Source: Eremomyces bilateralis CBS 781.70 (taxonomy: Eukaryota). Taken from it: a stretch of DNA of 64,000 bases. Positions within the stretch are counted from its first letter, which is position 1. The number at the start of each line of letters is the position of its first letter. A program made the translations under genes and the position numbers. Positions 1 to 64,000 of this stretch are shown here, one piece after another. The stretch lies in assembly GCA_010015585.1 (NCBI GenBank), contig ML975174.1; one strand, written 5' to 3'. The notes beneath the pieces were generated by a model. It was not told the DNA's origin. It worked only from the letters and a program-made list of their open reading frames with translations, and searched no databases.

Positions 1-553
1 CAGCTTTTGCAGCGGCCGCCGCCGCTCTTCGCTTCTTAACGTTCTCGCCGAACGGAGATCGCAGGGTTACGGAGGCCACGACATCCGTCTTTCCTTGTAG
101 GAGCGCCGAGGGCAATAGGTCCGAGGAAGTTTGCGCGAACGATGTCGACGATGCCGGCGACGCTGGGCGCAGCTCCCCCTGCCGGTAATAATCCTGCCGT
201 TCCACCACGCTCAGGACGCCCGTCCACTCCAGGTTCCGGCTCTCAGTCTTCATCCATCCTGCGTTCACATCGACGACGCTGGTCTCGAGGATGTAGCTCT
301 GGCTGTCGCCGGCGGCGGTGGCGCCGAGGAGGGAGCGGGGGATGAGGCGGAGGACGGCGGAAGGGAGCTTGGAGCGCTTGAGGTGGAGGCGGGTGGTGGT
401 GAGTTGACGGGTTTGTGGGTCGAACTGGCGGGATATGACATCGGTGGATTGCACGTGGGTGCTGTAGGGATTGGGGTAGCGGAGGAAGTAGGCCAGGGAG
501 ACGAGGGGGAAGGCGTGGTCGTAGGCGTAAGTGGACGTGTAGACTTTCACCAT
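1..553 (-). CDS. PRELI/MSF1-domain mitochondrial lipid-transfer protein (Ups1-like); 3' end runs off the window
   Basis: Minus-strand translation from ATG at 553: MVKVYTSTYAYDHAFPLVSLAYFLRYPNPYSTHVQSTDVISR...SYILETSVVD...ESRNLEWTGVLSVVE. The YPNPYSxHVxSxD motif is typical of PRELI/Ups proteins. It is absent from the ORF track, consistent with its stop lying outside the window. Confidence 0.85.
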   Translation of the reverse strand, partial: MVKVYTSTYAYDHAFPLVSLAYFLRYPNPYSTHVQSTDVISRQFDPQTRQLTTTRLHLKRSKLPSAVLRLIPRSLLGATAAGDSQSYILETSVVDVNAGWMKTESRNLEWTGVLSVVERQDYYRQGELRPASPASSTSFAQTSSDLLPSALLQGKTDVVASVTLRSPFGENVKKRRAAAAAAKA

Positions 554-3500
554 GATGGATCTCGTCGGGGGGTTCTTGATATGGTGATGGAACCAGCTTC
601 GATCGCTCAGGTGGCAAATTGGGGGTTGATCGGATGGGGGACCACCATACCTAGAGCAGGCAGTCAATCGGTGGTCAAAATGAAGGCATTTAACACGTTT
701 CTACCGTCCCGATGACTCCAATATGTGAACGGTGAATTGTTGGTGAAAGACGAGATAGAGAGTTGACGTTCACAAGGGAGGGAATTATTTGATGGCGGAG
801 GTTAGAGGAAGAGCTTTGGGATCCTTCCTAATGAGGAAGGATACGGCAACTCCCGACCCCGCTTCTTAGCCTATTAATAGTCACGTGATACTCTCTATAT
901 ATCGACTCCGACCGAATCAAGAGCTCTTGTCACCACTTTCTCCAAGCTGCACCGTGATAGCGACACCCTCAATGGTACGGTGGTGCAAGTATGCCACGTA
1001 TCGAATCCTTAATGGAAAGTAAGCCGAGGTACACATTGGGAATTCAATCGCCACGTGCCGCAATAGGATATCATACTCAATATCTATGTCAGCCCGTAAT
1101 GTCTAGCTAAGTCTGCCAGTGCGAAACTGGCAAGGCTCTTTATCGGTAAGAAACGAGACATAAACTCATCAGTCCGCTGTGTTGATCGGAACTTGCAAAG
1201 GTATGAAATCAATCATGACATTCAAGAAGTCGTCGCTGTTTCGGTCATACCTCCCAGAGTCGCTCCTCATGGATAGACGTCGCAGATTCGATATTGGAGG
1301 ACTTGCCTCCTCTATGAAGGCCAATCCTGCTAACCCTACCGAGAATCTCGTCTCGCCCTTGGTCACGAACCGCTCGAAACGTCAAGCATGCATCAGTGGG
1401 TCGATAGGCTATACTGCAGTGGATTGTCGCCTCCGAGCGGAGACGCCGGCGAGATCACGGGATATATTTTGGGAAACGACCCCGTTCCGTATCTGGCCGT
1501 TTCACAATCCGCATACCAATACCACAAGCTCGTGTGCTTAATCGATCGCCGAGCTTGCTTGGGCTACACGTTCTTAGAGGCTCCGGCAGGATGAATCGTC
1601 GCTGGTGTCTTAACGCCAGTCTGGAGTTAACCTCGCGGGAGTTGGAAGATTCTCCTCACATGTCATCCTGCTGCCTATTGAAGGACTCGGGGTTTACCGG
1701 TAGTCAATGGGGTTCTTCGAATCTATGCTCTGCGACCGACGAGGTCTTCGGCGACCTCGTGCGCCCGTATCCATCTAACAAATACCCGTGTTGGACAGAG
1801 CCACAAGTCTTCTCGATATTGGGCTTCACTAATATCGACTCGAGTCTCGGCAGAGAATGAACTACATGCGTCACGGTCGATATGTCATCGTTCTCCTTGG
1901 AAGATCTGTCCAAAAACATATGGACAGACTGAATCACCGCGCCAGTCCATTATACTTCTCGTTTGAGGAGAATTTGAGGCATTGACGCTTTATTTCTGTA
2001 TTAGAAAGGTTTAGGTTATGCCGCACAATTCTATACGAGCTTGAATACATGCTATCCACGTTCACTGGCTCCACCGCAAGTGCATGTGAACAGCCAGCTC
2101 GTTGCCTTCCCGTCAAGCTCTAATGTTGGGCAGAATCGATATGGAATTATGGACGTCAACCAATGCGGAGAATGGTCACGTAACACCAAAATTTTGGAAA
2201 TGCTCTTCACGAAGGAATTGTGTGTCAATCTGTCGAATATTCAAATCATTAGACGATAGACAAGCATTATGAATTTATGATGCATATTCGTCCATCGCTC
2301 CACTGGACTAATCACAGCGTTCATGCCGAACATCAGTGATCAGTCGAACAGAGCGCAGTCAGGGGGTCCCCGAGGAAAGCAATTTGCATCAATTGCCCAG
2401 TGGCTAATAAGTTTAAATCGAGGCTCGAGTCCAAATCCTGTCCATATTTGCTTCCAAATTTGCCCTCCAGAATTTCCAATTCGGGAGTGCTATTATTAGC
2501 TAAGTCCGGTGGACCGTCTACGTAGTACTCATCTTCGTCTTTATTATTCGATGACCACAAAAACCCATGTCAGATGCCCGCATATGGTCTTATTTACGGT
2601 CTTTTTTTGCATCGACTTGCCTGATCGAACGGGTGGTCCTTGCAGGGTCCATTATGCTATTCTTTGCATAGCTACCAGCTTGGACGGCGGCTCTCGTAGA
2701 TGTCTTGGAACTTCGATGGAGGAGAAGGGTCTAGAACCCTGGGGGCAGACTTCAGAAAGCTGGCATCAGTGATAATACATGTTTCGAAAGGCTTCCCTTT
2801 CAGGAGAGGGCAACGGAATGATGCCAGTGACATGGCATGATATTTGGAAAGAGTGAACATTTATCTGAGCAGATAGGAGGTCAGAATATGTTTGACAGGC
2901 GACATGGAACAGCTGCAGGTTACACGTACTTGTGAGAAACATGAGTCGAAACATGTCAGCTTCAGTATATGCTGTAGCTTTGGGTGTTGCCCCTGCATCT
3001 GGAGGGAAGAAAATATCAGTGCCCTGAAAGCACATCCCTACATAGTAGGGCGTTGACAACGCTCAATTACTTTCTTTTTGTCGTACGTTACCTCTGTAGT
3101 GGAAATAATGTGTTCCACCGCTTTTAATTAGGCGAGACAATAATTACTCCGCTCCATTAAGGTCGGCGGGAGGAAGGTGTCAAACGTGACGGAGTATCAA
3201 TTTCTTCCACAGCAGATATGTGAAGGACACCATGATCGCAAGGACCGAACACCTCCATAATTCGGTTTCCTTCTTCTTTTCGTCCTGGAGTCTGGAAGCC
3301 AGAGGCTCCATTCCGGATCAACGACGCCAATTTGAACCTCGTCGAAGCTCGCTGCACGCCTCGGAAAAGCCCCCGGAGGCTCCAACAGCACCTGGTCCGC
3401 ATCTCAACTATTCTCAAGCCACCCAACACAACCCCATGTCGACGGAAGGGATTAGCATCAAGCCGACAAGGGCGCTTGCCAATGCCCTAGTCTCAAGCCG

Positions 3501-5059
3501 AGAATACACGACTTAAGCGCCTACATTTAGCACCAACTCGATCGAGCTTCTAGCGTCCGAGGACCCTCTCACTCCGACCACCACCTTCCATTACCGCCGG
3601 TGGCAGGTGTCGATATTAACAATTATGAGGTGGATTTGTCAAGAATTGGCATGCGGATTGCGTCAACTTCCCGGCGGTGCGGGTAAGCTTAGAGTGAGCT
3701 TGAGCCACGTTGTTGTGGATGGTAAGTTCAGATTTTTGACTTTTGAGTTCTGACGGCCGTTAAAGATGGGTCGTCTGTGGTGAGAACTCTAACTCTGCTG
3801 CGCTTTGAAGGCCACCAGCCGGCACCAGGGCTTTGGTCTTATGGAAGATGCGTTAGGGGCCTGGGCCGCCTGGCATCTCGTCAGATCGGATGATCGGTCC
3901 TCACTATACTGTAATCTGTTCGAGCCGTTGGCCCGTTACACGATAGTCCTAAGTCCCTGTCTGGGGGCGTTGGGTGGCAGAAATGCTCCACGCTGGTAGG
4001 TTTGCATTTCCGAAGTCCTGCTGCACGTCCCGGGATATGCGAGAAATGTTGAGTTCTGGGTGGCTGGACGGCGTCTAGAAGTCGTCTAACCAACATCCAG
4101 ACCAACGTCGCTCATGGTTTTCTCGTCACGGACAGTTGAACCTGCTCGCCGCATCGCAATCAAATCGCAATACCTCATATCGCCGTCCTCATTTCTTTTG
4201 ATTGAACCCCCGTCCACGAAGGCGGGGGATACCTGGATCTTCCAGTATCCCGTATCCCTTCCCTTCTCCGACGTTTCCATCGCCGCCGTCCCTCGTTCTT
4301 TTCTTCTTCGTTTCCCGTTTCAGGTTCAGCAGGCAAGATGACGAGAGCGTCCTTCCGCACCCCCCCGCAACCCAACACCCTCCCCATCGTTTCCCGCCAC
4401 GATTCCTGAATTGGGAGCTTCGAGGACCTGCTGCGGCTGCCGCCAGCGTTCGGAACCGCTACCCGCTTGGTGGCAAGGTGTCAGAGAGGCTTAGGTTGAT
4501 GATGAGTTGATCCGTCCGGGTCTGCACAGACGGTGGACGGGGCTCCTAGGCCTAGATGGAATCATGGCATGCTAATTCCGGTGTATAGTGCACGCCTCCA
4601 CGTTTTGCAATTCTCACGCGCTTGTCGAGGTTGGTGGTAAGCCTGCATATGCCCCAGCGTAATATGCAAGTCTGCAGATGTCGCGACTCCCTGGCATGCT
4701 GTCGGGGGTGTTGGAATTGGGAAGACAAGAATCACCATGGATATAAAGGATAGCTCACCCTGTGGTACGAAGTTACACAATCATCTAGTAATCCACTCAA
4801 TACCATTCCATCTTGCCTCGTCTCCGAGTCCAACCTCTTTCCCGTTCCACTGTTCCAGTGTTCTTCAGATAACATTCCTTTCTCAAGGTCTTGGTTCTCT
4901 TCTTGCCGTCCGCAGTTGTTCGGAATTGCACTTCAGCATTTTATGGTATCGCAGACACAAATCCATTGAGTCTTATATCATAACCCTTCGATATCACTAC
5001 ACCGTATCCTCTTCCAACGACCTCAAGCCAGTCCCACCGCGACTGAGCACTCCTTCACC

Positions 5060-5758
5060 ATGCACATCCCAACCGCCACCGCCCTCCTCTCCCTCCTCTC
5101 CCTCACTACCGCCTTCCCCGCCCGCCCCTCCACCCCTGACCTCTCCCGCCTCGCCCTCCCCCCCTCCGCCCTCCTCCCCCCCGACTCCTCCCTCGCTCTC
5201 AAATACGTCACCCTCGGCGTCGGCACCCAAAACTACACCTGCAGCCCCTCCGCCACCGCTCCCACCCCCTTCGGCGCCGTTGCCGACCTCTACGACGTCT
5301 CCCCCCTCTTCACCTCCTTCATCGGCCCCGCCGCCACCAAGTGGCTCCCAGGTCTCGCCCTCAGCTTCGCCACGACCGGGCGCCTGCACGACCTCCCTAG
5401 CGCCGTTGGCAGTGCGGTGACGCCGATCGGCCGGCATTTCTTCGACGGGACGCCCGGGGTGGCGGCGACGGTGCCGATTTTCGATCTGAGCGGGGCGGCG
5501 GTACCGGTGCGCGCGGTGGTGAAGAAGGGGGGGAACGTGCCGGCGCCGGAGGGGGCGTGTCCCGGGCCGGAGGATCGGGGGGCGGTGGATTGGTTAAGGT
5601 TGGTGGGGGATTGGGAGACGGGGAATGATGGGCGGGTGAGCGTGGTGTATCGGGTGGAGACGGCCGGGGGGGTGGCGCCAGAGACGTGTGAGGGGATTGG
5701 GGCGGAGGGGGTGCAGGTGCAATATGCGACGGAGTACTGGTTCTACGGACCGAAATAA
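5060..5758 (+). CDS. Secreted DUF3455-type fungal protein (232 aa)
   Basis: Hydrophobic N-terminal signal peptide; motifs GVGTQNYTC, GAVADLYD, GRHFFD, GAVDWLRL, VYRVETAGGVAP and YATEYWFYG are characteristic of this family. Confidence 0.8.
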   Translation: MHIPTATALLSLLSLTTAFPARPSTPDLSRLALPPSALLPPDSSLALKYVTLGVGTQNYTCSPSATAPTPFGAVADLYDVSPLFTSFIGPAATKWLPGLALSFATTGRLHDLPSAVGSAVTPIGRHFFDGTPGVAATVPIFDLSGAAVPVRAVVKKGGNVPAPEGACPGPEDRGAVDWLRLVGDWETGNDGRVSVVYRVETAGGVAPETCEGIGAEGVQVQYATEYWFYGPK

Positions 5759-6393
5759 GGAATGCATAAGGGAATCGGCGTTCGGGTCTGTTTCGGTAGA
5801 CATGGGTCGGGCAGAGCGTGGAATGATACCACGATTTCGGTGTATAGGACTAAGGATTGGTCATAGCATGTCGGCTGTTTGCTTGTTTCGGTTTCATTCG
5901 GCAGATATTTTGCCGGAGACCTAATGCCATTGTTCTTGTACATGAATCTGAAAGACTCATAAAGTGGCAACTTGCAATTTCTTGATCCTGGATTCCAGCT
6001 GAGCACTTTGTGCTCAACGCCGCTGATCACATCGATCTCCAACAATAGAGGGCAATGTTTGTCGGTACTTCGCGGCTGGTTTCAGTCGATCTCCTTTGAG
6101 AAAATCCGTGATGAAGGCTGATACCGAAATATTCGATACGTTTAGGCCCCTTCTGGGATTGGAAGGCCAAGCTCAATTTCTTCCCTCCCAATGCGCTATA
6201 TATTATGATGCGTCATGTTCTATCCTCCGAGCGTCCTGGTGTCCCCAACTGTAGCCTTGTGCTGTTGTGATAGGCTGATGGCTGCAGCAGGAAGTAGGAA
6301 TGCTTGGATAAGCGTCGAATCGGCCAGTATGACCGATAGACTGCGAGGCGGAGGGCTTCCATCTTAATGGAAATGTCGGTAGAAGAGTCATTT

Positions 6394-7239
6394 TCACCCC
6401 TTCTGCCCAACACCGGACTCTGGGGACTTCAACCGCAACGGCATCGTGTGAGCGAGGGGTATGTACCCCTCTATCGATCCATAACCGGTAGCAGCCAGTT
6501 GAGTGGGCGCTGCGGGGGCTCCCGAGACGGGCTTTTCGACGATATCGCTCTGCATCAGGTCGGTTGCTCGAGTGGACGAGATCTTGTCACCCCGTTCGAG
6601 AGCCAGTTGTGCCAACGCACGACTCAAGTCCGGATTCCGATCCGCTGTTGGCTTCCTGATGTCCGGAACCACCGGGTCGTCTCCGGATGTTTCCTTCAGG
6701 ATCGAGATAGGCGGCGTGGCTCCAGATTTTCGGAACGCGACGGGCTCTTCGATCAGTTGGACTTTGATGTATATCGCCCGCTTGGCGCACTCCGGCGAGC
6801 ACCAGAGCTTCGTGTTTCGATGCGGAAGGATCTTCATGTCTGCGACACCCCACACCAAATCAAACTCCGAGTCCCCTAGCTGTCGTCGCGGTTGGCGAGG
6901 ACATAGCACATACGCACACAGGTCCGCGCAGCGTCGTTCTTCGAGGAGGTCATCGAAGTCGCTGGGTTGAAAGGCCGCGAGCAGCGTCTGAATTCGTTGA
7001 AGGTCGGAAGCTGCAGGATTAGCCGGATCAGCGTCTTTTGATAGCGGGAATTCAATCAGCTCTTCTATCGACTCGAGGATGCGAGCCTCGGCATCCTTCT
7101 GGGCTTGGATCAGCCGTGCATGGTGGACCGCGATTTCACGGTTACGTTTGTTCTTCGCCTCTGCATCTTGAGGGTCGAGATTGCTGCCTCTTGAAACGGG
7201 AGGGGCGTCGAGGATGGAATCCAACGCCATAGGATCCAT
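6394..7239 (-). CDS. RTR1: Rtr1/RPAP2-family RNA polymerase II CTD phosphatase (281 aa)
   Basis: FQPSDFDDLLEERR-CADLCAYVLC...WCSPECAKRA..IKVQL..EP zinc-finger core of Rtr1/RPAP2. Confidence 0.8.
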   Translation of the reverse strand: MDPMALDSILDAPPVSRGSNLDPQDAEAKNKRNREIAVHHARLIQAQKDAEARILESIEELIEFPLSKDADPANPAASDLQRIQTLLAAFQPSDFDDLLEERRCADLCAYVLCPRQPRRQLGDSEFDLVWGVADMKILPHRNTKLWCSPECAKRAIYIKVQLIEEPVAFRKSGATPPISILKETSGDDPVVPDIRKPTADRNPDLSRALAQLALERGDKISSTRATDLMQSDIVEKPVSGAPAAPTQLAATGYGSIEGYIPLAHTMPLRLKSPESGVGQKG

Positions 7240-7264
7240 GATTGAACCAGGAACTATTTAAATT

Positions 7265-7327
7265 TTAAGCCTTTTAAGCCCTTTAAGCCCGTTAATCCTG
7301 TTAAGCCTGTTAAGCCTGTTAAGCCTT
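7265..7327. repeat. 9-bp minisatellite, 7 units, consensus TTAAGCCTG
   Basis: Units start at 7265, 7274, 7283, 7292, 7301, 7310 and 7319: ttaagcctt, ttaagccct, ttaagcccg, ttaatcctg, ttaagcctg, ttaagcctg, ttaagcctt. Confidence 0.9.
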
Positions 7328-7870
7328 TAAGGTGTGGGATGATTGATGTTCAGGGTGGACGATTGGACCGAATAGACTATTAGAGGAGAGTCCGCAGTTG
7401 GAGTTTGATATCAGATGTGAAACTGACTGCGACACTCCATTGAAGGACCGACAATGCCAAGACTCATCCCGGCTTCTCTCGCCTACAGTAACAACTCTAA
7501 GAAGCTTCCTCCTCCTCTACATCCCTCTCGAATTCACCACTCCTCTCTTTCGTCCATAGCTCTTCATGCTCTCGATCCGCTCTTGGACTGGTCTTTAATA
7601 TTTCCCACTTCTCCTTGATGGTCTTCTGCTTCATCAATTTCCATCGTCCTGTTCCATCGATTGTTTTCCAGCCCGCTCCTTCCCATCTTTGCTGACGTAC
7701 ACACCAACACTGCCCCGCTGGAGTCTCCAGGCTCCCCAGAGTGTCTCCAAACAAACCTCTCCAGATACGCTCTCCACCTTAAGCGTCGTTTCTACCGAAA
7801 TTGGACCTGTTCAATCATCCGTATTACGTTACTTCCTTCTTGGAGCGTTCCTGTTTGATCCGCCGTCGTA

Positions 7871-10800
7871 ATGACGTCCCCGCCGTTCAAGGTCAAGGCG
7901 GTGTACGAATACACTTCACCCCACGATGACGATCTGAATTTCAAAGACGGTCAGATCATCACCGTCACCGAAGAGGAGGATGCCGACTGGTATGTTGGCG
8001 AATACGCCGATGCTTCCGGAGAGCAGAAATCCGGCCTGTTTCCCAGAAACTTCGTCGAGAAATATGAACCCGCGCCACCTCCACGACCCAACCGAGCATC
8101 CAGACCCAAACCGACGGAACCGGTTCCTGAGAAGGCACCAGCACCCGAAGAGCCATCAGAGCCGCCGATCGTTCTGGCTACAAAACCGGAACCCGTCAAA
8201 GAAGAGCCGGTAGCAGCACCCCAAGAAATACCAGCCCCCGTTCCTCTCGCATCTCCTCAACGCGAGGAGCCTGAAATCAAATATGAACCCGCTCCTGCAC
8301 CAAAGCCGGTTCCTGCTGCCCCTACTCAGTCCGAGGCTCCAGCTCCACCTGTCGAAAAGAAACCTCCACCGGTAGCAGCCAAATCGAACGCCTTCAAAGA
8401 CCGCATCGCAGCTTTCAACAAAACTGCCGCTCCACCAATTGCCCCGTTCAAACCCGGCGGATCTTCCAGCACCACCTTTATCAAGAAGCCGTTTGTTGCT
8501 CCTCCACCAAGCCGAGACGCATATGTCCCGCCACCCCGTGACGCCCCAACACAAAAGTTGTACAAGAGAGACGAAGATCCTGAAATTGCGGAGCGACGGG
8601 CACAAGACCAAGAAATCGCGGAAAAGGCTGGCTTGGTTGGGGATGCTGCAAACGAGGGCGGCGAAGATGCTCCCAAGCCTCAGAGCCTGAAAGAGAGGAT
8701 TGCGTTGCTCCAGAAGCAACAAATGGAGCAGGCCGCCAAGAGAAGCGAAAGCACTCAGAAAGAGAAGCCTAAGCGGCCTCCCAAGAAGCGCGTTGAATCA
8801 CACGACAAGGATACACCGCAAGCCACCAGCGTGGAGCCGGAACCAACCGCCTCGGCCGATGCTCCCATGTCATCCGACGAACCTCATGAGCATGCCCATC
8901 AACCCGCCCTCACTCGGATGACATCAAAGACTTCAAAGCCGAGCGAACCGCGCGATCGGGAACCAGTTAGTGACGGAAATGACGCGGATCAGTCCGGCCT
9001 TGGTGACACTACAGAAGACGCGGGAGAAACCTCGACTGGCCTTGATGACGAAGAAGTGGAACCCAAAGCTCCAGGAAAGGTGCCGCAGCCTGCCGCAACC
9101 GCCCAGCAAGCAGATGTAGGAGATGAAGAGGATACAACGGAAGACGATATGGATGAGGAAGCTCAACGACAACTCGCGCTTCGTGAACGCATGGCGAAGT
9201 TGAGCGGCGGCATGGGCATGGCTGGCATGTTTGGTATGCCGGCCCCTGCCGGAGCACCCAAGAAGAAGAAACCGTCAGAAAAGATACTAGAGGAGGAGGC
9301 TGAGCCCGCACCCGCACCCTCGTCGGCACCTAGGGTTCCGATGATCCCCATTCCAGGAATGGGTGCTCCCCGAGCTCCAGAGGAGCCGTCTGAATCGAGT
9401 CCCGCGCATGACGAGGACGACGACGACGACGCAGAAACAATCGCTCAGGAAGAGCCGCCATCGCGTCCCTCCCTCGCCCAAGGTACGCTCGTCCCAATCC
9501 AGGCCATGAGTACATCGGATCCTAGGAGAAGTCACTCACATCGGTTGGCGGATCGGAGAAATTATATCGAGCGGAGGTTGTCCGCTCGACGCGCTCTTCT
9601 CCGTGATGCGGCTCAATCAACGATGTTGAACACTTTGAGTGGGTTTATGAGCTCGGGAACATTTCTTATCTATTCTTGCGATGTGACATGCTGACCTCGG
9701 ATAGATCGCGGTGCACCACCACCAGTCCCAACTCAAGAACGGCCGGCGCCACCACCGGTGCCGAGCGATCGCCCGAAGGCAGAGGGTATGTTAACCGAAA
9801 CTAGGTGCACACTCCAGTGGCTAACGATGTGTAGCTACGCCCATAGAGCCACCGCGATCGTTGATCCAATCCCCTAGTGCAGGCTCCGAGTCCGATGACG
9901 AGATGCCTCAAAGCTCGGGAGATAATAGTCTCCCTCTCCGTGGAGCACCCCCACCCATCCCGACGGCGAGCATACCTCCTATGCCGTCAAGGCCGCAGGG
10001 GCAGTCGACTCCAAAACGTACTTCCGTGCACAGTCCCCTTGCGATGTCTCCGACTTCACCGGGAGGGTCAGGACGAGTGCCAGTGTTCCCAATGGGCGGC
10101 ATGCCTAGTGCAACGGCATCTAGGCCACCACCACCTCCGCCTCCGGGAGCTCCTCCGAGCAGGCAAGGCACATCCGAGAGCCTGTCACGATCGATCGCCG
10201 GTGGAGATGGCGTGGAAGGGGAGAGTGAATACGAAGGCGACTATGACACTGACATTGCTTCTGGCGCTAAGCATAAGGATGCTCTCAAAGCACATATCCG
10301 AGAGCCAAGCATCGATGGCAGCACCGTAGCCGATGATAATTCCACGCGTGGGGCTCCTCCTCTTCCGCCTATTCATCGAGCTGTCCCCCCGCCGCCGCCT
10401 CAACAAGCACCCCCAAGGCGCTCCGTTGACGGGCCCAGGGCCCCGCCGCCCCCAGTTCCGCCGCCACGGGATACACTTGCCGAAGAGGAGGAGTATGACC
10501 CGTACAAGTACACGTCACCGACATCCCGACCGGTTCCTTCTCGGGCCGCCCCTCCTCCCGCGCCTGTCGGTCCGCCTCCTCCACCAGCTCCGCAAGCAAC
10601 TCCGCGTGAAGAGGACGACGAGGATGACCTGTATGGAGCACCCCCGCCTCGCAAGTCCGTAGACCGCCCTCCACCTCCACCTCCTCAATCACCTCCCGTC
10701 CACCAGCACCCGATACCACATCTGCCACAGGGCCACGCTCCGCCTCCCCCGGCAGCGGTGCCAGCCGCGCCCGGAAGGAGCTCGAGTCGAGCCGCACCAC

Positions 10801-11651
10801 GTCCATCACAAGATATCGAGCAGCCTCCTTCCCATTCCCGCAAGTCCACTGACGTGTCGCGTCAATCCCACGACCAGAGCTACATGGCCCGCGACGTCGA
10901 TCTGGACCGCGCCACGCTGTGGTACTCCCACCCGAACGGCCTCCCCCCCAGCCTGCAAACCCGCCGCGACGTCCTAATTGAACACGGCGAGCGCTCCACT
11001 GCCCAGCGAGGCGACAAGACCATCGCCTCCCGCGACATCTTCGTCCTCTACCCCGACTACAGCCAGACCACCATCTCCACCCGCTACAATGTCGCCCACG
11101 CCCCCGACTGCCGCCTCGACCAACGCCACGACCCGCCCCCGCCCCCACCCCGCCAAGACGCCCTCGAAGCCGCCCACGCCACCTTCGGCGCCAAGATCGC
11201 CGACGACGTCGCCCACAAAGCCAACGCCCTCATCGGCGACGGGACCCCCCTCGCACTCATCTACGAGCTCTTCCGACCCCATGCCACAGCGCTCCCGCCG
11301 ATCGGCGCGCGCTCGTTCGGCGTACCCATCTACACGAACCTCGCGAACTCGTCGGTCGCGCAGTCGGACGAGATCCGGCCGGGCGACATCATCACGTTCC
11401 GCAACGCGAAATTCCAAGGAAAGCATGGGGCGATGCACGCGAAGTACACGGCGGAGGTGGGGATGGGAGGGTTGCATGCGGCGGTGGTGATAGAGTGGGA
11501 TGGGACGAAGAAGAAGGTGCGCGGGTACGAGCAGGTGGCGGAGGGGAAGAAGGGGAAGGTTCGAGCGGAGAGTTGGCGGGTGGGGGATTTGCGGAGTGGG
11601 GAGGTGAAGGTGTGGAGGGTGGTGGGGAGGGATTGGGTGGGGTGGGAGTAG
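7871..11651 (+). CDS. BBC1: SH3-domain actin-patch protein, Bbc1/Mti1-like; join(7871..9482,9705..9785,9835..11651), ~1169 aa
   Basis: N-terminal SH3 (VKAVYEY..DDLNF..WY.GE..GLFPRNFV); FKDRIAAFNK, SLKERIALLQKQQ and LRERMAKLSGGMG motifs; Pro-rich middle; conserved C-terminal domain (DEIRPGDII...EWDGTKKKVR...LRSGEVKVWRVV). GT-AG introns 9483-9704 and 9786-9834 have branch sites and keep the frame. Confidence 0.85.
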
Positions 11652-11914
11652 GGTTGGAGAGTGTACGAGGTTGGAACCTGTGTGGTTGAGCCGAGAGGAG
11701 CAGGCCGTGTTCATACAGCGGATACCTTTCGCTATTGATTACTTTTGCATTCACGTCGAAATTGAGCTCATCTCATATAACCGCCCGTCCTACGCGTCCT
11801 TGCATAACCTAATCATACAGCGTTTCGATCCCATGCGCCGTTTCAACCCAGCCTGAAACTCCATTCGGGGTATACATCATCCTCGCTAAGCGAATACAAC
11901 CGAAATCCCCCTCC

Positions 11915-13030
11915 CTAGAACCCTCCCGACGACTCCCTTCTCACCTGTGCATTCTTGAACAAATCCAACAACGCGTTCTGCTGCCCCTGTCCCGGCGTCG
12001 GCCCGGCCCCGTTCGCCGGCGGCACAGGCGGGGTGAACGGTTTCGCCGTCTGGAAGAACTCCATCTCCGGCGTCGGTGCAAACTGCATCTCGCTCCGCGT
12101 CGCTTCTAATGCGTTCGCCGTCGGTTGCGGAGGTTGGTGGTGTGGAAACGGGGGTGCGGGAGGATGTTGGGCGGTCGGTGGTTTGTTCCGCGGCACGGCT
12201 AGCGGTGGTGGTTGTTGATAGGATTGCGTGGGAGGCTGCAGGGGGTTGCTGTTCGTCTCGTGGTGATGCACGCTCCAGCCGCTGTCCACCTCTCTCTGGT
12301 GGCCGAAGAGTTGGCGGAGGGAGATCTGCCGGCCCATAGGCGCGGAGGTCGGGTCTTCGGAATCGTTCAGGTTCGCTTCCGCCTGCGCGATCTCGGCGTG
12401 CACATGGTGCTGGTGTTCTTCCGGTACTTGAGGCGCCGCGGCCGCCGCAACTCTCCTGCTCTCCTTCGTCCGCTCGGCGCATTCGCCGATGAGCTTCGCG
12501 ATCGTGGCCCGGTCGATGACCGCGTTCTGCGTGGCGCCGCCGCTCTCGGAGAAGATCCAGAGACCGTAGATGATCGGCACGCCGGGGTTCCCCACGCCGT
12601 CGGGCGCCTCGGTTTGCAGGATGATGTACTCCTCCGTGTCATCCACGTCGTCGGGGCTGAACAGCTCGGTGAAGAAATTATCTAGCCCGCGCCGGTTGAG
12701 GATCATGACGGCGAATCGCTCGGGGGCGGCGGGGGTTCCTTCCAGGGCGACGATGAACATTGATCCTTCGACGTTGGATTTCTCCCATTCTTGGGAGGCG
12801 GTGTTGAAGGTGTACACGACGGCGTATGGGGCGATGGCGAGGATAGAGACAATGGAGGGGTTGTGTCGGCGGATGACCACGAGGTTTAGGGCGGAAGTGG
12901 TCAGAGGTCCTCGAGGGGCACCAGACATGTTTATTGCATCAGAGAAGGTGGCTTCATCAGTTTCGTAATCGGTAGGGACGGTTAGGACGTGTTGGGAGGG
13001 TGGTCGGTTGCGTGGTTGTTTGCGAGGCAT
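11915..13030 (-). CDS. DCP1: Dcp1-like mRNA decapping subunit (EVH1 domain), 371 aa
   Basis: LNLVVIRRHNPSI..IL..APYAVVYTF...WEKSNVEGSMFI...ILNRRGLDNF...IYGLWI, followed by a low-complexity tail ending ALLDLFK. Confidence 0.85.
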   Translation of the reverse strand: MPRKQPRNRPPSQHVLTVPTDYETDEATFSDAINMSGAPRGPLTTSALNLVVIRRHNPSIVSILAIAPYAVVYTFNTASQEWEKSNVEGSMFIVALEGTPAAPERFAVMILNRRGLDNFFTELFSPDDVDDTEEYIILQTEAPDGVGNPGVPIIYGLWIFSESGGATQNAVIDRATIAKLIGECAERTKESRRVAAAAAPQVPEEHQHHVHAEIAQAEANLNDSEDPTSAPMGRQISLRQLFGHQREVDSGWSVHHHETNSNPLQPPTQSYQQPPPLAVPRNKPPTAQHPPAPPFPHHQPPQPTANALEATRSEMQFAPTPEMEFFQTAKPFTPPVPPANGAGPTPGQGQQNALLDLFKNAQVRRESSGGF

Positions 13031-13480
13031 TGTGAAGTGGTAGAGGGATAGAAGGGAGAGACTCGATCAGTAAACGATTGGAATTCTTCACAAGCTCTGG
13101 AAAGGCTTCACTGTTATAACAGCCCGTCTATTCGTTCAAACTTCTGCGGTCTTGTAGATTTGGATCAACACCATACAGTTGAGTTGTAACTGAAGTATCA
13201 TAGATGGCATATCTGATATAGAGCGAGATACTGTGGCGGTGCATGCTGATCATATGTGGCGGTGCAGCCCTATCGGGTCGAGATCGTCATAGACATCCGG
13301 ATGGCACGAGGACTCGGGGCGTGACAACAGTTCCAATATATACCCTTAGGTTACATTCAGTGCAACTCTTAGCATCCAGCACAGCAGTGGAAGAGTTTTA
13401 ATTCATTGTTTTAAGTTTGCATTTATAAAGCATTCCATGTTTAGCCAGACGGTCCGATAACAGCCGGGGAGGAAGCACAG

Positions 13481-16400
13481 ATGTCTTCGGCCGATCAACC
13501 CCCCGGAGCAGACGACGTGTCGAGTTCGCTACCAGGAGCTTTCCCAGGAAACGGTCAAGACTCAGCAGCGACGCCCAACCAACAGAGTTTGGCCGAAGGC
13601 GTGTACGCCAGACGCCATGAGTTCGTGCGACCGCGATCTCTGCGTATCCGCGTCGGCTCGTGGAACGTAGCTGCCTTGAAAGGCACGGAGCAAGATCTTG
13701 GGGACTGGTTTATCGACGGAAAAGGAGTCACGGAATCATTAGGCGGCCTGTCTGCCACGACTTCACGGGAAGAGCATGGAAGCCATTCAGAAAACGGCCC
13801 GGAGGTCGAGAATGTGGTCAACCAAGAGCTTCGAAGGACGCAGAAAGAGTCAACCGTGCCGAGGAACGACGACGGCGTTCCCCCCAGAGGGGATGAAGTT
13901 GGGCTTTACGTCCTTGGCTTGCAGGAGGTCGTGGATGTCGCCAGTCCCACGGAAAACATTCGACCGTATACCGACCCCGGTCCGGCGAACAAGTTCAAGA
14001 GTGCCATCGAGGCCGGGCTACCGGCTGGATACGAACTGGTGGCAGAGCAGCAGCTGATTGGCCTTCTTCTCTTGATATACGCAGCTCCTGACGTGGCGCC
14101 GGAGCTAAAGTCCATCAGCACCACATCGGTGGGGACCGGACTGATGGGATACATGGGCAACAAAGGTGCCGTTACTGCCCGATTGGTTCTTGGAGAAACT
14201 ACTCGACTGGTTTTCATCAATTGTCATCTTGCAGCTGGCGCTGATGGCGCTGCCTTGGAGCGCAGGAACTGGGACTTTGGCCAGGTTATGAGTCGGACGC
14301 GTTTTGATCCCATTGACGACGTTTTTGGCTTTCAGCATACCAATGCCGAATCGATCGGCGACGAAGATTTTGCATTCTGCTTTGGCGACTTTAACTATCG
14401 ACTGGACGGCACGCCTGGCGAAGACGTCCGGAGGCTTCTGATGCTTCACACGCGAAATGAGTACGATTTGGGGAAGTACGACGCCTCCAAGAACGAAGAG
14501 GATATCCGGAACCTGGGATCCGGAGACCGGCCCAAATCCCGCGCTCGACTATCTTCTAAGCTCTCTACGGTTGGGATCGCTGGCGAGCCCCGCAGCGACG
14601 AGAAACAGGATTCAGCCCTGGAGATTCCCCATGATCTCGATCCATCTTCGCTCCAAGCCACGCTCGCCTCTTTACTGCCTCATGACGAGCTTCAGCTGCA
14701 GATGAAGGCAAGAAAAGCGTTTCACGACGGTTGGAAAGAGGGGCCAATCAGATTTCTGCCAACGTACAAGTATGATGTGGGCACTGTCGGGGATTTCGAC
14801 TCCAGCGAGAAAAGGAGATGTCCTAGTTGGTGCGACCGGGTCGTCTATCGTACCAGGAAATCAAAGCTCGACTACGACTCCCAAATTAAAGAGGAACAGG
14901 AGTCAAAGAAGCGGGACGAGGAGATGAAATCTCGTGGTGTCGACGACACTTCCGCAGATGAAGGTGTTCTTTGGGACTACGACCCTGATGCGGACGGAGA
15001 TGCGGGCAGTTACGATGAGGACGCTGGCTTGGCCATGGAGCGGGTGATGACGAGAGAAGGCTTTGAAGATACGATTACGCTTGAGGCATACGGCTCGCAT
15101 CAACGAGTATTGTCCTCTGACCACAAGCCGCTCGAAGCCATCTTTTTGATCAAATACGACTCGGTCATACCAGAACTGAAAGCCAAGGTCCACCAGGAAG
15201 TCGCTCGGGAGTTGGATAGGGCTGAAAACGAGGGACGACCGACGGTGACCGTCTTAACCGACCCCTCCTCGGGCGACAACGAGGATGAGGAACTCTCGGA
15301 TACTAATCCACAAAACGCCGATAGCATAAACTTTGGAAAGGTCCGGTATGGGCAATTGCGGAGACGCCAACTCACCGTTGCCAATACGGGGCAAGTTCCT
15401 GCGCGGATCTCGTTCGTCGATCGAGCCGTGGCGGAAGGGCAATCCAGAGGTAGTACACCCCCCTGGCTTGTTATTGGATTCGACCGTGACCCGGAACCTA
15501 ATCCCCCTGCTTCGGCCGTCAGAAACGGCCTAGGACTGAAAACTTACCTTCTAGAACCCGGCGAAGCCACAACCGTGGTCCTGATCCTCCGCGTGGACAA
15601 CACGGATCTCGTCAAGGCCCTCAACAACCACACCGCCACTCTGGACGACGTGCTCATTCTCCGCGTTGAGAACGGCCGCGACCACTTCCTCCCCATCCAC
15701 GGCCACTGGCTCCGCTCCAGTCTCGGCTCCACCGTGGACAAGCTCATCCGCATCCCCGAAGGCGGCGTGCGCAAGCTCCAGCGCCAGAAACCGCACGGCA
15801 GCGGCAGCTCCAAGTCGTCGCGGTCAAGCGGAGCGTCCGCGTCCGGCGGCTCCGGGTCGGCACCCGCGACGGATCCCCCGGGGGTAAAGTGGTCGACACC
15901 TCGCGAATTATTCCGGCTGACGGAGGCGCTAGAACACATGATCCAGCGGTCGCTGGCTGAGTTTGATATGATTGCAGGCACAGACGATGTGGCACCGTGG
16001 ATCGAGAATGCGGCGTGGCCGTTCCATGAGGACTCCTGGACCTTCCAGGACGAGGAGAAGAGGAAGGAGATCTTGTGGAAGATTCAGGATGCCGTGGATT
16101 GCGATCATGGCTTTGAGAAGGCCTTCTCGCTGGAGGACACATCGATTCGCAAGGCTGAATGCCTAGCTGATGCGCTCCTTACCTTCCTTCGAAGCATGGA
16201 TGACGGTCTCGTCACCACGTCGCGGTGGGAGGCCCTGGAACTCACCATGATCTCCCACGAGAAGGCAAAGAAACACCGCAGCCTCGAGGAGGACCGCGCC
16301 TCGTTCCTCGAGAGACTGGCCGAGGCGCCGATCCACAACGCCTCGTTCTTCCTCCTGACCACCATGCTCTCACGCATCATCTCGGAAGTCGTCTCCGCGT

Positions 16401-16642
16401 CCAAAAGCCGTCATAGGGCGTTGCCACACCCGATCGAGCTCCCCGCGAGCCCGAGGGTGAGTCGGCGGAGGAAGACGCTGAGCGCGGACCCGGTTGAGGC
16501 GAGAAAGCAGCTGATGGAACTCAACTATGCGACGATATTCGCAGAGGCGGTGGTGAGGCCTTCGACGATGGCTAGCAATGCAAAGCACAAGTCTAGCCAT
16601 GAGCGGAAGGCAAGGTTCATCGAGACGTTCCTGAGAGGCTGA
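13481..16642 (+). CDS. Type II inositol polyphosphate 5-phosphatase, OCRL-like (1053 aa)
   Basis: 5-phosphatase motifs GSWNV, GLQE, GNKGAV, CHLAAG, FGDFNYR, FLPTYKY, PSWCDRV and SDHKP. These are followed by an ASH-like region (INFGKVRY..LTVANTGQVPA..LDDVLILRVENGRDHF) and a RhoGAP-like helical tail. Confidence 0.9.
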   Translation: MSSADQPPGADDVSSSLPGAFPGNGQDSAATPNQQSLAEGVYARRHEFVRPRSLRIRVGSWNVAALKGTEQDLGDWFIDGKGVTESLGGLSATTSREEHGSHSENGPEVENVVNQELRRTQKESTVPRNDDGVPPRGDEVGLYVLGLQEVVDVASPTENIRPYTDPGPANKFKSAIEAGLPAGYELVAEQQLIGLLLLIYAAPDVAPELKSISTTSVGTGLMGYMGNKGAVTARLVLGETTRLVFINCHLAAGADGAALERRNWDFGQVMSRTRFDPIDDVFGFQHTNAESIGDEDFAFCFGDFNYRLDGTPGEDVRRLLMLHTRNEYDLGKYDASKNEEDIRNLGSGDRPKSRARLSSKLSTVGIAGEPRSDEKQDSALEIPHDLDPSSLQATLASLLPHDELQLQMKARKAFHDGWKEGPIRFLPTYKYDVGTVGDFDSSEKRRCPSWCDRVVYRTRKSKLDYDSQIKEEQESKKRDEEMKSRGVDDTSADEGVLWDYDPDADGDAGSYDEDAGLAMERVMTREGFEDTITLEAYGSHQRVLSSDHKPLEAIFLIKYDSVIPELKAKVHQEVARELDRAENEGRPTVTVLTDPSSGDNEDEELSDTNPQNADSINFGKVRYGQLRRRQLTVANTGQVPARISFVDRAVAEGQSRGSTPPWLVIGFDRDPEPNPPASAVRNGLGLKTYLLEPGEATTVVLILRVDNTDLVKALNNHTATLDDVLILRVENGRDHFLPIHGHWLRSSLGSTVDKLIRIPEGGVRKLQRQKPHGSGSSKSSRSSGASASGGSGSAPATDPPGVKWSTPRELFRLTEALEHMIQRSLAEFDMIAGTDDVAPWIENAAWPFHEDSWTFQDEEKRKEILWKIQDAVDCDHGFEKAFSLEDTSIRKAECLADALLTFLRSMDDGLVTTSRWEALELTMISHEKAKKHRSLEEDRASFLERLAEAPIHNASFFLLTTMLSRIISEVVSASKSRHRALPHPIELPASPRVSRRRKTLSADPVEARKQLMELNYATIFAEAVVRPSTMASNAKHKSSHERKARFIETFLRG

Positions 16643-16985
16643 GCGGTGCTCCCAGGAGCGTTCAAGGACAGTAGGGCTATCTTCCTGGATAACATGACAC
16701 CCCCATGTTTAGTTTTGAAATAGGCTTTGACTTATTGATTATCCCGTATTATCATCTAGCGGATAAATGACCTTGCTCGACATTGAGAGCTATACATGCT
16801 TTTATTGCCCCTAAAGAGTGATTCGAAGCGGCTTACGATCCCACAAGCTATTAAAAATCATCCATATCCAATCCAATCCATCCATCAACCCAAGCAAACA
16901 CATTCTCGTTATATACATGTACTATTTCCACGCCAACCCTCCACCACCACCTAAACTCTCCCAAATCAATTCAAATCATCTCCCC

Positions 16986-19003
16986 TCACCCCATCGCCTC
17001 ACGCGCCGCCTCACCCACGAACCCCGCCAGCCCGGAAAAGAACACCCCCTTCAACACCGTCTCCCCCTCCTCCACTGCCCACTCCCCGGCCCTTACCAAC
17101 CGCCCCTTCCACGACTCCTGCTCCCGCTTACTCAGCTCCTCCCACCGCCTCGCCCCCGGATCCGCATGCAGCACCGCCTCGTCGTGGTGGAGCTCGGCCA
17201 GCAGCTTCCCACCCATGCCTTCAGTTTCCGGCGCTGTTACGAGGACGGCTTTGCCAGGTTCTAGAGGGGTAGAGTGTGGTTTTGCGGGCAGGACGCGTTG
17301 GCGGAGTTCGCGCAGCTTGGGGGTGGGCTGTTGGCGTGCGGCGTTCATCTGGCTGAAGGCGTCGCGGAGGTGGGAGAGGGGCTGTCGGATGGCGTTGGGG
17401 ATGAGCTGGACGGCTGGGGAGTTGGAGGTGGCGGTGCGGTAGTCGAAGAAGGATTGGAGGACGATGGTGGAGACGAGGAGGAAGGCGGCGAGGTAGATGA
17501 GGGGGGAGGAGATGGCGGAGAGGGCGGTGAGAGCGGATTGAGGAGGGGAAAGGAGGTGGCGGGGGGTGTCGGTGGAGGTAGTGGTAGTGGTTAGTGGGAT
17601 GTGCTCGACGGAGACGGTGTGGGAGATGGAGGTGGAGGCGAGGAAGAGGAAGGGTTTCGAGGAGGCGGCGGTGTATTTGGCGGGCGGGATAAACGGCGAG
17701 AAGACGACCTTGGTGATCGTGTGCGCGTGGACGTCCTTGATGGTGGTGACCGTTCGGAAGGGCCCGAACTGATCTGTTTTTTTGCCGCTATAGTCGACTG
17801 TAAGGACGACGATCGACCGATCCTGGCCCGCGACGGCGACGGCGAACTGTCTGGCTCCAGTGGTCTCGTCCGCGTCGAGAGCGCAAACGTCCATCCCCAC
17901 GCTCGGTCCCAGCCGTTTCGAGAACCGTTTCCGCAGCAGAATATCGCCGGGTCCACCGGAGGGATATACCTTCATAATGACCAGCTCGCAGACCTTACCG
18001 TTCGATGTGATATGGTTCTGGAGGAGGAGAAGATGATCAGCGGTCAGGAATCGGACGAACCGAAACTTCGATCGGCCGGTGGGGGATTCGAAAACGTCTG
18101 GGAAAGGCATCGAGAAGATCTTGTGCGGGTCGGAAAGCTTCCCTTTCGCCTTCCTCTTGGTAAAATCATACGCGATCTCGCCGAGGAACACTTCCCCGTC
18201 GGTTGCATAGGTGAGAAGAAAGTATCCGTCGTCCGGTTCCGCAATGTCCATGTCTATCACCTCCGCTGCTTTTGGTGGAGTAATCCGCCGAATGATGTCC
18301 TTCTCGTCCGGTCTCGTCACCGTCCCATTGAACACTACCAGTTCGCTCTCTTTGGCAAGGCCAGTAGCAATCGCCCCGATCCTCTTATTGCCATGGTGCT
18401 TGCCAGGTTTGATCGTTGCGGGACTCAACCGCAATATCCGCTGATACGCATCCACCCGCGCCCTGTCGTCCTTCTGGGTCGAAAACACGCGGCATTTGCT
18501 CAGCGGTTCGATCTTCCCGGGTGTCTGCTTCTCATCCTGCGCTCCGTTCGCATTTTTCTTCGACCCTTTGCCTGTCTTGGGCTCGGGATACACGACGCTG
18601 TACGTGCGAAAATGCTCGTTCTGCCCCCGTTTGCAGTCTTCGGTGCTGGAATTGATGCCGGCGAGCGCGATGACGCCGGCGCTGGTCCCTAGGTTCGCGA
18701 GCGTGTTGACGCTGTCTTCGGTACGAGGGAGGTCGATCTCGCCGACCTCTTCGATTGCGCTGCGGGAGGATACGTCGAGGAGTGTCTGTCGAAGTCTAAG
18801 CCGATATCATACAAGTCGGTTTACTCTAGCGGAGGAGCTTGTCAGGTACGGGTGAATGGACTTACAATCTTGTTTGGAACACCGCTCCTCCCTTCCCCTC
18901 CGCCGCCGCCAACTAGCAAGTAGCCGCGATTGTAGGGATCGAATGCGGCGGAGTACAGAGGGTAGTTGAGGGTTGCTTTCGCATATGATATTTGCGGCGC
19001 CAT
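16986..19003 (-). CDS. SEC12: Sec12/PREB-like Sar1 guanine-nucleotide exchange factor; complement(join(16986..18785,18866..19003)), ~645 aa
   Basis: N-terminus MAPQISYAKATLNYPLYSAAFD...LLVGGGGGEGRSGVPNKI (Sec12 K-loop GGGGxxxxGVxN). An 80-nt GT-AG intron at 18865-18786 restores the frame into the 535-aa ORF. Single C-terminal transmembrane segment (LIYLAAFLLVSTIVL). Confidence 0.85.
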
Positions 19004-19853
19004 GGTGTTGGATAGAGGAAGGTAGGCGCCCTCTGACCTTGCGACTTAAATATGGGAGAGATATATGGGATGAGAGGAACTCGAGGTATATCTATGATAA
19101 TAGAGAGAAGAAGAGCGTATTCAAGGATGGAGTTGTTGATGTGGCCTGAAGTCATGAAGCTCCAACGACCCGGATGTTGCGCATGGTTCATGAATCGAAT
19201 GACGCTGGATGACATGAATAGCGGTAGCAATCAGCGAATGAGAGTTATTTATAACACGCAATACAGAACAGCTAGGGAACTAGCGGTATTATAGTTATAG
19301 CTCGATTAGCTAATTAATGCGACGGACAATAACAACGCAAAGGAGCGAGAGGTCGAGAGCTGAGAGCATCATTCATTCACCACGTACACACACCACATAT
19401 TTCGAAGGGATGTTTTGAATCCTTTCCATATACAATGAGAGAATGTCCAAAAGTAATAGATAGACCATTTCCCAACCCCATTCTTTAGGATCCATCATTA
19501 AGCCATGTCCCATACATTTCATTCCAAGCGAGCGTGGGCGTCCTTTTTCGACCGCAGCAGTCCGCCCCCCATCCCCCAATCCCGAATCGTTAGCGACAGT
19601 AAGTCGATCATGATGCCCTTTTTTGATCCTCCCAAAATATCTACAAAGATCATGATCTAGTCCCATCAGTACCCAGCAGCAAGCGAGTGTCGGCGTAATC
19701 GAAACAGTTACGGGGAATAATAAAAAACCGCCAATCCCGATCCCAAGGTATCCTTATCCTAGAGAAAAACAAATATGCCACACAGACCAATGAAAGAGAT
19801 AACAAGGCTCCCCACAGGTAGAGGAGAACCGATAACAAAAAAATAAAATCAGG

Positions 19854-22800
19854 CTAGGTGGTCGCCGTCTGCACCTTCCTCAACCCCGCCGTCGTGGGCA
19901 TCGGCATCCCAAATGCCGACGCTAAAAGACTATTCTTCTTCTTCTTCTTCCCCTCCATCGGGAACAGCGTCGGTGGCCCGCTCGCACCCGCCGCGGGCGC
20001 CGCGATCGGATGGTGTCCGAACCCCCTCCGCTTCCCGATCGCCGTCGACGGACGCCGCGTCACATTGCCCTCGGATACGGTCTTCTTATGCGCGCTGCCC
20101 GCCGCGGTCGACGGACGGGGCATGGGGGGGAGGGGGAGCGTCGCGGACAAGGGGGGGAAGGGGGAGAAGGTGGCGGGCGGGGAGCGGAACGGGGAGGTGG
20201 AGTCGCGGGTGGAGGTGGTGGAGTTGGTGGTGGCGGTGGTGGAGGGGGAGAACATCGCGGGCGAAGAGGGCCGAACGTCGACGGTACCTCGGGAATAGCT
20301 CCTCGTTTCCCGCGGCTTGGGCAAAGGCGCACCGGCATCCGTCGGGGGCGATGCCGCGGCGTTCAGGAAACCGTAGCTGGTCTTGCGGGACCCCTCGAGC
20401 GGGCTCGGGATCTGGATGAGCAGCTCTTCGCTCTTCTGCGGGTCGAGGTCCTTGCGCACGGTGATTTTCGACCGGGGCTCAACGTCCTCGGGGCGGGCGG
20501 GCTCGGGAGAACCGCGGCCAGAACCGGCGCGCGTACCGGCGTCGAAGCGGAGCTGGGCGACGATGGAGTCGACGGTGAGGGCAGTGGTGCAGGCGTCGGG
20601 GACAGCGAGGTCGAGGGCGTGGGAGCGGGAATGGGAGCGGGAGTGGGTGCGGGAGTGGGTGCGCTGATGAGGGGGAGACTGGGTGGAGGTGGAGTTGCTG
20701 CGGCGGAGGTCGTTCATGGCGACGAGATGGGTTGGAGAGTCGCGGAGGTGAGTGGAGTCGATGGAAGAGAACCTCGAGTGGCGAGATCGAGCGGGGGGAG
20801 GGGTGCCGTTGGAACCTGGCACAGATGTGGTGCTGCCCGCCGATTTTGGTGGCGGGTTGGTCGACTGCTCCGTGGTCGGATGGGAGGTCGGAGCTGCCGT
20901 ATAGAACGGCGAGCTGTACGGATCAATGTTCATTGCAAACGGATCTCGCGCTCCCTCCGGGATGGAGGTGTCACTCTGGTTATTAACCTCGATCAGCGGT
21001 GACCTTCGTCGCCCATCCTTGGCTGGGACCGCCGGAATGGGTGGAAATTGGTAGCTTTGATCCAACGGCGTCAAGGCGCCGATACTATTGGTGCTGGCGG
21101 ACATGCCCGAGCGTCGGTCGAGGTCCGGCAAGGAGTCGGAGCTGGGAAGTTCGGGAAGGGGTCGCAAAGCCAGATCAGCATCGGGTCGAGGGCGCAGGGC
21201 ACTCTTGGCGGGAATCTGAGGCTGGGGAGAGCCGCCCGATGCAGGCGTGTCGAGTTCCCCCGAGCTTTCAAGAGTGGAGTCACCATTTTCCAGAAAGTCC
21301 TCCAGGTCGGGCTCATCAGCGTCAAGGATACTCCAGTCAAAGTCACAGTGAGCCTCTCCGCCTTCCTCATAGATCATGTCAATGACATCCTCCCAGGAGG
21401 CAGAGTCGGGTCGGTGTGCCTCGCTGGGTCGTCGGTGAACGGACGGCCGACGGGAGAGTGTGCTGGGTCGCCTCGAGTGCATCTTCGGGGGGGCCGTTGC
21501 CCCAAGGGTATCTGACATCTGGGACACCGGGCGCGGTCGGGGATGATTGAAGGGCCGAGCGAAAGATCGGAACTCGGACTGATCGGACTGGGCGGATTCG
21601 TTGGATCGGACCGCCACAAGGGAACTGCCTGGTAAGGATCGGGAGTGACGCAACGGCGATCCGAATGTGGTGTGGTCAGGCACCATGCTGGTTCGGCTGC
21701 CACGCTGCGAGGATAGGCTTTCTGGCTCTTCTTGGAGAGACTCAAGCTCCCTTTGGAAGGAGAGCGATTGCATACCAAGCGCCTCGGATGATAAAGGCGC
21801 ATGCTCTCCCGCCTGCTCCTGTGAAAAGTTCGGCAGCGGTGGTAGCGGCGGCAGCTCTTCATTGGCTTTCGGTGCGCCCGAACCAAACGTGGATGGAGAC
21901 TCGTCGGCCGGGAACTGAGGAGCCGTGGGAGATTCATGGTTCAATTCTTCGGCAATATGTTTCGGTGTCCACACGCGGCGAGACGCACGTCGTGGCGGAG
22001 GCGACTGTACCGGCGGGTTGTCGGGGAGGGCAGAAGCCATGGAGACGAATTGGAAGGATTCACTGGAACGAGCGGGTCGGACAGGTCGGATTGGCCGGAC
22101 CGGTGGAGGGCTTGAGATTCGCGTTGGCGGTACCACCGTCCCTGGAGATGGCGTCGGCGCAACTTGTGCTGCTAAATTCGAGTTGGCCTGGCTCCGGCGG
22201 TTCCATGACGGAGGGTCGAAAATCGACGAGGTAGACGCGTTCGTTGATGTTCGGCCGAGTGCAGAGAGGCCGGAAGGGCTGAATGATGGGGATTCGATGA
22301 TGGGGGCCGCATCGGCCTTGAGATCGGACGTGCGCATGTGCGAAACCTCACGTTTGGGAAGATGCGAAGCACTGGCTGCGGTAAACTCTGAGGCTAGCGA
22401 AGGAGATGGACCAGTCTGAGGACGGTTTTCGAAAAGAGAGGGAAGGTCGTTACGGCCAGTGTGAACCAGATGCTGGAAATCAGATGGAGCGGAGATCATC
22501 GTCTTGCGGTTGGATTCGCCTGGAACGGATAAGCGTCTGTCCTTGCCCGGCAGGATCACGTCGGATTCCGCGATTTCCTTACCTGGACCCGGGATTTTGA
22601 TTTCCTTCCCATGCAAATTGTTCCAGACTCCCCGGAATTTCGACCCTGGGGTGTCCTTCTCTTGCTCCGGCCTGAAGCCCGCGGACGACGGAGGGCGTTT
22701 CGCCGCCTTTTTTAATTTCTTGCCCACCGTACTGACGTACAGCAGCGACCTGGATGCAGCGTCCACACTATCGGTCGAACTAGGGGCATCCGAGAAACTC

Positions 22801-23120
22801 CGGCCATCGAGCGAAGAACTCCGCCGGGAGGAGTCGTCGCTCTTGTTCGACTCTCGGTGTGGCGCAGGGGAACGCGATCCGGAGCCAGCAGTCGAGGTTT
22901 GGGAGGTAACGGTGTTGCTCCGTGAGCGGAGCTGGAAGACGGAACCGCGCTTGTCATTCGAGCGCTTTGGCATGAGTCCAGTGGAACTGGTTGGGGATAT
23001 GATCGAGCTGGCTTTTCTCGAACTTTGCTGCTGCACGCTCTCCTTGCGCCGCTGCTCGGCTGCGTGATCCCAGCCAGCGGGATGCCGATTGGCATAGGCA
23101 TCGTCCAAGAAGAACCCCAT
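19854..23120 (-). CDS. CRIB/PBD-motif Cdc42/Rac effector-like protein, largely disordered (1088 aa)
   Basis: ISAPSDFQHLVHTG CRIB motif; SWEDVIDMIYE..EAHCDFDW motif; long uninterrupted Ser/Pro-rich ORF. Confidence 0.75.
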   Translation of the reverse strand: MGFFLDDAYANRHPAGWDHAAEQRRKESVQQQSSRKASSIISPTSSTGLMPKRSNDKRGSVFQLRSRSNTVTSQTSTAGSGSRSPAPHRESNKSDDSSRRSSSLDGRSFSDAPSSTDSVDAASRSLLYVSTVGKKLKKAAKRPPSSAGFRPEQEKDTPGSKFRGVWNNLHGKEIKIPGPGKEIAESDVILPGKDRRLSVPGESNRKTMISAPSDFQHLVHTGRNDLPSLFENRPQTGPSPSLASEFTAASASHLPKREVSHMRTSDLKADAAPIIESPSFSPSGLSALGRTSTNASTSSIFDPPSWNRRSQANSNLAAQVAPTPSPGTVVPPTRISSPPPVRPIRPVRPARSSESFQFVSMASALPDNPPVQSPPPRRASRRVWTPKHIAEELNHESPTAPQFPADESPSTFGSGAPKANEELPPLPPLPNFSQEQAGEHAPLSSEALGMQSLSFQRELESLQEEPESLSSQRGSRTSMVPDHTTFGSPLRHSRSLPGSSLVAVRSNESAQSDQSEFRSFARPFNHPRPRPVSQMSDTLGATAPPKMHSRRPSTLSRRPSVHRRPSEAHRPDSASWEDVIDMIYEEGGEAHCDFDWSILDADEPDLEDFLENGDSTLESSGELDTPASGGSPQPQIPAKSALRPRPDADLALRPLPELPSSDSLPDLDRRSGMSASTNSIGALTPLDQSYQFPPIPAVPAKDGRRRSPLIEVNNQSDTSIPEGARDPFAMNIDPYSSPFYTAAPTSHPTTEQSTNPPPKSAGSTTSVPGSNGTPPPARSRHSRFSSIDSTHLRDSPTHLVAMNDLRRSNSTSTQSPPHQRTHSRTHSRSHSRSHALDLAVPDACTTALTVDSIVAQLRFDAGTRAGSGRGSPEPARPEDVEPRSKITVRKDLDPQKSEELLIQIPSPLEGSRKTSYGFLNAAASPPTDAGAPLPKPRETRSYSRGTVDVRPSSPAMFSPSTTATTNSTTSTRDSTSPFRSPPATFSPFPPLSATLPLPPMPRPSTAAGSAHKKTVSEGNVTRRPSTAIGKRRGFGHHPIAAPAAGASGPPTLFPMEGKKKKKNSLLASAFGMPMPTTAGLRKVQTATT

Positions 23121-26100
23121 GGTGTTGAATTGGGGTCTCCGTTTGGAGAACGGACTGGACTGGGTTGAGCCGGTTCAAACCGTCACAAGTACAGTACAGC
23201 TGGACCACTTCGAAAAAAAACCCCGAGTCGAATTCGGCAAGGAGCGATGATGGACGCGCGCGGACGGTCAGAGGATAGATCCTAATAAATACTTTTGGAA
23301 TGGCGAATTCCACCGAATCCTTGTTGTCTGCACAAACACCTCGAGCGTCAGTTCGGTACTAAGATAATGGCAAAACTGTCTTGAAACAGAAACCAGCAGA
23401 TTGGGGTTCTCGAATTGATCGGATGGCTGCATAAGAAAAAGGAAATTCCCCAATACGTGGGTGGTCGTGGGGGCTCCGACATTCAACGGCTGTCCAGCCT
23501 CAAAACTAGAGGCTGAAGTTGACTCGCGCAATTACAGGTCTAATAGGCGACGGAAATGAGAAAATCGGAGCTGTATGACGCCATGACGGAGGAATTACAG
23601 TCCTTTCTGGACCAACAGAACTCGAGAAAATAATGTTCGGGATTGAACTAACCACAGTCAACGACGCGGACGTCGGAGCGGACACATTCTTCTCTTTCTC
23701 GAGGGCGGAATGGCGAGCGATCTCAATTGCAAGGGTCGTTTCGTCGTATTACGAGGCGTCACTCACTCACTGCGACGTGCAGATGGCAAATTCGGAGCGG
23801 AGGGTCTCGTAGTTGAAACGTCCGCGCAAATAATTCGGAGTGCAATTATTTTGGGATTTCGTGATACTGTTCAGCGCGGAAAGGAGTGACGTCTCGCGTG
23901 GTGGCGGGGATGTTTGGACGTTTGGTTGGGCCGGGTTCGGAGTGCGAAATTTCTTAGCAGGTATGTACCAACACGGCGCAAGTCTGGTTAGTCCAGGTGG
24001 TTCCGAAATCCGAATTCTCCAGGAAGGCTGATCCCGATGATCTTGGGCGTGCTCTGCAATGGTGCAAGCGATTTTTAAAAAAGGGACATCGTGAACGGAA
24101 ACGGACTGGCGGACAGCAATCATAAAAGGAACGAAATAGAAAGCTTTGAGGGGAGGGGCGCCGTGGGCAGAGGAGAAGGAATACAATTTAACAGCGGCGG
24201 ATCCGGCCCTGATCAGCGCGTTATGATATACAAGCCCTTGCACAACCTTCACGCGAACACCAGGCACAAATTTGGTGCTACCGCATCGACAATTCTGCCC
24301 ATTCGGCCTGGCTTGTGACACTTGGACCCCATAAGCTGTCGGGTGGATCAGGATTGGACGGATTTGATGACACCTTCTGCCGAACCTGGTGCACATCAAG
24401 GCTCCGGAACGGGATGAGGCCTGAGGGCGTCGCTTTGAAAGTGGTCACAGAGCACACCTGATGGATCTGGTAGTGCTTGCTCATGGTCCCAAACAACCGC
24501 GGGGAAAGGGCATCGTCTCTCTACTTACTCGTGCACTTTGGGGGGAACCTGGCCTTCGATGCAGGATGCATGCAGCATGCAGAAGGCGTCTCTCACTGGC
24601 AAAAGATACTTCCCTGCTTTAGGCGGAGAATCCAGGCATACTCCACTCGCCGATCCTAGCCACAAGGCGCGTCGATCGGACGAAGAGCTCGGAACCAAGG
24701 GATCCATGGTCCGGTCGGATCAAGGGCACTGAAAGCGCACGCAACCGGGATCAACCTGCTACAAGGGCCGGCCAAGCTCAGCGCCGAGCGCAGTGGGTAA
24801 CTGGTGGACTGCGAAGAGTGGAGTGGGATGGTGAATAAGGGGAGAAAGCAGGGGCAATAATCAGTATCCCCAGGTATTACCTTGGATTCACGTTGACGCC
24901 GGGGTAGAACTGTGTTGAAAACATAACAGGTTTGCAGTTCCATGAGGGGGCAGTAAAAGTATCGGGTTCTTATTCGTTAACGGGCCGAATGAAGATATCA
25001 GGGCTCCCTGTCCACACATGGATCAGGAGTTCAGAATGCCAGGGTTATGGTTGTTGGTGCATCAATTCAACCCGAAGTCAGACTAGACGCGTGTAGTCAT
25101 GACAGTTTCTGTTCGGTCGGTATCGGTACCACTGTTCTCCTTGCTTTTGATTCTTCGACCTTCGATTTGTTCCCTTTTTGTCTCCTAAGTTACCAATCCT
25201 AACGGTTTTCAGTTGCCTAACCAGTGACGCTACCGTATGAGAAGCGGGGAACGGCCTGCTAGCGGCCGTTACTAACGCTTCTGTAACGGCTTCAGTGCCT
25301 CACCTCTTTGTCGGGTCCCAACACGATCAGCTGTCAACGTCTCGAATTTCTGCAGGCAGGACATACCCTAAGCTAGCATCGAACAGGGCGTGGAAACTGG
25401 AAACACCTGCCATTATTGAGGCTTATATCTTGCCACCATCGATACACCATACATGTATCTGATACCTCCGCAAAAGCATCCTCCCCATCACGCGACGATG
25501 GCCGATAGGCGAAGATTGGATATGAGGAATAAGGGCTCATCCCAGTGCCCAGGGGCGAGCAGAAATCCAGGTTTTCCTGCCCATTGTTGTCAATGCTCGA
25601 CACCGAGCATAGAGTTCGGCAGTGCGCTCGGTGAACAATGCAATAATATTGTTCTTATAATTTAGATGAGATACGGCGTCCAAACTCCAATGGGACCGGT
25701 GAGATGTCTGTTCGCGATTTTGCATGGAAAAGAGTGTCGATCCTGCCTCGGCATTTTGCGGTGACAATCTACGGGCTCTACGTACATTCCATGTCCTGTT
25801 GTCTACGAATCCTGATGGCTGGGATCGATCCCATCACCCATGTCCAGTGTCCACGCAGGGGAACCATTAGGTTATAGGTATTAGGTACTCAGGAGGCAGG
25901 CCATCATGACTTCAGGTTTGGCTTTGACTGCTTGAATCTGTGCCCGAGAAACAAGTGAGGTTATAGGCCATCTGAAGATGAGTTGTTTATATAATACAGA
26001 TATAGCGGCTCATTACCTCTTGGAAAAAAAGGTCTGCTTCTAGTTTCCAAAGGAGCGGAAGTATACGTCAGAATCATCGTTTACTGTCGTCCACCACCAC

Positions 26101-26949
26101 TACCTATCCTTCAGTTCAATCTAATATAGCGTCACTTGGCTGGCGCTGCCATCCGCAAAGGTCTCGGAGAGGAACAAGTAAATTGGAGCGATGTTTCCAG
26201 AAAGCACTGATGGACTTTAATAATCGAAAGTCCTAGAGAATCGTTTCCACCTTGTTCAGGCATTGCGCCTTCTCCATACCGGCAATTTATGAGAGACCTG
26301 AAGAATTGATATTTGTGGACACTGCAACTACTAGTATGTACATGGAATCTGTTAGTTAGTTATTTGTAAACATTTCGGCAAATATGCGACTGCTTCGATT
26401 CTAGGACGGAATCCGGTCCGCAGAGGCGCAGAGCAGTCTGTTACACCACACTTCGCTCTTCTCCAGGAAGCTCATGCATCTCCAAACCAACATCATAGGT
26501 CTAATATCCGTCAAACATCTGCAAACTGGACAGTAGGATCATCCTGCAGCACCTGCTCACGTCTCACGAGACTAAGGTTACGAGATATCTGCATGGCTAC
26601 TTCTTGAGTCTCTTCTGCGGCCCCATTCGCTCATCGGGAAAGTCAATCCCGCAGCCACACGCGCCCATTGGGCGCTCCCCAACTCCACGATGTAGTTCTG
26701 ACCCGACTAAGTTTCGTAGCGCAATACCCCATGCAAAAGAATGTCGCATGGAAGCTTTTTCGAATCGACTTGTTTCATCAGACGATTCCGCCGGGGCGTT
26801 TGGTGATGTTTGCAGTAAGCAATCGACAACTCGACATGTGTTTGAAAATTGCCATAACCTCCTCCTGCATCCTGAAATTCCTGATATCCGTCTCGTCGAA
26901 GTTTCAGACTTTCGAGCTCTGTTTATGTGTATGTATTATTGTGATGAGC

Positions 26950-26989
26950 ATAATACGAGGCCTCAACTTATAATACGAGGCCCAAACTT
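26950..26989. repeat. 20-bp tandem duplication (2 copies, 2 mismatches)
   Basis: ataatacgaggcctcaactt / ataatacgaggcccaaactt. Confidence 0.85.
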
Positions 26990-27443
26990 ACAATGTGGAG
27001 CTTGAGAAGATCTCAATGTCGTTTTTCTCTCTCAACCTTCCGAGAGAGGCGAGACTTGACTTTTGGGAGACTTGCTTTTGGAGGCTGAGTCGCGTTCTCC
27101 TCTCATGGGGCTCATCCTACGCCGATCTTTTGCTCCACAACCTGCCAAGTGTCAAGTTTCAACCTCAATCTACGGTTCTTCACCTAATAGTTTGATGTTT
27201 TAACTAGCCGCATCTAACTGACTATGCAGTTCTAGGGGGAGCTTGTGGAGGGAGTTATGGCCTTATCCCCAACGACAATACGAAGTGCCCATAAAAGTGA
27301 CAACGAATCGTCGCGCTACGTCAATCCAATCTTTGTTCCAGCGTGTCGGGTTGACCCTATGGAGATTTGATGGACTAATTAAGAAAGTGGAAGCACCACG
27401 ACATGAAAGGAAATCAAAAATGGTGACCCGAACCGAGCGGCTC

Positions 27444-27485
27444 GAGAGTCGAGAGTCCTGAGTCGAGAGTCCTGAGTCGGGAGTC
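27444..27485. repeat. 7-bp tandem repeat, 6 units (NNGAGTC)
   Basis: gagagtc gagagtc ctgagtc gagagtc ctgagtc gggagtc. Confidence 0.85.
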
Positions 27486-30400
27486 AAAAGATGGCTGTGA
27501 TAACGATTTTACATATCCTTTCTCATCATCCTGCGGACCTGAGCCATGCGTCTGTATACAACTCCCCAGCAGCGGATCTCTTGGCTGGGTCCCACTGCAG
27601 CAGTTTTCCCGCGAAAGAAATGAATTCCCTCTTCTCTTCGAGGGCTGTTACCGACTCCTCCAGGCTGATTGATGGCATCTCCACGAGGCCCTTCCAGTTA
27701 CCTAGTCATGATAAGGATTCTGTATGCGTAGGTGTACAGGGGGCTCGAAACTCACTTTTGTCCCAAAATGGAAATCAGTGAATTTCCGGGAGGTGAGCAG
27801 AAGCAGGGGGCAAGCAATCTAATTCTAACAATAACTAAGTTAGTTAGTTAGTGCAGTATGTGATTAACTAGTGAAATTCCAGTTTCGCTGACTAGGTTAA
27901 GGCCAGCTTCAGAACCATCACGTGATGCCCCTTATGGATATCAGTTCAACTGGCCTTAACTGAACAAGGGCCTTCGACCTCGATGTCACGAGCTTGTAGC
28001 CTTCATCCGCATGGCTGGCTGCTCGCTTGCCTGCAGAACTACTACTGATACCCAGAAATATTGATCCAGAGATAGTGAAGTTCGGGTATGGTGAGTCCAG
28101 ATATGACTGTACCCAAAAGGTGGTGGTATTGAAAGATGATGATTGTCGATTGCAATTTAAAAGAATGCTCAGCGTTCCAAAAAATATTTTACTCAATTGT
28201 CTATCCGCACCACCAGCTTTTACTGAGCCATAGAAATTCGTCATTCATTATATTCCATCCTATCACAGCAGTCCCGCTTTTCGTCATGCTCAATGACACA
28301 GCTGGGAAAGGTGTCTTTGGAGGACTTACCTGTCGAGTTCCAACCTGTAGCCCACGACACCATGACGAAAGCCCCCAAAAACCGTCACCCCCGACAAAGC
28401 GGGCTGGTCTTCAGTCACTCCCTTCCATTACTGCGTCGGAGGTCGGTTCCTAATATCAGAATTTTCTCCCAGGGCTCAAAGCCACATCAATCCACTACAG
28501 ATCCATCCGATCACAAGGTTATCAGTCTTGACTTCCTGGAGTACGAACAGCGCCTGGGAGGAGCTCATGTCCACGAGGACGGGCTGCGAATATCAAGGTA
28601 CTACAAAGGAGCAAATAGACCGACTGCCGCATCCATACCTGCCTACTGGGGATGGTTACGGGCTACACAATATCAAGCGGTAGCTGGAAACTGGGTAATT
28701 CTTTGGTCCAAGAACATGGCGAAGCGGTAAATTATTGTTAACGCTTTTGATGAAGAATAAATCTGACGTGTATAGCAGGTCAGTTATCGTGTGGAATGGA
28801 TGCCTCGGTGCATTATGCTCTATCTTTGGCTATAACTGAAGCAAGATGGTGAGCTTTGGCAGGCACTGGGATTTCTCTGTGAAGGGTGGCTCTATAAAGT
28901 CCGGTCAGTTACCAGAAAGGCAGATAGAATAGCAGTAGTCAATATCATTACGGTTATCAATTCTCTAAAGTCTCGAAACCTTAAATCCTTGTTTCTATCT
29001 GGCCATTTGACTTTGATTGTGAGCCCACTGCGAATTGAGATGTCTATAGTGAGCACGAGTCCCCTAGCGGCCAGCCACCACCATCCTAAGGGGACGAAAG
29101 CAGAAAATAATATTGCTGAGTAGCACTTCGCTCTTGACGTGCTGCACCCCACGTAAACAGCGAGTTGTATTAACAGACCTAACGAAAGTGAAGAAATTGC
29201 AATTTCTTATTCCCAGAGGTAAAGTTTGGTATGGATATAAGGGAACAACTATTCCGTAAAAGCTTTCAAACTTACGCGATGGAGATGCCCAACCAATCCA
29301 CGGCTGCCGGAATCCGAGAGGGCAGTTATTTGAAGGCTGGGCACGTTTTCAATGCCCTTTCTACGGACTAGGTATCATCCGGAACCCCAGCTTCAAGAAA
29401 CGCGTTAGCGACTGATCAAGCCTTTCTCCTTCAGCGTTTCCTTGTTTCCATGTTGCTCTGTACCAGGTACTCTCGCCTCAATCCCTCCTCGTACCAACAG
29501 CCGTACCACCAAGAAATTCGGTACCGTATAATCCATATGCTAATACCAGCTCTTCGCCAGGTCGATGGGAATATCCTTGAAGCAAACCCTTGGTCTGATG
29601 ATGGTGGGCAGCGGGGAGACGCCGTACTGACCGTTGGCAGGCGGTATGCGGGGGCGGGGTCTCTCCATATTGCATCGTCTACGGTGGTTGGGGGAGCCCT
29701 GCTTCCGGCTCCTTTGACTTAGCCCAAGACTTTGTACAGGTACTACACTTGCTGCTGCTGGTGCTTCACAGTATCGCAGCAGGAGAACGCCTAAAAGCGA
29801 CTAGAGGGTACAGGTACCTTACGAATACATGAGACATGTTCATGTATTCATCGGTCTGCGGAAATCGCGGCATCACGGGGAACTTTTGCTGCATGAAACC
29901 GTGAGTCTGGACACTACTGTCCCGAAGCCCTGTCATATGCAAGTCAATTCGATGTACCAATACTTCAACCAGCATTCCTTGTCACATGTATCTCGGCCAT
30001 CGGCATGGACGTCGTCACCGTCCGTAGTCACTGTACATCGTCCAGTGTCCTCTGCGCTCTGAGTCTTCCCCGCCCCCTCACAGCCAGCCGTCATCCCCAG
30101 ACTCGTAGGGTCCGCCTCCGGACCCACGGGACGACATGAGATACTATCAGAGTCCTGTGCCACAAGCAGAGCGAAGCGAGCCGAGACCATCATGGGTGGT
30201 GGATCCCTGTTTGATCTGGGGGGTCAGTTAATATATCAGAGGTACAGGACAGCCAGGTATTCACAATCCTCGGGGGGCGGAGGCGGGGTGGCTGCTTCTC
30301 ATACAGAGATCGTGTTTATTTAGGGTGTGGCCAATCGGAGGTTAAAGAAGAGGCCTAGAAGCATTGTTTCGCGACTGTGGTTGCATTAACAGGAGAGGAT

Positions 30401-33400
30401 AGATTGATATGATCGTGGAGAAGAGCTGGGAATCGCGGCAGTTGCGCGTTTTATGCGTCGACACAGGATCATGGGCTTGCGATGAAAGCAGGGACGATTA
30501 GGGTGAGCCCGGACTTCATGCCGATGGAAGACATCAGCTGGTGACCTGGTCGGCGTCCTCTTCTCTGAGCCGTTCCACATTCAGCTCCCTTTGCCTGTGT
30601 TGTTCATTTACTTTCGCGATCCATGACTTGATCAATATCCACAAATTGCACGATTGGCTCTTCCCCGGATGTGCGTATTGATGGTGCACATATCGCGTGG
30701 CCTGCCGTCTACCGGGATCATCCTACGCCTCAGGTCTCGGAACCAAGAATTGGCTATTGAATCCAATCTATCGATGAAAAGCTCCGAGCGGTCAGGTGAA
30801 AGGCCAGTGGATCCAGACAGGCAACGTTCCTGCCTATCGATATTCGTTGATCGACATTCTGACTCCGCATGGCGTCGGCGACAGTGCGACATGGGCATAT
30901 GCCCTGAGATCAGCTTCACGATAGACGGAAAGGATGTCGAAGGGGAAGATCTCCAATATCTTCTACATCTTCGAATCTAAGTATCGTCATATGTCGGCGC
31001 CCAATAAACGAGGGAACTGCGCCGCACACGCCTCGGGTTCTCGAGGTTGACCACTTCGATTCGGCAATGTTCATATATTCTACTCGCCTCGCTCCCTACC
31101 CCATCCGTCTACCGCGCCGTGTATCCCCGTTACTAACTTTGGAGACACCGACGTAATTGCAAACTATATGCGAACAGACACATAGATTTTCCCTCGGCCT
31201 TGCGATGTTGCCAATACGGATTTTGAATATCCGCATTTCCGTTACGGGACGGAACGAAATTCTATGCTCGAAATTCTTGGATTGGTGGTCTAGAGCAGCA
31301 TTCGTACGTGTCTCGGTTTGCTCTTTGACTCATCTCAGCTCTGAGGATTAGTTATCTCAGCCGTAAGCATCTATCAGGGTTAGTAGAGGGATATACAATA
31401 CCCATGGTCTGGTCCATATGCTATGGCCACCGTAAGTACATAGCAAGCTTGAACTCCGCGCTTCTACTACCCGGAAACTGGTTCATTGTTCCTCTCAGCC
31501 GTATTTGATATAGAAGTCTTTTACTAAGCGTCAATTTGAAATCATTGTCTTTCTTTGGCCGGCTGCCTGCGCGCACTGTGTCCAATTATCCCGTGCGACG
31601 GTTCTCCCGAACCTCCACGTCCCGAGTTTCGTGCACAAGTCGCCTCCCAGCCGATGGAACACTGTCACATCGACTCTCGCAGCGGTACGCACAAGGCAAT
31701 AGCCTGGAATGCATTGACAGCATTGTTTCTTTTCTAGCTCTGTGACGCCCCCCTCGTGCTATGGCTCGTTCCGGGATTTCGGTCAGTCTGATCACAGTGA
31801 TACGGGAGCATCAGCAGATGCGGTGCCCCTGTTTGGGACAGATCGCTGTGCGCTCTGAATGGTATTCGGATCAACCATTTGGTACGGGAGTGCGTAAGAA
31901 ATAATGACGCATTTCCTGTAACCATCTTCACTAGAGACATCACCCGCTAGTGATCAGTTGGACTATCTCAATTCAGCGTCTGTATTCCACGTTCCCCGAC
32001 CAGCTAGCCTTCCGCGCCATCAAATTCTCCGAACCGCGTCCCGATCCATTGCTGCCCAACCTTGCCGCGCAGGCTGCATGCAGGTTTCATGCCGGGGAGA
32101 TGGCTCAAGTAGCACAGGTGTCTGTCGTACCCGATGCTTTGCGCCACGACGCGCGGATCTAAACACAAGAATGGTTGGAGGAATATGCTGTGAAATGCTT
32201 CGAGAACTGGGGAATATGTGGCTAGCCTTGAGCATTCGTTTGGCATTACCATAAATGGAGCACTTTCCCGTGGTGAACTGATATGGATGGACGAGGTGGT
32301 ATGGAAATAATGAATGGGGTTTGGGGTTTGGGATTTGGATTGGTAATGGTGAACAATGGTCTCTTGATAGACTAGAACAGTAGTCCCGGAGAATCATCCT
32401 GTGTAATAGGTAGCATCATCATTGAAGTCCACATCTGGCCCAGTTGACCCGCCCCATTGCGCCCCTGGTTGATATTGTGTTTGTGTGTCGTCTGCTCCTG
32501 AATCTTCATGGCCTGAAAATTCCCGTTTCTGCACTTGCTTGATCATCACGTCCAGCATGTCTCTTTAGAACGTGAAGGAACTGTTCTTGGTTTTCCCACG
32601 CTGAGAGACCTCCCGCTATTCTGTTTTTATACACTATTTGTTTCAATAGCAGTGTTTAATGCTTGGGGCTCCGCGGGCTCTATGGACTTGCTCGCCGCAG
32701 ATATGATTTTGATGCCGATAGGGCCAAGCGAAGCAAACTCCCCTACGTCACTCTAATAGGATTAAAAAGGGGCTGAATGGGTTGAATGCATTTGGTACGA
32801 GTATAGCAAACTGCCCCGTCACTCCGGCAAAGGCGGCTGCCTACAGTCCCAAATACAATTTCATACTCGGCGCATAGCCATTCAATAAGTACCACTTGCT
32901 TGGACACATGGACTGCCGCCAATGTGCTGAAAGTGAAGACCAAGGGAAGGAGCCTATAGGAGAAATGCCTTCCCTAGAACGGTTCATGAACAGTAAATCC
33001 CAGGAATAAGAGCAGACTAAGACAGCACAGCAGCGTAAAATGAGAGACCGAAGACGATGCAAATGAAATTAGTCATAAAATGGACGGAATGAAAACTCTA
33101 TGAGGAGCCCATGCGCTGGGTTGACAGGTCCTTTTGCATTTACAAACCCAAGGTCACTCGTGTTGGTTATCTCGTCTTCCTACTAGAGGACAGTCGAACA
33201 GAACAATACCAAACTATACTAGTTCACCAGATCCCATGGTATTGATACCGCATCTGAAACCCCGGGATGTTGCAAATCAGGCATTATCAAGTTTGTTTGG
33301 TCTTCATCCTGAAGCAGCAGTATCGTCGGTTGTCTATAGGGTGAGGGAAGGCAAGGCTTTGATGTCAACAGTGAACAATAGCGGAACTTGAATAAATGGG

Positions 33401-33754
33401 ATATTGAGTTTTAATCAGTTAAGAAGAAGAACGAAGATGCATAATGCTTGGTAGAGCATTCGTATATGAATATGGATATAATTAATATAGACAGACCTCA
33501 AAACAACAGAACATTGGTCACTTTCAATATGGATAGTTGAAGACATCTCAAATGCCAACTGTAGAGATTTCCACTACCACAATCCCAATCTGCCTTTAAT
33601 ACCAATAGTAATGAAGCCTATTTGGCAGTATTGTACAATAGGAATCTCACCTTTTCAAAATGTAGGGGTGAACAATGGTTGAGACTCCATCTTGATATTG
33701 AATTGTGTGTGTAATAAACAACTGCAACTGCAGCTGCAAATAGCTGTAGCACTG

Positions 33755-33914
33755 TTATCTCAGCTTGGGCTCAGACGTTACCCAAGCCATGACCCTGGTT
33801 AAGCTAAACCGTAACCAGATTAAACCCATGTTTAGCGTAAATACTACTCACGTGATTGTAACTGTCTCGTGTAACGTCTGAGAAACTTCAGAGAATTTTC
33901 TGTGGAGTCGTACA
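33755..33914. repeat. Element 1 left terminal structure (outer TIR plus inner inverted block)
   Basis: Outer TTATCTCAG...; CTCAGACGTTAC (33770-33781) is perfectly inverted at 33871-33882 (GTAACGTCTGAG). Confidence 0.85.
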
Positions 33915-34126
33915 TGGTGATAATTGCTAGAAATAATGAGATTGTGAATAACATCATATGGAGAAGTTGAGTGGGCTCCAAAAGTTGATGCGATATAGAT
34001 AAAGGTTTGTTAAACCATCCTATGGCTTTTAAATCTCAAATTTCTAACTGTTAATTCTGTAACTAGCTTTTTAAAACTACTTGTTGCGTCATCTGTCGTA
34101 CAGGTTCACTCTCCAGGTCATCTTCC

Positions 34127-36934
34127 ATGCGACTGAAGCGCCGGCGAGGCCGCGCCCATCGATGTGAAACCGCCCCAAACAAGAATCCTGACTCTGCACA
34201 ATTACCTCCTATCGAGAAAACGATTGAAGAACGGATATTCATGATTGCAACGACACCAGAGAAAGAGTTATGTTCGGTACTGCAAGAGTTGGTTAAGGCC
34301 TGTCTGATACGAAAGAACATCATATACCAGCATGATCTTATCTTCCACGGTTTGCAGCGACTCCTGGGTGGTCGGCTCCCACGTATCAACCAGGTTCGGG
34401 CTCTTCGACGAGTTGTTTTTCGGCATGGGGATACTATTATCTCTGCGAAGACTGGTTTTGGGAAGAGCATCATCTTCCATGCTATCCCAATCTTTATTGG
34501 CAGAATTGTCATCCAGTTGATTCCTTTAAGCAAGCTTGGAGAGGAGCAGAAGAGGTCGATTGAACAGTTACCAGGGGCCAGGCCTTCCCTTGTTACAGCG
34601 GAGACTAAGCGAAGGAATCCGAACCTGTTAAAGGAGATTGCAGCTGGGATATATACCCATATCTTGATGGGTCCTGAGCAAGCAGTTAGCGATGAGTTTC
34701 GTGGTTTGCTGTTAAGCCCCGACGTAAAGAATAGGATTGGTGTGGTTGCAATTGACGAGCTCCATGTTATGGAGCAATGGAAGGAATTCCGGTTGGAATA
34801 TCTCAAAATCAGGGAATTACGACGGTACTTACGTGCTGATACCATCTGGTTTGGTTGTTCTGCCACTTTGAACAAGGCCACAGAACAAGCTGTTATCTAT
34901 TATGGTGGTTTCTACGAAGAGACACACCATGAACTGCCACTCAAGATCATCCGAGTCTCAATCGATCGACCTGATATCTCACTTAACATTTTGCCCATTA
35001 AGAGAGGAAAGAGCAAGGCTTACCAACGGCTATGGTTTCTAGTTGATCATGCATTAGAGCATCCAACTAGTAGGACGGAAGACGACCTCCAGCGAATCCC
35101 GAAAACGATTATCTTTGTAGATGGACTTCAATCGGTAGCGAATATCTCTGCATCCTTAGAGCGGCATCTCTTTGTTCAAGGGTTTGAACCAACCATGGTT
35201 CGGGATGCAATTGGTGTATATACATCGAATACTCCACGATACGATCAGGACTTGCTGTACGATAAGATCAGATCCCCATGCTCTTCTCTTAGAGTAGTTG
35301 TTGCAACTACTGCTCTTGGAATGGGTATGGATATTCCTGATATTATGGTGGTTGCTCAATGGGGACTTCCAATCGGCCATGATCTCGGTGATATTTGGCA
35401 GCGGGTTGGACGGGCTGTTCGAGTAAAGCAGGCAATCAATGGGATGGCTTTTATATTCCTGCCATACTATGCGTTCGACTCAATGGGACAGGATCCTGTT
35501 CAAATGCCTAGTTCGCGTAATAATCAGCCATTGTCTCAGAAGAAAAGGGGAAAGCGGAACACAGTCCGGTTACCGAATACCACCCATTCACCATCGCCAT
35601 TATCGCAAGGCGATGGAGCTGAGTCTGACTTCTCTGAACAGTCTGATAATACCGAAGCAGCCAGTCAAGAGAGCTCGAAATTAACTGTCCCAAAGTCTAA
35701 GAAGAGGGACAAGTCAGATGGTCCACCTCTATGGACTGTTGATGAACTTCAGCATAGGGCAACCCTCCCAATAACGATCCGTTCTCTTGCAAACGCGCCA
35801 TGTAGACGGCAGGTATTCCTTACGGAGTTCAATGAGGACCAATGCGAGCCAGATACTACCCCCATTCGAGCAGACAAGAAGGTCTGTTGTAATGGGAAGG
35901 AGTGTAATCTGGCATTGTTCCAGTTGCCACCAATGCCTGATACTTCCCTTAAGTCTACCAAACCTGGCCGAGAGACTAAGGCAGGTATTGCGCTGCATCT
36001 ATTGGTTATATGGTGTCTTGAACAGGTGGAATCGATCTTCCCACGAGCGCAGCAAATGATTCCAATCCCAGCTGGGGTGATCATTCCTCAAGAAGCGCAA
36101 TGGGCTATTGCTCGTATGTATACTTGTGTGAAGAACTCAACAACGATACCTATACCAGATCGGGAGGCATTGTTACCCCTCTTTGATATCGAAAACTGGG
36201 AATATCGGAACGTCCTCCTTGACGATTTGTTGGTATTCCTTGTCCAGATAGTTCCAGCCGTATACTCGAAGCATGCCGCGATACTAGAGGAACGAAAGTG
36301 CAAGAGGAACCTGAAGGCACTGGCCGGAAAGGTTACAGAGGCTGCTGCTCAAGATTTGGGGAGTAATCCTCAAGACTTGAGTATTATACCTAATCCCACT
36401 CTATCTAAAGAGGAAGAGGTTGCTCAATATGTCCACAGTCGTCAGTCGGCAGATGATAGGGATGGGCTCCGGGTTATCATGCATAACGAGCTACTTGCGC
36501 AGAAGCTTAATGAGTATCGGGAAACATTCAAACCCCGCCATTGGCCCTCGTTTTCATCACTGCCGGAGATATCGGAAGGGTCGCAGGAATTAGGAAGCTC
36601 GTTTGTCGTCGGAGGGGAGTCATCGTTCGTATCGCAATCTAGCGTTAAGTTAGATTCTGGTATAGATAATAAGACTACAATCCCCTCGGATATAAAAGCT
36701 CCTATACCTGTTAACATCCGGTCGCGCAGCCAAACGCCCAAACGAGCTACTCAAGATTCTTCTTCGGGTATGCGCAAGAGAAGTCGGACGCCGCTTAGGG
36801 AAGTATCTGGAAACCATGAGAAAGGACAGATCACTAGACAAGATAGGCCGAATACGCCTAAACGAGCTGGTCTTCGTACTCATGTACAGTTGACGCCAAA
36901 AGGGAGGGATCTATGGGGGAAGAGTGGTAAATAG
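34127..36934 (+). CDS. Transposon-encoded RecQ-like SF2 DExH helicase (935 aa)
   Basis: Motif I AKTGFGKS, Ia LIPL, Ib GPEQ, II AIDELH, III GCSAT, DRPDI, IV KTIIFV, V VATTALGMGMD, VI WQRVGRAVR; RecQ Zn-site-like CRR...CCNGKEC; uninterrupted ORF inside the TIRs. Confidence 0.9.
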   Translation: MRLKRRRGRAHRCETAPNKNPDSAQLPPIEKTIEERIFMIATTPEKELCSVLQELVKACLIRKNIIYQHDLIFHGLQRLLGGRLPRINQVRALRRVVFRHGDTIISAKTGFGKSIIFHAIPIFIGRIVIQLIPLSKLGEEQKRSIEQLPGARPSLVTAETKRRNPNLLKEIAAGIYTHILMGPEQAVSDEFRGLLLSPDVKNRIGVVAIDELHVMEQWKEFRLEYLKIRELRRYLRADTIWFGCSATLNKATEQAVIYYGGFYEETHHELPLKIIRVSIDRPDISLNILPIKRGKSKAYQRLWFLVDHALEHPTSRTEDDLQRIPKTIIFVDGLQSVANISASLERHLFVQGFEPTMVRDAIGVYTSNTPRYDQDLLYDKIRSPCSSLRVVVATTALGMGMDIPDIMVVAQWGLPIGHDLGDIWQRVGRAVRVKQAINGMAFIFLPYYAFDSMGQDPVQMPSSRNNQPLSQKKRGKRNTVRLPNTTHSPSPLSQGDGAESDFSEQSDNTEAASQESSKLTVPKSKKRDKSDGPPLWTVDELQHRATLPITIRSLANAPCRRQVFLTEFNEDQCEPDTTPIRADKKVCCNGKECNLALFQLPPMPDTSLKSTKPGRETKAGIALHLLVIWCLEQVESIFPRAQQMIPIPAGVIIPQEAQWAIARMYTCVKNSTTIPIPDREALLPLFDIENWEYRNVLLDDLLVFLVQIVPAVYSKHAAILEERKCKRNLKALAGKVTEAAAQDLGSNPQDLSIIPNPTLSKEEEVAQYVHSRQSADDRDGLRVIMHNELLAQKLNEYRETFKPRHWPSFSSLPEISEGSQELGSSFVVGGESSFVSQSSVKLDSGIDNKTTIPSDIKAPIPVNIRSRSQTPKRATQDSSSGMRKRSRTPLREVSGNHEKGQITRQDRPNTPKRAGLRTHVQLTPKGRDLWGKSGK

Positions 36935-37381
36935 AAGAACAAAGATTTGGAGGTGTTTTGGTTGGGAGAACTTCGGATAGCCCTTTTCAGACTAGTGTCC
37001 TTTTATTTCCAGATTTGTACCAACTTCAAAGGAAATGAAGTGGGTAGGAACCAATTGAATTATGATTGTATATACATCATCTTGTAGCTCTTAATAAGAG
37101 GATTCCAGCAATGTTATCATCTTTGAAAAACATTAAGGATTGGTAGAGATATTATAGTAAGACACACCTAAACCTGCTAGATACTAGGCTTTTATCTACA
37201 CATTGACCCCATTCCATACTCAATATCCCCCAGGTTGTGCAGCACGAGGCACCCTAGTCTCAACTATGAATTGGTTAATGAGCGACGGGCTCAGTAAACC
37301 AGTTCGAAACTAGGCCTTGGAGACGAATAGTTTCGATATAGAGGGCTTCGAGGGATATAGGTGAAGTGAGCGATAACGTAG

Positions 37382-40051
37382 TCAAAGAATATCATAATCC
37401 TCAACAAGCCCATCTTCACAAGCCTCAGTGTAGGTAATTGCTGGTGAAGTCTCAGAGTTATGAGGATTTAAATCCATCTCTTCGTCAAGGTAAGGATCAG
37501 CCTGGGGGATGATACTAGAGCGGACTGGTATCCGATTGTTGAAGGAATTGACCTTTTGTTCCAAGACCTCAGCACCAATCCGGAAGATATCAGGTGCGTC
37601 CCAACCAACAGCATCGCGAGGTTGGATAGTGAGCAAAGGACTGCGTAGATATAGTTGAAGGGCGCGACTGAAGATATCCCGTTGATCGGCTTTGGTTGTG
37701 TGTCGATCGCTTTGGGTAAACCCAAATGAGTTTTCCCATGCCCCACGAATCTTGGAGAAGACATTACTTAATAATGCGACTCTACCAAAGGTTTTGTCTG
37801 CATTATGTGTTGAATTCTTCAATAACTTCATATCAATCTTGTATGCGCAATTAACGTGTTCAAGGGCTAGGTCAATACCCTTGAACTGGCCTGGTTTGCC
37901 ATGTAAATTCACAAGACTGGATGAGAGTATTGCGTCGCGGAGAATCTTCTCTGAAACGCATTCAGATAATATCCAACGAAGATGGAGCATTTCATCACCA
38001 TACTTGTGCTGTCCAGTTGCGTGGAAGATAACTGCAAGTGGGTCGATTAAACGGTCAATCCAGCCGATGTCGCCATTCTTGACTGCTTTACGCAAAGAAA
38101 GGAAGATGCTGATCAACTGGACAAGTCGGCAGAGACTTCGAAATTCAAGTCCATATTGTGTCGTGTCCCATGCCTCTAGAGAGAATGCCAGTGTGCAGAC
38201 CTCTTTCATTGTAGAGATAAGTTCTTCTGGCTCCAGGTTCTGGATAATTAGATCCAGTTTCGAACTTGGACTGGAATCTTCAAGGAATGCCTTTTGGATA
38301 TGTCCTCGTCTCGTAAGAACATGATACCATAGCATCAAGACACGAGCATAAAATGATTGCTTGAGCAGGGGGTCAAACATGTAGAACTTTGGGGATTCTC
38401 GAGTATATCCTTTTCGATCCCAGTAGATGATATCCGATAGAAGCGTTGCATCTGATGGTAGTGAAGGCTCTTTATCCGACGGTAGTGAAGGCTCCGTATC
38501 AAAATGGATACGGACGATCGTTAGGATGAGATTCATAAGGACATGGAACAGTCCAGATGGACCTAACATCCATCTCCGTCGGTCAAAAGGTAGAATAGCA
38601 TTCTTCTGGGCCTCCTTTAGAGTACGGATATGTTGGGCTGTTTTCTGGTCTCCAAATACCAACCAGAGACGGTTTGTGAAGTCTTCGCTTGGTGGCTGGG
38701 ATTGGAAACCCAACTGTCGGATCCAAATATCTTCATGAACTCCGTAGGTTCCTTGGATTGTTCCTTCATCAAAAGGGGCAGCCCGAAGATGATGGATGTT
38801 TGTTACATTCCCACCCGCATGTAAACGGTTGATCTCTGGATAAGCAGGGACAGCAGACGGCTGTGATTGGAAAACCAAGTCAATACTTGTAGAATGAACG
38901 TGTTGTAGGGCCTCGTAGACTAAGTGAATGTCTATACTCTGCTTTTTCTCATCATACTTTAAGCCATCGGCTTTACAGATGTCTTTAAAAGAGAGAAGTT
39001 GGGAAGGATCGAAACTTGATTGGAATAAACCTTCATCAGGCAAATATGGGTTCTCAACCAACAGGCATGTTGTCAGATTCCGCATAATATGGGTTGAACC
39101 AATTGTCTGCTCGCGCACAGTATCTTTGAAGTTGAAGTTATCATAAACAAGGACTGTCTTTGGCTTTTTGGCCAGCATTGGGAGGCGGTTCTAATTAAAA
39201 GTTAGAAGAAAAGATCTAACTTATGAAATAAACCAACCTACCTTCGCCTTGAGTGCCATACCTGAAACCTCCTCATTAATACTTTGGTATGTCTCAGTGA
39301 GCCCAAGACCAGCAGCTGTATCCACGACCCGCCGCTTTGTCCCACTAGAGATCATATATAACCCCAACTGCTTAGCGTATACATTTGATGTGTTCCGCTT
39401 ACGACTCCGGCATGCTACTGCAGTCATCGTGTACATTTGCCCAATTGTCCCTTTTGAAAGAGTCTCCCTTTGATCTGGTTCTTGACTGCGACAGTTTCGA
39501 AGAACTAGATCTAAACAGCGGTACCATTCCGGTGCCCCAGTCTTGATAACTTTTCGGACATCTTCAAGGTCGATATCCCATTCGTGGGCGGTATCAGGAT
39601 CGAAGGTATCAAAGTATTTGTATTCGGCCAAGCCATCAAGTTCTTTGAGGAGAGGTTGCCAATTATGGCGGCTTGAAGGGTGATGCCCAACAACCTCACG
39701 GATTTCCTCCTCTTCTAAGAGTTCACGGAATATTCCAACCCTTGTAGACCTCCCTAAGGTACCATGGTGCTTATCCGATAGTAACCAGGCGCGGAGGAAT
39801 TCTTTAAACGTGAACCGCTGCTCTCGCCACAGATACAATGTTTCGCGCAATTTATCAAATGGTTGAAGTTTTTTTTTTCCTGCAACACGCCGAATCTGCC
39901 GATATCTAGTAGGGGATCGTCTTAGGGAAGGGCGTTTTGGTCGGGGAGTCGAACCTGAGGGTGAAGACGAGGTAGAGGGCGAGGATGATAAATATGTCTC
40001 ATCTGGCGGTATCGAAGATAACTCGCTGGAGATGAAGGGTGGGGTCGACAT
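37382..40051 (-). CDS. Putative DDE transposase (DUF6589/Academ-like); complement(join(37382..39190,39242..40051)), ~872 aa
   Basis: A 51-nt GT-AG intron at 39241-39191 (GTAGGT donor, CTAAC branch, TAG acceptor) joins the 276-aa and 598-aa ORFs in frame. Conserved motifs VYDNF, FGDQKT, GLFHVLMN, KNGDIG, GQHKYGDEML, LVNLHG and IDLALEHVN. Confidence 0.82.
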
Positions 40052-40228
40052 GGTGAAAGGGAAGATGATACGTTCTTGGACTGTGGAGTGGTTGGATTGG
40101 TCCTGAAACTTGATGAAATGTAGAAGTCAAGGGGTAGAATCAATTTGTGAAAACAGATTAGCGATAAACATTATGTATCAAGCACACTTAGCGATAGGAG
40201 TTCTCTCACCTATTTCATGATATGAAGC

Positions 40229-40412
40229 TGTACACCTCCACACAAATTATGCAGACGTCTCTCAGACGGCAGTTGTACCAACTGCCTTGATGGAATATGA
40301 TTGGTCAATATTTAGTGGCACATGCTAAAGAAGAGGCTGGGCTTTAATGGGTATAGCGGATCCCCATAATGGCCAGGGGGTACCATTGCCGCCTGAGTCC
40401 CAACTGAGATAA
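40229..40412. repeat. Element 1 right terminal structure
   Basis: CTCAGACGGCAG (40261-40272) is inverted at 40386-40397 (TTGCCGCCTGAG, 10/12). 8-bp stem GGCAGTTG-tac-CAACTGCC at 40268-40286. Terminal CTGAGATAA. Confidence 0.8.
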
Positions 40413-40668
40413 TAGCACTGCAGTAGCATACAATATGGTATTAAGGCATCAAGGCGACGAGCTGCATCATCGGCGAACAAGCTCCAAAGTTAAGGGACAT
40501 CCACAGGGAGCTCACAACCAAAGAGGAGGATTAATTCTTCACGCCCACTGTTTCTTGTTCATGCATTGATGCAAACAGTTACCGATAAAGACTTGCTAGA
40601 ACAATTCATAGCCGTGAGCCCATCATTATTGCACCGGAACTTGTAATATAGCCTCCACATCGCCCAGC

Positions 40669-42717
40669 ATGGACATCGTCCAGGCCGTCTCAGGCTACAT
40701 CTCCAAGATGATGTCGTCCACGGACAGCAGCGGATCTGGATCTGCGAAGATGAAGATCCTGTTGCTTGACAGCGAGACTGTAGGTTTGTTGCTCTATACC
40801 CTCGAGCCTCCATGCTCATAGCTAATTCCCGCTTAGGTTGGTATACTCTCGACCGCCACGACACAATCCGCTCTCTTGAACCATGAAGTGTACCTTACAG
40901 AGTACGTGGAGACCAGCCAGGCGCTTGAGATAGGACAATGCTTACGGAAATCATAGTCGCCTCGACAACCAGGCGCGAGAGAAGATGCGCCATTTACGCT
41001 GTCTATGCTTCCTTCGTCCTTCCCCCGAGTCAATACAGCTCCTCATTGATGAACTACGAGAGCCAAAGTACGGAGAGTACAACGTTTGTATGTGCATGTT
41101 ATACACCGGAAGAGAACAAAGGCTAAATTTCCTAGACTTCAGTAACATCATCAAGAAGTCCTCGTTGGAGCGACTGGCCGAAGCGGACGACCATGAGGTG
41201 ATTCGCGCGGTTCAAGAATACTTTGCCGACTACCTTGTCATCAACCCCGACCTGTACTCTCTGGACCTGTGGTACCCTCAAAATCGGATATGGGGAACCA
41301 GTCCCGAGCTATGGAACCCGGACGCCTTGCAACGATCGACCGAAGGGATTCTAGCCGTTCTACTGTCGTTGAAGAAGAAGCCGCTGATACGATACTCGAA
41401 AACGAGTATGCTTGCGAAGAAGCTAGCTACAGAAGTTCGGTATCATATGACACAAGAGGACCAGCTGTTCGACTTCAGGAGACCGGACACCCCTCCAATA
41501 TTGCTGATATTGGATCGAAGGGATGACCCAGTGACTCCATTACTCACTCAATGGACATATCAAGCCATGGTGCACGAGATGCTAGGTATCCGGAACGGCC
41601 GTGTGGATCTAAGCCATGTTCCAGAGGTCCGCCCGGAGTTCAAGGTTAGGCCCCAAACAGGGTATATTCGGATGGATTTCTGACCGCTCGAATAGGAGAT
41701 TGTCCTCTCTCAGGATCAGGACCCCTTCTTCAAGAAGAACATGTTCCTCAACTTCGGAGATCTCGGAGAAAACGCTAAGGGCTACGTCGAGCAATTTGCA
41801 TCGAAAAGTTCGACAAACCTCAAGCTGGAATCCATAGACGACATGAAGCGATTCGTCGAAGATTATCCGGAATTCCGAAAACTCTCGAGCAATGTGACGA
41901 AACATGTCACGTTGGTTGGAGAGCTTAGTCGAAGAGTCGGGGGAGAAAACCTCCTCGATGTTAGCGAACTGGAACAGAGCCTGGCATGCAACGACAACCA
42001 CAACACCGATTTGAAGGTATTTTAGCAGACCTTGGCCTAATATGGCGTTTATTCTAACCTAATTAGACATTACAACGCCTCATTCAAGATCCCGCCGTCC
42101 CCGCATCCAACAAGCTTCGCCTAACCGCGATATACGCCCTCCGCTACTCCAAACACCCATCCAACTCCACCCCGATGCTCCTCGACCTCCTCAGCGTGGC
42201 TGGAAACCTCTCCCGCTTCCGCATTGCCCTCATCTCCAAGCTCCTCACCTACCACAGTTCCCTCGCCCCCGTCCCCGCATCCGCCGGCGTTTCCGGCCTT
42301 CCCGACCTCTTCCAATCTACCAACCTCTTCTCCAGCGCCCGTGAGCGCTTCCGCGGCCTGAAAGGCACCGAGAACGTCTACACCCAGCATTCACCCCGCC
42401 TGGAGAGTACACTGCAGGAGCTGATCCGCGGCCGGCTCAAAGAACAGCTGTATCCCTTCGTCGACGGCGGTGGCTCGACCAAGGACAAACCCCAGGACAT
42501 CGTGGTCTTCATGGTCGGCGGCGTCACGTATGAGGAGGCGAAGATGGTCGCGCAGATCAACGCGAGCTCGCCCGGCGTGCGGATCGTGTTGGGCGGTACC
42601 AGCGTGCACAACAGTGAGAGTTTCCTGGACGAGGTGGAGGATGCGGTGGATTCGTGGCCGGAGGCGGCGAGAGGGGGCACCGCGAATGAAAGGCTGAGGA
42701 GAGAAGTCGGAAGGTGA
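40669..42717 (+). CDS. VPS45: Vps45, Sec1/Munc18-family vacuolar sorting protein (multi-exon)
   Basis: MDIVQAVSGYISKM..MKILLLDSET, HLRCLCFLRPS, VQEYFADY, LILDRRDDPVTPLLTQWTYQAMVHE, NVTKHVTLVGELS, ENVYTQHSP, VFMVGGVTYEE. Several short GT-AG introns (first 40780-40836). Confidence 0.95.
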
Positions 42718-43078
42718 GGCGAGGATGCTGGTGGCGGGGTTTGATGCTTGGGGCCTCGAAATGGTTATGGTGTATGAACGGCATGTTATGGTCTTTAGTG
42801 GCATACCCAATTGACATTGATGAAAAACATAAAAGCTAAATTGCCGTATTTATTGCGTGGTAAGTTGCAAACGTGCTGTCTCGCACGGGATTATCAAGGG
42901 ATTCTTCTGATGTCAAGAGGACTAGGTCGAGTTCCATTCCCCTATGACGCCCATTTGGATGCCCCCAATCCAGACCCGTTTGGAATAAATACAGGTTTCC
43001 TTGGAGATGGTTGAGGATCTTTCAAATCTTGTTCTGAGTGGACGGTAGCAGGTTTGGGGAGAGGTCACAAGGGAACAT

Positions 43079-44870
43079 TTATGTCCCCTTCCGGACCGAC
43101 AACACGCAAGGAGTCCATGGCACCCCCTCCTTGGTCTCCGCTTCCACGTCTAAATATCGCTGCACAATCTCCATCTTGGCCTTACTCCTTACCTTGGTGA
43201 TGAGGCTCCGGACTCCAAGGTCGGGGTCGTAGCCATGCTCGACGATAGCTTGACAAACCGCAACGTCGTCTTCTATCTGGAGTTGAAGATTGCCGAGTAG
43301 ATTCTCTCCTTTGCCTTTAGACAGATTCACCGGACGTGAAATTCCTTTCTCTAATTCAAGAAGAAACTTGTGTGCTACCAGAGTCTGCTCAGTGTTCGTG
43401 AAAATGGTAGGAATGGTAAGAATGCCGAAATGCGACCTGTCAGTGGTGTCTACGATCTGTTTTAGCACTCATAGTTCAACCAAAGGAGGAATTAAAGACG
43501 AACAAATTAGGCTTTGAAAACGTCCTTCATCTCGTTCTGTAATTCACCTACCAAATTTTCCTTTCCTTTTTCGTTGCAGGAGTTGCAGCTCAGTCTGGCG
43601 CCGTTCGTTTTCCAGAACGACTGGATTTTCGAACACAAGAATTGGTCGCAAGGATGTATATTGTCTTGGAACAGTCGATAAACTTCCTGTTGCATCGATC
43701 CTCATATTTGCCTAGATTGTGTTACTCATGTTTGACCCCGTATAAAAGGGGGAAGCATACTTTCGTCAAATGGGATAAGCAGCGCCTGATGAACGCTAGA
43801 ACCGAATTTCTCGAATTTATCTAGGAATACAATGGATCTTTGGCTATTATGATTTGCAAGAAAGCTGTTGAGAGCCGACCGGTCCACGGATCCCATAACG
43901 TGAGCTCTTTGACCAAACATGTCGCGAGCATCCTTTACTGTCGTGCAATATACAACCTCGGAATCCGGGGACAGTAGCTTGCCCAGTCATTTTGCTATTT
44001 CAGTCTTCCCGTGTCCACTCGGTCTGCCAAATACGAGGACCAGAGGTCGTTCGGATTGGAGGAGAAAATAGCCAAGTAAGTGTCTGATTAATTCGGACAC
44101 TGCATACTCTTGCGCAACGAGATAGTGGATGCCGAAGATAGCCTCCGATTCATGTCGTTTCGCTACTTGCCAAAATCTTGGAGGAAGCTCTGGAATTCCT
44201 TTGGCTTTGGCAAGGAGGTATCTTGGAGTAAGATTCAGACCGGATAGAAATTGCTTTCCCATATTTCCTTCCCACCATTTGTCATCGTCGTCGCCGCATT
44301 TGTGACTAGCTTTTTTCAGGGAGTCGGATATGTTCAACTTAGCGTGTAAGGGGAAGATGAGGGCCTTTGGGACGAAACTTGGAGAAGCCCCGAGACGAAG
44401 AAGAGTTGTGACCATCTCGGTTTTATCGTGTTCCTTGTCTGTAGATCGAATGATGGAGAATCCGAGAAGCGGCATATTCGAGTCAGGAGACACAGTGTTT
44501 ACAGAGACTCCGTATCCTACCCACTCTTGCAAGATGCGGATATCGCCATGCTGAACAGCATAGAAAATGCTCGGAAGGCCGCAGATTCCTCGATTCAGTT
44601 CCAGCCGGACAAACTCGTCGGATTCGGGTCGTAGGTGCTCCTTCACTGCTTTACATCTCACACCGTCCCGTAGTTCGCTGAGCAGAGACCTCATCCACTC
44701 CGAGTCGGATGCAGATAGTTCATCGACCTTAGGGCATACACCACCCTTCGGCAACTCTAGAGTTCAAGGGATGCGATTGCGAGCTGGACTATTCGAAACC
44801 GCGTTTAGAGCCACTGTATAGGTATTGTTGACAAGATTGAAAGGCGAGTGATGATGGTAGCATGATGGCT
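43079..44870 (-). pseudogene. Disabled ankyrin-like plus ClpA/B-type AAA+ ATPase gene (5' boundary approximate)
   Basis: Ankyrin-like segment (IFYAVQHGDIRILQEWVGYGVSVN..LLRLGASP), then PLVLVFGRPSGHGKTEIAK followed by an in-frame TGA (43989-43987). The same frame continues LGKLL..DMFG..IVFLDKFEK..HQALLIPFDE. C-terminal fragment GYDPDLGVRSL lies in ORF 43079-43468. Confidence 0.72.
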
Positions 44871-45177
44871 TCTCGAACTCAACAATTCTTTGCCTAATAT
44901 ATGCAATAACGTTCACCAAGAGAGATCAGGCTAGTTGGGACAGAAACAGGGGACATATGAAACTGGTTGCGGTGTTCGTCGTGGAGTATAAACCGAATCG
45001 AATATATTTTTTATTCGACTTGAGACCTTGGCCGGCGGGGAAAGGGAATAAAGGCTCATAACTCGAGACATAAAAGACATAGCTCACGAAAGAAAGGACG
45101 GCAACTCAGATACGGTCTGGTTTATGAAACTTGACTTAATGAGTCTCGCAGTTAGATAAGAAAGGTTTCCCAGGTGA

Positions 45178-46041
45178 TCAATCGTCCTGAGAGTACCCAA
45201 CGTTCGGATTGTCGCTCCCCATCTGATGAAGTCTCGCCCGCATACCATTCGCTCTGTTCTTCAATCCCTCCGGCAAGTCATCAAACCTACATTCGTCTAC
45301 CCACGCGCCCACCCCATGCTGAAGGACATTCTGTGCTCTGGCACTACTTCCCTTGACGTGCCCGATACTACCATGGAGGGTCATCCGTTCCACCGTCGCA
45401 TCGTAGACCCCTCGATGAAGGATATTGTTGTCGTAGAACATCACGTCCCCCGCCTTGATCTCGACAATTTTCTGCCCCAGCATATTGGACTCATATGGGT
45501 CAGCGTTGCGCTCTGCCTCCGTCCGCGCCCGTCGATGCGACTCTGGCACCACGACCAGCGATCGATCGTCGTAGAGCGCCAGGTTCCACTGCGCATGCCA
45601 CGCTGGCTCGTTCAATCTCTTGAGCTCCTCTTCCACAGTAGCGGTTGGCGGGATATCATCTCTATGCCATCGAAGCGCGAAGTCCTGATCCGGCCGGACG
45701 AGTAGGTTGTACAGCTCCATCACCAGCTCGTCATCCGTCGCACTCAGCAGCTCCTTCACTGGCGACACGATCGCGTCGCTAAAGTACGATGCGGTGAGGG
45801 CTTTGGAGTTCGGGAGTGCGGGATGGAGGAGGTGCTGGACGCCCCAGATGCCGTGGGACGGATCGGACGGCCATGGGGGGAATTGCTTGGGGAGCGTGCG
45901 AATGTGCGACCATTTCCCCGCCCGCGCGAGGGTCACGGCTTCAGAGCAGGCGGTGCGAAGGGTTTGGAGTTCATGTTTGGAGAGAACAGAGGGGATGAGG
46001 ACGAATCCATCATGTTCAAGTGAGGTGAGAAGGTCGGCCAT
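45178..46041 (-). CDS. Phytanoyl-CoA dioxygenase (PhyH)-family 2OG-Fe(II) oxygenase
   Basis: MADLLTSLEHDGFVLI start; WHRDD (HxD) and distal ILHRG metal ligands; SLVVVPESH and AGDVMFY motifs. Confidence 0.85.
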   Translation of the reverse strand: MADLLTSLEHDGFVLIPSVLSKHELQTLRTACSEAVTLARAGKWSHIRTLPKQFPPWPSDPSHGIWGVQHLLHPALPNSKALTASYFSDAIVSPVKELLSATDDELVMELYNLLVRPDQDFALRWHRDDIPPTATVEEELKRLNEPAWHAQWNLALYDDRSLVVVPESHRRARTEAERNADPYESNMLGQKIVEIKAGDVMFYDNNILHRGVYDATVERMTLHGSIGHVKGSSARAQNVLQHGVGAWVDECRFDDLPEGLKNRANGMRARLHQMGSDNPNVGYSQDD

Positions 46042-46126
46042 TGTGCTGGTGGAACAAAACTGGGTGAGGTGAGGATGCACGGTTGGCTGGGGTCGCTCAC
46101 AGCTTTGGCATAATACCAACCCACCT

Positions 46127-46191
46127 TAATGTACCATTGAACCTACCATAGTAATGTACCATTGAACCTAATGTACCAACCTAATGTATCA
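46127..46191. repeat. Imperfect tandem repeats upstream of the PhyH gene
   Basis: taatgtaccattgaaccta occurs identically at 46127-46145 and 46152-46170, followed by shorter taatgtacca and taatgtatca copies. Confidence 0.85.
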
Positions 46192-46586
46192 TCAATGTTC
46201 GCCGGGTGGCAATGCTGGGTGACATTGCCGAGTGTCGGGTCGATCAATGAGGAGAAGTCACAACGGCACGGCACACTATCTACTGCACTATTCACTGCAA
46301 TACGGGTCACCATATTTTGGTGGATTGAACTGCTGCACTATCGCCTACTCTACAGTTTGTTATCCCATGATCATATTCACGTCTTCATCATCCCCCCACC
46401 CAAGGCAATTGAATGAACCAAACACTGTCCATTTGCCATCATGATATCCCATTAAGCAGACCTTGTAGAAACTGAGTGGAATGAACCCATGAAGGCTATC
46501 GCATCTGGGCGTACCTTCCTCGACGTTTGTTGGTCCTCTTAAGATAGAACTTTTCGACGACCGAGCCGTGCCGCCTTTTATCGAAC

Positions 46587-48777
46587 TTAAGAAGAGGTAA
46601 GATTGGGGACGGGAATTCCTCCCGCTGGTCTTGATTTATAGATCGAAGCAGATTGAGGTCGTTCGGGTGATCGGGTTGGGAGAGTGTAGTTGTGATCGGG
46701 GGGACTGAGAGCGGACAGCTTCGGATGGTCACTGATACCCGATGGCGTCGGTGCAGGGCTTGCTTGCGGTTCCATCGACGGTTTGGACGGTATATCGGAG
46801 ACTTGATGCTGCGGCTGTACAGCTTGGCTGGCTGAGAGCCCATTCGTGACGGGGGTAACGCCGTTGCCATTAACTGCTTCGACCTTCACAGGAGAGCGCT
46901 GCTGCGGGATAGCAGGAGGGAGGGAGTCCCGTGGTTTCTCGGCCTTCATGTCAGACACTGTGCCATCCGCATCTGCGGTGGGTGTCGCTTTCTTGTACGG
47001 AAGTTTGACAATCAAGCTCCTCGGCCCTTCACGCTCCGGATCGGACTCCAGATCGCCATCCGACATCGAGCCATCAGTCGCGTCACCGTCGTCCATCTGG
47101 TCGTCTGCGTCATCGTCGCCATCCCACTCGTTCCCAGAGGATACATCGTCGTCTTCATCGTCCATCTCATCAGAATTGTAATCCTCGATGTGAGCATCGC
47201 CTTTTGCCCACCCGTTCGCCGTGCGTCCTCCAGACCGCGTAGGGCGAGCACCTGAACGTGTCGGCGGAGCAGTTTCGGACGCTTCGGACTGATCGTAGGA
47301 CCCATTCATTGGGGAGTCAGCCGCTGCGGCTTGCCCAGTAAGCAATGTCTCGCCGTAGAGCCCACCAAGGCGTGACCGGACTTGACGTCCACTGGCGGTC
47401 ACCGTCGGCCTGCTGGACTCGGCGGGCATGGCAACGCCGGAAGTGCGAGTCGATCGACGAACCGACAATGCGTCGGATGTGTCGTCCTCGTCGTCGGAGA
47501 AGGTGTACTTCATGCGCTTGCCGCGTGTCCGACCTTCATATAGGGAGAAGCCAGGCTCTGGACGGGAGAACTGCGCCTTGCGCGACAATCGGTATTCACG
47601 ACGTTTGCGTTTCTGGTTTTATTCGGTTAGTGAGGCCTGTTGCAAGCTGATAGGACAATTACCTCTTCTGTTGCCTCGAATCTGGGGATGGCGGCCAGGA
47701 TCTTGTCCGCAAGCCGTCGACTGGCTTGTGCGCCATCCTGCTGTAGCCTGGCGCTCACTTCTCGCAGTTCATCGATTGTTCCTGCGACGTTCCACCACGT
47801 AATATTCTTCAGGTTCCGATTGCCTTCGCGATATAGTCGGAACGGGGTGTCGTCTTGGCCTTCGACCAGCCAGTACTGCCTCTTGTCCCCATCACGGCCC
47901 CATGGCTGCACCGACAGCGGTTGGTTGAGGTCGTCTTCGTGCCGATTCTGCTTGTAGGAGTCCTTGACCGTCTTCGACACGACTTCGGAGCTGTGGAGGG
48001 CCCAGAGCACGAGGGTTCGGAGGAGGGTGAGCTGGGAATATAAATCAGCATGATGGACAAATACGCGTGGAGAGGACGAACCCGTTCCGCTGGAGCCATG
48101 GAATTGAATGACTTCCCGCCCGAGAGCGGGTTGACGCCGCCCCAGGCTCGAGGCCATTCATTCTTGTGGAAGGAGATCGCGTCTTCGAGAGCTCGGCCAT
48201 AATGAGCGCGTCTATCGGTGAAATTCTTAGCATATGAACCATTTCCATCATATATTTCGTGTATCACGCGTCGATGTCGCGTCTTCGGGCGATTCTTACT
48301 CTATCAGCTTCTTCCGGTTCAAGACGAGACCGAGCAGGGCGCAAAGGAGATTCTCGACCTGTGGGGACGGGTACGAATCGACAACTCCACGCTCGATATC
48401 TTGAGGTCCCAGATGGGCTGTCTTCGCAGGGAAAGCTTCCGAGAAGCGGTTTCTGAACATCACGAGGAACTATATAGATCCATAGGTTAGCTACGGGATC
48501 CCATTCGCGCGATTGACATCGAGGCATAACTGGAGACGCGTCATGAACGCGTTGAGGGACTTACTGCAATGTCTGGATTATCAGCAAGGACCTCTTCATG
48601 AGGAGGAGAGGCAGGTCTCTTCCTCTTCGGAGGAGGACTCGAAGACGGCTCTTTCATGATGGAACCGGGCTTAGGACGACCGGAAGACATGTTGGCGCCG
48701 ATTTTCTCCAACTCCATCCGCTCATCATCTGTCGGCGGTGCTGAGGACAAGGAGGAAAGTGAAGAAGAGTCGTCCAT
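46587..48777 (-). CDS. WHIM1-type chromatin protein (Ioc3-like ISWI partner), multi-exon
   Basis: Exon pieces: MDDSSSLSSLSS..PPHEEVLADNPDIA; FIVMFRNRFSEAF..GPQDIERG..LCALLGLVLNRKK; GRALEDAI..GGVNPLSGG; LLRTLVLWAL..PWGRDGDKRQYWLVEG..FRLYRE; YEGRTRGKRMKYT. Joined by GT-AG introns. Confidence 0.7.
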
Positions 48778-50352
48778 GGTGAAATTTGCATGTGGAGGTG
48801 ACAGCGTGGTTCTATTGTGACTTGGGAGGAAGGTGGATGTGGGAATTCAAGGTGGTGATGTTCAGGTGCACGGAGCTAGCGACTTGAGCCAGCCACGACA
48901 GCAACGCTGATTGGGCAGGGATGACAGCACTCGCAATTAATGTTGTGTTGAGATCACGTTTTGGAAAGAATAGACTTTGATTCCGATAACTATCTTCAGT
49001 GAGGTTGCTTAGGCGTCCGGAGGAGCCGTCTATTGAGTTTCCAGCCATTCCGGGAGCCTCCCGAGTGATTTCGAAGGACGAGGGACAGGACTGCAGAATA
49101 AACAGCTCCAGGAGGATATATCGTCTCTGGTATATCAAGGGAAGCAAGGTTCCTTTGAATGATGTCCCATCCACGCCAAACCATCATTCCTAGCATATGG
49201 GCGCTGCACGGCAACTCACTGGAAATACCATGAAAGCGATGCTGGTGCTCACGCCTAGTGGTCCATTGCTCTTCTAGTGATGCATCCTATTGACGAATCC
49301 AGCTAAAGCAGATCCGTGATGCATTCTTCGTGTGACATTACCAATGGTCATTACCAGTGGTCTCGGAGCACCTGTACAGCAACCCCCATCAAGATGCACC
49401 ATTTGCAGCTCGGAGGAGGGCGCCTATGTTGCTTCGAGATGCAGTATATGAAGTGCCCGACGCATTTGGCGTTCGTGGTAGATGAAATTGGGGGGCTGGT
49501 CGTGGTCCCCCCAGTTGCCAGCGTCGACCGGTCGCAACGATACCGACACCCCAACGGGCTCCCACCGTACCACACAGCGTATATTGCTTTCCTACGCCGA
49601 ATGATGGCATTCCCAAGCCGGTTTCAGCCATTATCGACGAACATGCCATGTAGAAAATATCAATATATGTGATGGAAATTGAGACTTTCAGGATAACTAT
49701 CGAGAGACTTTTGACCCGAGAAGGAACCCAGGAGTCCGTAGAACATTTTCCGTGATGAATTCGAGGCAGTCGGATTTGATTGAGAGCTGGAATGCGAGCA
49801 TGATGCGAGCATGATGCGAAAGATGAGACGCAAGTCCCAGGGTGCTAGAGGGGACGACTCGCCAAAGACGGCGTGCGAACAGCCCTTCTCAACGCAACAT
49901 CCGCCTTCGCCATCCAAGACGATTCCACAACTGAATAAAGATAATGAGAAGAAGTAAGATCAAATAGGAAAAATTGACTCAGAAGGCAAATAATGTAGCC
50001 GCCAGTGGAGCAGCAAAGATATCAAAGGAACCGGTCAACAGACACCCACATCATTTCTAGTCCAGAAATAGGGATCCTAATTCGTATATATCGCGCCGAA
50101 ACACCATCATTCGCATTTTCTGGTCAGATTCAAGCTGCATGGACACGATGAAGAGCGATGGAGTGATTCTGGTGCTGGACGGACGTTGCGTGAAGGCTCG
50201 CCTGATGTGGACTAGCGCATCCGCTCCGCTTATCTAATCGACTTCGCCTTGGCACCGCACAACTCAAACTTCACCAAATTCTACCACCACTCCGCCCATA
50301 CATTTCGTCAATCACACAACAAGACCCCTTTGCAGTTTCAGAAGGAGCAAAG

Positions 50353-51419
50353 ATGGTGAGTCGATCCATATTCTTTGGCGTTTCCTACATCGAGGACATC
50401 TCTACCTGGATATGTGAGATGGAGATGGTCCCGGATGGTTGTCGAGGAGCCGGCGTCGATTCGAGATGTTCGCGAAATCGCAACAATTGCTGACGGAGTT
50501 TTCTAGGGTCGCGTTATTCGAAATCAGAGGAAGGGGTAAGAGAAGACACATCCCATTGATCGAATCACCAGCTCATCACCATCCTAGCCGCGGCTCGATC
50601 TTCAAGGCCAACACCCGCTTGAACAAGGCCCCGGCCAAGTTCCGATCCCTCGACTACTCCGAGCGACATGGCTACGTTCGCGGCATCGTCAAGGACATCA
50701 TCCACGATGCCGGCCGCGGCGCCCCGCTCGCCAAGGTCACCTTCCGCGACCCGTACAAATACCGGCTCATCACGGAGACCTTCATCGCCAACGAGGGCAT
50801 GTACACCGGGCAGTTCGTCTACGCCGGGAAGTACGCCAGCCTGACGGTCGGCAACGTGCTGCCGCTCGGCTCCGTCCCTGAGGGAACCGTGGTGACGAAC
50901 GTCGAGGAGCAGCCGGGTGACCGTGGCGCGCTGGGGAGGACCTCCGGCAACTACGTCACTGTCATCGGCCATAACCCCGATGAGGGCATCACCCGTGTCA
51001 AGCTCCCGTCCGGAGCGAAGAAGGTTGTCAAGAGCAGCGTTCGTGGCATGGTGGGCATCGTCGCTGGTGGTGGACGAACGGACAAGCCGCTGCTGAGTAC
51101 GACATGAAATTTCGGGATCGAAGAGCATGACTGACAGCGATACAGAGGCGTCTCGCGCGAAGCATAAGTTTGCCGTCAAGCGCAACTCATGGCCCAAGAC
51201 TCGTGGTGTGGCAATGAACCCCGTCGACCATGTACGTATCTCGCATCATCCCTCGGGAATCCCACTAACCCGCGTCCACAGCCTCACGGTGGTGGTAACC
51301 ATCAACATATCGGTAAGGCCTCGACCATCTCCCGGTACGCCACACAAGGTCAAAAGGCCGGTCTCATCGCCGCGCGGAGAACGGGTCTGCTGCGGGGAAC
51401 CCAGAAGACGAAGGATTAG
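50353..51419 (+). CDS. RPL2: 60S ribosomal protein uL2 (L2/L8), multi-exon, ATG-only first exon
   Basis: ATG|gtgagt intron, then [81 protein letters not shown]. Confidence 0.97.
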
Positions 51420-52638
51420 AGGGGATGAACACTGCGGCGGTCGGCACGGCAATCGGAGTTTATGCATATCATTCATGGCTGGATGTCATTGCGGCCTGGG
51501 TGTTGGTCTCTGGCTATCACAAAAATCAAGGGACATTAGCGATTTGATCTCTGGACTGCTGCTTCTGAGTGACTGTGATTCGTCGGGTGTTGTGGAGCGG
51601 ACCGCGTGTATTCTACAGTATGCTTCGGTTGGGATTGTGCTCCAGTTTTTCTGATTCAAATATACTGGAGATCGAAGTCTCAGTCACGTTGGGATATGGC
51701 CACAGTCTGGTGATACTCCACACCAGCAAGCGACGAGTTCCCATCCAACGACTAAATTTATCCATCGATAGCCCATACTTTTGATACCAACCTGAAGGGG
51801 CGCGGGGCTACGTCTATGAAACTTCTCCGCCCGACCAATCCCCAGCAGTGGAGCACCGCAGCACGAAACAACGTTGGTTAAAAGGCCTCACAAAAAGCGC
51901 CCCCTCCACTTCAGCGTGTAACATCCAGGCCATCGACCTGCATCGTTATTCGAGGCCCGATCATCGTTGTCCGGCGCTAAGCGTCGCAAATCTGCGCAGT
52001 GGAGATGGCATTTTAGTCTCCCGACAGGTATTTGCCGCTGCATGTGGAACATGACGATCGACAACGCTCTTCCCCTGGTGAACCGCCGACCAGCGGTCTC
52101 TAACCTGCCCAAACCGTGTGTTTCATGCGCCCTTCCCCATTGATTTCCTCATTGCAATATCTAGGGCTTGTCGTCTCCCTCGATTCTCGTTTCCAACAGA
52201 TTAATCGTTCCCATCCGACTGAATACATCAATCGTCTCGCATCCATCCCGTATGCGTTCTCATATTCTTTTCATTCGCTTATATTAAACCCAACCATCGC
52301 TTTGTGACCGGCGGCGAACCCGTCCGTTATCGATAAAACTTATTTCCTACATTTATTGCACAACACCACGGCCGGCACCAGAGAGCCCAGAGTCCAGACC
52401 TGGCCCCCTTGTTGACGCACACCCCACCCATCGCCATCAATCTGATCAACATCCCTGAGGAAGCCTTTGTTTGGACGTTGGAGGTCTTGGGAGAAAGGCA
52501 ACAATCAATAATCAATATCCTTGAAAGGTCCTTTCTCCCCCTTATTTTAATTCCGGCCGATCTTCTCCCCTCTCCTCTTCTACCTTCCATCATTTCCATC
52601 GCTGAGACCTGCGAATATACTCGGACGCCATACACACG

Positions 52639-54061
52639 ATGATGAACATGAAAAAGCTCGATCGATTGAAGCAGTGGGCGGGCGAGCGCATGGGCGGGGA
52701 GGCGAAAACTAACACGACGGAAGATTTCAAGGCGTTGGAGGTGGAGATGACGATGAGACATGATGGTACGCCCGTCCTACGAGCTGGTGGAATCGTGGAC
52801 ATGGAAGCTGACTTGATGGGATCACATAGGCATGGAAAGTCTCCACAAGTCGATGACCACATACATGAAGTCGTTGTCGAAGCGACAGGAAGGGGACGAC
52901 CGGGAGAAGGCATTGTCGGTCGGCAATCTTGGGAGTACCATGGTCAATCATGGACAGGACTTCCAGACCGATTCGGAGTTTGGGAACTGCCTCATAAGTA
53001 TGATCATCGATGTCCTGGGATACAAACGAAGGCTAATGAGGGATATAGCTCTCGGTCGAGCGAACGAGATCATCGCGCGGAAGCAGGAGGGGTACGTCAC
53101 TGCGGCGACATCAAGCTGGCTTGAGTCGCTTGAACGCTCGCTCGCACAGATGAAAGAATATCAGGTACGCATCCATCCACGGAGCATGAAGGACCAACGC
53201 TGACACTCCCAGGCCGCCCGAAAGAAGCTCGAACAGCGCCGACTCGCGTACGACGCGTCCCTCGCTAAGGTGCAGAAAGCCAAGCGCGAGGACTTTCGCG
53301 TGGAAGAGGAGTTGCGGTCGCAGAAGGCGAAGTACGAGGAGTCGAGCGACGATGTGCTGCGGCGGATGCAGGAGATTCAGGAGTCAGAGGTGGAGAGCGC
53401 GGCGGACCTGACGGGGATGTTGGACGCACAGCTGGCGTACTACGATAATTGCCGGGAGGTGCTGTTGCAGGTGAAGCGGGAGTGGCCGACCTCGTACGTA
53501 CCCGGAGAGTGATGCAGTCGAAGTTCGAACCTTACTGACGACATGTTAGCCAACGACATGACTCCCACCATAGCCGCCACGGACCCCGCTCCCGATCCAG
53601 CACCGCCGACCGCTTCAGCATGGCCGAGCACCCCTCCACCAACCTCCGCCCCATCACCACCCGCTTCGCCCCCCGCACCCAATCCGCCTCCCCTAAACAC
53701 GAGATCCCCACTNNNNNNNNNNNNNNNNNNNNNNNNNNNNNNNNNNNNNNNNNNNNNNNNNNNNNNNNNNNNNNNNNNNNNNNNCACCCGCATCCCCACC
53801 GACCCGGCCGGCCTCCGCTGCGCCCTCCGCCCGGCGCCCCGCATGATGACCGCCAGCGGCAACATCTTCCACGACCCGAACGACGACTACGCCGCGTATC
53901 AGAGCCACTCGCCGACGAACACGCACGCGAGCACGACGTCGACGGCCAGCGAGGTGGACGTCGGGTTCGTGAAGAAGGCGCCGCCCCCGCCGCCGCCGAG
54001 TCGGGTGAAGAAGGCGGCGCCGCCGCCGGTGCCGGGGAAAAAGTTTGTGGGGTTGGGGTGA
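52639..54061 (+). CDS. BAR-domain protein (fungal endophilin-like) with Pro-rich tail; multi-exon, spans an assembly gap
   Basis: RLKQWAGERMG..T..EDFKALEVEM, SEFGNCL, WLESLERSLAQMKEYQ-AARKKLEQRRLAYD, EEELRSQKAKYEES; tail KKAPPPPPPSR..PPPVP. Confidence 0.85.
53713..53784. other. Assembly gap (72 N)
   Basis: Run of n characters inside the C-rich last exon of the BAR gene. Confidence 1.
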
Positions 54062-54508
54062 TGGGGGAATAGATAGGTAGGTTGGGTTGAGCGTGGTGTT
54101 GGGAGAAGGCCGTCTAATAATTCGGGAGAGTTTTGAGTCTGGAGTCTCCTCCCTTGGTGCAGATGGTCGTTGGTAAAAAGCGCTGGTCGTGTATACTATT
54201 ATTTTTACGAGGAGGGGTTCAGCGAGGCCGTAGGTCCGTTTCGTGCAGTCTAGTCGACAATGCAAAAGCGTGTTCCGCCAAATGAAGTCAGGATAGAGAA
54301 TCGGAACGTTGTGAACACGTCGATGTTTGTGAGGAAAGTGAAACTGGCAGACTAGGAGCTTGAATCTGAGTTGAGTATGACCTTATCACGTCTTACATGT
54401 CCCTCGTATTGCCATCCTTAGTGTCTAGTGATCTCTCAGCTCTAGCCTCTAGGCCACTAGTCGGCAGTACAATGGACTGTGGCGTCTGAATTGTGTGAGG
54501 CTGTGAAG

Positions 54509-54623
54509 TTACCTCAGCAAGCTCAGGCTATTTGTGGTCGTGCCAAGGCACCGGAGTGGGACTATACCTAATCGGTAAGTCACATGCACTCCTCGAACAA
54601 ATAGCCTGAGGATTCTGTCAATG
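54509..54623. repeat. Element 2 left bipartite TIR
   Basis: Outer 25-bp block and inner 25-bp block, 65 bp apart; CTCAGGCTATTT and AAATAGCCTGAG are inverted within the end. Confidence 0.93.
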
Positions 54624-54770
54624 GGTTTTGGGTGTGTGCGGAGAGCTTTCATACCAAATGGAAGACCATCTTTAACTCCATTTTCATCCACAACCACACT
54701 ATGCTCCGTCAATTAAATATAACCATTCGATTCCCCTGCTTTTTCTCCATAATTGATTGAATTTTGGGTC

Positions 54771-57498
54771 ATGTCGGCCCGAAACCAGCATCGTCAGAGC
54801 GCGCGGTTGAACTCGCCCACTTTGCTACCTGCTCCAAGTTCTCAGCATATTGCTGCGTCAAACACATCTAATGCACCTCGTCAGAAAGCAAGAGGTTCTC
54901 AAAGACGCAGTAAGGCGCAGAGAGTAAACGAGATATGCCAATTCATGCGGAAAAAAAACATTACACTACGAGAATTTATCCATGTCTACGCGACGACTCA
55001 AGGGTCTGATGGTTATGGGGAGCGCCCTGCCACGCGTGCCAAACGACTCGCCGAGGCCGTCTACGGTCAGGCAGAGGTCTTAGATGCACTGCGAGAACAT
55101 CCCGCGTCTGGTGCGGCAGGAATTGTCACTATAAAGGACCTGAGGAAGGAAATGAAGGAACTGGAAGAAGCCGGAGATATGTTTAGTGCCTACCAAGTCG
55201 ACCGTGTCCAAGAGAAGACTTCACCTGCCGGCGTAGGGAGGGAGAAACAGTCAGAGGGTCAGAAGGTCGAGGACTACGAGCGCATACTGGGCAACATGCA
55301 GTTTGGGCAGATGTACGAGCAAGTTAAAACTCGTGCTCCTCTTCTATGTGGATTGCTCAATGGCCTTATGGCGCCCAAGACAGAGAGAAAAGATCGACCG
55401 CCACGGGATCCTGTCAAGTTCAACCACAGGATTGCGATAATCACGTCGATTCTCTGCTATTCTCGGGCATCGGAAGGGAGTAACAAGTTTCCCCGCGTAT
55501 TTGGCGCCTTTCTGCACTCAAATGGCGTGAAACGACGTATCCTCGATCTTCTTCACCAATTTGGGGTTTGTGAAGGCTACAAGGGAGTCCACAGGCATCT
55601 CGAAACTGTGGCAGAACAAGCAAAGGCATCCTCACCGCCTCTCAGTATAGACGTCCACTGATTGCAATTAGGGAACGGTTCGTCGATATGGTCAGCAACT
55701 GGATGCCTGTGTTGTATATGACAATTTCGACTATCGAGAAGGTATTAAGCACCAGCTTATTTCAAATCACGCAGAAATGCGCTCTGTGACAACGGGAAAG
55801 GTTTTCAGAGGCTCTGATATCCCCTCTGGTGGTCTAAAGCAGTCAATGCTACACCGCGAGGTTCCACTTACAATAGAGGATCTTTTATATTCTCCTGGTG
55901 CAGCAGTATATGACGAGACTGCCGCAAAGATTGATACCTACTTTATAGCGGAGGCAATTCGATCAGCATATCCAATATCGGTCGAATCTATCTTCTCTAC
56001 GTCCGACACACCTTACCCCGCTATGCCAGCAGTCGAGTTACTCGAGATTCGAAAGACAGATAGCAAGACGCTCGGTCCGATTCTCTTTAACGAAGGTACT
56101 CTAGATGGTTCCTACGAGGTTATAGAGAGCATCTACAAGTACCAATTCCGGCTAGATAATAAAGAATTCGACAACCGTCTGTTCTTGGCATTTGGCGATC
56201 AAAAAACCTCTTCACTTATCCGATCTATGCAGGCTGAGCAAGTAGACGCGTCTATGGCGTATGATAGAAAAGACTGGCTGATAGGAGTCGCTGCTCTCTT
56301 TCACCTGCGTATGAATTTTCTATGGCTTATGCAAAAGACACATTACGGAAACATGGAGCAACAGGACGCTTCAACTCTCTATCACAACATCAACTTCTGG
56401 GGACGAAAGAATATTCCAGCAGACCGTGCAGCATTTCAGGTTCTGGAAGAGCTGGTACTTCACAGTTTCGACGCTCGGGTTGTTGGACTACTCTATACTC
56501 GCCTCGAGCAGTGCGGCATCGATACCTCGGATCAAGATGAGGTTGACAAGGCAATTCGGAACATGAATACTAGAGGCTTTATGGACCTAGTGGAGGATAT
56601 TCGCAGATCCGCATTTGAGCCGCAAGCCTGGCGACCATCTAAGGAGCAGTATACCAACGACACAGTCGATGAGGAGTTCCTCAGTCACGCTCGATATCTT
56701 CAACAAATGGTTGTATACAAGACCTTGAAGTACGGTATCAAAAACGGAGATATAGGACTCATTGATCGAGTTATTGGTGTCTGTTGCTTTTACTTCGAGG
56801 GGACTGGACAATCAAACTACGCATTCGAAATGCTCTATCTAAAGCGGCTCACTAGCACCAAAGCTTGTGACAAGGAGCTTCGGCGCGCAATACTCTCGAA
56901 TAGCCTCGTTAATCCGCACGGCCGTCGGGACACCTGGCAAGAAGTCGATCGTAGCCTTGAATATCTAAACCTAGAGCTGAAAAGAGAGCTTTGGGCCCGT
57001 CGAACGTCGACTTTCGGATTAGATGCCCTGTTCAAGACTACCTCATTGACGGCAGAATATACTGTTTGTCTACGCAGGGCAGTTGAGGATGCATTCGCCC
57101 GGAAGGACAACTCCACACATTCCGTGCCCTCCCCGAAAGATGATATTCATACATTGGCCTTTGAGCTAGCATACGACTCGATTAAGCTCTATGACGGCGG
57201 CAGGAAGGCAAGACATCAAGCGCCAGACATACATACGGTCGGGCTCGAAAGAGTAGCAACTCAAAAATTGGAAGTGTTCAATGCAAAAGTTATAAGAGAT
57301 AAAGATCGGATAGTTGTACCACCTTATGAGAGGAGAGGAGCTACGGCTGATCTAGATCCCAATAGCGACACGATGGCGATATTGGTATGTGCATGCTCAT
57401 ATAGTTTCTGGTCTTGTGCTAACAGACGTCGCCAGCCCTTGGCAGACAGAGATATAACCCATGAATGGGGTTTACCTTCGGATGTCGAGTTAGACTAA
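54771..57498 (+). CDS. Putative DDE transposase (DUF6589/Academ-like); exon 1 from 54771, intron ~55626-55671, probable second intron 57385-57435
   Basis: Exon 1 (GAFLHSNGVKRRILDLLHQFGVCEGY) is homologous to element 1 exon 1 (GLYMISSGTKRRVVDTAAGLGLTETY). After the TAG acceptor at 55671 the frame reads VVYDNFD, FGDQKT, ALFHLRMN, KNGDIG, GQSNYAFEML, LVNPHG, VDRSLEYLN. Confidence 0.82.
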
Positions 57499-57573
57499 CC
57501 TATCTATAATACCCACTCGCTGTAGTCGTAGCGGCTATTATTCCTTTTCTTACTGCGAGGACTTCGCCTTGCG

Positions 57574-60054
57574 TTAAATCGAGTCTAAAACGCCGAGTAC
57601 GACCCGTTTCGTCGCTACTCCCTTCCCTCGGCTCAATGCGGGACGTTTCGAGGCCTGATTACTATTAATTATTCCTGGCACCTCATTCTCACCATCTTCG
57701 AGAACACCTGATATAGTAGAAGAATAGTCTACGTCTGTAGATATCATCGACCTACCTATAGATGTGAATGACGAGTTCACTGATACTATAGGCATTGATA
57801 GAGTAGGTAGATAAGAAGAACTCGAAGCTGGTACCTCTCTTGCCTGGGCAATGATTCGCTCTAGCGAGGAAGCGTACTCTTCTCGTTCATGCGCGAATAA
57901 TACTCTTCGTTCCTGATCAGGAGTTATCGGAGTCTCTGCTTCGATAGACAATCTTCTCTTCCGACTTCGTTGTTGAGATACTTGCCGTTCGGCGGTGGGA
58001 TGAGCTTGTCTTTCGAATGGTGCTCTTCGTATTAGAACTTGAGCTGCAGCTGTGGTTCCTGGCGTGCAGCCTCCGGGCCAGTTCCTCACGACATAGGACT
58101 TGATTTTATTAAACTCTTCGAACAGCTCATGGGAATGATCTTTCATCCAAGCCGATTTCATAAACTTCTCCAACTCAGCAGCCGAGCGGATGTTCGTATA
58201 CTCTCTGGATATTGATATCCACTCTTCCTTCTGCGCGAGTAACCGTACTGAGAGCTCTGGCTTTACCATCCGATGTGCCGAATTAACAACGTTGTCTCCC
58301 CAGAGGGTCAGGCGGTCATAAAATGCGCGGGATGCCGTTCCAGCCTGGGGCTTGCGAAGACTAGCAGTGGTATCCCATGGGAAAGGCACCGCCCGCGTCA
58401 GATCAGGGTTACAGACGTTACAGCACTCGTGCGGTTGAGGAGCCGGTAACCTAGATGCAGGGTCCGATAGACTCTCTTGTAGCCAATCCATTAGGATTCG
58501 GCGTAGGCATGCGGATCGATTAACAAGATTGAATAGCGCCGGACAGTCATTATATAGGTCTGTTCGGCGTTCTCTCCCCGTTTTGCGTCGGTGCTGCCCT
58601 CCTGGTATATCATACTTAATAGCGTCTACGGCAACATCCGATTCATCATCTGGGATATCACCGCCCACCCCTGGATCGGTGGAGTACGACTGAGCTAACT
58701 GGCTCGTGTCGGAAGGCTGCCTTAAACACGACAGCATCTGAGTTCTGGATTGCAGCGCCGGTCTTGTCGATGAGATCCTGTCACCTATCGCCCAACTTTC
58801 TACCAAGAATATAGCCTCTCCTTTAATGCCAGTCATCCTAGCTGCACGGCCAAAGCGTTGGATAAGGACGCATAAGAGTCGTTCTAGAGGGAAGCCATAC
58901 TGGACAACTCGTATGACATCCGAGAGATCTACCCCCGTTCCCAATGATTCTGTGGCCACCATGATTCGGATCTTAGAGTCCGGTTTAGAAAACTGGTCGT
59001 ATATAGCATTCTTGTCGTTCGGAGTAGTATGTGAATGGTAGACCTGGATAATCTGCTTGCAGTCGTGGGCGTCCACGGACCCAGCTAACAGTTTCTGTAG
59101 CCAATCTCGCAGACATTCCGCACATTTTTGGATATCCCGTCGGGAGTCTATAAAGATTACAGTCTTCGGAATTCGCTCCGGCGTTGGCGAGCCGTTTGTG
59201 ATGGCGTCCTGCAGAACAAAGAAGAGGCTTATGAATCTCTTCGTTGTCCGTGGTTGGATCATCTCGACGATTAACTTAATCTCTGGTCTATCGACGGATG
59301 ATCGGAAGAACTCGCAGCTGGCCTGGAATCCTGTCATTTTTGTCGCAGTGTCTAACGTCGTCCGGTCCAGGGTGGCAGAGCAGCCAAACCAAGGGACACC
59401 TCCCCCTAGCCTTCGGCGTAGAAGAGAGAGTTGTGCATACTGTGGACGGATACCACTTCCCCAGAGGGCCACTAAATGGAGCTCATCTATAGCCACGATA
59501 CAGACACGCTTCTTAAAAGTCGGGCTGCTTGCTATCGATCGAAACCAACCGGCGGCGATCTCTGGGCCCATGATAAGATGAGTATACACTCCCATTTCAA
59601 TCTCTTGGGCTAATTCTTGAGTCTTGTCCGTCCTGCCATTGATAAACACGGATCTCGCGCCCGGAAGCCTTTGGATTTTGATACACTGCTCCTGTCCAAT
59701 TCGATCCAAAGGGATGATAATGAGGCCGATGCCATCGCGGCAAAACAACGGCGCTGCCTGGAATATGACACTTTTGCCAAAAGATGTCTTGGCTGCAAGA
59801 ATAAGGTCCTCCTTCTTGAATACTAAATGCCATATAGCATCTACCTGCTTCTGACGAGGCTCGAATGGGTAGAGATGGCAGTCCAGGCCTGCCCTGATGA
59901 TGCCCTTCTGCACTTCCTCGGGCGCGTCTCTTGCAATTTCGACTAACCGCTGTATAGCCAGCATACTAGTGGTGCTATAGGCATCGTGGACGAGATCTCT
60001 GGCGATGTCCATGGTCTCTCGTCGCCGTTTTCGAACGCTCGCCTTGCTTCGCAT
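57574..60054 (-). CDS. Transposon-encoded RecQ-like SF2 DExH helicase (~826 aa from first ATG)
   Basis: AKTSFGKS, IIPL, GPE, AIDELH, GCSAT, DRPEI, KTVIFI, VATESLGTGVD, IQRFGRAAR, CLRR...ECCNVC. The motifs are collinear with the element 1 helicase. Confidence 0.9.
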   Translation of the reverse strand: MRSKASVRKRRRETMDIARDLVHDAYSTTSMLAIQRLVEIARDAPEEVQKGIIRAGLDCHLYPFEPRQKQVDAIWHLVFKKEDLILAAKTSFGKSVIFQAAPLFCRDGIGLIIIPLDRIGQEQCIKIQRLPGARSVFINGRTDKTQELAQEIEMGVYTHLIMGPEIAAGWFRSIASSPTFKKRVCIVAIDELHLVALWGSGIRPQYAQLSLLRRRLGGGVPWFGCSATLDRTTLDTATKMTGFQASCEFFRSSVDRPEIKLIVEMIQPRTTKRFISLFFVLQDAITNGSPTPERIPKTVIFIDSRRDIQKCAECLRDWLQKLLAGSVDAHDCKQIIQVYHSHTTPNDKNAIYDQFSKPDSKIRIMVATESLGTGVDLSDVIRVVQYGFPLERLLCVLIQRFGRAARMTGIKGEAIFLVESWAIGDRISSTRPALQSRTQMLSCLRQPSDTSQLAQSYSTDPGVGGDIPDDESDVAVDAIKYDIPGGQHRRKTGRERRTDLYNDCPALFNLVNRSACLRRILMDWLQESLSDPASRLPAPQPHECCNVCNPDLTRAVPFPWDTTASLRKPQAGTASRAFYDRLTLWGDNVVNSAHRMVKPELSVRLLAQKEEWISISREYTNIRSAAELEKFMKSAWMKDHSHELFEEFNKIKSYVVRNWPGGCTPGTTAAAQVLIRRAPFERQAHPTAERQVSQQRSRKRRLSIEAETPITPDQERRVLFAHEREEYASSLERIIAQAREVPASSSSYLPTLSMPIVSVNSSFTSIGRSMISTDVDYSSTISGVLEDGENEVPGIINSNQASKRPALSRGKGVATKRVVLGVLDSI

Positions 60055-60416
60055 GGGAAATATGGACACAAAATGTGTTCAATAATAGATATTTGTGTGA
60101 ATACCGACCGAGAAAGGCGTTATATGACATCCAATGGGTGTTTTCCAGGCTCATTCGACCGTAAGCTCCGGAACGATGGCTGGATGGTGATTTCGGTGTG
60201 GTCTAGTTCATCACATATTAGCGTTTTTCACCCGACACAAGCATGGACATGTAAAAAAAAATCAATTACGAGATAGAGCATACTTTAATACACAATCGAT
60301 CAGATTTTGGAGTACATACGACGTGTTTTGATGTGGTTATTAATGGATCGTGATTTTGTCAAATCCGCAGAGATACATACAAACCACATACAAAATTTAT
60401 GCAGAGCAGTGCGCGT

Positions 60417-60524
60417 CATTGACAGAATCCTCAGGCTATTTACCAGAGGAGTAGTTAAAGTAACGTGACCTTTTACAAAAAAGGTTAGACTCCCCTGAGA
60501 AATAGCCTGAGCTTGCTGAGGTAA
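60417..60524. repeat. Element 2 right bipartite TIR
   Basis: Inner block 60417-60441 and outer block 60500-60524, 58 bp apart. Confidence 0.93.
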
Positions 60525-61164
60525 CTGTGAAGCAGGATAGATGCACGTGACCACAGCACGTGAGTCAATGATAATATATGTCACGTGCTGTTACGGACAA
60601 ACATTTATCCGTCCCGTAGCGTTCAGACTGCGCAGCAGAGAACGCAACAACTTGAGTTGCTGCTTAGAGAGACTGAGAGACTGAGGACTGTGAGAGACTG
60701 ACACCACCAACCAACATCTGAACCATCCTTCCAGTCTGTTGTCCATCGTGCAACGCCCGCAGCCATCAATTCCATCCCCGTTTCTCCCTCCCTCACCCCC
60801 ATACACGTCCTTTTTCACGCGTTGATCTCCCCATTCCTTTCCTTAGAGCCCATCGCCCCGTCCCCCCAATTTCCCTCCCACCCTCGTTCCCGCTTCGACC
60901 ATCGCGACTTTCCCCCAACTTGCACGCAGTACCACCCCAACGCCGCATTCCATCTCCGCTCTCTCCCCCGATCATTCCCTATTGCGGAGTATGTCATTCT
61001 GAGCTGCTGGAATTCACTCTCCCTCACCGCGCCAAGACCTCGCGACCCATTTGCCACTGCGACCGCTCTTGCGCATTCTCACCCGTCCTCCGCATACGGT
61101 TGTGGAGTCGATAACGGGGACCACGTGCTTGGGGCATTCACCGCACTGGGCCTGAACGACCATC

Positions 61165-64000
61165 ATGGCGTCAGTTCAACCCGCGCCGGGATTTCCGGCC
61201 GCGTCTCATGGACCTGGGCCCAACACCAAGGAGAAAATCCAGGAGCTGTTCCTTGTATGATCCCCCATCAACGCGCGACGAAGCTTGCTAACGAGGGCAG
61301 AAATACCAACAGATGAAGAGCTCCGGCGTCGCGGAGACGGACCCCGATTTCATCAAGACGCGCAACATGGTCCAAAACATCCAGCGACAGGCCGCGGCGC
61401 AGAAGAAGCGCATGGGCATGGCGCATCAGCAGCAGCAGCAGCAACAGGCGCAGTCCCAACAGCAGAATGGATCGCTCACGAACGGTACCAGCAACGGAGT
61501 CGCGCCTGTTGCCACCTCGACCGCTTCCACCACGAACGACGCATCCGGCGCGTCGAAAACACCCGTTACTCCTCAGAGCGCCACGCAGGGTTCCCTTTTC
61601 CAAGGCGGCGATGACAAGCATCCTGTGCCCAATGCCTATACGCAGGTGTTCACGCCCAAGTCGCTATCGACCCTGCGGTCGCAAGTGGCCGCCTTCCGCC
61701 TGCTGAGTAAAAACCTTCCGGTGCCCGCACAACTACAGCAGACGCTGTTTCCATCCCAGCAAGCCAAGAAGCCGCAAAGTCCGGCGGAGAGCGTGTCAGC
61801 TGCGAAGAAGGTGCTGAGTGCATCGTCCGGGTCGGTAATCAAGGGTGCGGAATCGACCACCGGGTCGGTATCCAAGGATGTGGAATCGACCAACGGCGCA
61901 CGATACCTGGACTTCGAGTCGCCCTATAAACTTTCCGGAAGCGACCCGATCAGCTATTGGGATCACCAATACCGGGACAAACGACCTCTCGTCCCAAGCA
62001 TCATGGGCCCGGGCGTGGACGTGGACCGCCTGGTCGAAGAGCGCGAGAATATTGTCTACAACCGGATCCAGGCGCGGAAATCGGAGTTGGAGAAGCTGGG
62101 TGCGAATATTGGATCCTGGGATTCACACCGATCCGCCACGCCGAAAGACGATGGGAAGTCAAAGCTGAAGGCTCTCATCGAATTCAAGAAGCTCAATCTC
62201 CTGCCTCTGCAACGCAGGCTTCGACAGCAAATCAGCGCGGAGATGCTGCATGCCCACAACCTTGCGATGACGGCCAACCGTGGCATGTGTCGACGAATCA
62301 AGAAACAGTCGTCGCGCGAAGCGCGCATCACCGAGAAGCTCGAGAAGCAGCAACGCGATGCCCGGGAGACCAAGGAGAAGAAGAAGCACAACGACTTCCT
62401 GCGCGCTATCGTCGCGCACGCTGAGGAGGTCCGAGAGAATGCCGCCCGACATCGCGCCCGGACCGTGAAGCTTGGTCAGCTCATGCTGGCGACGCACCAA
62501 AACATCAAGAAGGAAGAGGAGAAGCGCATTGAGCGAACGGCCAAGCAACGTCTGCAGGCGCTCCGGGCCAACGACGAGGAGACGTACCTCAAGTTGCTGG
62601 GTCAAGCCAAGGACAGCCGTATCTCGCATTTGCTCCGACAGACCGACAGTTTCCTCAAACAGCTGGCGGCGTCGGTCAAGCGACAGCAGCGCGGTGCCAA
62701 GGAGGACTACGTGGTGTCCGAAGACGAGGAAGAGGAGAGCGAGCTCTCCGAAACGGAAGATCACGAAGCTCGTGGCCGGCAGATCGACTACTACGAGGTG
62801 GCTCATCGTGTCAAGGAGGATGTCAAGCAACAGTCGGGGAACCTCGTCGGTGGTACGCTCAAGGACTATCAACTTAAGGGTCTGCAGTGGATGATTTCCC
62901 TGTACAACAACAACCTGAACGGGATTTTGGCCGACGAGATGGGTCTGGGGAAGACCATTCAAACCATCAGTCTCATCACGTACCTCATCGAGAAGAAGAA
63001 TCAACCCGGGCCTTTCCTTGTGATCGTGCCGCTAAGGTGAGTCCCCTCTGCCTAACCTTGACGCAAGCTAACCGATTTAGTACCCTTACGAATTGGAATA
63101 ATGAGTTCGAGAAATGGGCACCAAGCGTGCAGCGCATCGTCTACAAGGGCCCCCCTCTCGCTCGAAAACAACAGCAACAGCAAATCCGCTACGGGCAGTT
63201 CCAAGTCCTCCTCACCACCTACGAGTTCATCATCAAGGATCGTCCCATCCTGGCCAAAATCAAGTGGATGCATATGATCGTCGACGAGGGTCATCGCATG
63301 AAGAACGCCAATTCCAAACTCAGCTCCACCATCACGAATTACTACAGCACCAAATACCGCATTATCCTGACCGGGACGCCGTTGCAGAACAACCTCACCG
63401 AACTGTGGGCCATGCTCAACTTCGTCCTCCCGAACATCTTCAAATCCGCTAAATCCTTCGATGACTGGTTCAACACCCCGTTCGCCAACACGGGCGGTCA
63501 GGATCGCATCGAGCTGACCGAGGAAGAGCAGCTGCTCGTCATCCGTCGTCTGCACAAGGTGCTGCGTCCCTTCCTGCTGCGTCGTCTGAAGAAAGACGTC
63601 GAGAAGGACCTGCCGAACAAACAGGAGCGCGTCATCAAGTGCAACTTCTCGGCGCTGCAGGCGAAGCTGTACAAGCAACTGGTCACCCACAACCGGCTCA
63701 TGGTCAGCGATGGGAAGGGCGGGAAAACCGGGGTGCGTGGCTTGAGCAACATGCTGATGCAGCTGCGAAAACTGTGCAATCACCCCTTCGTCTTCGAGGA
63801 GGTCGAGGATCAAGTCAACCCGACGCGTCAGTCAAATGACCTGCTATGGCGCACCGCCGGAAAGTTCGAATTGCTGGATCGGATCCTGCCCAAGTTCCAA
63901 AAAACCGGGCATCGCGTCCTCATGTTCTTCCAGATGACGCAGATCATGAACATCATGGAGGACTTCATGCGGCTTCGCGGATACCAGTATCTCCGCCTGG
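61165..64000 (+). CDS. Snf2-family chromatin-remodelling ATPase (Snf2/Sth1/Snf21-like); runs off the window
   Basis: QLQ-like ([18 protein letters not shown]) and HSA ([29 protein letters not shown]) regions; ATPase motifs [65 protein letters not shown]. Confidence 0.95.

Follow-up and report, generated by a model that had tools for sequence, protein, structure and literature searches.

A helicase-encoding DNA transposon of probable Academ affiliation with an 8-bp target-site duplication in Eremomyces bilateralis

Two convergent genes, one for a RecQ-like helicase and the other for a DUF6589 protein, lie between short inverted termini within the window, i.e., the 64,000-nucleotide stretch of Eremomyces bilateralis DNA analysed here. 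Are they host genes or parts of a mobile element, and if the latter, of which kind? Proteins related to them are annotated as "hypothetical protein / DUF6589" and as "superfamily II DNA helicase RecQ" or "P-loop NTP hydrolase", the mislabelling that the first-pass annotation of this locus had expected from automated pipelines. The locus, referred to as element 1 (positions 33755-40412, or 33747-40420 with its target-site duplications, TSDs), is a transposon, as a host gene pair is ruled out by its copies, its broken flanks and its deletion forms. With a probability of roughly 85%, it is an autonomous cut-and-paste transposon of the Academ superfamily, belonging to the helicase-encoding (AcademH-like) type. 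This reading is based on the motifs and spacing shared with the Academ profile, the DDE fold of the transposase, and the presence of the RecQ-like helicase.

Termini and length of the target-site duplication

Element 1 begins with TTATCTCAG (33755-33763) and ends with CTGAGATAA (40404-40412), and the 8-mer TAGCACTG abuts both termini, at 33747-33754 on the left and, identically, at 40413-40420 on the right. An exact 8-bp duplication that cannot be extended to 9 or 10 bp had been described in the first-pass annotation, and both parts of this description hold, as the left copy is preceded by g and followed by T, while the right copy is preceded by A and followed by c, giving mismatches on both sides. 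The probability that two random places in the window share an 8-mer is 1.75e-5. The terminal inverted repeats (TIRs; 33755-33777 on the plus strand and 40389-40412 on the minus strand) are perfect over the first 9 nt and then continue imperfectly, with a CTCAGAC box, to about 21-23 bp (TTATCTCAG-CTTGGGCTCAGACG versus TTATCTCAG-TTGGGACTCAGGCG). In inverted orientation, the TIR box CTCAGACG occurs again 73 nt inward, which yields a subterminal inverted repeat (33770-33882). This inverted box is a putative transposase-binding site, and the same subterminal layout recurs at both ends of element 2.

Element 2 is a divergent relative present in the same window (54509-60524; 54501-60532 with TSDs), and its two proteins share 31% and 30% identity with their element 1 counterparts. 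It carries perfect 25-bp TIRs (TTACCTCAGCAAGCTCAGGCTATTT; 54509-54533 and 60500-60524) flanked by the exact 8-bp TSD CTGTGAAG (54501-54508 and 60525-60532). Its DUF6589 gene, on the plus strand, has an exon 1 frame that is open from 54753 to 55625, a putative GC-AG intron of 46 nt (55626-55671) and a second exon (55672-57498), and its helicase gene (57574-60078) is on the minus strand. The transposase intron occupies the same position in element 1, element 2 and the metagenome relatives. Since an element that is 31% identical also has an exact 8-bp TSD, the 8-bp duplication is apparently characteristic of the lineage.

The gene pair and the terminal motif of element 1 also recur in metagenome contigs, with proteins that are just 30-45% identical. 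The exon 1 region is conserved in 16 of the 34 metagenome loci, and in eight loci (L001, L002, L003, L007, L012, L016, L022 and L025) the tblastn matches to exons 1 and 2 are about 50-75 bp apart. A helicase match lies beside the transposase relative in nine of the 34 loci and is convergent and downstream in eight of these nine; in L018 the helicase is upstream of the transposase relative on the same strand, and at least 3 kb of downstream sequence in L028 and L034 is without a helicase match. Among the 15 loci in which the sequence extends 1150 bp or more beyond exon 2 on its upstream side, a terminus with at most one mismatch from TTATCTCAG was found at the expected place in eight, and a left terminus of this kind was absent in seven, mostly the most divergent ones. 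At the far end, such a terminus was seen in four of the six loci having the helicase N-terminus, and L006 and L011 showed no TTATCTCAG-like terminus at the right end. L001 and L013 are 100% identical as far as ...CTGAGATAA and divergent beyond it.

The TSD lengths given in the first-pass annotation, 9-10 bp for AcademH and 3-4 bp for AcademX, agree with those in print (passages of PMC10045372). It is conceivable that the family normally makes TSDs of 9-10 bp, with the 8-bp ones being minority events or longer ones eroded by mutation. The number of complete insertions with clean TSDs is two, and the TSD of AcademH itself varies by 1 bp, being 9 or 10 bp in those same passages. However, both complete elements, which are about 31% identical, have exact 8-mers that directly border conserved termini and are mismatched at either end, and when 9 or 10 bp are read, the two words are offset and do not match, even approximately. 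L002, the sole metagenome locus with both ends, is without a clean TSD, but its flanks fit the 8-bp register best, matching at 5/8 positions as compared to 1/9 and 4/10 for 9 and 10 bp. We consider a 9-10 bp norm improbable.

The transposase, the helicase and the Academ profile

The transposase gene of element 1 is located on the minus strand and consists of exon 1 (40051-39242; 270 codons), encoding the N-terminal region, a 51-nt GT..AG intron (39241-39191; GTAGGT...CTAAC...TAG) and exon 2 (39190-37382; 602 codons), encoding the RNase H-fold DDE core that corresponds to Pfam DUF6589. Together the exons specify 872 aa, in line with the two-exon protein of about 872 aa with YDN, GDQ and DxxLExxN motifs proposed initially, and these motifs are conserved in homologues. 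YDNFNF is the consensus of 30 transposase homologues; the D of GDQ (D181) and both D440 and E444 of DLALEHVN are invariant, and N447 is at least 90% conserved (exon-2 numbering). In the same numbering, D17, D181 and E444 form the putative catalytic triad. DUF6589 and RecQ had been named at the outset as the families to compare, and a Pfam search with both proteins matched DUF6589 in the transposase (E 2.5e-65) and DEAD (E 1.7e-12) and Helicase_C (E 2.4e-9) in the helicase. The exon 1 product gave no Pfam or NCBIfam match; we presume that this N-terminal region is DNA-binding.

Judging from an AF2 model (pLDDT 83.1, pTM 0.83), the DUF6589 protein is an RNase H-fold DDE transposase, and its core is predicted to contain a large alpha-helical domain inserted ahead of the last catalytic residue. 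When the model was compared with 48,161 chains using VIA-align, the nearest folds were the transposases of the P element (Z 9.8, 288 aligned) and Hermes (Z 9.5, 282 aligned). Retroviral integrase cores gave Z values of 8-9.3 with 127-143 residues aligned, spanning model residues 2-490, and matches were also obtained for Tn5 (Z 8.6) and RAG1 (Z 5.5-5.8). Foldseek searches of the model against the PDB returned nothing at E <= 0.001, the best relevant match being Hermes (probability 0.60), and a PDB sequence search with the transposase returned nothing at E <= 1, Hermes included.

The helicase gene (34127-36934, plus strand) encodes 935 aa without the need for an intron, and its product is RecQ-like in both sequence and fold, as first proposed for this open reading frame. 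All 37 of its PDB sequence matches are RecQ-family proteins (WRN, RECQ4, RecQ, RECQ5, RECQ1, BLM), and so is every one of the Foldseek matches listed, down to E 4e-18. The protein carries a DExH box and a Cys cluster, in which C559, C587 and C593 are invariant and C588 is at least 90% conserved. Its score against TIGR00614 (recQ_fam) is 89.6 bits, under the cut-off of 219.8, and the Pfam search gave no match to RQC, HRDC or RecQ_Zn_bind.

The transposase was then set against the published RNase_H_Academ HMM (PMC5751038), for which 107 of the 465 positions, in parts of the profile chosen by the analyst, were compared, so that the result is an agreement in motifs and spacing and not an HMM score. 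Within these parts, f-D-N-w-D-i (2-7; p about 0.9 for D3 and N4) resembles Y-D-N-F-N-F of element 1, v-v-l-t-g-d-q (186-192) resembles W-L-V-F-G-D-Q, e-W-l-v-p (213-217) resembles R-W-M-L-G-P, and D-e-a-l-E (450-454; p about 0.9 for D and E) resembles D-L-A-L-E; the GDQ positions are moderately conserved in the HMM (p about 0.2-0.4). D-N, G-D-Q, W-x-x-P and D-x-A-L-E thus occur in one order in the compared parts of the HMM and in the transposase. The distance from the second D to the E is 263 in both, and that from the first to the second D is 188 in the HMM versus 164 in element 1.

Could the DUF6589 transposases instead be a superfamily of their own, or be nearer to hAT/P, with a superficial likeness to Academ? 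Element 1 would still be a helicase-carrying DDE transposon. Among solved folds, those of the P element and Hermes transposases come closest, the Academ resemblance consists of motifs and spacing and not of a formal score, and an 8-bp TSD is the hAT/P value, unlike the Academ values given in the passages of PMC10045372. Nevertheless, four collinear motif blocks match the compared parts of the Academ profile, with near-invariant D-N and D-x-x-x-E and the 263 spacing, and neither Dimer_Tnp_hAT nor BED was matched at E <= 0.1 in the element 1 proteins in the Pfam search, THAP also being absent. In addition, the presence of DUF6589 clusters in Basidiomycota, Mucoromycota and Mollusca fits the fungal and animal range reported for Academ/AcademH. 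A separate or hAT/P-like origin therefore seems distinctly improbable to us, and we retain the AcademH-like reading.

Copies, expression and a possible mechanism

In the DNA runs, contig depth within element 1 (1292-11443 in X1 and 634-3250 in X2) is higher than in the flanks (255 in X1 and 158 in X2) by a factor of about ten, these values being sums over contigs and not copy numbers. Among 1030 matched contig pieces of X1, 475 are at least 99% identical, 307 are at 95-99%, 215 are at 90-95% and 33 are lower. Flank contigs of both runs break at the element 1 termini, stopping at 33783 and restarting at 40384/40399, and immediately ahead of 33755 the sequence of four X2 contigs is dissimilar (agreement 0.58). 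Internal-deletion forms are present as the joints 34575->40371, 34778->36026 and 36979->40082, and paralogues on other contigs (248 kb and 1.3 Mb) are represented by named proteins that are 94% (transposase) and 88% (helicase) identical. An empty site was not seen among the contigs of the sequencing runs, of which X4 yielded no contig that could be placed. The excess depth, the flank breaks at the termini and the deletion forms support the original call of a complete transposon, whose TIRs and 8-bp TSD are described above.

The joint 39190->39242, which skips 51 nt (CT..AC) and corresponds to the predicted intron spliced out, occurs in run X3 only, and a GT..AG intron is spliced in a neighbouring gene in the same run; X3 is guessed to be RNA, and its contigs may derive from any copy that is at least 88% alike. 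Given its multiple copies, its internally deleted derivatives, and transcripts from which the intron is correctly removed, the family is probably active now or was so recently. That element 1 is a domesticated, immobile locus, i.e., a one-time transposon whose two genes now serve the host, in RecQ-type repair for example, is highly improbable: both reading frames are intact and transcribed, and AcademH-type helicase domains are frequent in fungal host-TE fusions (passages of PMC10799480), but the TIRs and TSD are intact, depth is in about ten-fold excess with many pieces at least 99% alike and deletion derivatives, paralogues lie on other contigs, and the same window contains another family, whose 25-bp TIRs are perfect.

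Transposition of element 1 might proceed as follows: the transposase would bind the conserved termini, consisting of TTATCTCAG and the CTCAGAC box that is inverted again about 60-110 bp inward; it would then cut the element out; and the ends would be joined to the target at positions staggered by 8 bp, and repair of this stagger would generate the 8-bp duplication. Across the lineage, the RecQ-like helicase gene accompanies the transposase, and its product may assist the processing of donor or target DNA or the repair of gaps.

A separate observation is that RTCACGTG E-boxes are enriched beside the insertion sites. It is a tentative and, in our view, unlikely idea that the elements are a separate helicase-carrying Academ branch, with an 8-bp stagger like that of hAT/P, which is targeted to promoters beside Cbf1-type E-boxes (RTCACGTG) and lands about 20-35 bp from the motif. 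Were such targeting true, the transposase or the helicase might be tethered to the bound bHLH factor or to its nucleosome-free region.

In the literature searched, the single paper naming DUF6589 speculates that it is a virulence or epigenetic factor. The family is widespread, as a DUF6589 profile built here matched 3145 cluster representatives at E <= 0.001. On the AcademH-like reading, this Pfam family would gain a function as the catalytic core of Academ-type transposases, and fungal annotations should mask DUF6589 genes, along with the "RecQ helicase" genes beside them, as belonging to transposons. Helicase-carrying Academ elements would not be bound to TSDs of 9-10 bp, and the 8-bp TSD bears on the idea, published in a passage of PMC10045372, that the accessory enzyme sets TSD length. 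Element 1 provides a compact, intact and apparently active two-gene system for probing the role of a RecQ-like helicase in DDE transposition.

Comparison with known transposons

hAT and P elements generate 8-bp TSDs and are not known to carry a helicase. In Hermes (hAT) and the P element, the nearest solved folds, the RNase H core is split by a large helical insertion domain; the TSD length is like that of element 1, whereas the terminal sequences are unlike. A hAT identity was rejected, as the TSD length fits but there is no hAT-dimerisation or BED domain and no sequence match to Hermes. Kolobok elements use a TTAA target with a 4-bp TSD; since the TSDs of elements 1 and 2 are TAGCACTG and CTGTGAAG and not TTAA, Kolobok and KolobokH were likewise rejected. 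Helitrons, which are without TIRs and TSDs, encode a fusion of an HUH Rep protein and a Pif1-type helicase; their HUH nuclease and Pif1-type helicase contrast with the DDE enzyme and RecQ-like helicase of element 1. In both KolobokH and Helitron, named as other helicase-carrying fungal transposons in the passages of PMC10799480, the helicase gene is within a DNA transposon, as in element 1.

AcademX, in which an XPG nuclease is fused, has a transposase of the same superfamily as element 1 by motif comparison, but it is without a helicase and has a TSD of 3-4 bp (passages of PMC10045372), as opposed to the helicase and 8-bp TSD of element 1. The Pfam search found no XPG domain in the element 1 proteins, and a weak search found no longer fused relatives of the transposase. 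An AcademX identity was rejected based on the lack of an XPG match and the TSD length.

AcademH (Kojima 2020, Mob DNA 11:15), the helicase-encoding lineage of the Academ superfamily, is already reported from Ascomycota (passages of PMC10799480, citing Kojima 2020). The elements described here are at most a candidate for a distinct lineage, and the novelty of element 1 is narrower than the first-pass annotation implied. Like element 1, AcademH is a DNA transposon that has TIRs and two genes, one for a DDE transposase, which in element 1 matches motifs of the compared parts of the Academ RNase H profile, and one for a separate RecQ-related SF2 helicase containing DEAD and Helicase_C domains. In fungi, Ascomycota among them, it likewise occurs in low to moderate copy numbers (passages of PMC10799480). 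The difference lies in the TSD, which is 9 or 10 bp in AcademH (passages of PMC10045372) and 8 bp in elements 1 and 2, both of the two complete elements.

Structure, repetition and transcription of element 1

Element 1 (33755-40412) is a mobile, repeated element. Its left terminus, TTATCTCAG, starts at 33755 and its right terminus, CTGAGATAA, ends at 40412, and each directly adjoins a copy of the TSD TAGCACTG (33747-33754 and 40413-40420). This duplication is exactly 8 bp and cannot be lengthened on either side; an 8-mer match between two randomly chosen positions of the window has a probability of 1.75e-5. The first 9 nt of the TIR are perfect, after which it continues imperfectly via a CTCAG(A/G)C box to about 21-23 nt. 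The helicase gene is a 935-aa ORF on the plus strand (34127-36934). Convergent with it, on the minus strand, lies the transposase gene of 872 codons, consisting of exon 1 (40051-39242; 270 codons), a 51-nt intron (39241-39191; GTAGGT..CTAAC..TAG) and exon 2 (39190-37382; 602 codons). The first-pass annotation had described an 8-bp, non-extendable duplication abutting the termini and two convergent genes, encoding a 935-aa helicase and a two-exon protein of about 872 aa, and the sequence, the ORFs and the intron agree with it throughout. The Pfam search it had proposed as a check found DEAD and Helicase_C in the helicase ORF and DUF6589 in transposase exon 2 (E 2.5e-65). Exon 1 matched no Pfam family, and neither exon had a match in NCBIfam. 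No further copy of element 1 was detected within the window, as there were no repeats of at least 40 bp and a 14-nt TIR pattern matched the two ends only.

Repetition was judged from public sequencing runs, of which the two DNA runs, X1 and X2, represent one sample. The summed contig depth was 255 (X1) and 158 (X2) on both flanks of element 1, but 1292-11443 (X1) and 634-3250 (X2) within it. Such depths do not give copy numbers, but the contrast shows that element 1 belongs to a repeat family. The X1 contig pieces on the element 1 stretch numbered 1030 (475 at 99% identity or more, 307 at 95-99%, 215 at 90-95% and 33 lower). Single-copy flank contigs from both runs ended at 33783 and resumed at 40384 or 40399, that is, one k-mer length inside the termini. 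Moreover, four X2 contigs agree from 33755 inward and are mutually unlike before this position. Joints in DNA contigs revealed internal-deletion derivatives (34575->40371, 34778->36026 and 36979->40082), and other large contigs from a named ascomycete genome encode proteins sharing 94% identity with the transposase and 88% with the helicase. Element 1 looks active. One internally deleted form of about 860 bp retains both ends and is a candidate non-autonomous element. Run X4, under the same species label, gave no contig anywhere on the 8.2-kb stretch, which includes the flanks, and speaks neither for nor against an empty allele.

Transcription was examined in a third run, X3, which is taken as RNA by guess and from its GT..AG joints only; none of the runs is on record as RNA. 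A joint found in X3 only, 39190->39242, skips exactly the predicted transposase intron; the ends of the skipped stretch read CT..AC and hence GT..AG on the minus strand. A GT..AG intron (40779->40837) is likewise seen in X3 in the adjacent Sec1/VPS45-like gene. As any copy with 88% identity or more may have given rise to the X3 contigs, it is element 1 or such a copy that is transcribed and has its intron spliced, in a run that is only RNA-like. Two further X3-only joints with CT..AC ends were seen in the helicase ORF (34279-34342 and 36637-36708). These joints mean minus-strand splicing, antisense to the helicase, which suggests that transposase transcripts run through into the convergent helicase gene. 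In the Sec1/VPS45-like gene, RNA-like contigs begin by 40548 (40548-40837); element 1 therefore lies only about 130 bp upstream of this transcribed region. The stretch from 24445 to 34062, about 9.6 kb, has no stop-to-stop frame of at least 200 aa, and its GC content is 0.40-0.54.

Element 2 and relatives in other genomes

Another complete element of this kind, element 2 (54509-60524), is present in the window; it is divergent and has perfect 25-bp TIRs, TTACCTCAGCAAGCTCAGGCTATTT, and an exact 8-bp TSD, CTGTGAAG (54501-54508 and 60525-60532), that is likewise not extendable. It contains a DUF6589 gene and a convergent RecQ-like helicase gene. Its DUF6589 gene has an intron at the same position as in element 1; this intron is probably of the GC-AG type and 46 nt long, in agreement with the reading frame. 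As the proteins of the two elements are only 31% and 30% identical and each element has an 8-bp duplication, two deeply diverged families share this length.

The exon-2 protein had 39 word-indexed homologues, all of them with PF20231. At E <= 0.001, profile A1, built from 30 of these homologues, matched 3145 cluster representatives, of which 1651 also passed E <= 1e-10 and 465 passed E <= 1e-30; Mollusca, Basidiomycota and Mucoromycota were most frequent among the DUF6589 atlas clusters. A scan of metagenome contigs yielded 34 loci encoding relatives, nine of which had a helicase match. Eight of the nine (L001, L002, L005, L006, L007, L009, L011 and L013) have the helicase downstream in convergent orientation, the arrangement found in the window; L018 (126-1178 and 3163-4926) instead has a helicase-like segment upstream of the DUF6589 gene on the same strand, a layout that may represent two neighbouring elements. 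No helicase match was found in the at least 3 kb examined downstream in L028 and L034. A gap of about 50-75 bp between the exon-1 and exon-2 matches recurs in eight loci, and the position of the transposase intron is therefore old. The transposase gene is separated from the helicase gene by 0.45 kb in the window, but by 3.0-6.8 kb in L005 (3340-6364), L006 (2439-5539) and L011 (3532-10374), where extra cargo or nested insertions could be present.

Among the 15 loci with enough room upstream, eight have a left terminus within one mismatch of TTATCTCAG at the expected place, and such a terminus is present beyond the helicase start in four of six loci. These termini are usually followed by nnnnCTCAGAC; the loci without one are mostly the most divergent ones. 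Up to ...CTGAGATAA, L001 matches L013 at 100% identity, and the two sequences part directly after it, which fixes this terminus independently of the window. The left end of L001 was not found, homology to L002 beginning about 60 bp inward of where the terminus would be expected, and the right end of L011 is predicted past the part of the contig examined. Among the metagenome loci, L002 alone has both ends; it lacks a clean TSD, but its flanks agree at 5/8 positions in the 8-bp register versus 1/9 and 4/10 in the 9- and 10-bp registers. A scan of viral contigs gave 63 pattern matches, none encoding a relative, and a weak search for long relatives fused to XPG or other domains scored none among 4745 candidates of 1645-4695 aa.

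The motif CACGTG, mostly as RTCACGTG, which we take to be a Cbf1-type E-box, occurs at nine sites in the 1847 flank bases of 17 element ends, against an expected 0.25 (calculated from 30 sites per 225,058 bases). Five of the 17 flanks contain such sites, the closest one in each being 19-35 bp from the element end. Three of the nine CACGTG sites in the window (60544, 60557 and 60582) lie to the right of element 2, at most 60 bp from its end; the other flanks with the motif are those of L002, the right flank of L007 and the left flank of L025. None was present within 120 bp outside either end of element 1. In this small sample the enrichment may stem from a preference for certain targets or from a bias towards promoters, and promoter insertions could explain part of it. 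It is nevertheless a lead for targeted integration. One CACGTG lies inside element 1 (33849), about 95 bp from its left end. Just outside the left termini of L002 (1-139) and L025 (2757-2876) there is a tandem duplication that includes the motif.

Predicted folds and functions of the two proteins

A PDB sequence search with the transposase gave no matches at E <= 1. The AlphaFold model of the DUF6589 protein, computed from A1, is confident (pLDDT 83.1, pTM 0.83). Foldseek found nothing in the PDB at E <= 0.001 for this model, with Hermes at a probability of 0.60. When it was compared by VIA-align with all 48,161 chains, it aligned with: the P element transposase (Z 9.8, 288 residues); Hermes (Z 9.5, 282 residues); numerous cores of retroviral integrases (Z 8-9.3; 127-143 residues, distributed across model positions 2-490); Tn5 (Z 8.6); and RAG1 (Z 5.5-5.8). 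This is the pattern of an RNase H-fold DDE core interrupted by a large helical insertion domain. In the model, the conserved acidic residues (exon-2 numbering) are placed where such a core requires them: D17 (YDNFNF) at the end of the first strand, D181 (GDQ) after the fourth strand, and D440/E444 (DLALEHVN) in the helix after the insertion. D17, D181 and E444 form a putative catalytic triad. hAT and P elements make 8-bp TSDs, and the nearest folds to the element 1 transposase are thus found in systems with the same value; this is consistent with a stagger that would be set by transposase geometry.

All 37 matches of the helicase among PDB sequences are RecQ-family enzymes. Its model, from 30 homologues, has a pLDDT of 72.9, with high values over residues 30-460 and 530-730, and the matches listed for it comprise only BLM, WRN, RecQ, RECQ5 and RECQ1, down to E 4e-18. 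The Walker A, DExH, motif V and motif VI residues, and a Cys cluster (C559, C587, C588 and C593), are invariant or nearly so. On the other hand, the NCBIfam model recQ_fam gave 89.6 bits versus a cut-off of 219.8, and Pfam detected neither RQC nor HRDC. Judged by its sequence and model, the protein is RecQ-like, not a canonical RecQ. That such genes would be labelled as host RecQ helicases had been foreseen in the first-pass annotation, and relatives are indeed named "superfamily II DNA helicase RecQ", "ATP-dependent DNA helicase" or "P-loop NTP hydrolase" in their sources. Helicase and transposase are strictly inherited together even among relatives with just 30% identity, which argues that the life cycle of the element probably requires the helicase.

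We propose that the element would move by DDE cut-and-paste, with strand transfer at an 8-bp stagger. Putative binding sites of the transposase are the TTATCTCAG/CTCAGAC box at the terminus and the inverted copy of this box in the subterminal region, and the helicase might act as a helper that unwinds or repairs donor or target DNA.

Comparison with Academ transposons

The RNase_H_Academ HMM has 465 positions and was built from 44 sequences (Muszewska et al. 2017, PMC5751038). Our comparison with it is at the motif level, carries no E-value and covers 107 of the 465 positions, in parts chosen by the analyst; within these, element 1 has all the near-invariant residues, and the motifs follow in the same order. 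HMM positions 2-7, f-D-N-w-D-i (D3 and N4 at p ~0.9, with N ranking second at position 6), correspond to Y-D-N-F-N-F in element 1; 186-192, v-v-l-t-g-d-q, to W-L-V-F-G-D-Q; 213-217, e-W-l-v-p, to R-W-M-L-G-P; and 450-454, D-e-a-l-E (D and E at p ~0.9), to D-L-A-L-E. The second D and the E are 263 positions apart in both, whereas the first and second D are 164 apart in element 1 and 188 in the HMM.

In the 2017 paper, the Academ core was said to match no Pfam domain, and Academ to be low-copy in most fungal taxa, with Pucciniomycotina the richest (PMC5751038). AcademH is reported from Basidiomycota, Ascomycota and Mucoromycota in PMC10799480, and the taxonomic range of DUF6589 fits the reported Academ/AcademH range. 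In the literature searched, DUF6589 is named in one paper only, which does not draw the link to Academ, and the supplements of PMC10799480 contain no PF20231, DUF6589 or AcademH.

The first-pass annotation had given TSDs of 9-10 bp for AcademH, and PMC10045372 states just this: 9 or 10 bp for AcademH, and 3 or 4 bp for AcademX. Element 1 resembles AcademH in its transposase motifs and in carrying a helicase, but differs in its TSD, 8 bp as opposed to the reported 9 or 10 bp. Judging from its sequence, it most probably works like AcademH and belongs with it. These results tie DUF6589 to Academ and show helicase-carrying elements with a different TSD length, element 1 being otherwise ordinary in kind.

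Follow-up and report, generated by a model that had tools for sequence, protein, structure and literature searches.

We found that two elements of a 64,000-nucleotide stretch of Eremomyces bilateralis CBS 781.70 (contig ML975174.1; hereafter the window) are probably intact, autonomous cut-and-paste transposons of one old family. Each combines a putative transposase of the DUF6589 family with a RecQ-family helicase, and the family most likely corresponds to AcademH, a published lineage within the Academ superfamily.

The two elements (Table 1) share a common organization: two convergent genes, one for the helicase and one for the DUF6589 protein, are read inward from the ends. Both elements are bounded by the terminal 9-mer TTAYCTCAG and flanked by an 8-bp target-site duplication. 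The 9-mer was found five times in the window, against 0.72 expected (at least five in 0 of 100 shuffles), and the element ends account for four of these five occurrences. The motifs AIDELH, WFGCSATL, RIPKT, FGDQKT and KNGDIG were all present in both copies, and in both a phase-0 intron follows the residues ..AK of the transposase, with a GT donor in element 1 and a GC donor in element 2. Pfam searches identified DEAD and Helicase_C domains in both helicases, and DUF6589 in the two large transposase exons (E 2.5e-65 and 1.1e-67). By BLASTP, the helicases are 30% identical over 623 columns (E 8e-73), the DUF6589 exons 31% over 581 columns (E 5e-81), and the N-terminal exons 21% over 270 columns (E 1e-9). 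A preliminary description of this DNA had proposed two deeply diverged members of one family, and these comparisons agree with it on every count: the termini, the layout, the intron position and both proteins are common to the two elements, and the proteins have diverged extensively. Because each element has its own 8-bp duplication (TAGCACTG for element 1 and CTGTGAAG for element 2), the two represent separate insertions, as that description had also stated.

Table 1. Positions in the window of the two elements, their genes and their ends.
Feature	Position	Strand	Details
Element 1, whole	33755..40412		6658 bp; termini TTATCTCAG
Element 1 target-site duplication, left copy	33747..33754		8 bp; TAGCACTG
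Element 1 left subterminal inverted repeat/hairpin	33770..33882		arms 33770-33783 and 33869-33882; first bases CTCAG; z -2.74
Element 1 RecQ-like helicase gene	34127..36934	+	Pfam and BLASTP
Element 1 transposase large exon (DUF6589 core, including stop)	37382..39190	-
Element 1 transposase intron	39191..39241	-	GT..AG; 51 nt; phase 0 after ..AK; predicted from sequence
Element 1 transposase first exon (N-terminal region)	39242..40051	-	no Pfam family
Element 1 right subterminal inverted repeat, weak	40261..40397		10 matches; spacer 115 nt
Element 1 target-site duplication, right copy	40413..40420		8 bp; TAGCACTG
Element 2, whole	54509..60524		6016 bp; terminal inverted repeat of 25 bp without mismatch, first bases TTACCTCAG
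Element 2 target-site duplication, left copy	54501..54508		8 bp; CTGTGAAG
Element 2 left subterminal hairpin-forming inverted repeat	54521..54611		z -4.84; 0/200 shuffles
Element 2 transposase exon 1	54771..55625	+
Element 2 transposase intron 1	55626..55671	+	46 nt; GC..AG; follows ..AK in phase 0
Element 2 transposase exon 2 (DUF6589 core)	55672..57384	+	candidate catalytic D17, D176, E430 (P0006)
Element 2 transposase intron 2	57385..57435	+	GT..AG; 51 nt; in frame, stop-free
Element 2 transposase exon 3, including stop	57436..57498	+
Element 2 RecQ-like helicase gene	57574..60054	-	826 aa
Intron in element 2 helicase leader	60203..60319	-	GT..AG; 117 nt
Element 2 right subterminal hairpin-forming inverted repeat	60429..60512		z -5.78; 0/200 shuffles
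Element 2 target-site duplication, right copy	60525..60532		8 bp; CTGTGAAG

For element 1, the start of the helicase gene was taken as the first ATG within the open frame 34067-36934, and the first 30 terminal bases of the two ends match at 20 of 30 positions. The minimum-energy fold of its right inverted repeat is a different structure (z +1.11 and -0.99); a hairpin at this end, which folding does not support, was rejected. The spliced transposase of element 2 is 876 amino acids long. Three canonical-looking joints in contigs of the public run X1 fit the three introns of element 2, two in the transposase and one in the helicase leader; run X1 is taken to be RNA by guess only, and intron-less DNA copies in that organism would give identical joints. 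For transposase intron 1, the contig joint is 55623>55670, and the position may shift by up to 3.

The DUF6589 family is listed by Pfam as of unknown function, and its members appear in public records only as 'hypothetical proteins'. Our AlphaFold model of the domain (pLDDT 87.9, pTM 0.87) predicts a DDE fold of the RNase H type that carries a large helical insertion. When the model was compared with known structures, clear matches came from VIA-align alone: the P-element transposase was best (6p5a; Z 10.1, 282 aligned), with retroviral integrase cores next at Z 9-9.8 and then Hermes (8edg; Z 8.4, 274 aligned). Foldseek likewise placed Hermes and the P element at the top of its list, weakly, with no match at E <=0.001. 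At the level of sequence, a 50-sequence DUF6589 profile gave no match in the PDB, and no Pfam transposase family was matched at E <=0.01 (18 proteins) or at E <=10 (5 proteins). Within the family, D426, E430 and N433 are invariant and D176 is nearly invariant among 50 sequences, and D17 is nearly invariant among 10. Conservation and the predicted fold together point to D17, D176 and E430 as a candidate catalytic triad. We saw no fused transposase-helicase or transposase-XPG proteins among the longer proteins, which is weak evidence.

The partner gene encodes a RecQ-family helicase. At E <=0.001, all 37 of its matches among PDB sequences were to RecQ-family proteins (RecQ1, WRN, RecQ, RECQ5, RECQ4 and BLM), the best at E 2.5e-18. 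The helicase model aligned with WRN (530-941; Z 31.6, rmsd 3.1, 385 aligned) and with bacterial RecQ (8-408; Z 30.4), and these alignments span the Zn-binding part, to about residue 560 of the model. The gene thus combines the two features that define the RecQ family, an SF2 core with a DExH box and a Zn-binding subdomain. Walker A, DExH, QRxGR and the four cysteines are invariant in all 26 helicase sequences.

To ask how consistently the two genes occur together, we assessed related metagenome loci, which were collected by a scan with a 10-sequence DUF6589 alignment, as the 50-sequence alignment was too diverse. A helicase was found in 37 of 80 loci, and in every one of these it lies downstream of the transposase and on the opposite strand. 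Where at least 3 kb of downstream DNA was available, the helicase was present in 23 of 26 loci; two loci (L029 and L048) have enough flank yet lack it. The helicase and transposase trees proved congruent, sharing 13 of 18 splits: the Robinson-Foulds distance is 10, whereas 10000 permutations averaged 35.6, with a minimum of 30 and none as good, and the Mantel correlation is 0.92 (0 of 5000 permutations as good). Purifying selection acts on both genes: leaving aside two saturated pairs out of 12, dN/dS lies at 0.09-0.17 in the transposase and at 0.14-0.28 in the helicase. Named homologues belong to several ascomycete genera, and Mollusca, Basidiomycota, Mucoromycota and Arthropoda contribute the most DUF6589 clusters.

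From its presence in relatives, the congruent trees and the purifying selection, we conclude that the helicase is a conserved core gene of the element that has co-diverged with the transposase. The view that it is passive cargo, which the preliminary description had argued against, is very improbable, as is the view that it serves as a decoy against host silencing. RecQ helicases do act in fungal RNA silencing, since quelling uses the RecQ helicase QDE-3 (according to the available part of PMC5751038), but a cargo gene would neither sit at the same place and on the same strand in all 37 loci that have it nor track the transposase tree, nor would it retain all ATPase motifs at such dN/dS values across lineages only 30% identical; a decoy, for its part, would not need an intact ATPase. 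The same description had held the helicase to be functionally coupled to transposition. This stands insofar as the helicase is a conserved core gene, whereas a physical or mechanistic coupling is something we infer; the helicase would be needed for propagation of the element.

The ends of the elements offer a candidate substrate. Across lineages, the ends have in common TTAYCTYAG followed by CTCAG, and an inverted repeat that starts 3-4 bases in from the terminal 9-mer could form a hairpin or a cruciform. Stems that begin at bases 12-17 and have 12 or more matches occur at 31 of 48 distinct ends but in 0 of 960 shuffles; the other 17 ends have stems below 12 matches. Every arm starts with the conserved CTCAG(A/G)C. 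Across the variable stretch of the stem (positions 8-14), six or more of the seven positions pair in 25 of 42 ends, compared with 112 of 1616 cross-paired controls, and each position shows 3-4 different Watson-Crick pair types. In 7 of 8 folded ends, the hairpin is the minimum-energy fold. Most ends thus carry, beside the 9-mer, an inverted repeat with covarying arms that is able to form a hairpin, and this feature may be new. Our non-exhaustive searches of the literature returned nothing relevant on RecQ-bearing transposons whose subterminal regions form hairpins. Matching target-site duplications are 8 bp long in elements 1 and 2 and locus L020 and 9 bp long in L037, L057 and L072, indicating that a sister lineage duplicates 9 bp on insertion, versus 8 bp for the elements in the window. 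A usable duplication was absent from 15 of the 19 metagenome locus end pairs tried; the non-matching flanks are probably due to chimeric repeat assembly or to wrongly chosen ends (L048, L077).

The covarying hairpins suggest a testable role for the helicase. We envisage that the transposase would cut at the terminal 9-mer and insert the ends at a target whose strands are cut 8-9 bp apart, and that the helicase, in the role we prefer, would open or extrude the end hairpin or cruciform, making or clearing the transposase substrate. Such structure-dependent transposition, in which a RecQ helicase remodels the covarying hairpin and the DDE transposase acts on the remodelled end, is put forward tentatively and with rather low confidence. 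It is also possible, if short of probable, that the subterminal repeats serve the transposase as pairs of binding sites, or the two inward-reading genes as promoter or leader structures, and that the helicase acts elsewhere, for example by capturing the target or, as the literature suggests for AcademH, by determining the 8-10 bp stagger. The conserved start of the arms does resemble a binding motif, the available text of PMC10045372 ties the AcademH helicase to duplication length, and a spliced-looking X1 contig extends to the terminus of element 2 at 60524, so that the right hairpin region may fall inside the helicase leader. Pairing, however, is kept beyond the conserved motif, far above the cross-paired controls, and the 3-4 pair types at positions 8-14 point to selection on complementarity itself.

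Repair of the donor site is another conceivable task for the helicase: synthesis-dependent strand annealing from a sister copy after excision would restore the element and raise its copy number. In Drosophila, the host BLM helicase performs such repair after P-element excision. BLM and WRN are among the matches of our RecQ-family helicase, the P-element transposase is the best structural match of its partner, and a gain in copy number would explain selection on the helicase. Nevertheless, we consider this role unlikely, as it leaves the conserved, covarying hairpins beside the termini unexplained and as the host should already possess RecQ helicases. Remodelling of the ends, if true, would amount to a form of end recognition new to the eukaryotic cut-and-paste transposons described so far, and would explain the uptake of RecQ helicases by several unrelated DDE lineages.

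Several consequences follow from these data. Predicted structure and sequence conservation allow DUF6589, a large family that Pfam lists without a function, to be read concretely as a putative DDE transposase. Co-phylogeny and selection mark the RecQ-like helicase as a core part of the element, which bears on why some cut-and-paste transposons need a helicase of their own. The covarying subterminal hairpins are a specific, mutable DNA feature and a candidate substrate for it, and a gene-rich region that contains two intact, diverged elements provides good material for testing it.

Among known systems, Helitrons resemble elements 1 and 2 in being eukaryotic DNA transposons with their own helicase and a hairpin near an end. 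Helitrons, however, encode an HUH nuclease and a Pif1-type helicase and have neither terminal inverted repeats nor target duplications; the DDE fold predicted here, the RecQ-type helicase and the 8-9 bp duplications rule them out. The DUF6589 model finds its best structural matches in the P element and Hermes, which align with it in the RNase H core as well as in the insertion region, and the P and hAT superfamilies have duplications of about 8 bp. To our knowledge, neither superfamily encodes a helicase. Despite the structural likeness, DUF6589 has no Pfam sequence match to them and lacks the C/DxxH signature: the residue at -3 from its conserved histidine (H211) is always A, G or S (10 aligned sequences), which sets it apart from the hAT/P/MuDR/Kolobok/Dada group. 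The Zisupton/KDZ group shares the 8-bp duplication, and no KDZ Pfam family was matched. Closer in gene content are KolobokH of fungi and Kolobok-1_CCri of a red alga, which the available part of PMC9587614 describes as cut-and-paste DDE transposons with a RecQ helicase, that of Kolobok-1_CCri lying on the complementary strand as in our elements. In KolobokH a single protein contains the transposase domain followed by the helicase (same source), whereas here the helicase is a separate gene on the opposite strand, and Kolobok duplications are TTAA, unlike TAGCACTG and CTGTGAAG. Kolobok transposases also carry the C/DxxH signature in the source text available. The non-TTAA duplications and the separate, opposite-strand helicase (37 of 37 loci and both elements) rule out KolobokH.

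The closest known kind is AcademH, reportedly introduced by Kojima in 2020 for helicase-encoding Academ transposons of animals and fungi; membership of elements 1 and 2 is likely rather than proven. The idea of helicase-encoding cut-and-paste transposons is thus already in print, with AcademH and KolobokH as examples. As far as the available text of PMC10045372, PMC10799480 and PMC12210899 extends, AcademH elements have DEAD and Helicase_C domains and occur in Ascomycota, Basidiomycota and Mucoromycota; the supplement of PMC10799480 mentions none of DUF6589, PF20231 and Academ. Like them, both our elements combine, within terminal inverted repeats, a DDE-type transposase (as predicted) with an adjacent SF2 helicase bearing these two domains; low copy number in these phyla, with occurrence in animals as well, is a further likeness in the portions available, and DUF6589 clusters and the ascomycete homologues cover both animals and fungi. 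Target duplications are long in both, with 9 bp in the sister lineage of the window elements; those of AcademH are given as 9 or 10 bp in the accessible part of PMC10045372, versus 8 bp in elements 1 and 2 and L020. Since duplication length varies by lineage elsewhere (among hAT5, hAT6 and hAT7, in the source text available), the 8-bp length weakens AcademH membership and does not exclude it. That the family is instead an undescribed DDE superfamily, which recruited a RecQ-like helicase independently as Kolobok did, appears improbable to us. This view draws on the 8-bp duplications, on the lack of Pfam transposase matches at E <=10 and of PDB sequence matches to the 50-sequence profile, and on the literature searched, in which a single paper mentions DUF6589, without a link to transposons. 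It also draws on the RNase H profile for Academ supplied with PMC5751038, which we compared by eye over about 130 of its 465 positions: stretches near its start and middle (16-40, 92-117 and 143-168) bear no obvious likeness to DUF6589 motifs. Over positions 424-465 of the same partial profile, however, W...D-xxx-E...K resembles W422, D426, E430 and K437 of DUF6589, a catalytic-helix signature (D-xxx-E...K) common to both, with the D and E invariant. The 9-bp duplications of the sister lineage speak against a separate superfamily as well, and a family of 1390 clusters at 50% identity is unlikely to have been missed by the 2020 survey of helicase-bearing fungal transposons. Finally, the animal and fungal range and the high abundance in rust fungi fit the description of AcademH in the published text available.

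The two elements are built on a single plan. Each carries two inward-reading genes, one for a helicase and one for a DUF6589 protein, has TTAYCTCAG at both termini, and is bordered by an 8-bp target duplication. This 9-mer occurs at five sites in the window against 0.72 expected, five or more were seen in none of 100 shuffles, and the element ends account for four of the five sites. In element 2 the first 25 bases form a perfect inverted repeat, and in element 1, 20 of the 30 outermost bases match between the ends. The helicase genes of both elements encode DEAD and Helicase_C domains, and the DUF6589 gene consists of two exons, with the Pfam DUF6589 domain on the large exon (E 2.5e-65 and 1.1e-67). 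Between elements 1 and 2, identity is 30% for the helicases (E 8e-73), 31% for the DUF6589 exons (E 5e-81) and 21% for the N-terminal exons (E 1e-9). The preliminary description had proposed a pair of diverged elements with one layout and a common set of helicase and transposase motifs: all of the motifs that it listed are found in both copies, and the termini, the gene order and the 30% and 31% protein identities bear the proposal out. The phase-0 intron that it placed directly after ..AK is present in the transposase genes of both elements. Around the elements lies ordinary chromosomal DNA rich in genes, among them Sec1, ribosomal protein L2, Snf2 and Dcp1. The fifth 9-mer is solitary and lies upstream of element 1, inside a stretch of about 9 kb with lower G+C.

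Coordinates of the elements, their introns and associated features (positions are those of the window, except for the last row)
Feature	Position	Strand	Length	Remarks
Element 1	33755-40412		6658 bp	TAGCACTG at both flanks
Element 2	54509-60524		6016 bp	CTGTGAAG at both flanks
Element 1 transposase intron	39241-39191	-	51 nt	GT..AG
Element 2 transposase intron 1	55626-55671	+	46 nt	donor GC, not GT; X1 contig without exactly these 46 bases
Element 2 transposase intron 2	57385-57435	+	51 nt	GT..AG, in frame; X1 contig joint
Element 2 helicase leader intron	60203-60319	-	117 nt	GT..AG; X1 contig joint
Stretch upstream of element 1	24400-33750		~9 kb	no frame >170 aa; G+C 0.46-0.50
Solitary fifth 9-mer, TTATCTCAG	31352-31360			inside the stretch upstream of element 1
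SF1-type frame (AAA_11, UvrD-like) in metagenome locus L029	5629-7581	same as DUF6589 gene		position in its own contig

Contigs of the public sequencing run X1 that are 90-100% like element 2 contain three joints, one each for its 46-nt, 51-nt and 117-nt introns. With both coding introns spliced out, the transposase of element 2 is 876 aa long. That X1 represents RNA is only our guess; if it is DNA, the joints would mean copies without introns, not splicing. X1 contigs with differing flanks depart from the element exactly at 54509, and one contig ends exactly at 60524, consistent with insertion at several sites in that organism.

Members of the DUF6589 family (1390 clusters at 50% identity with E ≤0.001, 632 with E ≤1e-10) are annotated in public records as hypothetical proteins, and in the literature searched the term DUF6589 turned up in a single paper, which does not tie it to transposons. 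We predicted a structure from a 50-sequence alignment (pLDDT 87.9, pTM 0.87) and compared it with 48,161 representative chains. The model matched the P-element transposase (Z 10.1, 282 aligned residues), retroviral integrase catalytic cores (Z 9-9.8, 130-141 residues), Hermes (Z 8.4, 274 residues), Tn5 (Z 8.1, 185 residues) and RAG1 (Z 5.8, about 300 residues); Foldseek returned weak rows only, with Hermes and the P element on top. Because the structural matches cover model residues 1-470, the RNase H core of the model is interrupted by a helical insertion of ~200 residues, and such an insertion likewise splits the core in P, hAT and RAG1. Three acidic residues, numbered on the large DUF6589 exon of element 2, occupy the positions expected from the predicted fold: D17 is in the first strand and nearly invariant (10 sequences), D176 follows the fourth strand within the GDQKT motif, and E430 is in the helix D426-xxx-E430-xx-N433, invariant in 50 sequences. 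We read DUF6589, from its modelled fold, as a DDE transposase with these residues as the putative catalytic triad.

The helicase is of the RecQ type: all 37 of its PDB sequence matches are RecQ-family proteins (best E 2.5e-18). Its model (pLDDT 74.2, linkers disordered) aligned with WRN (Z 31.6, rmsd 3.1, 385 residues), with bacterial RecQ (Z 30.4) and with BLM (Z 33.0, but with a high rmsd of 12.5), and the structural alignment takes in the Zn-binding part. No variation is seen at Walker A, DExH, QRxGR or four cysteines in any of the 26 family members aligned.

Does the helicase belong to the element, or is it merely carried along? We scanned metagenome contigs with a 10-sequence alignment and kept the best 80 of 223 confirmed stretches. 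Among these 80 loci, 37 contain a helicase relative, in every case downstream of the transposase and on the opposite strand. Whether the helicase was found or missed reflects the differing amount of flank in the contigs: it is present in 35 of the 42 loci with at least 1 kb of downstream DNA and in 23 of the 26 with at least 3 kb. Locus L077 has none in its contig, and in its lineage the helicase is ~6.7 kb away, past the contig end; at L048 the helicase is absent from 10 kb of downstream DNA. In L029, an SF1-type helicase frame stands in place of the RecQ-like one, which is missing from the 4 kb downstream, and the contig has no terminal 9-mer; this frame may be a host gene next to the element or a helicase that has replaced the original.

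For phylogenetic comparison we used 27 of 39 two-gene rows, excluding those that were poorly covered or held more than a few stops, and pruned six near-duplicates to leave 21. The transposase and helicase trees have 13 of 18 splits in common, and support is poor for the five on which they differ. Their Robinson-Foulds distance is 10 (random mean 35.6, minimum 30; none of 10000 relabellings did as well), and their patristic distances correlate with r 0.92 (0 of 5000 permutations). Of 12 pairs, 10 have a dS that is not saturated; in these, the transposase has a dN/dS of 0.09-0.17 and the helicase one of 0.14-0.28. Since linked genes co-diverge anyway, tree congruence by itself indicates long retention, not function; combined with purifying selection and ATPase motifs that are intact, it speaks against a cargo role. 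Together, these results mark the helicase as a core gene co-inherited with the transposase under selection. The preliminary description had held that the helicase is not passive cargo and had called for co-phylogeny and dN/dS, among other things, to be checked; on these two counts its view is upheld.

The ends, too, are conserved across the family. In the pattern TTACCTCAG-N3-4-CTCAG, the terminal 9-mer is followed after 3-4 bases by CTCAG(A/G)C, even where a lineage's transposase shares only 35-45% identity with that of element 2. Matching duplications were found at four of 19 locus end pairs (8 bp in L020; 9 bp in L037, L057 and L072); at the other 15 the flanks do not match or one side has no flank, and non-matching flanks are expected for a multi-copy element in a metagenome assembly, or where the wrong end was chosen. 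The second CTCAG marks the outer edge of an inverted repeat able to fold back. This hairpin is the minimum-energy fold in seven of eight ends folded as single strands (z -2.5 to -6.9), the right end of element 1 being the sole exception. Stems with 12 or more matches that begin at bases 12-17 occur in 31 of 48 distinct ends and in 0 of 960 shuffles. Past the conserved CTCAGAC, the stem sequence varies between lineages and between the ends of one element, with 3-4 Watson-Crick pair types at each of positions 8-14. As a control, each 5' arm was placed at its best site in an unrelated end: own partners pair at six or more of seven positions in 25 of 42 ends, compared with 112 of 1616 in the control. 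Because the stems vary and yet pair, above the control, complementarity itself appears to be conserved. The structured ends at which the preliminary description had guessed are matched by covarying hairpins, which the helicase may unwind.

Several contigs of 6.0-6.7 kb (L001, L004, L066 and others) are about one element long, with a start or end only a few bases from the terminal 9-mer; assemblers yield such contigs for multi-copy repeats, and they hint that some soil fungi carry many copies. A sister lineage (L012, L037, L057, L070, L072 and probably L077) is 11-12 kb long with 9-bp duplications. Its transposase and helicase are separated by 6.6-6.8 kb, and the extra DNA holds a duplicated ~2-kb unit, whose small frames belong to no clear family, as well as clusters of the terminal 9-mer, in part at 24-bp spacing. 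Most copies have 6-18 stops in the matched part of each gene; L012 is free of them. Proteins from fungi that belong to different classes (Stachybotrys, Fusarium, Dactylonectria, Metarhizium, Eremomyces) share 81-90% identity with the element 2 transposase and 72-82% with its helicase; the helicase also matches Leptodontidium and Cadophora at 66-69%, and dS to metagenome copies is only 0.6-0.7. Judged by these sequence comparisons, element 2 looks to have been horizontally transferred between distant ascomycetes. In a predicted 970-aa Metarhizium protein, P0023, a Piwi domain is fused with part of a DUF6589 domain, which probably reflects an element in or beside an Argonaute gene, or gene models that were run together.

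The system thus far shown has a protein of DDE fold and an ATPase of RecQ fold, co-inherited under selection, together with defined ends and duplications of 8-9 bp. We propose that the DDE enzyme would carry out cut-and-paste transposition, cutting the target with a stagger of 8-9 bp, and that the element would require the helicase for spreading. Our preferred role for the helicase, offered tentatively and as something short of probable, is to remodel the hairpin-forming repeat that adjoins each cleavage site. It has two main rivals. The helicase may instead repair the excision gap from a sister copy, by analogy with BLM, which acts in repair following P-element excision. Alternatively, it may help to capture the target or to set the stagger, a role suggested for the AcademH helicase in PMC10045372; in that case the repeats would act as binding sites or leader structures, not as substrates for the end remodelling that we prefer.

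Helicase-bearing DDE transposons are already in print, and fungal DNA transposons with a conserved pair of helicase and transposase are a known kind. In KolobokH, a fungal Kolobok lineage with a helicase, the duplication is TTAA and the helicase lies within the transposase protein; the window elements have neither feature. As described in PMC10045372, PMC10799480 and PMC12210899, the Academ lineage AcademH carries a DEAD and Helicase_C helicase and is low-copy in Ascomycota, Basidiomycota and Mucoromycota, while AcademX carries an XPG nuclease and has duplications of 3-4 bp. The present analysis adds the reading of DUF6589, from its predicted fold, as a transposase, the quantitative support for the helicase as a core gene, and the covarying hairpins near the ends, although these may already be described for AcademH. 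The Academ RNase H profile of PMC5751038 ends ...W.....D-xxx-E.......K with D and E invariant; DUF6589 similarly has W422, D426, E430 and K437 at the catalytic helix, and the other compared stretches of the profile bear no resemblance to it. AcademH duplications are 9-10 bp according to PMC10045372, whereas they are 8 bp in the window and 9 bp in the sister lineage. The window elements agree with AcademH as described in gene content, in a range over animals and fungi that the DUF6589 family likewise has, and in abundance in rust fungi. Set beside AcademH by description only, they are likely, though not established, members of that lineage.

Follow-up and report, generated by a model that had tools for sequence, protein, structure and literature searches.

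The window, that is the whole stretch of 64,000 nucleotides analysed here, holds two DNA transposons whose ends all fold back on themselves. The preliminary description had noted that each of the four ends contains a CTCAG-based 12-mer together with its inverted copy, and it had left two readings side by side: inverted binding sites for the transposase, or stem-loops formed on single-stranded ends, where a RecQ-like helicase could act. The question is then what these fold-backs are, how far they are kept in related elements, and what they may do in a transposon that encodes a helicase.

Two transposons with fold-back ends

The limits of the two elements, as read from their flanks, are 33755-40412 (E1) and 54509-60524 (E2). 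Both have TTAYCTCAG termini and 8-bp target-site duplications. In E1 the duplication is TAGCACTG, with the left copy at 33747-33754 and the identical eight bases directly outside the right terminal motif, at 40413-40420. In E2 it is CTGTGAAG, at 54501-54508 and again at 60525-60532. The left terminal motif of E1, TTATCTCAG, lies on the plus strand at 33755-33763; its inverted copy, on the minus strand at 40404-40412, reads CTGAGATAA on the plus strand. The corresponding motifs of E2 are TTACCTCAG at 54509-54517 on the plus strand and, on the minus strand at 60516-60524, one that reads CTGAGGTAA on the plus strand. The surroundings of both elements are gene-rich DNA with ordinary fungal genes (7859-23174 and 61292-63040), among them SH3/BBC1-AIM3, an inositol 5-phosphatase, DCP1 and a SNF2/HSA/QLQ chromatin remodeller.

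All four 12-mer pairs that had been described are present, with spacers of 89, 113, 65 and 58 nucleotides. The left stem-loop of E1 (33770-33882, plus strand) has CTCAGACGTTAC at 33770-33781 and its exact reverse complement, over 12 nt, at 33871-33882; the 89-nt loop between the arms holds GCTAAACC. Exact matches to this 12-mer are confined, in the window, to its two arms. Folded as DNA the stem-loop has a z-score of -3.72, and none of 200 shuffled sequences is as stable. The right stem-loop of E1 (40261-40397, minus strand) is the weakest case in the window: the arms, at 40386-40397 and 40261-40272 around a 113-nt loop, are complementary at 10 of 12 positions and can be extended to 19 nt with three mismatches, the z-score is -2.19, and the minimum-energy fold lacks the closing stem. 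Just inside the inner arms the E1 ends are again similar (33875-33914 versus 40229-40268, 75%).

The 12-mer of E2, CTCAGGCTATTT, is exact in all four arms, at 54522 and 54599 (spacer 65) and at 60430 and 60500 (spacer 58). With at most one mismatch it has four matches in the window where 0.22 are expected, and none of 100 shuffles reaches four. On the left (54522-54610, plus strand) a 14-bp stem, 54522-54535 with 54597-54610, closes a branched loop with ACTATACC; the DNA fold has an energy of -22.6 kcal/mol and a z-score of -7.66. On the right (60430-60511, minus strand) the 12-bp stem is followed by a second tier of 9 bp and the loop contains two small hairpins, at -21.2 kcal/mol and a z-score of -7.90. 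In both cases 0 of 200 shuffles are as stable. The arms are longer than first noted, as they reach 23 nt with three mismatches in the right end and 14 nt in the left.

E1 had been said to pair better within an end than between its ends. This holds: 7 of 9 variable positions match within an end, against 2-3 of 9 between ends. In E2 the contrast is weak (7 of 9 against 5-6 of 9) because the 12-mer is common to both E2 ends.

End architecture in related elements

One metagenome scan with a 13-sequence alignment gave 80 loci that are 31-88% identical to the E2 transposase exon in their best segment, and TTAYCTCAG is the terminus of these relatives too. With the terminal-motif pattern 63 ends were recognised, which cluster into 26 end types. 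The internal inverted pair is kept in other members of the family: 61 of the 63 recognised ends have a fold-back, which begins 12-15 nt from the terminus and has arms of 8-23 nt. The two exceptions are L056 at 228, which has no fold-back, and L080 at 20127, a decayed copy with 6 nt. Fold-backs are also found in ends that the pattern missed.

From the outside inwards an end consists of the target duplication, TTAYCTCAG, 3-6 nt, the 5' arm, a loop of 21-99 nt, the 3' arm and a conserved block. The 5' arm is made up of CTCAGRC and 2-16 variable nucleotides, and only CTCAGRC, which forms the base of the stem, is conserved in sequence. In left ends of the L027/L028-L030 type the stem is just 9 bp. 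The stem-loop keeps its position relative to the terminus rather than to the genes.

The loops often have small hairpins of their own and a CTA(W)ACC motif. This motif, which was defined after the data had been seen, is present as CTA(W)ACC, CTAACC or CTACCC in 14 of the 26 end types, always in one orientation (the reverse is found in 0), compared with 0.84 in shuffles. Its sites in the window are 33804-33810 and 54562-54568 and, on the minus strand, 40353-40359 and 60482-60487. A second conserved block is seen about 18-45 nt inside the inner arms, for instance at 60375-60400 of the window and around 503-516 of L020. One clade has CCATACAAAT(A/T)T here and another TGC(A/G)TAAATTT..GTATG; a TATA-like promoter element is one possible identity, an additional binding site the other.

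The target duplication is 8 bp in all three six-kb elements with readable flanks (E1, E2 and L020). Among the large relatives (n=11) a 9-bp duplication is exact in seven and has one mismatch in two. The relatives of 10.5-12.5 kb (L042, L051, L057, L061, L063, L065, L066, L070, L071, L073 and L080) come from two metagenome samples. They contain many stop codons and C-to-T and G-to-A changes, visible in the arms as CTTAG and TCTAAG, and this decay looks like the RIP type. Further, they have an extra 5-6 kb between transposase and helicase.

Covariation between the arms

Covariation between the two arms was tested across the family, as had been proposed, and is positive. At arm positions 8-16 of the 26 non-redundant end types, 180 of 234 within-end comparisons match, a figure that is somewhat inflated by taking as inner arm the best-scoring partner anchored on the conserved core, and that comes from end types related by descent and not fully independent, with many large copies decayed by C-to-T and G-to-A changes. 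With permuted partners the mean is 79.8 (sd 8.6), and 180 is not reached in any of 10000 permutations, the highest value being 120. At position 8 the pairs are CG in 11 end types, GC in 8, TA in 6 and TG in 1, and each of positions 8-13 shows three or four types of Watson-Crick pair. In L035 the core itself is changed on both sides, with CTCAA facing TTGAG. For 15 ends RNAalifold predicts the closing stem with 12 pairs, of which six have compensatory changes.

The left and right outer arms of an element have only 0-4 of 9 variable positions in common in 17 of 19 end pairs, versus within-end matches in the 19 left/right pairs that are mostly 7-9 of 9. The two exceptions are E2 and the pair of L070, which is really two right-type ends.

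As background we used the 82 other CTCAGRC sites. Of these, 72 score 7 or less and 10 score 10 or more; all ten high-scoring sites except L055 7192 are CTCAG-based hairpins of the same kind, mostly at places where an end is visible or likely but escaped the pattern. A chance origin of the 12-mer pairs is ruled out by the shuffles, the permutations and these background sites together. As single-stranded DNA the whole stem-loops have a mean z-score of -5.8, with 24 of 26 below -2, versus a mean of -1.5 for the loops alone, with 8 of 26 below -2.

Complementarity without sequence conservation, together with different arms at the two ends of an element, argues that the pairing itself is under selection while the arm sequence drifts. 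Selection on complementarity within an end had been suspected from E1, and the excess of matches over permuted partners (180/234 against 79.8) and the contrast between left and right ends now bear this out.

The same data bear on a reading in which the arms are paired protein-binding sites, i.e. inverted CTCAG-type sites bound by a dimeric transposase with looping of the DNA, so that the hairpin never forms. The CTCAGRC core is indeed conserved, with three copies per end of which one is in the terminus, and in other transposon superfamilies it is common for an end to have several subterminal sites that face either way. However, 2-16 positions beyond the core are complementary within an end and differ between ends and between families, the spacing of the arms varies from 21 to 99 nt with no fixed phase, and some loops carry extra hairpins. 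We regard it as very improbable that paired sites are the whole explanation. Of the two readings left open at first, covariation thus favours the base-paired structure and disfavours plain binding sites. The conserved CTCAG box, at the terminus and at the base of the stem, may nonetheless be bound by a protein, and each reading may therefore hold in part.

The encoded proteins

E1 and E2 each carry two genes that face inward, one for a RecQ-like SF2 helicase and one for a DUF6589 protein. In Pfam, DUF6589, DEAD and Helicase_C are the only domains found in them. The helicase reading frame of E1 lies on the plus strand at 34067-36934 (955 codons, stop to stop) and matches DEAD and Helicase_C; that of E2 lies on the minus strand at 57574-60078 (834 codons). 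Against TIGR00614, the RecQ family model, the E1 protein scores E 2e-25 and the E2 protein E 1.3e-32, both below the curated cut-off, and the RecQ family is the best NCBIfam model for the helicase. The best match of the E2 helicase in PDB is RECQ1 (E 2.5e-18), and WRN and RecQ match too, more weakly. The RecQ-like nature of the helicase, assumed at the outset, is confirmed by these PDB matches and by TIGR00614 as the best model, below its cut-off as it is.

The transposase has about 900 residues in two or more exons, of which the large one is DUF6589. In E1 the gene is on the minus strand at 37382-40126, with exon frames 39221-40126 and 37382-39190 (DUF6589, Pfam E 2.5e-65); its N-terminal exon resembles that of E2. 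In E2 it is on the plus strand at 54753-57498, with exon frames 54753-55661 and 55672-57498 (DUF6589, E 1.1e-67) and with introns. The helicase is convergent to the transposase in 39 of the 80 related loci, and the rest are mostly short contigs.

An NCBIfam search gave no model for DUF6589, and the DUF6589 profile has no real match among PDB sequences. At E 0.001 or better there are 1390 clusters of relatives, commonest in Mollusca, Basidiomycota, Mucoromycota and Arthropoda. No longer fused relatives, with XPG or helicase fusions, were found, and in 14 long relatives Pfam shows DUF6589 alone, which is weak evidence on fusions in general. Transposase exons 80-90% identical to that of E2 are present in Stachybotrys, Eremomyces, Fusarium, Metarhizium and Dactylonectria (P0001-P0022). 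Such identity suggests a recent horizontal spread of the E2-type family among distantly related ascomycetes.

An AlphaFold model of the E2 DUF6589 exon, made with an alignment of 60 sequences, is confident (pLDDT 88, pTM 0.88). With this model Foldseek gives no match at E 0.001 or better, and the top eight are all Hermes. Structural re-alignment gives Z-scores of 9.4 for the P element transposase (289 residues aligned), 9.0 for Tn5, 8.6 for Hermes, 7.2 for ISCth4 and 6.2 for RAG1. As modelled, the DUF6589 protein has a DDE core of the RNase H-like type into which a helical part is inserted, and the acidic residues conserved in it are D17, D176 (in G-D-Q) and D426/E430. Between D176 and E430 the only near-invariant histidine is H211, in A-L-F-H, with no C or D three residues earlier.

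Relation to known transposon families

AcademH is reportedly a lineage of the Academ superfamily, described by Kojima in 2020 (Mob DNA 11:15). According to the available parts of three sources, AcademH elements have terminal inverted repeats and encode a DDE transposase together with an SF2 helicase, the latter in a gene of its own, and they occur in fungi and animals (PMC10045372, PMC10799480, PMC5751038). Their target duplications are given as 9-10 bp in the accessible part of PMC10045372. E1 and E2 are alike in having a DDE transposase, a separate helicase gene and terminal inverted motifs, and most of their large relatives have 9-bp duplications. They differ in the 8-bp duplications of E1, E2 and L020, against the 9-10 bp reported in that part of the source.

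We compared DUF6589 by eye with positions 16-40, 169-245 and 424-465 of the RNase_H_Academ profile (465 positions, supplement of PMC5751038), i.e. with these segments of the source. In them the profile reads v-l-t-g-d-q at 187-192, w-l-v-p-f-l-g-f-f-H at 214-223 with l at 229, and W444...D450-e-a-l-E454...K462 (PMC5751038). The E2 counterparts are L-A-F-G-D176-Q, then W202...F-H211 with L217, and W422...D426-R-S-L-E430...K437. The distance from W to H is 9 and that from H to L is 6 in both, and D-x-x-L-E is found in both. Within the segments compared by eye, the blocks GDQ, W..P....FH.....L and D..LE are thus common to DUF6589 and the Academ profile, with near-identical spacing. At profile positions 16-40 no evident match to DUF6589 around D17 was seen by eye. 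The presence of DUF6589 clusters in both fungi and animals matches the AcademH host range and lends weak support. Based on the profile blocks, as aligned by eye, and on the helicase gene, E1 and E2 are AcademH-like and are placed in or next to AcademH.

Other families were considered. Kolobok elements have TTAA as their target. KolobokH elements, according to the available part of one source, are fungal DDE transposons that encode a RecQ helicase, which is placed downstream of the transposase domain (PMC9587614). On this partial account the RecQ-type helicase on a fungal DDE transposon is a likeness; in contrast, E1 and E2 encode the helicase in a gene of its own, convergent and on the opposite strand, they lack the C/DxxH signature, and the 8-9-bp duplications have no fixed sequence; KolobokH was rejected on these grounds. 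P element and hAT (Hermes) transposons make 8-bp target duplications, and they are the closest solved folds to the E2 DUF6589 model (Z 9.4 and 8.6). However, they have no helicase and DUF6589 has no sequence similarity to PDB chains. The hAT and P superfamilies were rejected as the C/DxxH signature is absent and the PDB profile search is empty, and the similarity is at the level of the fold only (Z 8.6-9.4).

Helitron-like elements combine an HUH Rep nuclease with a Pif1-type helicase and are not known to duplicate their target. The available part of one source states that the ends of HLE1 and HLE2/Helentron are partly defined by a short stem-loop near the terminus, whose structure outweighs its sequence (PMC11417382). 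As far as that part goes, E1 and E2 resemble them as helicase-encoding eukaryotic transposons with a stem-loop close to the terminus. The differences are that Helitrons have the stem-loop at one end together with HUH and Pif1-type functions, whereas E1 and E2 have it at both ends together with a DDE fold, a RecQ-like helicase and 8-9-bp duplications. A Helitron-like identity was rejected on the DDE fold, on the finding of only DUF6589, DEAD and Helicase_C by Pfam, and on the presence of 8-9-bp duplications.

The bacterial IS200/IS605 elements carry a subterminal hairpin at each end, at a distance of a few to about twenty nucleotides from the cleavage site, and these hairpins are recognised as folded single-stranded DNA. 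E1 and E2 share with them the subterminal hairpins at both ends. In contrast to E1 and E2, IS200/IS605 elements have an HUH transposase and are not known to have inverted termini, a target duplication or a helicase gene.

In the accessible parts of the literature compared here, outside which the original AcademH account lies, we found no description of covarying subterminal stem-loops for AcademH or for helicase-carrying DDE transposons. Literature on stem-loops near termini concerned Helitrons and other families only, and nothing relevant on DUF6589 was found in it. Stem-loops that lie near the terminus and depend on shape are known from HUH transposons, namely Helitron-like elements and IS200/IS605.

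DNA or RNA structure

A stem-loop next to a gene may also act in the transcript. It would then be part of the 5' leader of the transposase or helicase mRNA, or be placed a short way upstream of it, and could control translation, stability or silencing; on this reading the covariation would stem from pairing in RNA. Both ends of an element do face a gene, with the genes pointing inward. Further, in run X3, which we presume, as a guess, to be RNA, a spliced contig joins 59991-60202 to 60320-60524 and so crosses the right stem-loop and reaches the final base of E2; the intron at 60203-60319 (minus strand, CT..AC ends), in the 5' leader of the E2 helicase transcript, is defined by this junction of 60202 with 60320. 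The left end of E2 is also covered in X3.

Against an RNA structure, the distance to the terminus is fixed at 12-15 nt, and the CTCAG core is common to the cleavage-site motif at both ends, whichever gene follows. Stem mismatches in the 26 end types are G:T in 8 cases and A:C in 10, so neither strand is favoured and mismatches compatible with G:U in the sense strand are not in excess. Contigs cannot show where an RNA starts, and those of X3, presumed RNA, enter several flanks. A DNA signal fits better than an RNA signal because the distance to the terminus is fixed, and we consider an RNA role, the main alternative to our preferred reading, possible but rather on the unlikely side.

In the E2 transposase gene, X3 contigs show introns at 55624-55669, between the exon frames, and at 57384-57434, near the 3' end (GT..AG). 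X3 contigs run into several different flanks, with loose ends at 54509, which looks like read-through or admixed DNA. If X3 is RNA, it shows that copies of the family are expressed in the X3 organism.

A possible role in end recognition

The reading that we prefer is that the subterminal stem-loops are a hallmark of a fungal AcademH-like transposon family and serve as a cis-acting DNA structure for end recognition, opened or folded with the aid of the helicase; in our judgement this stands at about even chances. Our best guess is that the DNA would fold during transposition, as single strands or as a cruciform. The helicase of the element would open the end, and each opened strand would snap into a hairpin, giving either a cruciform or a single-stranded stem-loop. 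The transposase could then read the double-stranded CTCAG boxes, at the terminus and at the base of the stem, together with the shape, and in this way the ends would be marked and brought together before TTA is cut. Of the variable arm positions nothing but pairing would be required. Points against this reading are the weak right stem of E1, the 9-bp stems in left ends of the L027/L028-L030 type, the lack of a strand bias among the stem mismatches and the transcript-like contig in X3.

RecQ-type helicases are found in several eukaryotic DDE lineages (AcademH, KolobokH), and a stem-loop 12-15 nt from both termini is a plausible substrate for them. If the fold does act on the DNA, a DDE transposase would read DNA shape, something otherwise known from HUH transposons. 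Pfam DUF6589 gains a likely function, that of an Academ transposase core, which aids the annotation of fungal and animal genomes. For finding ends, TTAYCTCAG followed after a few bases by a CTCAG-based hairpin can be used as a signature.

A further-reaching proposal is that AcademH-type transposons do not move by plain cut-and-paste of duplex DNA. The helicase would melt the ends and so let hairpins or cruciforms form, the DDE transposase would recognise folded DNA in the manner of the unrelated HUH enzymes of Helitrons and IS200/IS605, and the junctions and the composite element described below would be traces of circular or hairpin-primed, partly replicative events. We think that this is unlikely.

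Junctions and composite elements

In run X1 two DNA contigs join the right end of E2 (60524) to its left end (54509) with 7-8 nt between, at depths of 194 and 241, where single-copy flanks have 203-223. Such an end-to-end junction is either a head-to-tail tandem pair that shares one target or the junction of a circle. In another X1 contig (depth 220.7) the flank base 54508 is joined to 54602 on the opposite strand, in the left inner arm. The contig depth of run X1 summed over 54516-54731, which is no copy number, is about 24,000; this is 2-8 times that of the transposase half, and the excess over the helicase half is larger. It may point to numerous short derivatives in which the left end of E2 is retained. 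Short non-autonomous elements with two ends are seen in one clear case among the related loci, within L070.

In L070 (6892-19400) a right-type end at 6892, in forward orientation, and after it a reversed left-type end without its last 8 nt directly adjoin a full element, whose left end is at 8255. The outermost right-type end on either side is bordered by the 9-bp duplication CTACTTGCC, as though the whole head-to-head composite had inserted in one piece. The X1 junctions and the L070 composite could be tandem insertions or rearrangements, or traces of unusual intermediates.

These arrangements bear on whether the fold-backs are a by-product of end regeneration, in which one arm is copied from the other by fold-back priming, template switching or gene conversion and the fold has no selected function. 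The right-to-left junctions of X1, with 7-8 nt between the ends, the opposite-strand joint within the left stem-loop of E2 and the head-to-head arrangement in L070 would all fit such copying. However, the position, the core and the loop motif are stable across transposases that are about 30-40% identical, suggesting a function, and degenerate copies lose their pairing by transitions (CTTAG, TCTAAG), with no continuing homogenisation in dead copies. A mere by-product is therefore highly unlikely in our view, and a selected stem-loop is preferred.

Finally, in two loci an element adjoins the stem-loop of another, 1 bp after it in L028 (2475-2586) and about 25 bp away in L020 (6599-6680). Such insertions could reflect a preference for these structures or chance nesting.

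Follow-up and report, generated by a model that had tools for sequence, protein, structure and literature searches.

In a 64,000-nt stretch of Eremomyces bilateralis CBS 781.70 (GCA_010015585.1, contig ML975174.1), which we call the window, we observed a transposable element, element 2, at positions 54509-60524 (6,016 bp), with a perfect 8-bp target-site duplication (TSD) on both sides. It holds two convergent intact genes, one for a three-exon DUF6589 protein and one for a RecQ-like SF2 helicase (Table 1), and lies upstream of a Snf2 gene, at a distance of about 770 bp. A BAR gene had been proposed as its left neighbour in an earlier note on this DNA, but the left-flank frames that we scanned gave ribosomal L2 alone, further upstream.

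Table 1. Positions in the window of element 1 and of the features of element 2
Feature	Position	Strand	Description
Element 1	33755-40412	-	divergent second family within the superfamily of element 2, oppositely oriented
Left TSD copy	54501-54508	.	CTGTGAAG, 8 bp
Left terminal block	54509-54533	+	tip TTACCTCAG, 4-nt spacer, then CTCAGGCTATTT
Left inner block	54599-54623	+	second half of the terminal block, inverted; forms the left palindrome's 3' arm
Predicted transposase, exon 1	54771-55625	+	285 aa, all-helical; last three helices weakly helix-turn-helix-like
Intron 1	55626-55671	+	46 nt, GC-AG, phase 0
Predicted transposase, exon 2	55672-57384	+	DDE/RNase H catalytic domain (Pfam DUF6589)
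Intron 2	57385-57435	+	51 nt, GTATGT...CTAAC...CAG; in frame, open when read through
Predicted transposase, exon 3 and stop codon	57436-57498	+	
RecQ-like SF2 helicase gene	57574-60054	-	DEAD and Helicase_C (Pfam); uninterrupted open frame that converges with the transposase gene
Right inner block	60417-60441	-	forms the right subterminal palindrome's 3' arm
Right terminal block	60500-60524	-	perfect inverted match to 54509-54533
Right TSD copy	60525-60532	.	CTGTGAAG, 8 bp

Each end of element 2 carries two 25-nt blocks that are perfectly inverted at the other end, a terminal block, TTACCTCAGCAAGCTCAGGCTATTT, and an inner block, AAATAGCCTGAGGATTCTGTCAATG, the latter extending to 36 nt at 89%; the layout described earlier, with spacers of 65 nt on the left (54534-54598) and 58 nt on the right (60442-60499), was reproduced. 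The 25-nt terminus has two matches in the window, against 0 expected from 100 shuffles, and the four occurrences in the window of a 12-nt core, AAATAGCCTGAG, all lie in the four blocks (0.23 expected). With the flanking AG and CT counted in, the terminal inverted repeat reaches 27 nt, and because this AG...CT extends the repeat, the boundary is genuinely ambiguous between a 4-bp and an 8-bp TSD. Related metagenome loci resolve the question: in about 36 of 55, the motif TTAYCTYAG lies upstream of the transposase match, at a distance of some 1.0-1.3 kb, and AG directly precedes the tip in none of these approximately 36 left ends. Therefore the TSD is settled as 8 bp, and the tip proposed earlier, TTAYCTCAG, stands; the siblings themselves have TSDs of 8 or 9 bp. 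A contig of read run X3 stops 1 nt beyond position 60524.

The ends had also been described as discontinuous terminal inverted repeats (TIRs). The blocks are indeed conserved and the spacers are not, but the arrangement is better read as one subterminal palindrome per end than as a split TIR: at both ends the inner block repeats, in inverted form, the second half of the terminal block, so that each end is an imperfect palindrome of about 100 nt. Folded as single-stranded DNA, the left end (54509-54628) and the right end (60412-60524, minus strand) give z = -4.6 and z = -6.4, respectively. Each end keeps a stem of 12-20 bp that starts 12-13 nt from the tip; the sequence of the stem differs between the left and right ends and among families, and the architecture recurs across the group.

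The DUF6589 gene has open frames of 285, 571 and 20 aa. Its first intron occupies the same position as a GT-AG intron in element 1 and has a GC donor that is kept in five related loci (L001, L003, L004, L005 and L006), while the second is spliced out in database gene models of relatives. The Pfam scan identified DUF6589 with E = 1e-67. When the AF2 model of the protein (pLDDT 82.7) was compared with known structures, the VIA fold list consisted mainly of DDE transposases and retroviral integrases, with the P element transposase best (Z 9.9 over 286 residues), followed by integrases (Z of about 9), Tn5 (9.0), Hermes (8.1 over 277 residues), and RAG1 and Transib (about 5); values of about 8-10 are middling by the tool's scale, and the case for the fold rests on the consistency of the list rather than on any single score. 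Hermes leads the Foldseek matches (E = 0.012). The modelled DUF6589 protein is thus shown to adopt the fold of a DDE/RNase H transposase, and we infer that its catalytic triad is D17, D176 and E430 of the 608-aa reading frame; both acidic residues of D426-RSL-E430 are without variation in alignment A1. Searched against PDB sequences, the transposase had no matches at E <= 10. For the N-terminal 285 aa, the fold search reached a best Z of 4.7, with a weak helix-turn-helix likeness over residues 238-285, and a Pfam scan of 19 long representatives returned DUF6589 alone and no domain name for this part.

DUF6589 comprises 4,006 representative clusters at E <= 0.001. A search with alignment A1 for longer, fused forms found none among 3,764 candidates of 1,561-4,455 aa, which is weak evidence, and a search of the ESM Atlas with DUF6589 clusters excluded gave no usable match. 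In the one paper that a full-text literature search turned up, DUF6589 is considered as a factor that may act in virulence or epigenetics. Its interpretation as a transposase would assign a function to this Pfam family and help to avert mis-annotation in fungal and molluscan genomes.

The second gene has an open frame of about 826 aa. Its PDB sequence matches, to human RECQ1 (E = 2.5e-18) and also to WRN and RecQ, show the predicted product to be a RecQ-like SF2 helicase. Neither protein of element 2 has a match to XPG_N or XPG_I at E <= 0.01 in the Pfam scan.

Element 1, with termini TTATCTCAG and an 8-bp TSD, TAGCACTG, at 33747-33754 and 40413-40420, encodes two proteins, each with about 30% identity to its counterpart in element 2. 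Further relatives were collected in a locus scan with the narrower alignment A2, the wide alignment A1 being too diverse. A three-ORF layout, including a separate SF2 helicase gene, is common to element 2, element 1 and the loci L001, L020 and L030. An 8-bp TSD is perfect in L020 and matches at 7 of 8 positions in L057, an approximately 11-kb relative with no ORF of at least 200 aa. Among 19 testable end pairs in metagenome contigs, nine, from a related family of about 11 kb, have a 9-bp TSD (six perfect, three with one mismatch), and seven showed no TSD, which may reflect chimeric assembly across repeats.

Intact genes, a perfect TSD and perfect blocks, the lack of a RIP signature, a family that is multi-copy in the reads of the likely source, a deletion derivative of about 690 bp and the lack of an insert of this size at the site in a related genome point to recent activity. 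The RIP indices of element 2 are 0.79 for TpA/ApT and 1.16 for (CpA+TpG)/(ApC+GpT). In run X1, which together with run X2 probably represents the sample behind the assembly of the window, summed contig depth, a quantity not to be equated with copy number, is 560-12,700 over element 2 versus about 200-220 on its flanks. Among 865 aligned contigs, 473 are at least 99% alike, and the deletion derivative is seen in the same reads as a joint from 54825 to 60171 with 19 filler letters. In run X4, from a related genome, positions 54028 and 61228 are only 1,726 letters apart, and the site has no insert of the element's size; the bridging contig aside, most of the stretch is without cover in this run, and with flanks only about 87% identical, too divergent for the purpose, no precise empty site was recovered from it. 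These data bear out the earlier description of element 2 as a candidate active element, and it is probably still mobile.

A structurally intact copy could nevertheless be immobile, whether silenced or lacking a host factor or a functional protein, its young look then going back only to gene conversion or to a last transposition that happened recently. In L001 and in L005 the two ends differ at positions 10-13, so perfect TIR blocks are not required in siblings and their perfection here is weak proof of mobility, and somatic excision is something that contigs are unable to reveal. Against this stand the open frames of both genes with their conserved splice signals, the presence of the invariant catalytic residues, the missing RIP signature, and the many nearly identical contigs and the deletion derivative in the same reads. 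On balance we consider an immobile copy unlikely.

As to the kind of transposon, we compared the transposase by eye with three portions of the RNase_H_Academ HMM (PMC5751038, Supplementary File 1), positions 1-40, 143-194 and 450-465. The strongest positions in these portions are D3-N4-x-D6 (emission costs of 0.09, 0.10 and 0.29 nats for D3, N4 and D6), G17-K18, g190-D191-Q192 (0.88 and 0.91 nats for D191 and Q192, after v-v-l-t) and D450-x3-E454 (0.09 and 0.10 nats; position 453 is L). Each finds a counterpart in the protein of element 2: D-N-x-D followed by G-K in YDNFD (16-20) and TGK (41-43), (G/F)-D-Q in L-A-F-G-D-Q-K-T (172-179; FGDQKT at 174-179) and D-x-x-x-E in D426-R-S-L-E430. The spacing between the first two aspartates is 188 in the profile versus 159 in the protein, and profile positions 143-168 have no clear motif match there. 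The strings GDQKT and YDNF do not occur in the supplement, because it holds a profile and not sequences. An RNase H-like DDE fold, as found in the AF2 model, is also expected of an Academ transposase, and the distributions of Academ and DUF6589 coincide: both occur in Pucciniomycotina, in bivalves/Mollusca and in Mucoromycota, and are low-copy in most fungi.

Since the three catalytic motifs match the Academ profile, we assign element 2 to the AcademH type. AcademH elements (Kojima 2020, Mobile DNA 11:15), as excerpted in PMC10045372 and PMC10799480, encode a helicase and occur in Ascomycota. On these accounts they resemble element 2 in being TIR-bounded, in pairing a DDE transposase with a separate helicase, in their low copy number in fungi including Ascomycota, and in their long TSD; they also resemble it in having no XPG nuclease domain. 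They differ in the exact length of the TSD, which is given as 9-10 bp in the excerpted part of PMC10045372 versus 8 bp in elements 1 and 2 and in L020, although the 9 bp of sister families fall within the AcademH range. AcademH, KolobokH and Helitron are grouped as sources of transposon-derived helicases in PMC10799480; the supplements of that paper do not mention DUF6589, PF20231 or Academ. AcademX elements, in which the transposase is fused to an XPG nuclease, share the catalytic motifs, and the profile was built largely from such sequences (44 in total); unlike element 2 they have an XPG domain, no helicase gene and, in the same part of PMC10045372, TSDs of 3-4 bp. Element 2 is therefore not a new kind of element or system but an 8-bp TSD variant of a known superfamily, and probably an intact, autonomous and recently inserted cut-and-paste Academ transposon that encodes its own helicase in the manner of AcademH.

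It is considerably less likely that element 2 belongs to a separate, undescribed superfamily, with a DUF6589 transposase, a RecQ-like helicase, a TTACCTCAG tip, subterminal palindromes and TSDs of 8-9 bp as its hallmarks, and that its likeness to Academ goes no further than the overall DDE fold and a handful of convergent motifs. The match to Academ is at the level of motifs and was made by eye, the portions of the HMM compared show no obvious likeness beyond the three catalytic motifs and G-K, and both the TSDs, measured against the AcademH range given in the excerpt, and the treatment of DUF6589 in the literature would suit such a superfamily. However, all three motifs, including the unusual D-N-x-D and G-D-Q, fall on the strongest Academ positions of these portions with comparable spacing, the gene content is the one described for AcademH, the taxonomic distribution is that of Academ, and the sister families' TSD lies within the range just mentioned.

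That element 2 is a divergent hAT or P element is very improbable. P and Hermes transposases, whose RNase H fold contains a large alpha-helical insertion, are the best full-length fold matches, and both superfamilies have 8-bp TSDs. But the likeness to Hermes is one of shared fold only; hAT dimerisation, BED and THAP domains and the catalytic and GTP-binding Tnp_P_element domains have no Pfam match at E <= 0.01; even the permissive PDB sequence search gave no match; the TTACC tip differs from the tips of P and hAT elements, the latter being of the YARNG type; the catalytic motifs match the portions of the Academ profile compared; and we know of no hAT or P element with a separate helicase gene. 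Inverted repeats are also present inside P elements, about 100 bp from the tips. Zisupton/KDZ elements share the 8-bp TSD, and in the three reading frames scanned there was no KDZ or CxC Pfam match at E <= 0.01. KolobokH and Helitron/Helentron elements resemble element 2 in carrying their own helicase. The target duplication of Kolobok is TTAA; Helitrons, which have neither TIRs nor TSDs, encode an HUH nuclease fused to a Pif1-type helicase, whereas the helicase of element 2 is RecQ-like and separate from the DDE enzyme.

For transposition of this AcademH-like element, we propose that the transposase, acting through the putative D17/D176/E430 triad, would bind the tip and the CTCAGGC-type motif, synapse the two ends, excise the element and integrate it by way of a staggered cut of 8 bp. 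The helicase may serve as an accessory factor, which is pure inference on our part: its task could be to open the palindromic ends or to make them extrude, so that the transposase recognises them, or else to favour synthesis-dependent repair of the gap at the donor site. Such repair would bring back a copy there and occasionally leave internal-deletion derivatives. A more specific and rather speculative form of the first option, which we would not expect to hold, treats the subterminal palindromes as structural signals cooperating with the element's own helicase. Once the helicase had opened the ends, hairpins or cruciforms would extrude from the palindromes, to be recognised or cut by the DDE transposase. 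If true, this would be a DDE cut-and-paste pathway reliant on helicase-made DNA structure, and it would account for the combination of a DDE enzyme and a RecQ helicase being confined to this lineage.

To our knowledge, no Academ element has been shown experimentally to move, and we know of no established role for the AcademH helicase. As a candidate for an active member of Academ, element 2 is of practical use. It is complete and unmutated, is present in multiple copies and has a naturally occurring derivative of about 690 bp, and it offers a direct test system in which the transposase could be supplied with or without the helicase, and with or without the palindromes.

Academ is a rare and little-studied transposon group. 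The family described here looks to have been horizontally transferred between fungal classes.

The ends of element 2 (6,016 bp) are laid out as the earlier note had described them, with an 8-bp target site duplication (TSD), two perfectly inverted 25-nt blocks per end, and spacers of 65 and 58 nt between the terminal and inner blocks. The terminus has two matches in the window, as against none in 100 shuffles, and all four occurrences of the 12-nt core AAATAGCCTGAG are confined to the four blocks, with 0.23 expected in the window. The ambiguity between a 4- and an 8-bp TSD raised in that note is real: with AG as the left flank and CT as the right, one can extend the inverted repeat to 27 nt and read the duplication as 4 bp. 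Scanning metagenome contigs with a transposase alignment, we recovered 80 loci. TTAYCTYAG lies upstream of the transposase match in 38 of the 55 loci examined, and in about 36 of these 38 it is tip-like, sitting ~1.0-1.3 kb ahead of the match with a second CTYAG after it; 11 of the 17 loci that lack a match had less than 1,150 nt of upstream sequence. AG was never found directly before the tip in the sibling loci, where those two bases vary, and we therefore assign the AG and CT in the window to the target. The siblings thus do not carry AG...CT as part of the element, and the 8-bp TSD is upheld.

Coordinates of the two elements' features within the window
Feature	Coordinates	Strand or orientation	Description
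Element 2, TSD copies	54501-54508; 60525-60532		CTGTGAAG
Element 2, terminal block (25 nt)	54509-54533; 60500-60524		perfect inverse
Element 2, second (inner) block (25 nt)	54599-54623; 60417-60441		perfect inverse
Element 2, transposase gene	54771-55625; 55672-57384; 57436-57498	+	three exons
Element 2, helicase gene	57574-60054	-	continuous frame; DEAD and Helicase_C (Pfam)
Element 1	33755-40412	opposite to element 2	TTATCTCAG tips; 8-bp TSD TAGCACTG

Our TSD survey covered 21 end pairs, two of which had flanks that were too short. The TSD is a perfect 8 bp in element 2 and locus L020, 8 bp with 7/8 matching in L057, a perfect 9 bp in L042, L051, L063, L066, L071 and L080, and 9 bp with 8/9 matching in L065, L070 and L073; element 1 is a third perfect 8-bp case. 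No TSD was found in seven of the 21 pairs (L021, L028 twice, L029, L030, L061 and one L070 pairing), for which chimeric assembly through repeats may be the cause. The TSDs are mostly 9 bp in a ~10.5-12.5-kb family (L042, L051, L057, L063, L065, L066, L070, L071, L073, L080), which occurs on long contigs of two metagenome data sets and shows C-to-T variants in the tip (TTACCTTAG, GCTTAG). Copies of this family look RIP-like and degraded, given that L057 contains no ORF of at least 200 aa. In L070, and probably in L065, one copy is nested within the outermost 8-17 nt at an end of another copy, which suggests insertion into sibling termini.

The ends are also palindromic. The inner block of element 2 repeats the terminal block's second half in inverted form, and the first 113-120 nt of both ends, taken as single strands, fold into one long hairpin (z = -4.6 and -6.4; 0 of 200 shuffles fold as well), while the ends of element 1 fold less clearly (z = -3.1 and -1.9). 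In element 1, CTCAGACGTTAC at the left terminus has a mirrored counterpart, GTAACGTCTGAG, some 115 nt further in. Among 53 distinct ends of relatives, 31 repeat 9-18 nt exactly in inverted orientation, more than shuffled sequence gives (p <= 0.01); the mirrored stretch comprises terminal positions ~12-30, and its copy begins 57-100 nt inside the end. Past the shared CTCAGRC core, the left and right ends of one element have different stem sequences, yet each stem finds its mirror in the same end: averaged over 16 elements, the longest match is 10.9 nt to the own end and 7.1 nt to the other end (Wilcoxon p = 6e-6, an overstatement, as one family supplies 10 of the 16). These end-specific stems would fit paired binding sites or a structural constraint equally well.

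Element 2 carries two convergent genes. Intron 1 of the transposase gene (46 nt, phase 0) has a GC donor and lies at the identical position to a GT-AG intron of element 1; since the GC donor is kept in five sibling loci (L001, L003, L004, L005, L006), it is not a lesion. Intron 2 (51 nt) is canonical, in frame by chance, and spliced out in database models of relatives. In the public gene models of two related proteins, P0002 and P0008, the junction of exons 1 and 2 is wrong, and P0008 is without the GDQKT segment. The nearest solved structures to the helicase are RecQ1, WRN, RecQ, RecQ5 and BLM (best E = 2.5e-18). The large transposase exon matches Pfam DUF6589 (PF20231; E = 1e-67). The 608-aa frame gives a confident AF2 model (pLDDT 82.7, pTM 0.83) with the strand-helix order of an RNase H fold, broken by a large helical insertion. 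The top Foldseek matches of the model are Hermes transposase chains (E = 0.012), and a structure search independent of Foldseek returned mainly DDE enzymes: P element transposase (Z 9.9, 286 residues aligned), retroviral integrases (Z about 9), Tn5 (Z 9.0), Hermes (Z 8.1, 277 residues aligned), IstA, Mu, TnsB and mariner (Z 5.6-7.0), and RAG1 and Transib (Z about 5). These Z values are middling on the tool's scale; what counts is how uniform the list is. The last three helices of the transposase's helical N-terminal part are weakly similar to helix-turn-helix domains (Z <= 4.7).

In kind, we read element 2 as an AcademH-type element, a type already described, reportedly in 2020. Two papers (PMC10045372, PMC10799480) describe AcademH as a helicase-carrying fungal DDE transposon, low-copy in Basidiomycota, Ascomycota and Mucoromycota, with TSDs of 9-10 bp (3-4 bp in AcademX); the 8-bp TSD sets element 2 apart from these descriptions. 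An earlier study (PMC5751038) states that, as of 2017, no Pfam family corresponded to the RNase H domain of Academ. From its profile of 465 positions and 44 sequences (Supplementary File 1), we compared positions 1-40, 143-194 and 450-465 with the DUF6589 protein. Within these, the strongest positions correspond: D3-N4-x-D6 to Y-D-N-F-D (16-20), G17-K18 to T-G-K (41-43), g190-D191-Q192 to F-G-D-Q-K-T (174-179) and D450-x-x-L-E454 to D426-R-S-L-E430. D426 and E430 are invariant in a 28-sequence transposase alignment, and the catalytic motifs are similarly spaced (188 and 263 positions apart in the profile; 159 and 254 in the element 2 protein). Academ elements reach their highest abundance in Pucciniomycotina, stay at low copy number across most other fungi and have undergone expansion in bivalves. 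DUF6589 clusters (4,006 representatives at E <= 0.001, 2,213 at 1e-10 and 654 at 1e-30) are commonest in Mollusca, Basidiomycota and Mucoromycota, and the domain has been called enriched in stripe rust in the literature. From the catalytic motifs and the matching distributions, we read DUF6589 as the Academ transposase core, an identification at the level of motifs. The Pfam model leaves out the first catalytic Asp, beginning downstream of it, and this may be why the family's transposase nature went unseen. A full-text search for DUF6589 found one paper, which draws no connection to Academ. This link adds to the AcademH description in the two papers above, as do the recurrent subterminal palindromes and the tip TTACCTCAG-N3-4-CTCAGRC, which is conserved even though the identity of the transposases is only 35-88%; some of these points may already be in print.

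By the usual thresholds of the indices, element 2 carries no RIP signature (TpA/ApT 0.79, (CpA+TpG)/(ApC+GpT) 1.16); its G+C content is 48%, compared with 54-57% in the flanks. We compared contigs of four sequencing runs (X1-X4) with window positions 53800-61800. X1 and X2 are one sample, probably the source of the window. Flank contigs have depths of about 200-220 (X1) and 130-150 (X2); summed over contigs at least 85% alike, depth across element 2 is 560-12,700 (X1) and 730-3,800 (X2), though such sums do not give copy number. Of the 865 X1 contigs placed on that stretch, 473 are at least 99% alike. The unique-flank contigs end 28 nt inside each end of the element. One X1 contig of about single-copy depth joins 54825 to 60171, skipping 5,345 nt with 19 filler letters, and is a non-autonomous deletion derivative of about 690 bp. 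Deletion derivatives of this kind are left by gap repair after excision of P and Ac/Ds elements. X3, labelled as another organism, contains pieces 90-99% alike to element 2, one of which stops 1 nt past 60524. In X4, which bears the same species label and has flanks about 87% alike, 54028 and 61228 are bridged by 1,726 other letters, too few to hold element 2; the exact empty site is unreadable there. In two X1 contigs the right tip (60524) runs head-to-tail into the left tip (54509), with 7 and 8 letters between; their depths, 194 and 241, are about that of single-copy flank. Such contigs could come from circles, or from tandem copies with a shared spacer of TSD length. In another X1 contig (depth 221), left-flank sequence up to 54508 continues at 54602 on the opposite strand; this could be a copy that is partial or rearranged, or the palindrome could have affected assembly.

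Element 2 has defined ends flanked by staggered-cut duplications, encodes a protein of DDE fold whose triad is intact, and belongs to a many-copy family that includes a deletion derivative. We infer that it would move by cut-and-paste transposition with an 8-bp stagger, the helical N-terminal part of the transposase presumably binding DNA. The helicase may remodel the palindromic ends or favour synthesis-dependent repair of the donor gap, a role with precedent in Drosophila BLM after P excision.

The element 2 transposase is 81-90% identical to proteins assigned to Hypocreales (Stachybotrys, Fusarium, Metarhizium, Dactylonectria; Sordariomycetes) and to Eremomyces (Dothideomycetes). For the N-terminal region of the host Snf2 protein (window 61292-63040), no named fungus among the matches listed exceeds 60% identity, and no recognised Sordariomycetes genus appears among the 120 Snf2 matches listed (two lineages were checked in taxonomy). 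Taken jointly, these findings look like horizontal transfer of the element between fungal classes. Element 1 matches element 2 in gene content and convergent arrangement; identity is about 30% for each of the two proteins, there is no nucleotide similarity, and it looks like an intact second family of the superfamily. A third TTATCTCAG at 31352-31360, 2.4 kb left of element 1 and without partner or TSD, is probably a chance occurrence, since 0.72 copies of this 9-mer are expected per window. Element 2 lies in the 5' region of the Snf2/Sth1-type gene (QLQ-HSA-SNF2), about 770 bp upstream with 60533-61291 between them, and the presumed promoter end of its helicase gene points toward that gene. 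In the coding region of the left-flank gene, 71 N at 53714-53784 mark an assembly gap or a masked stretch.
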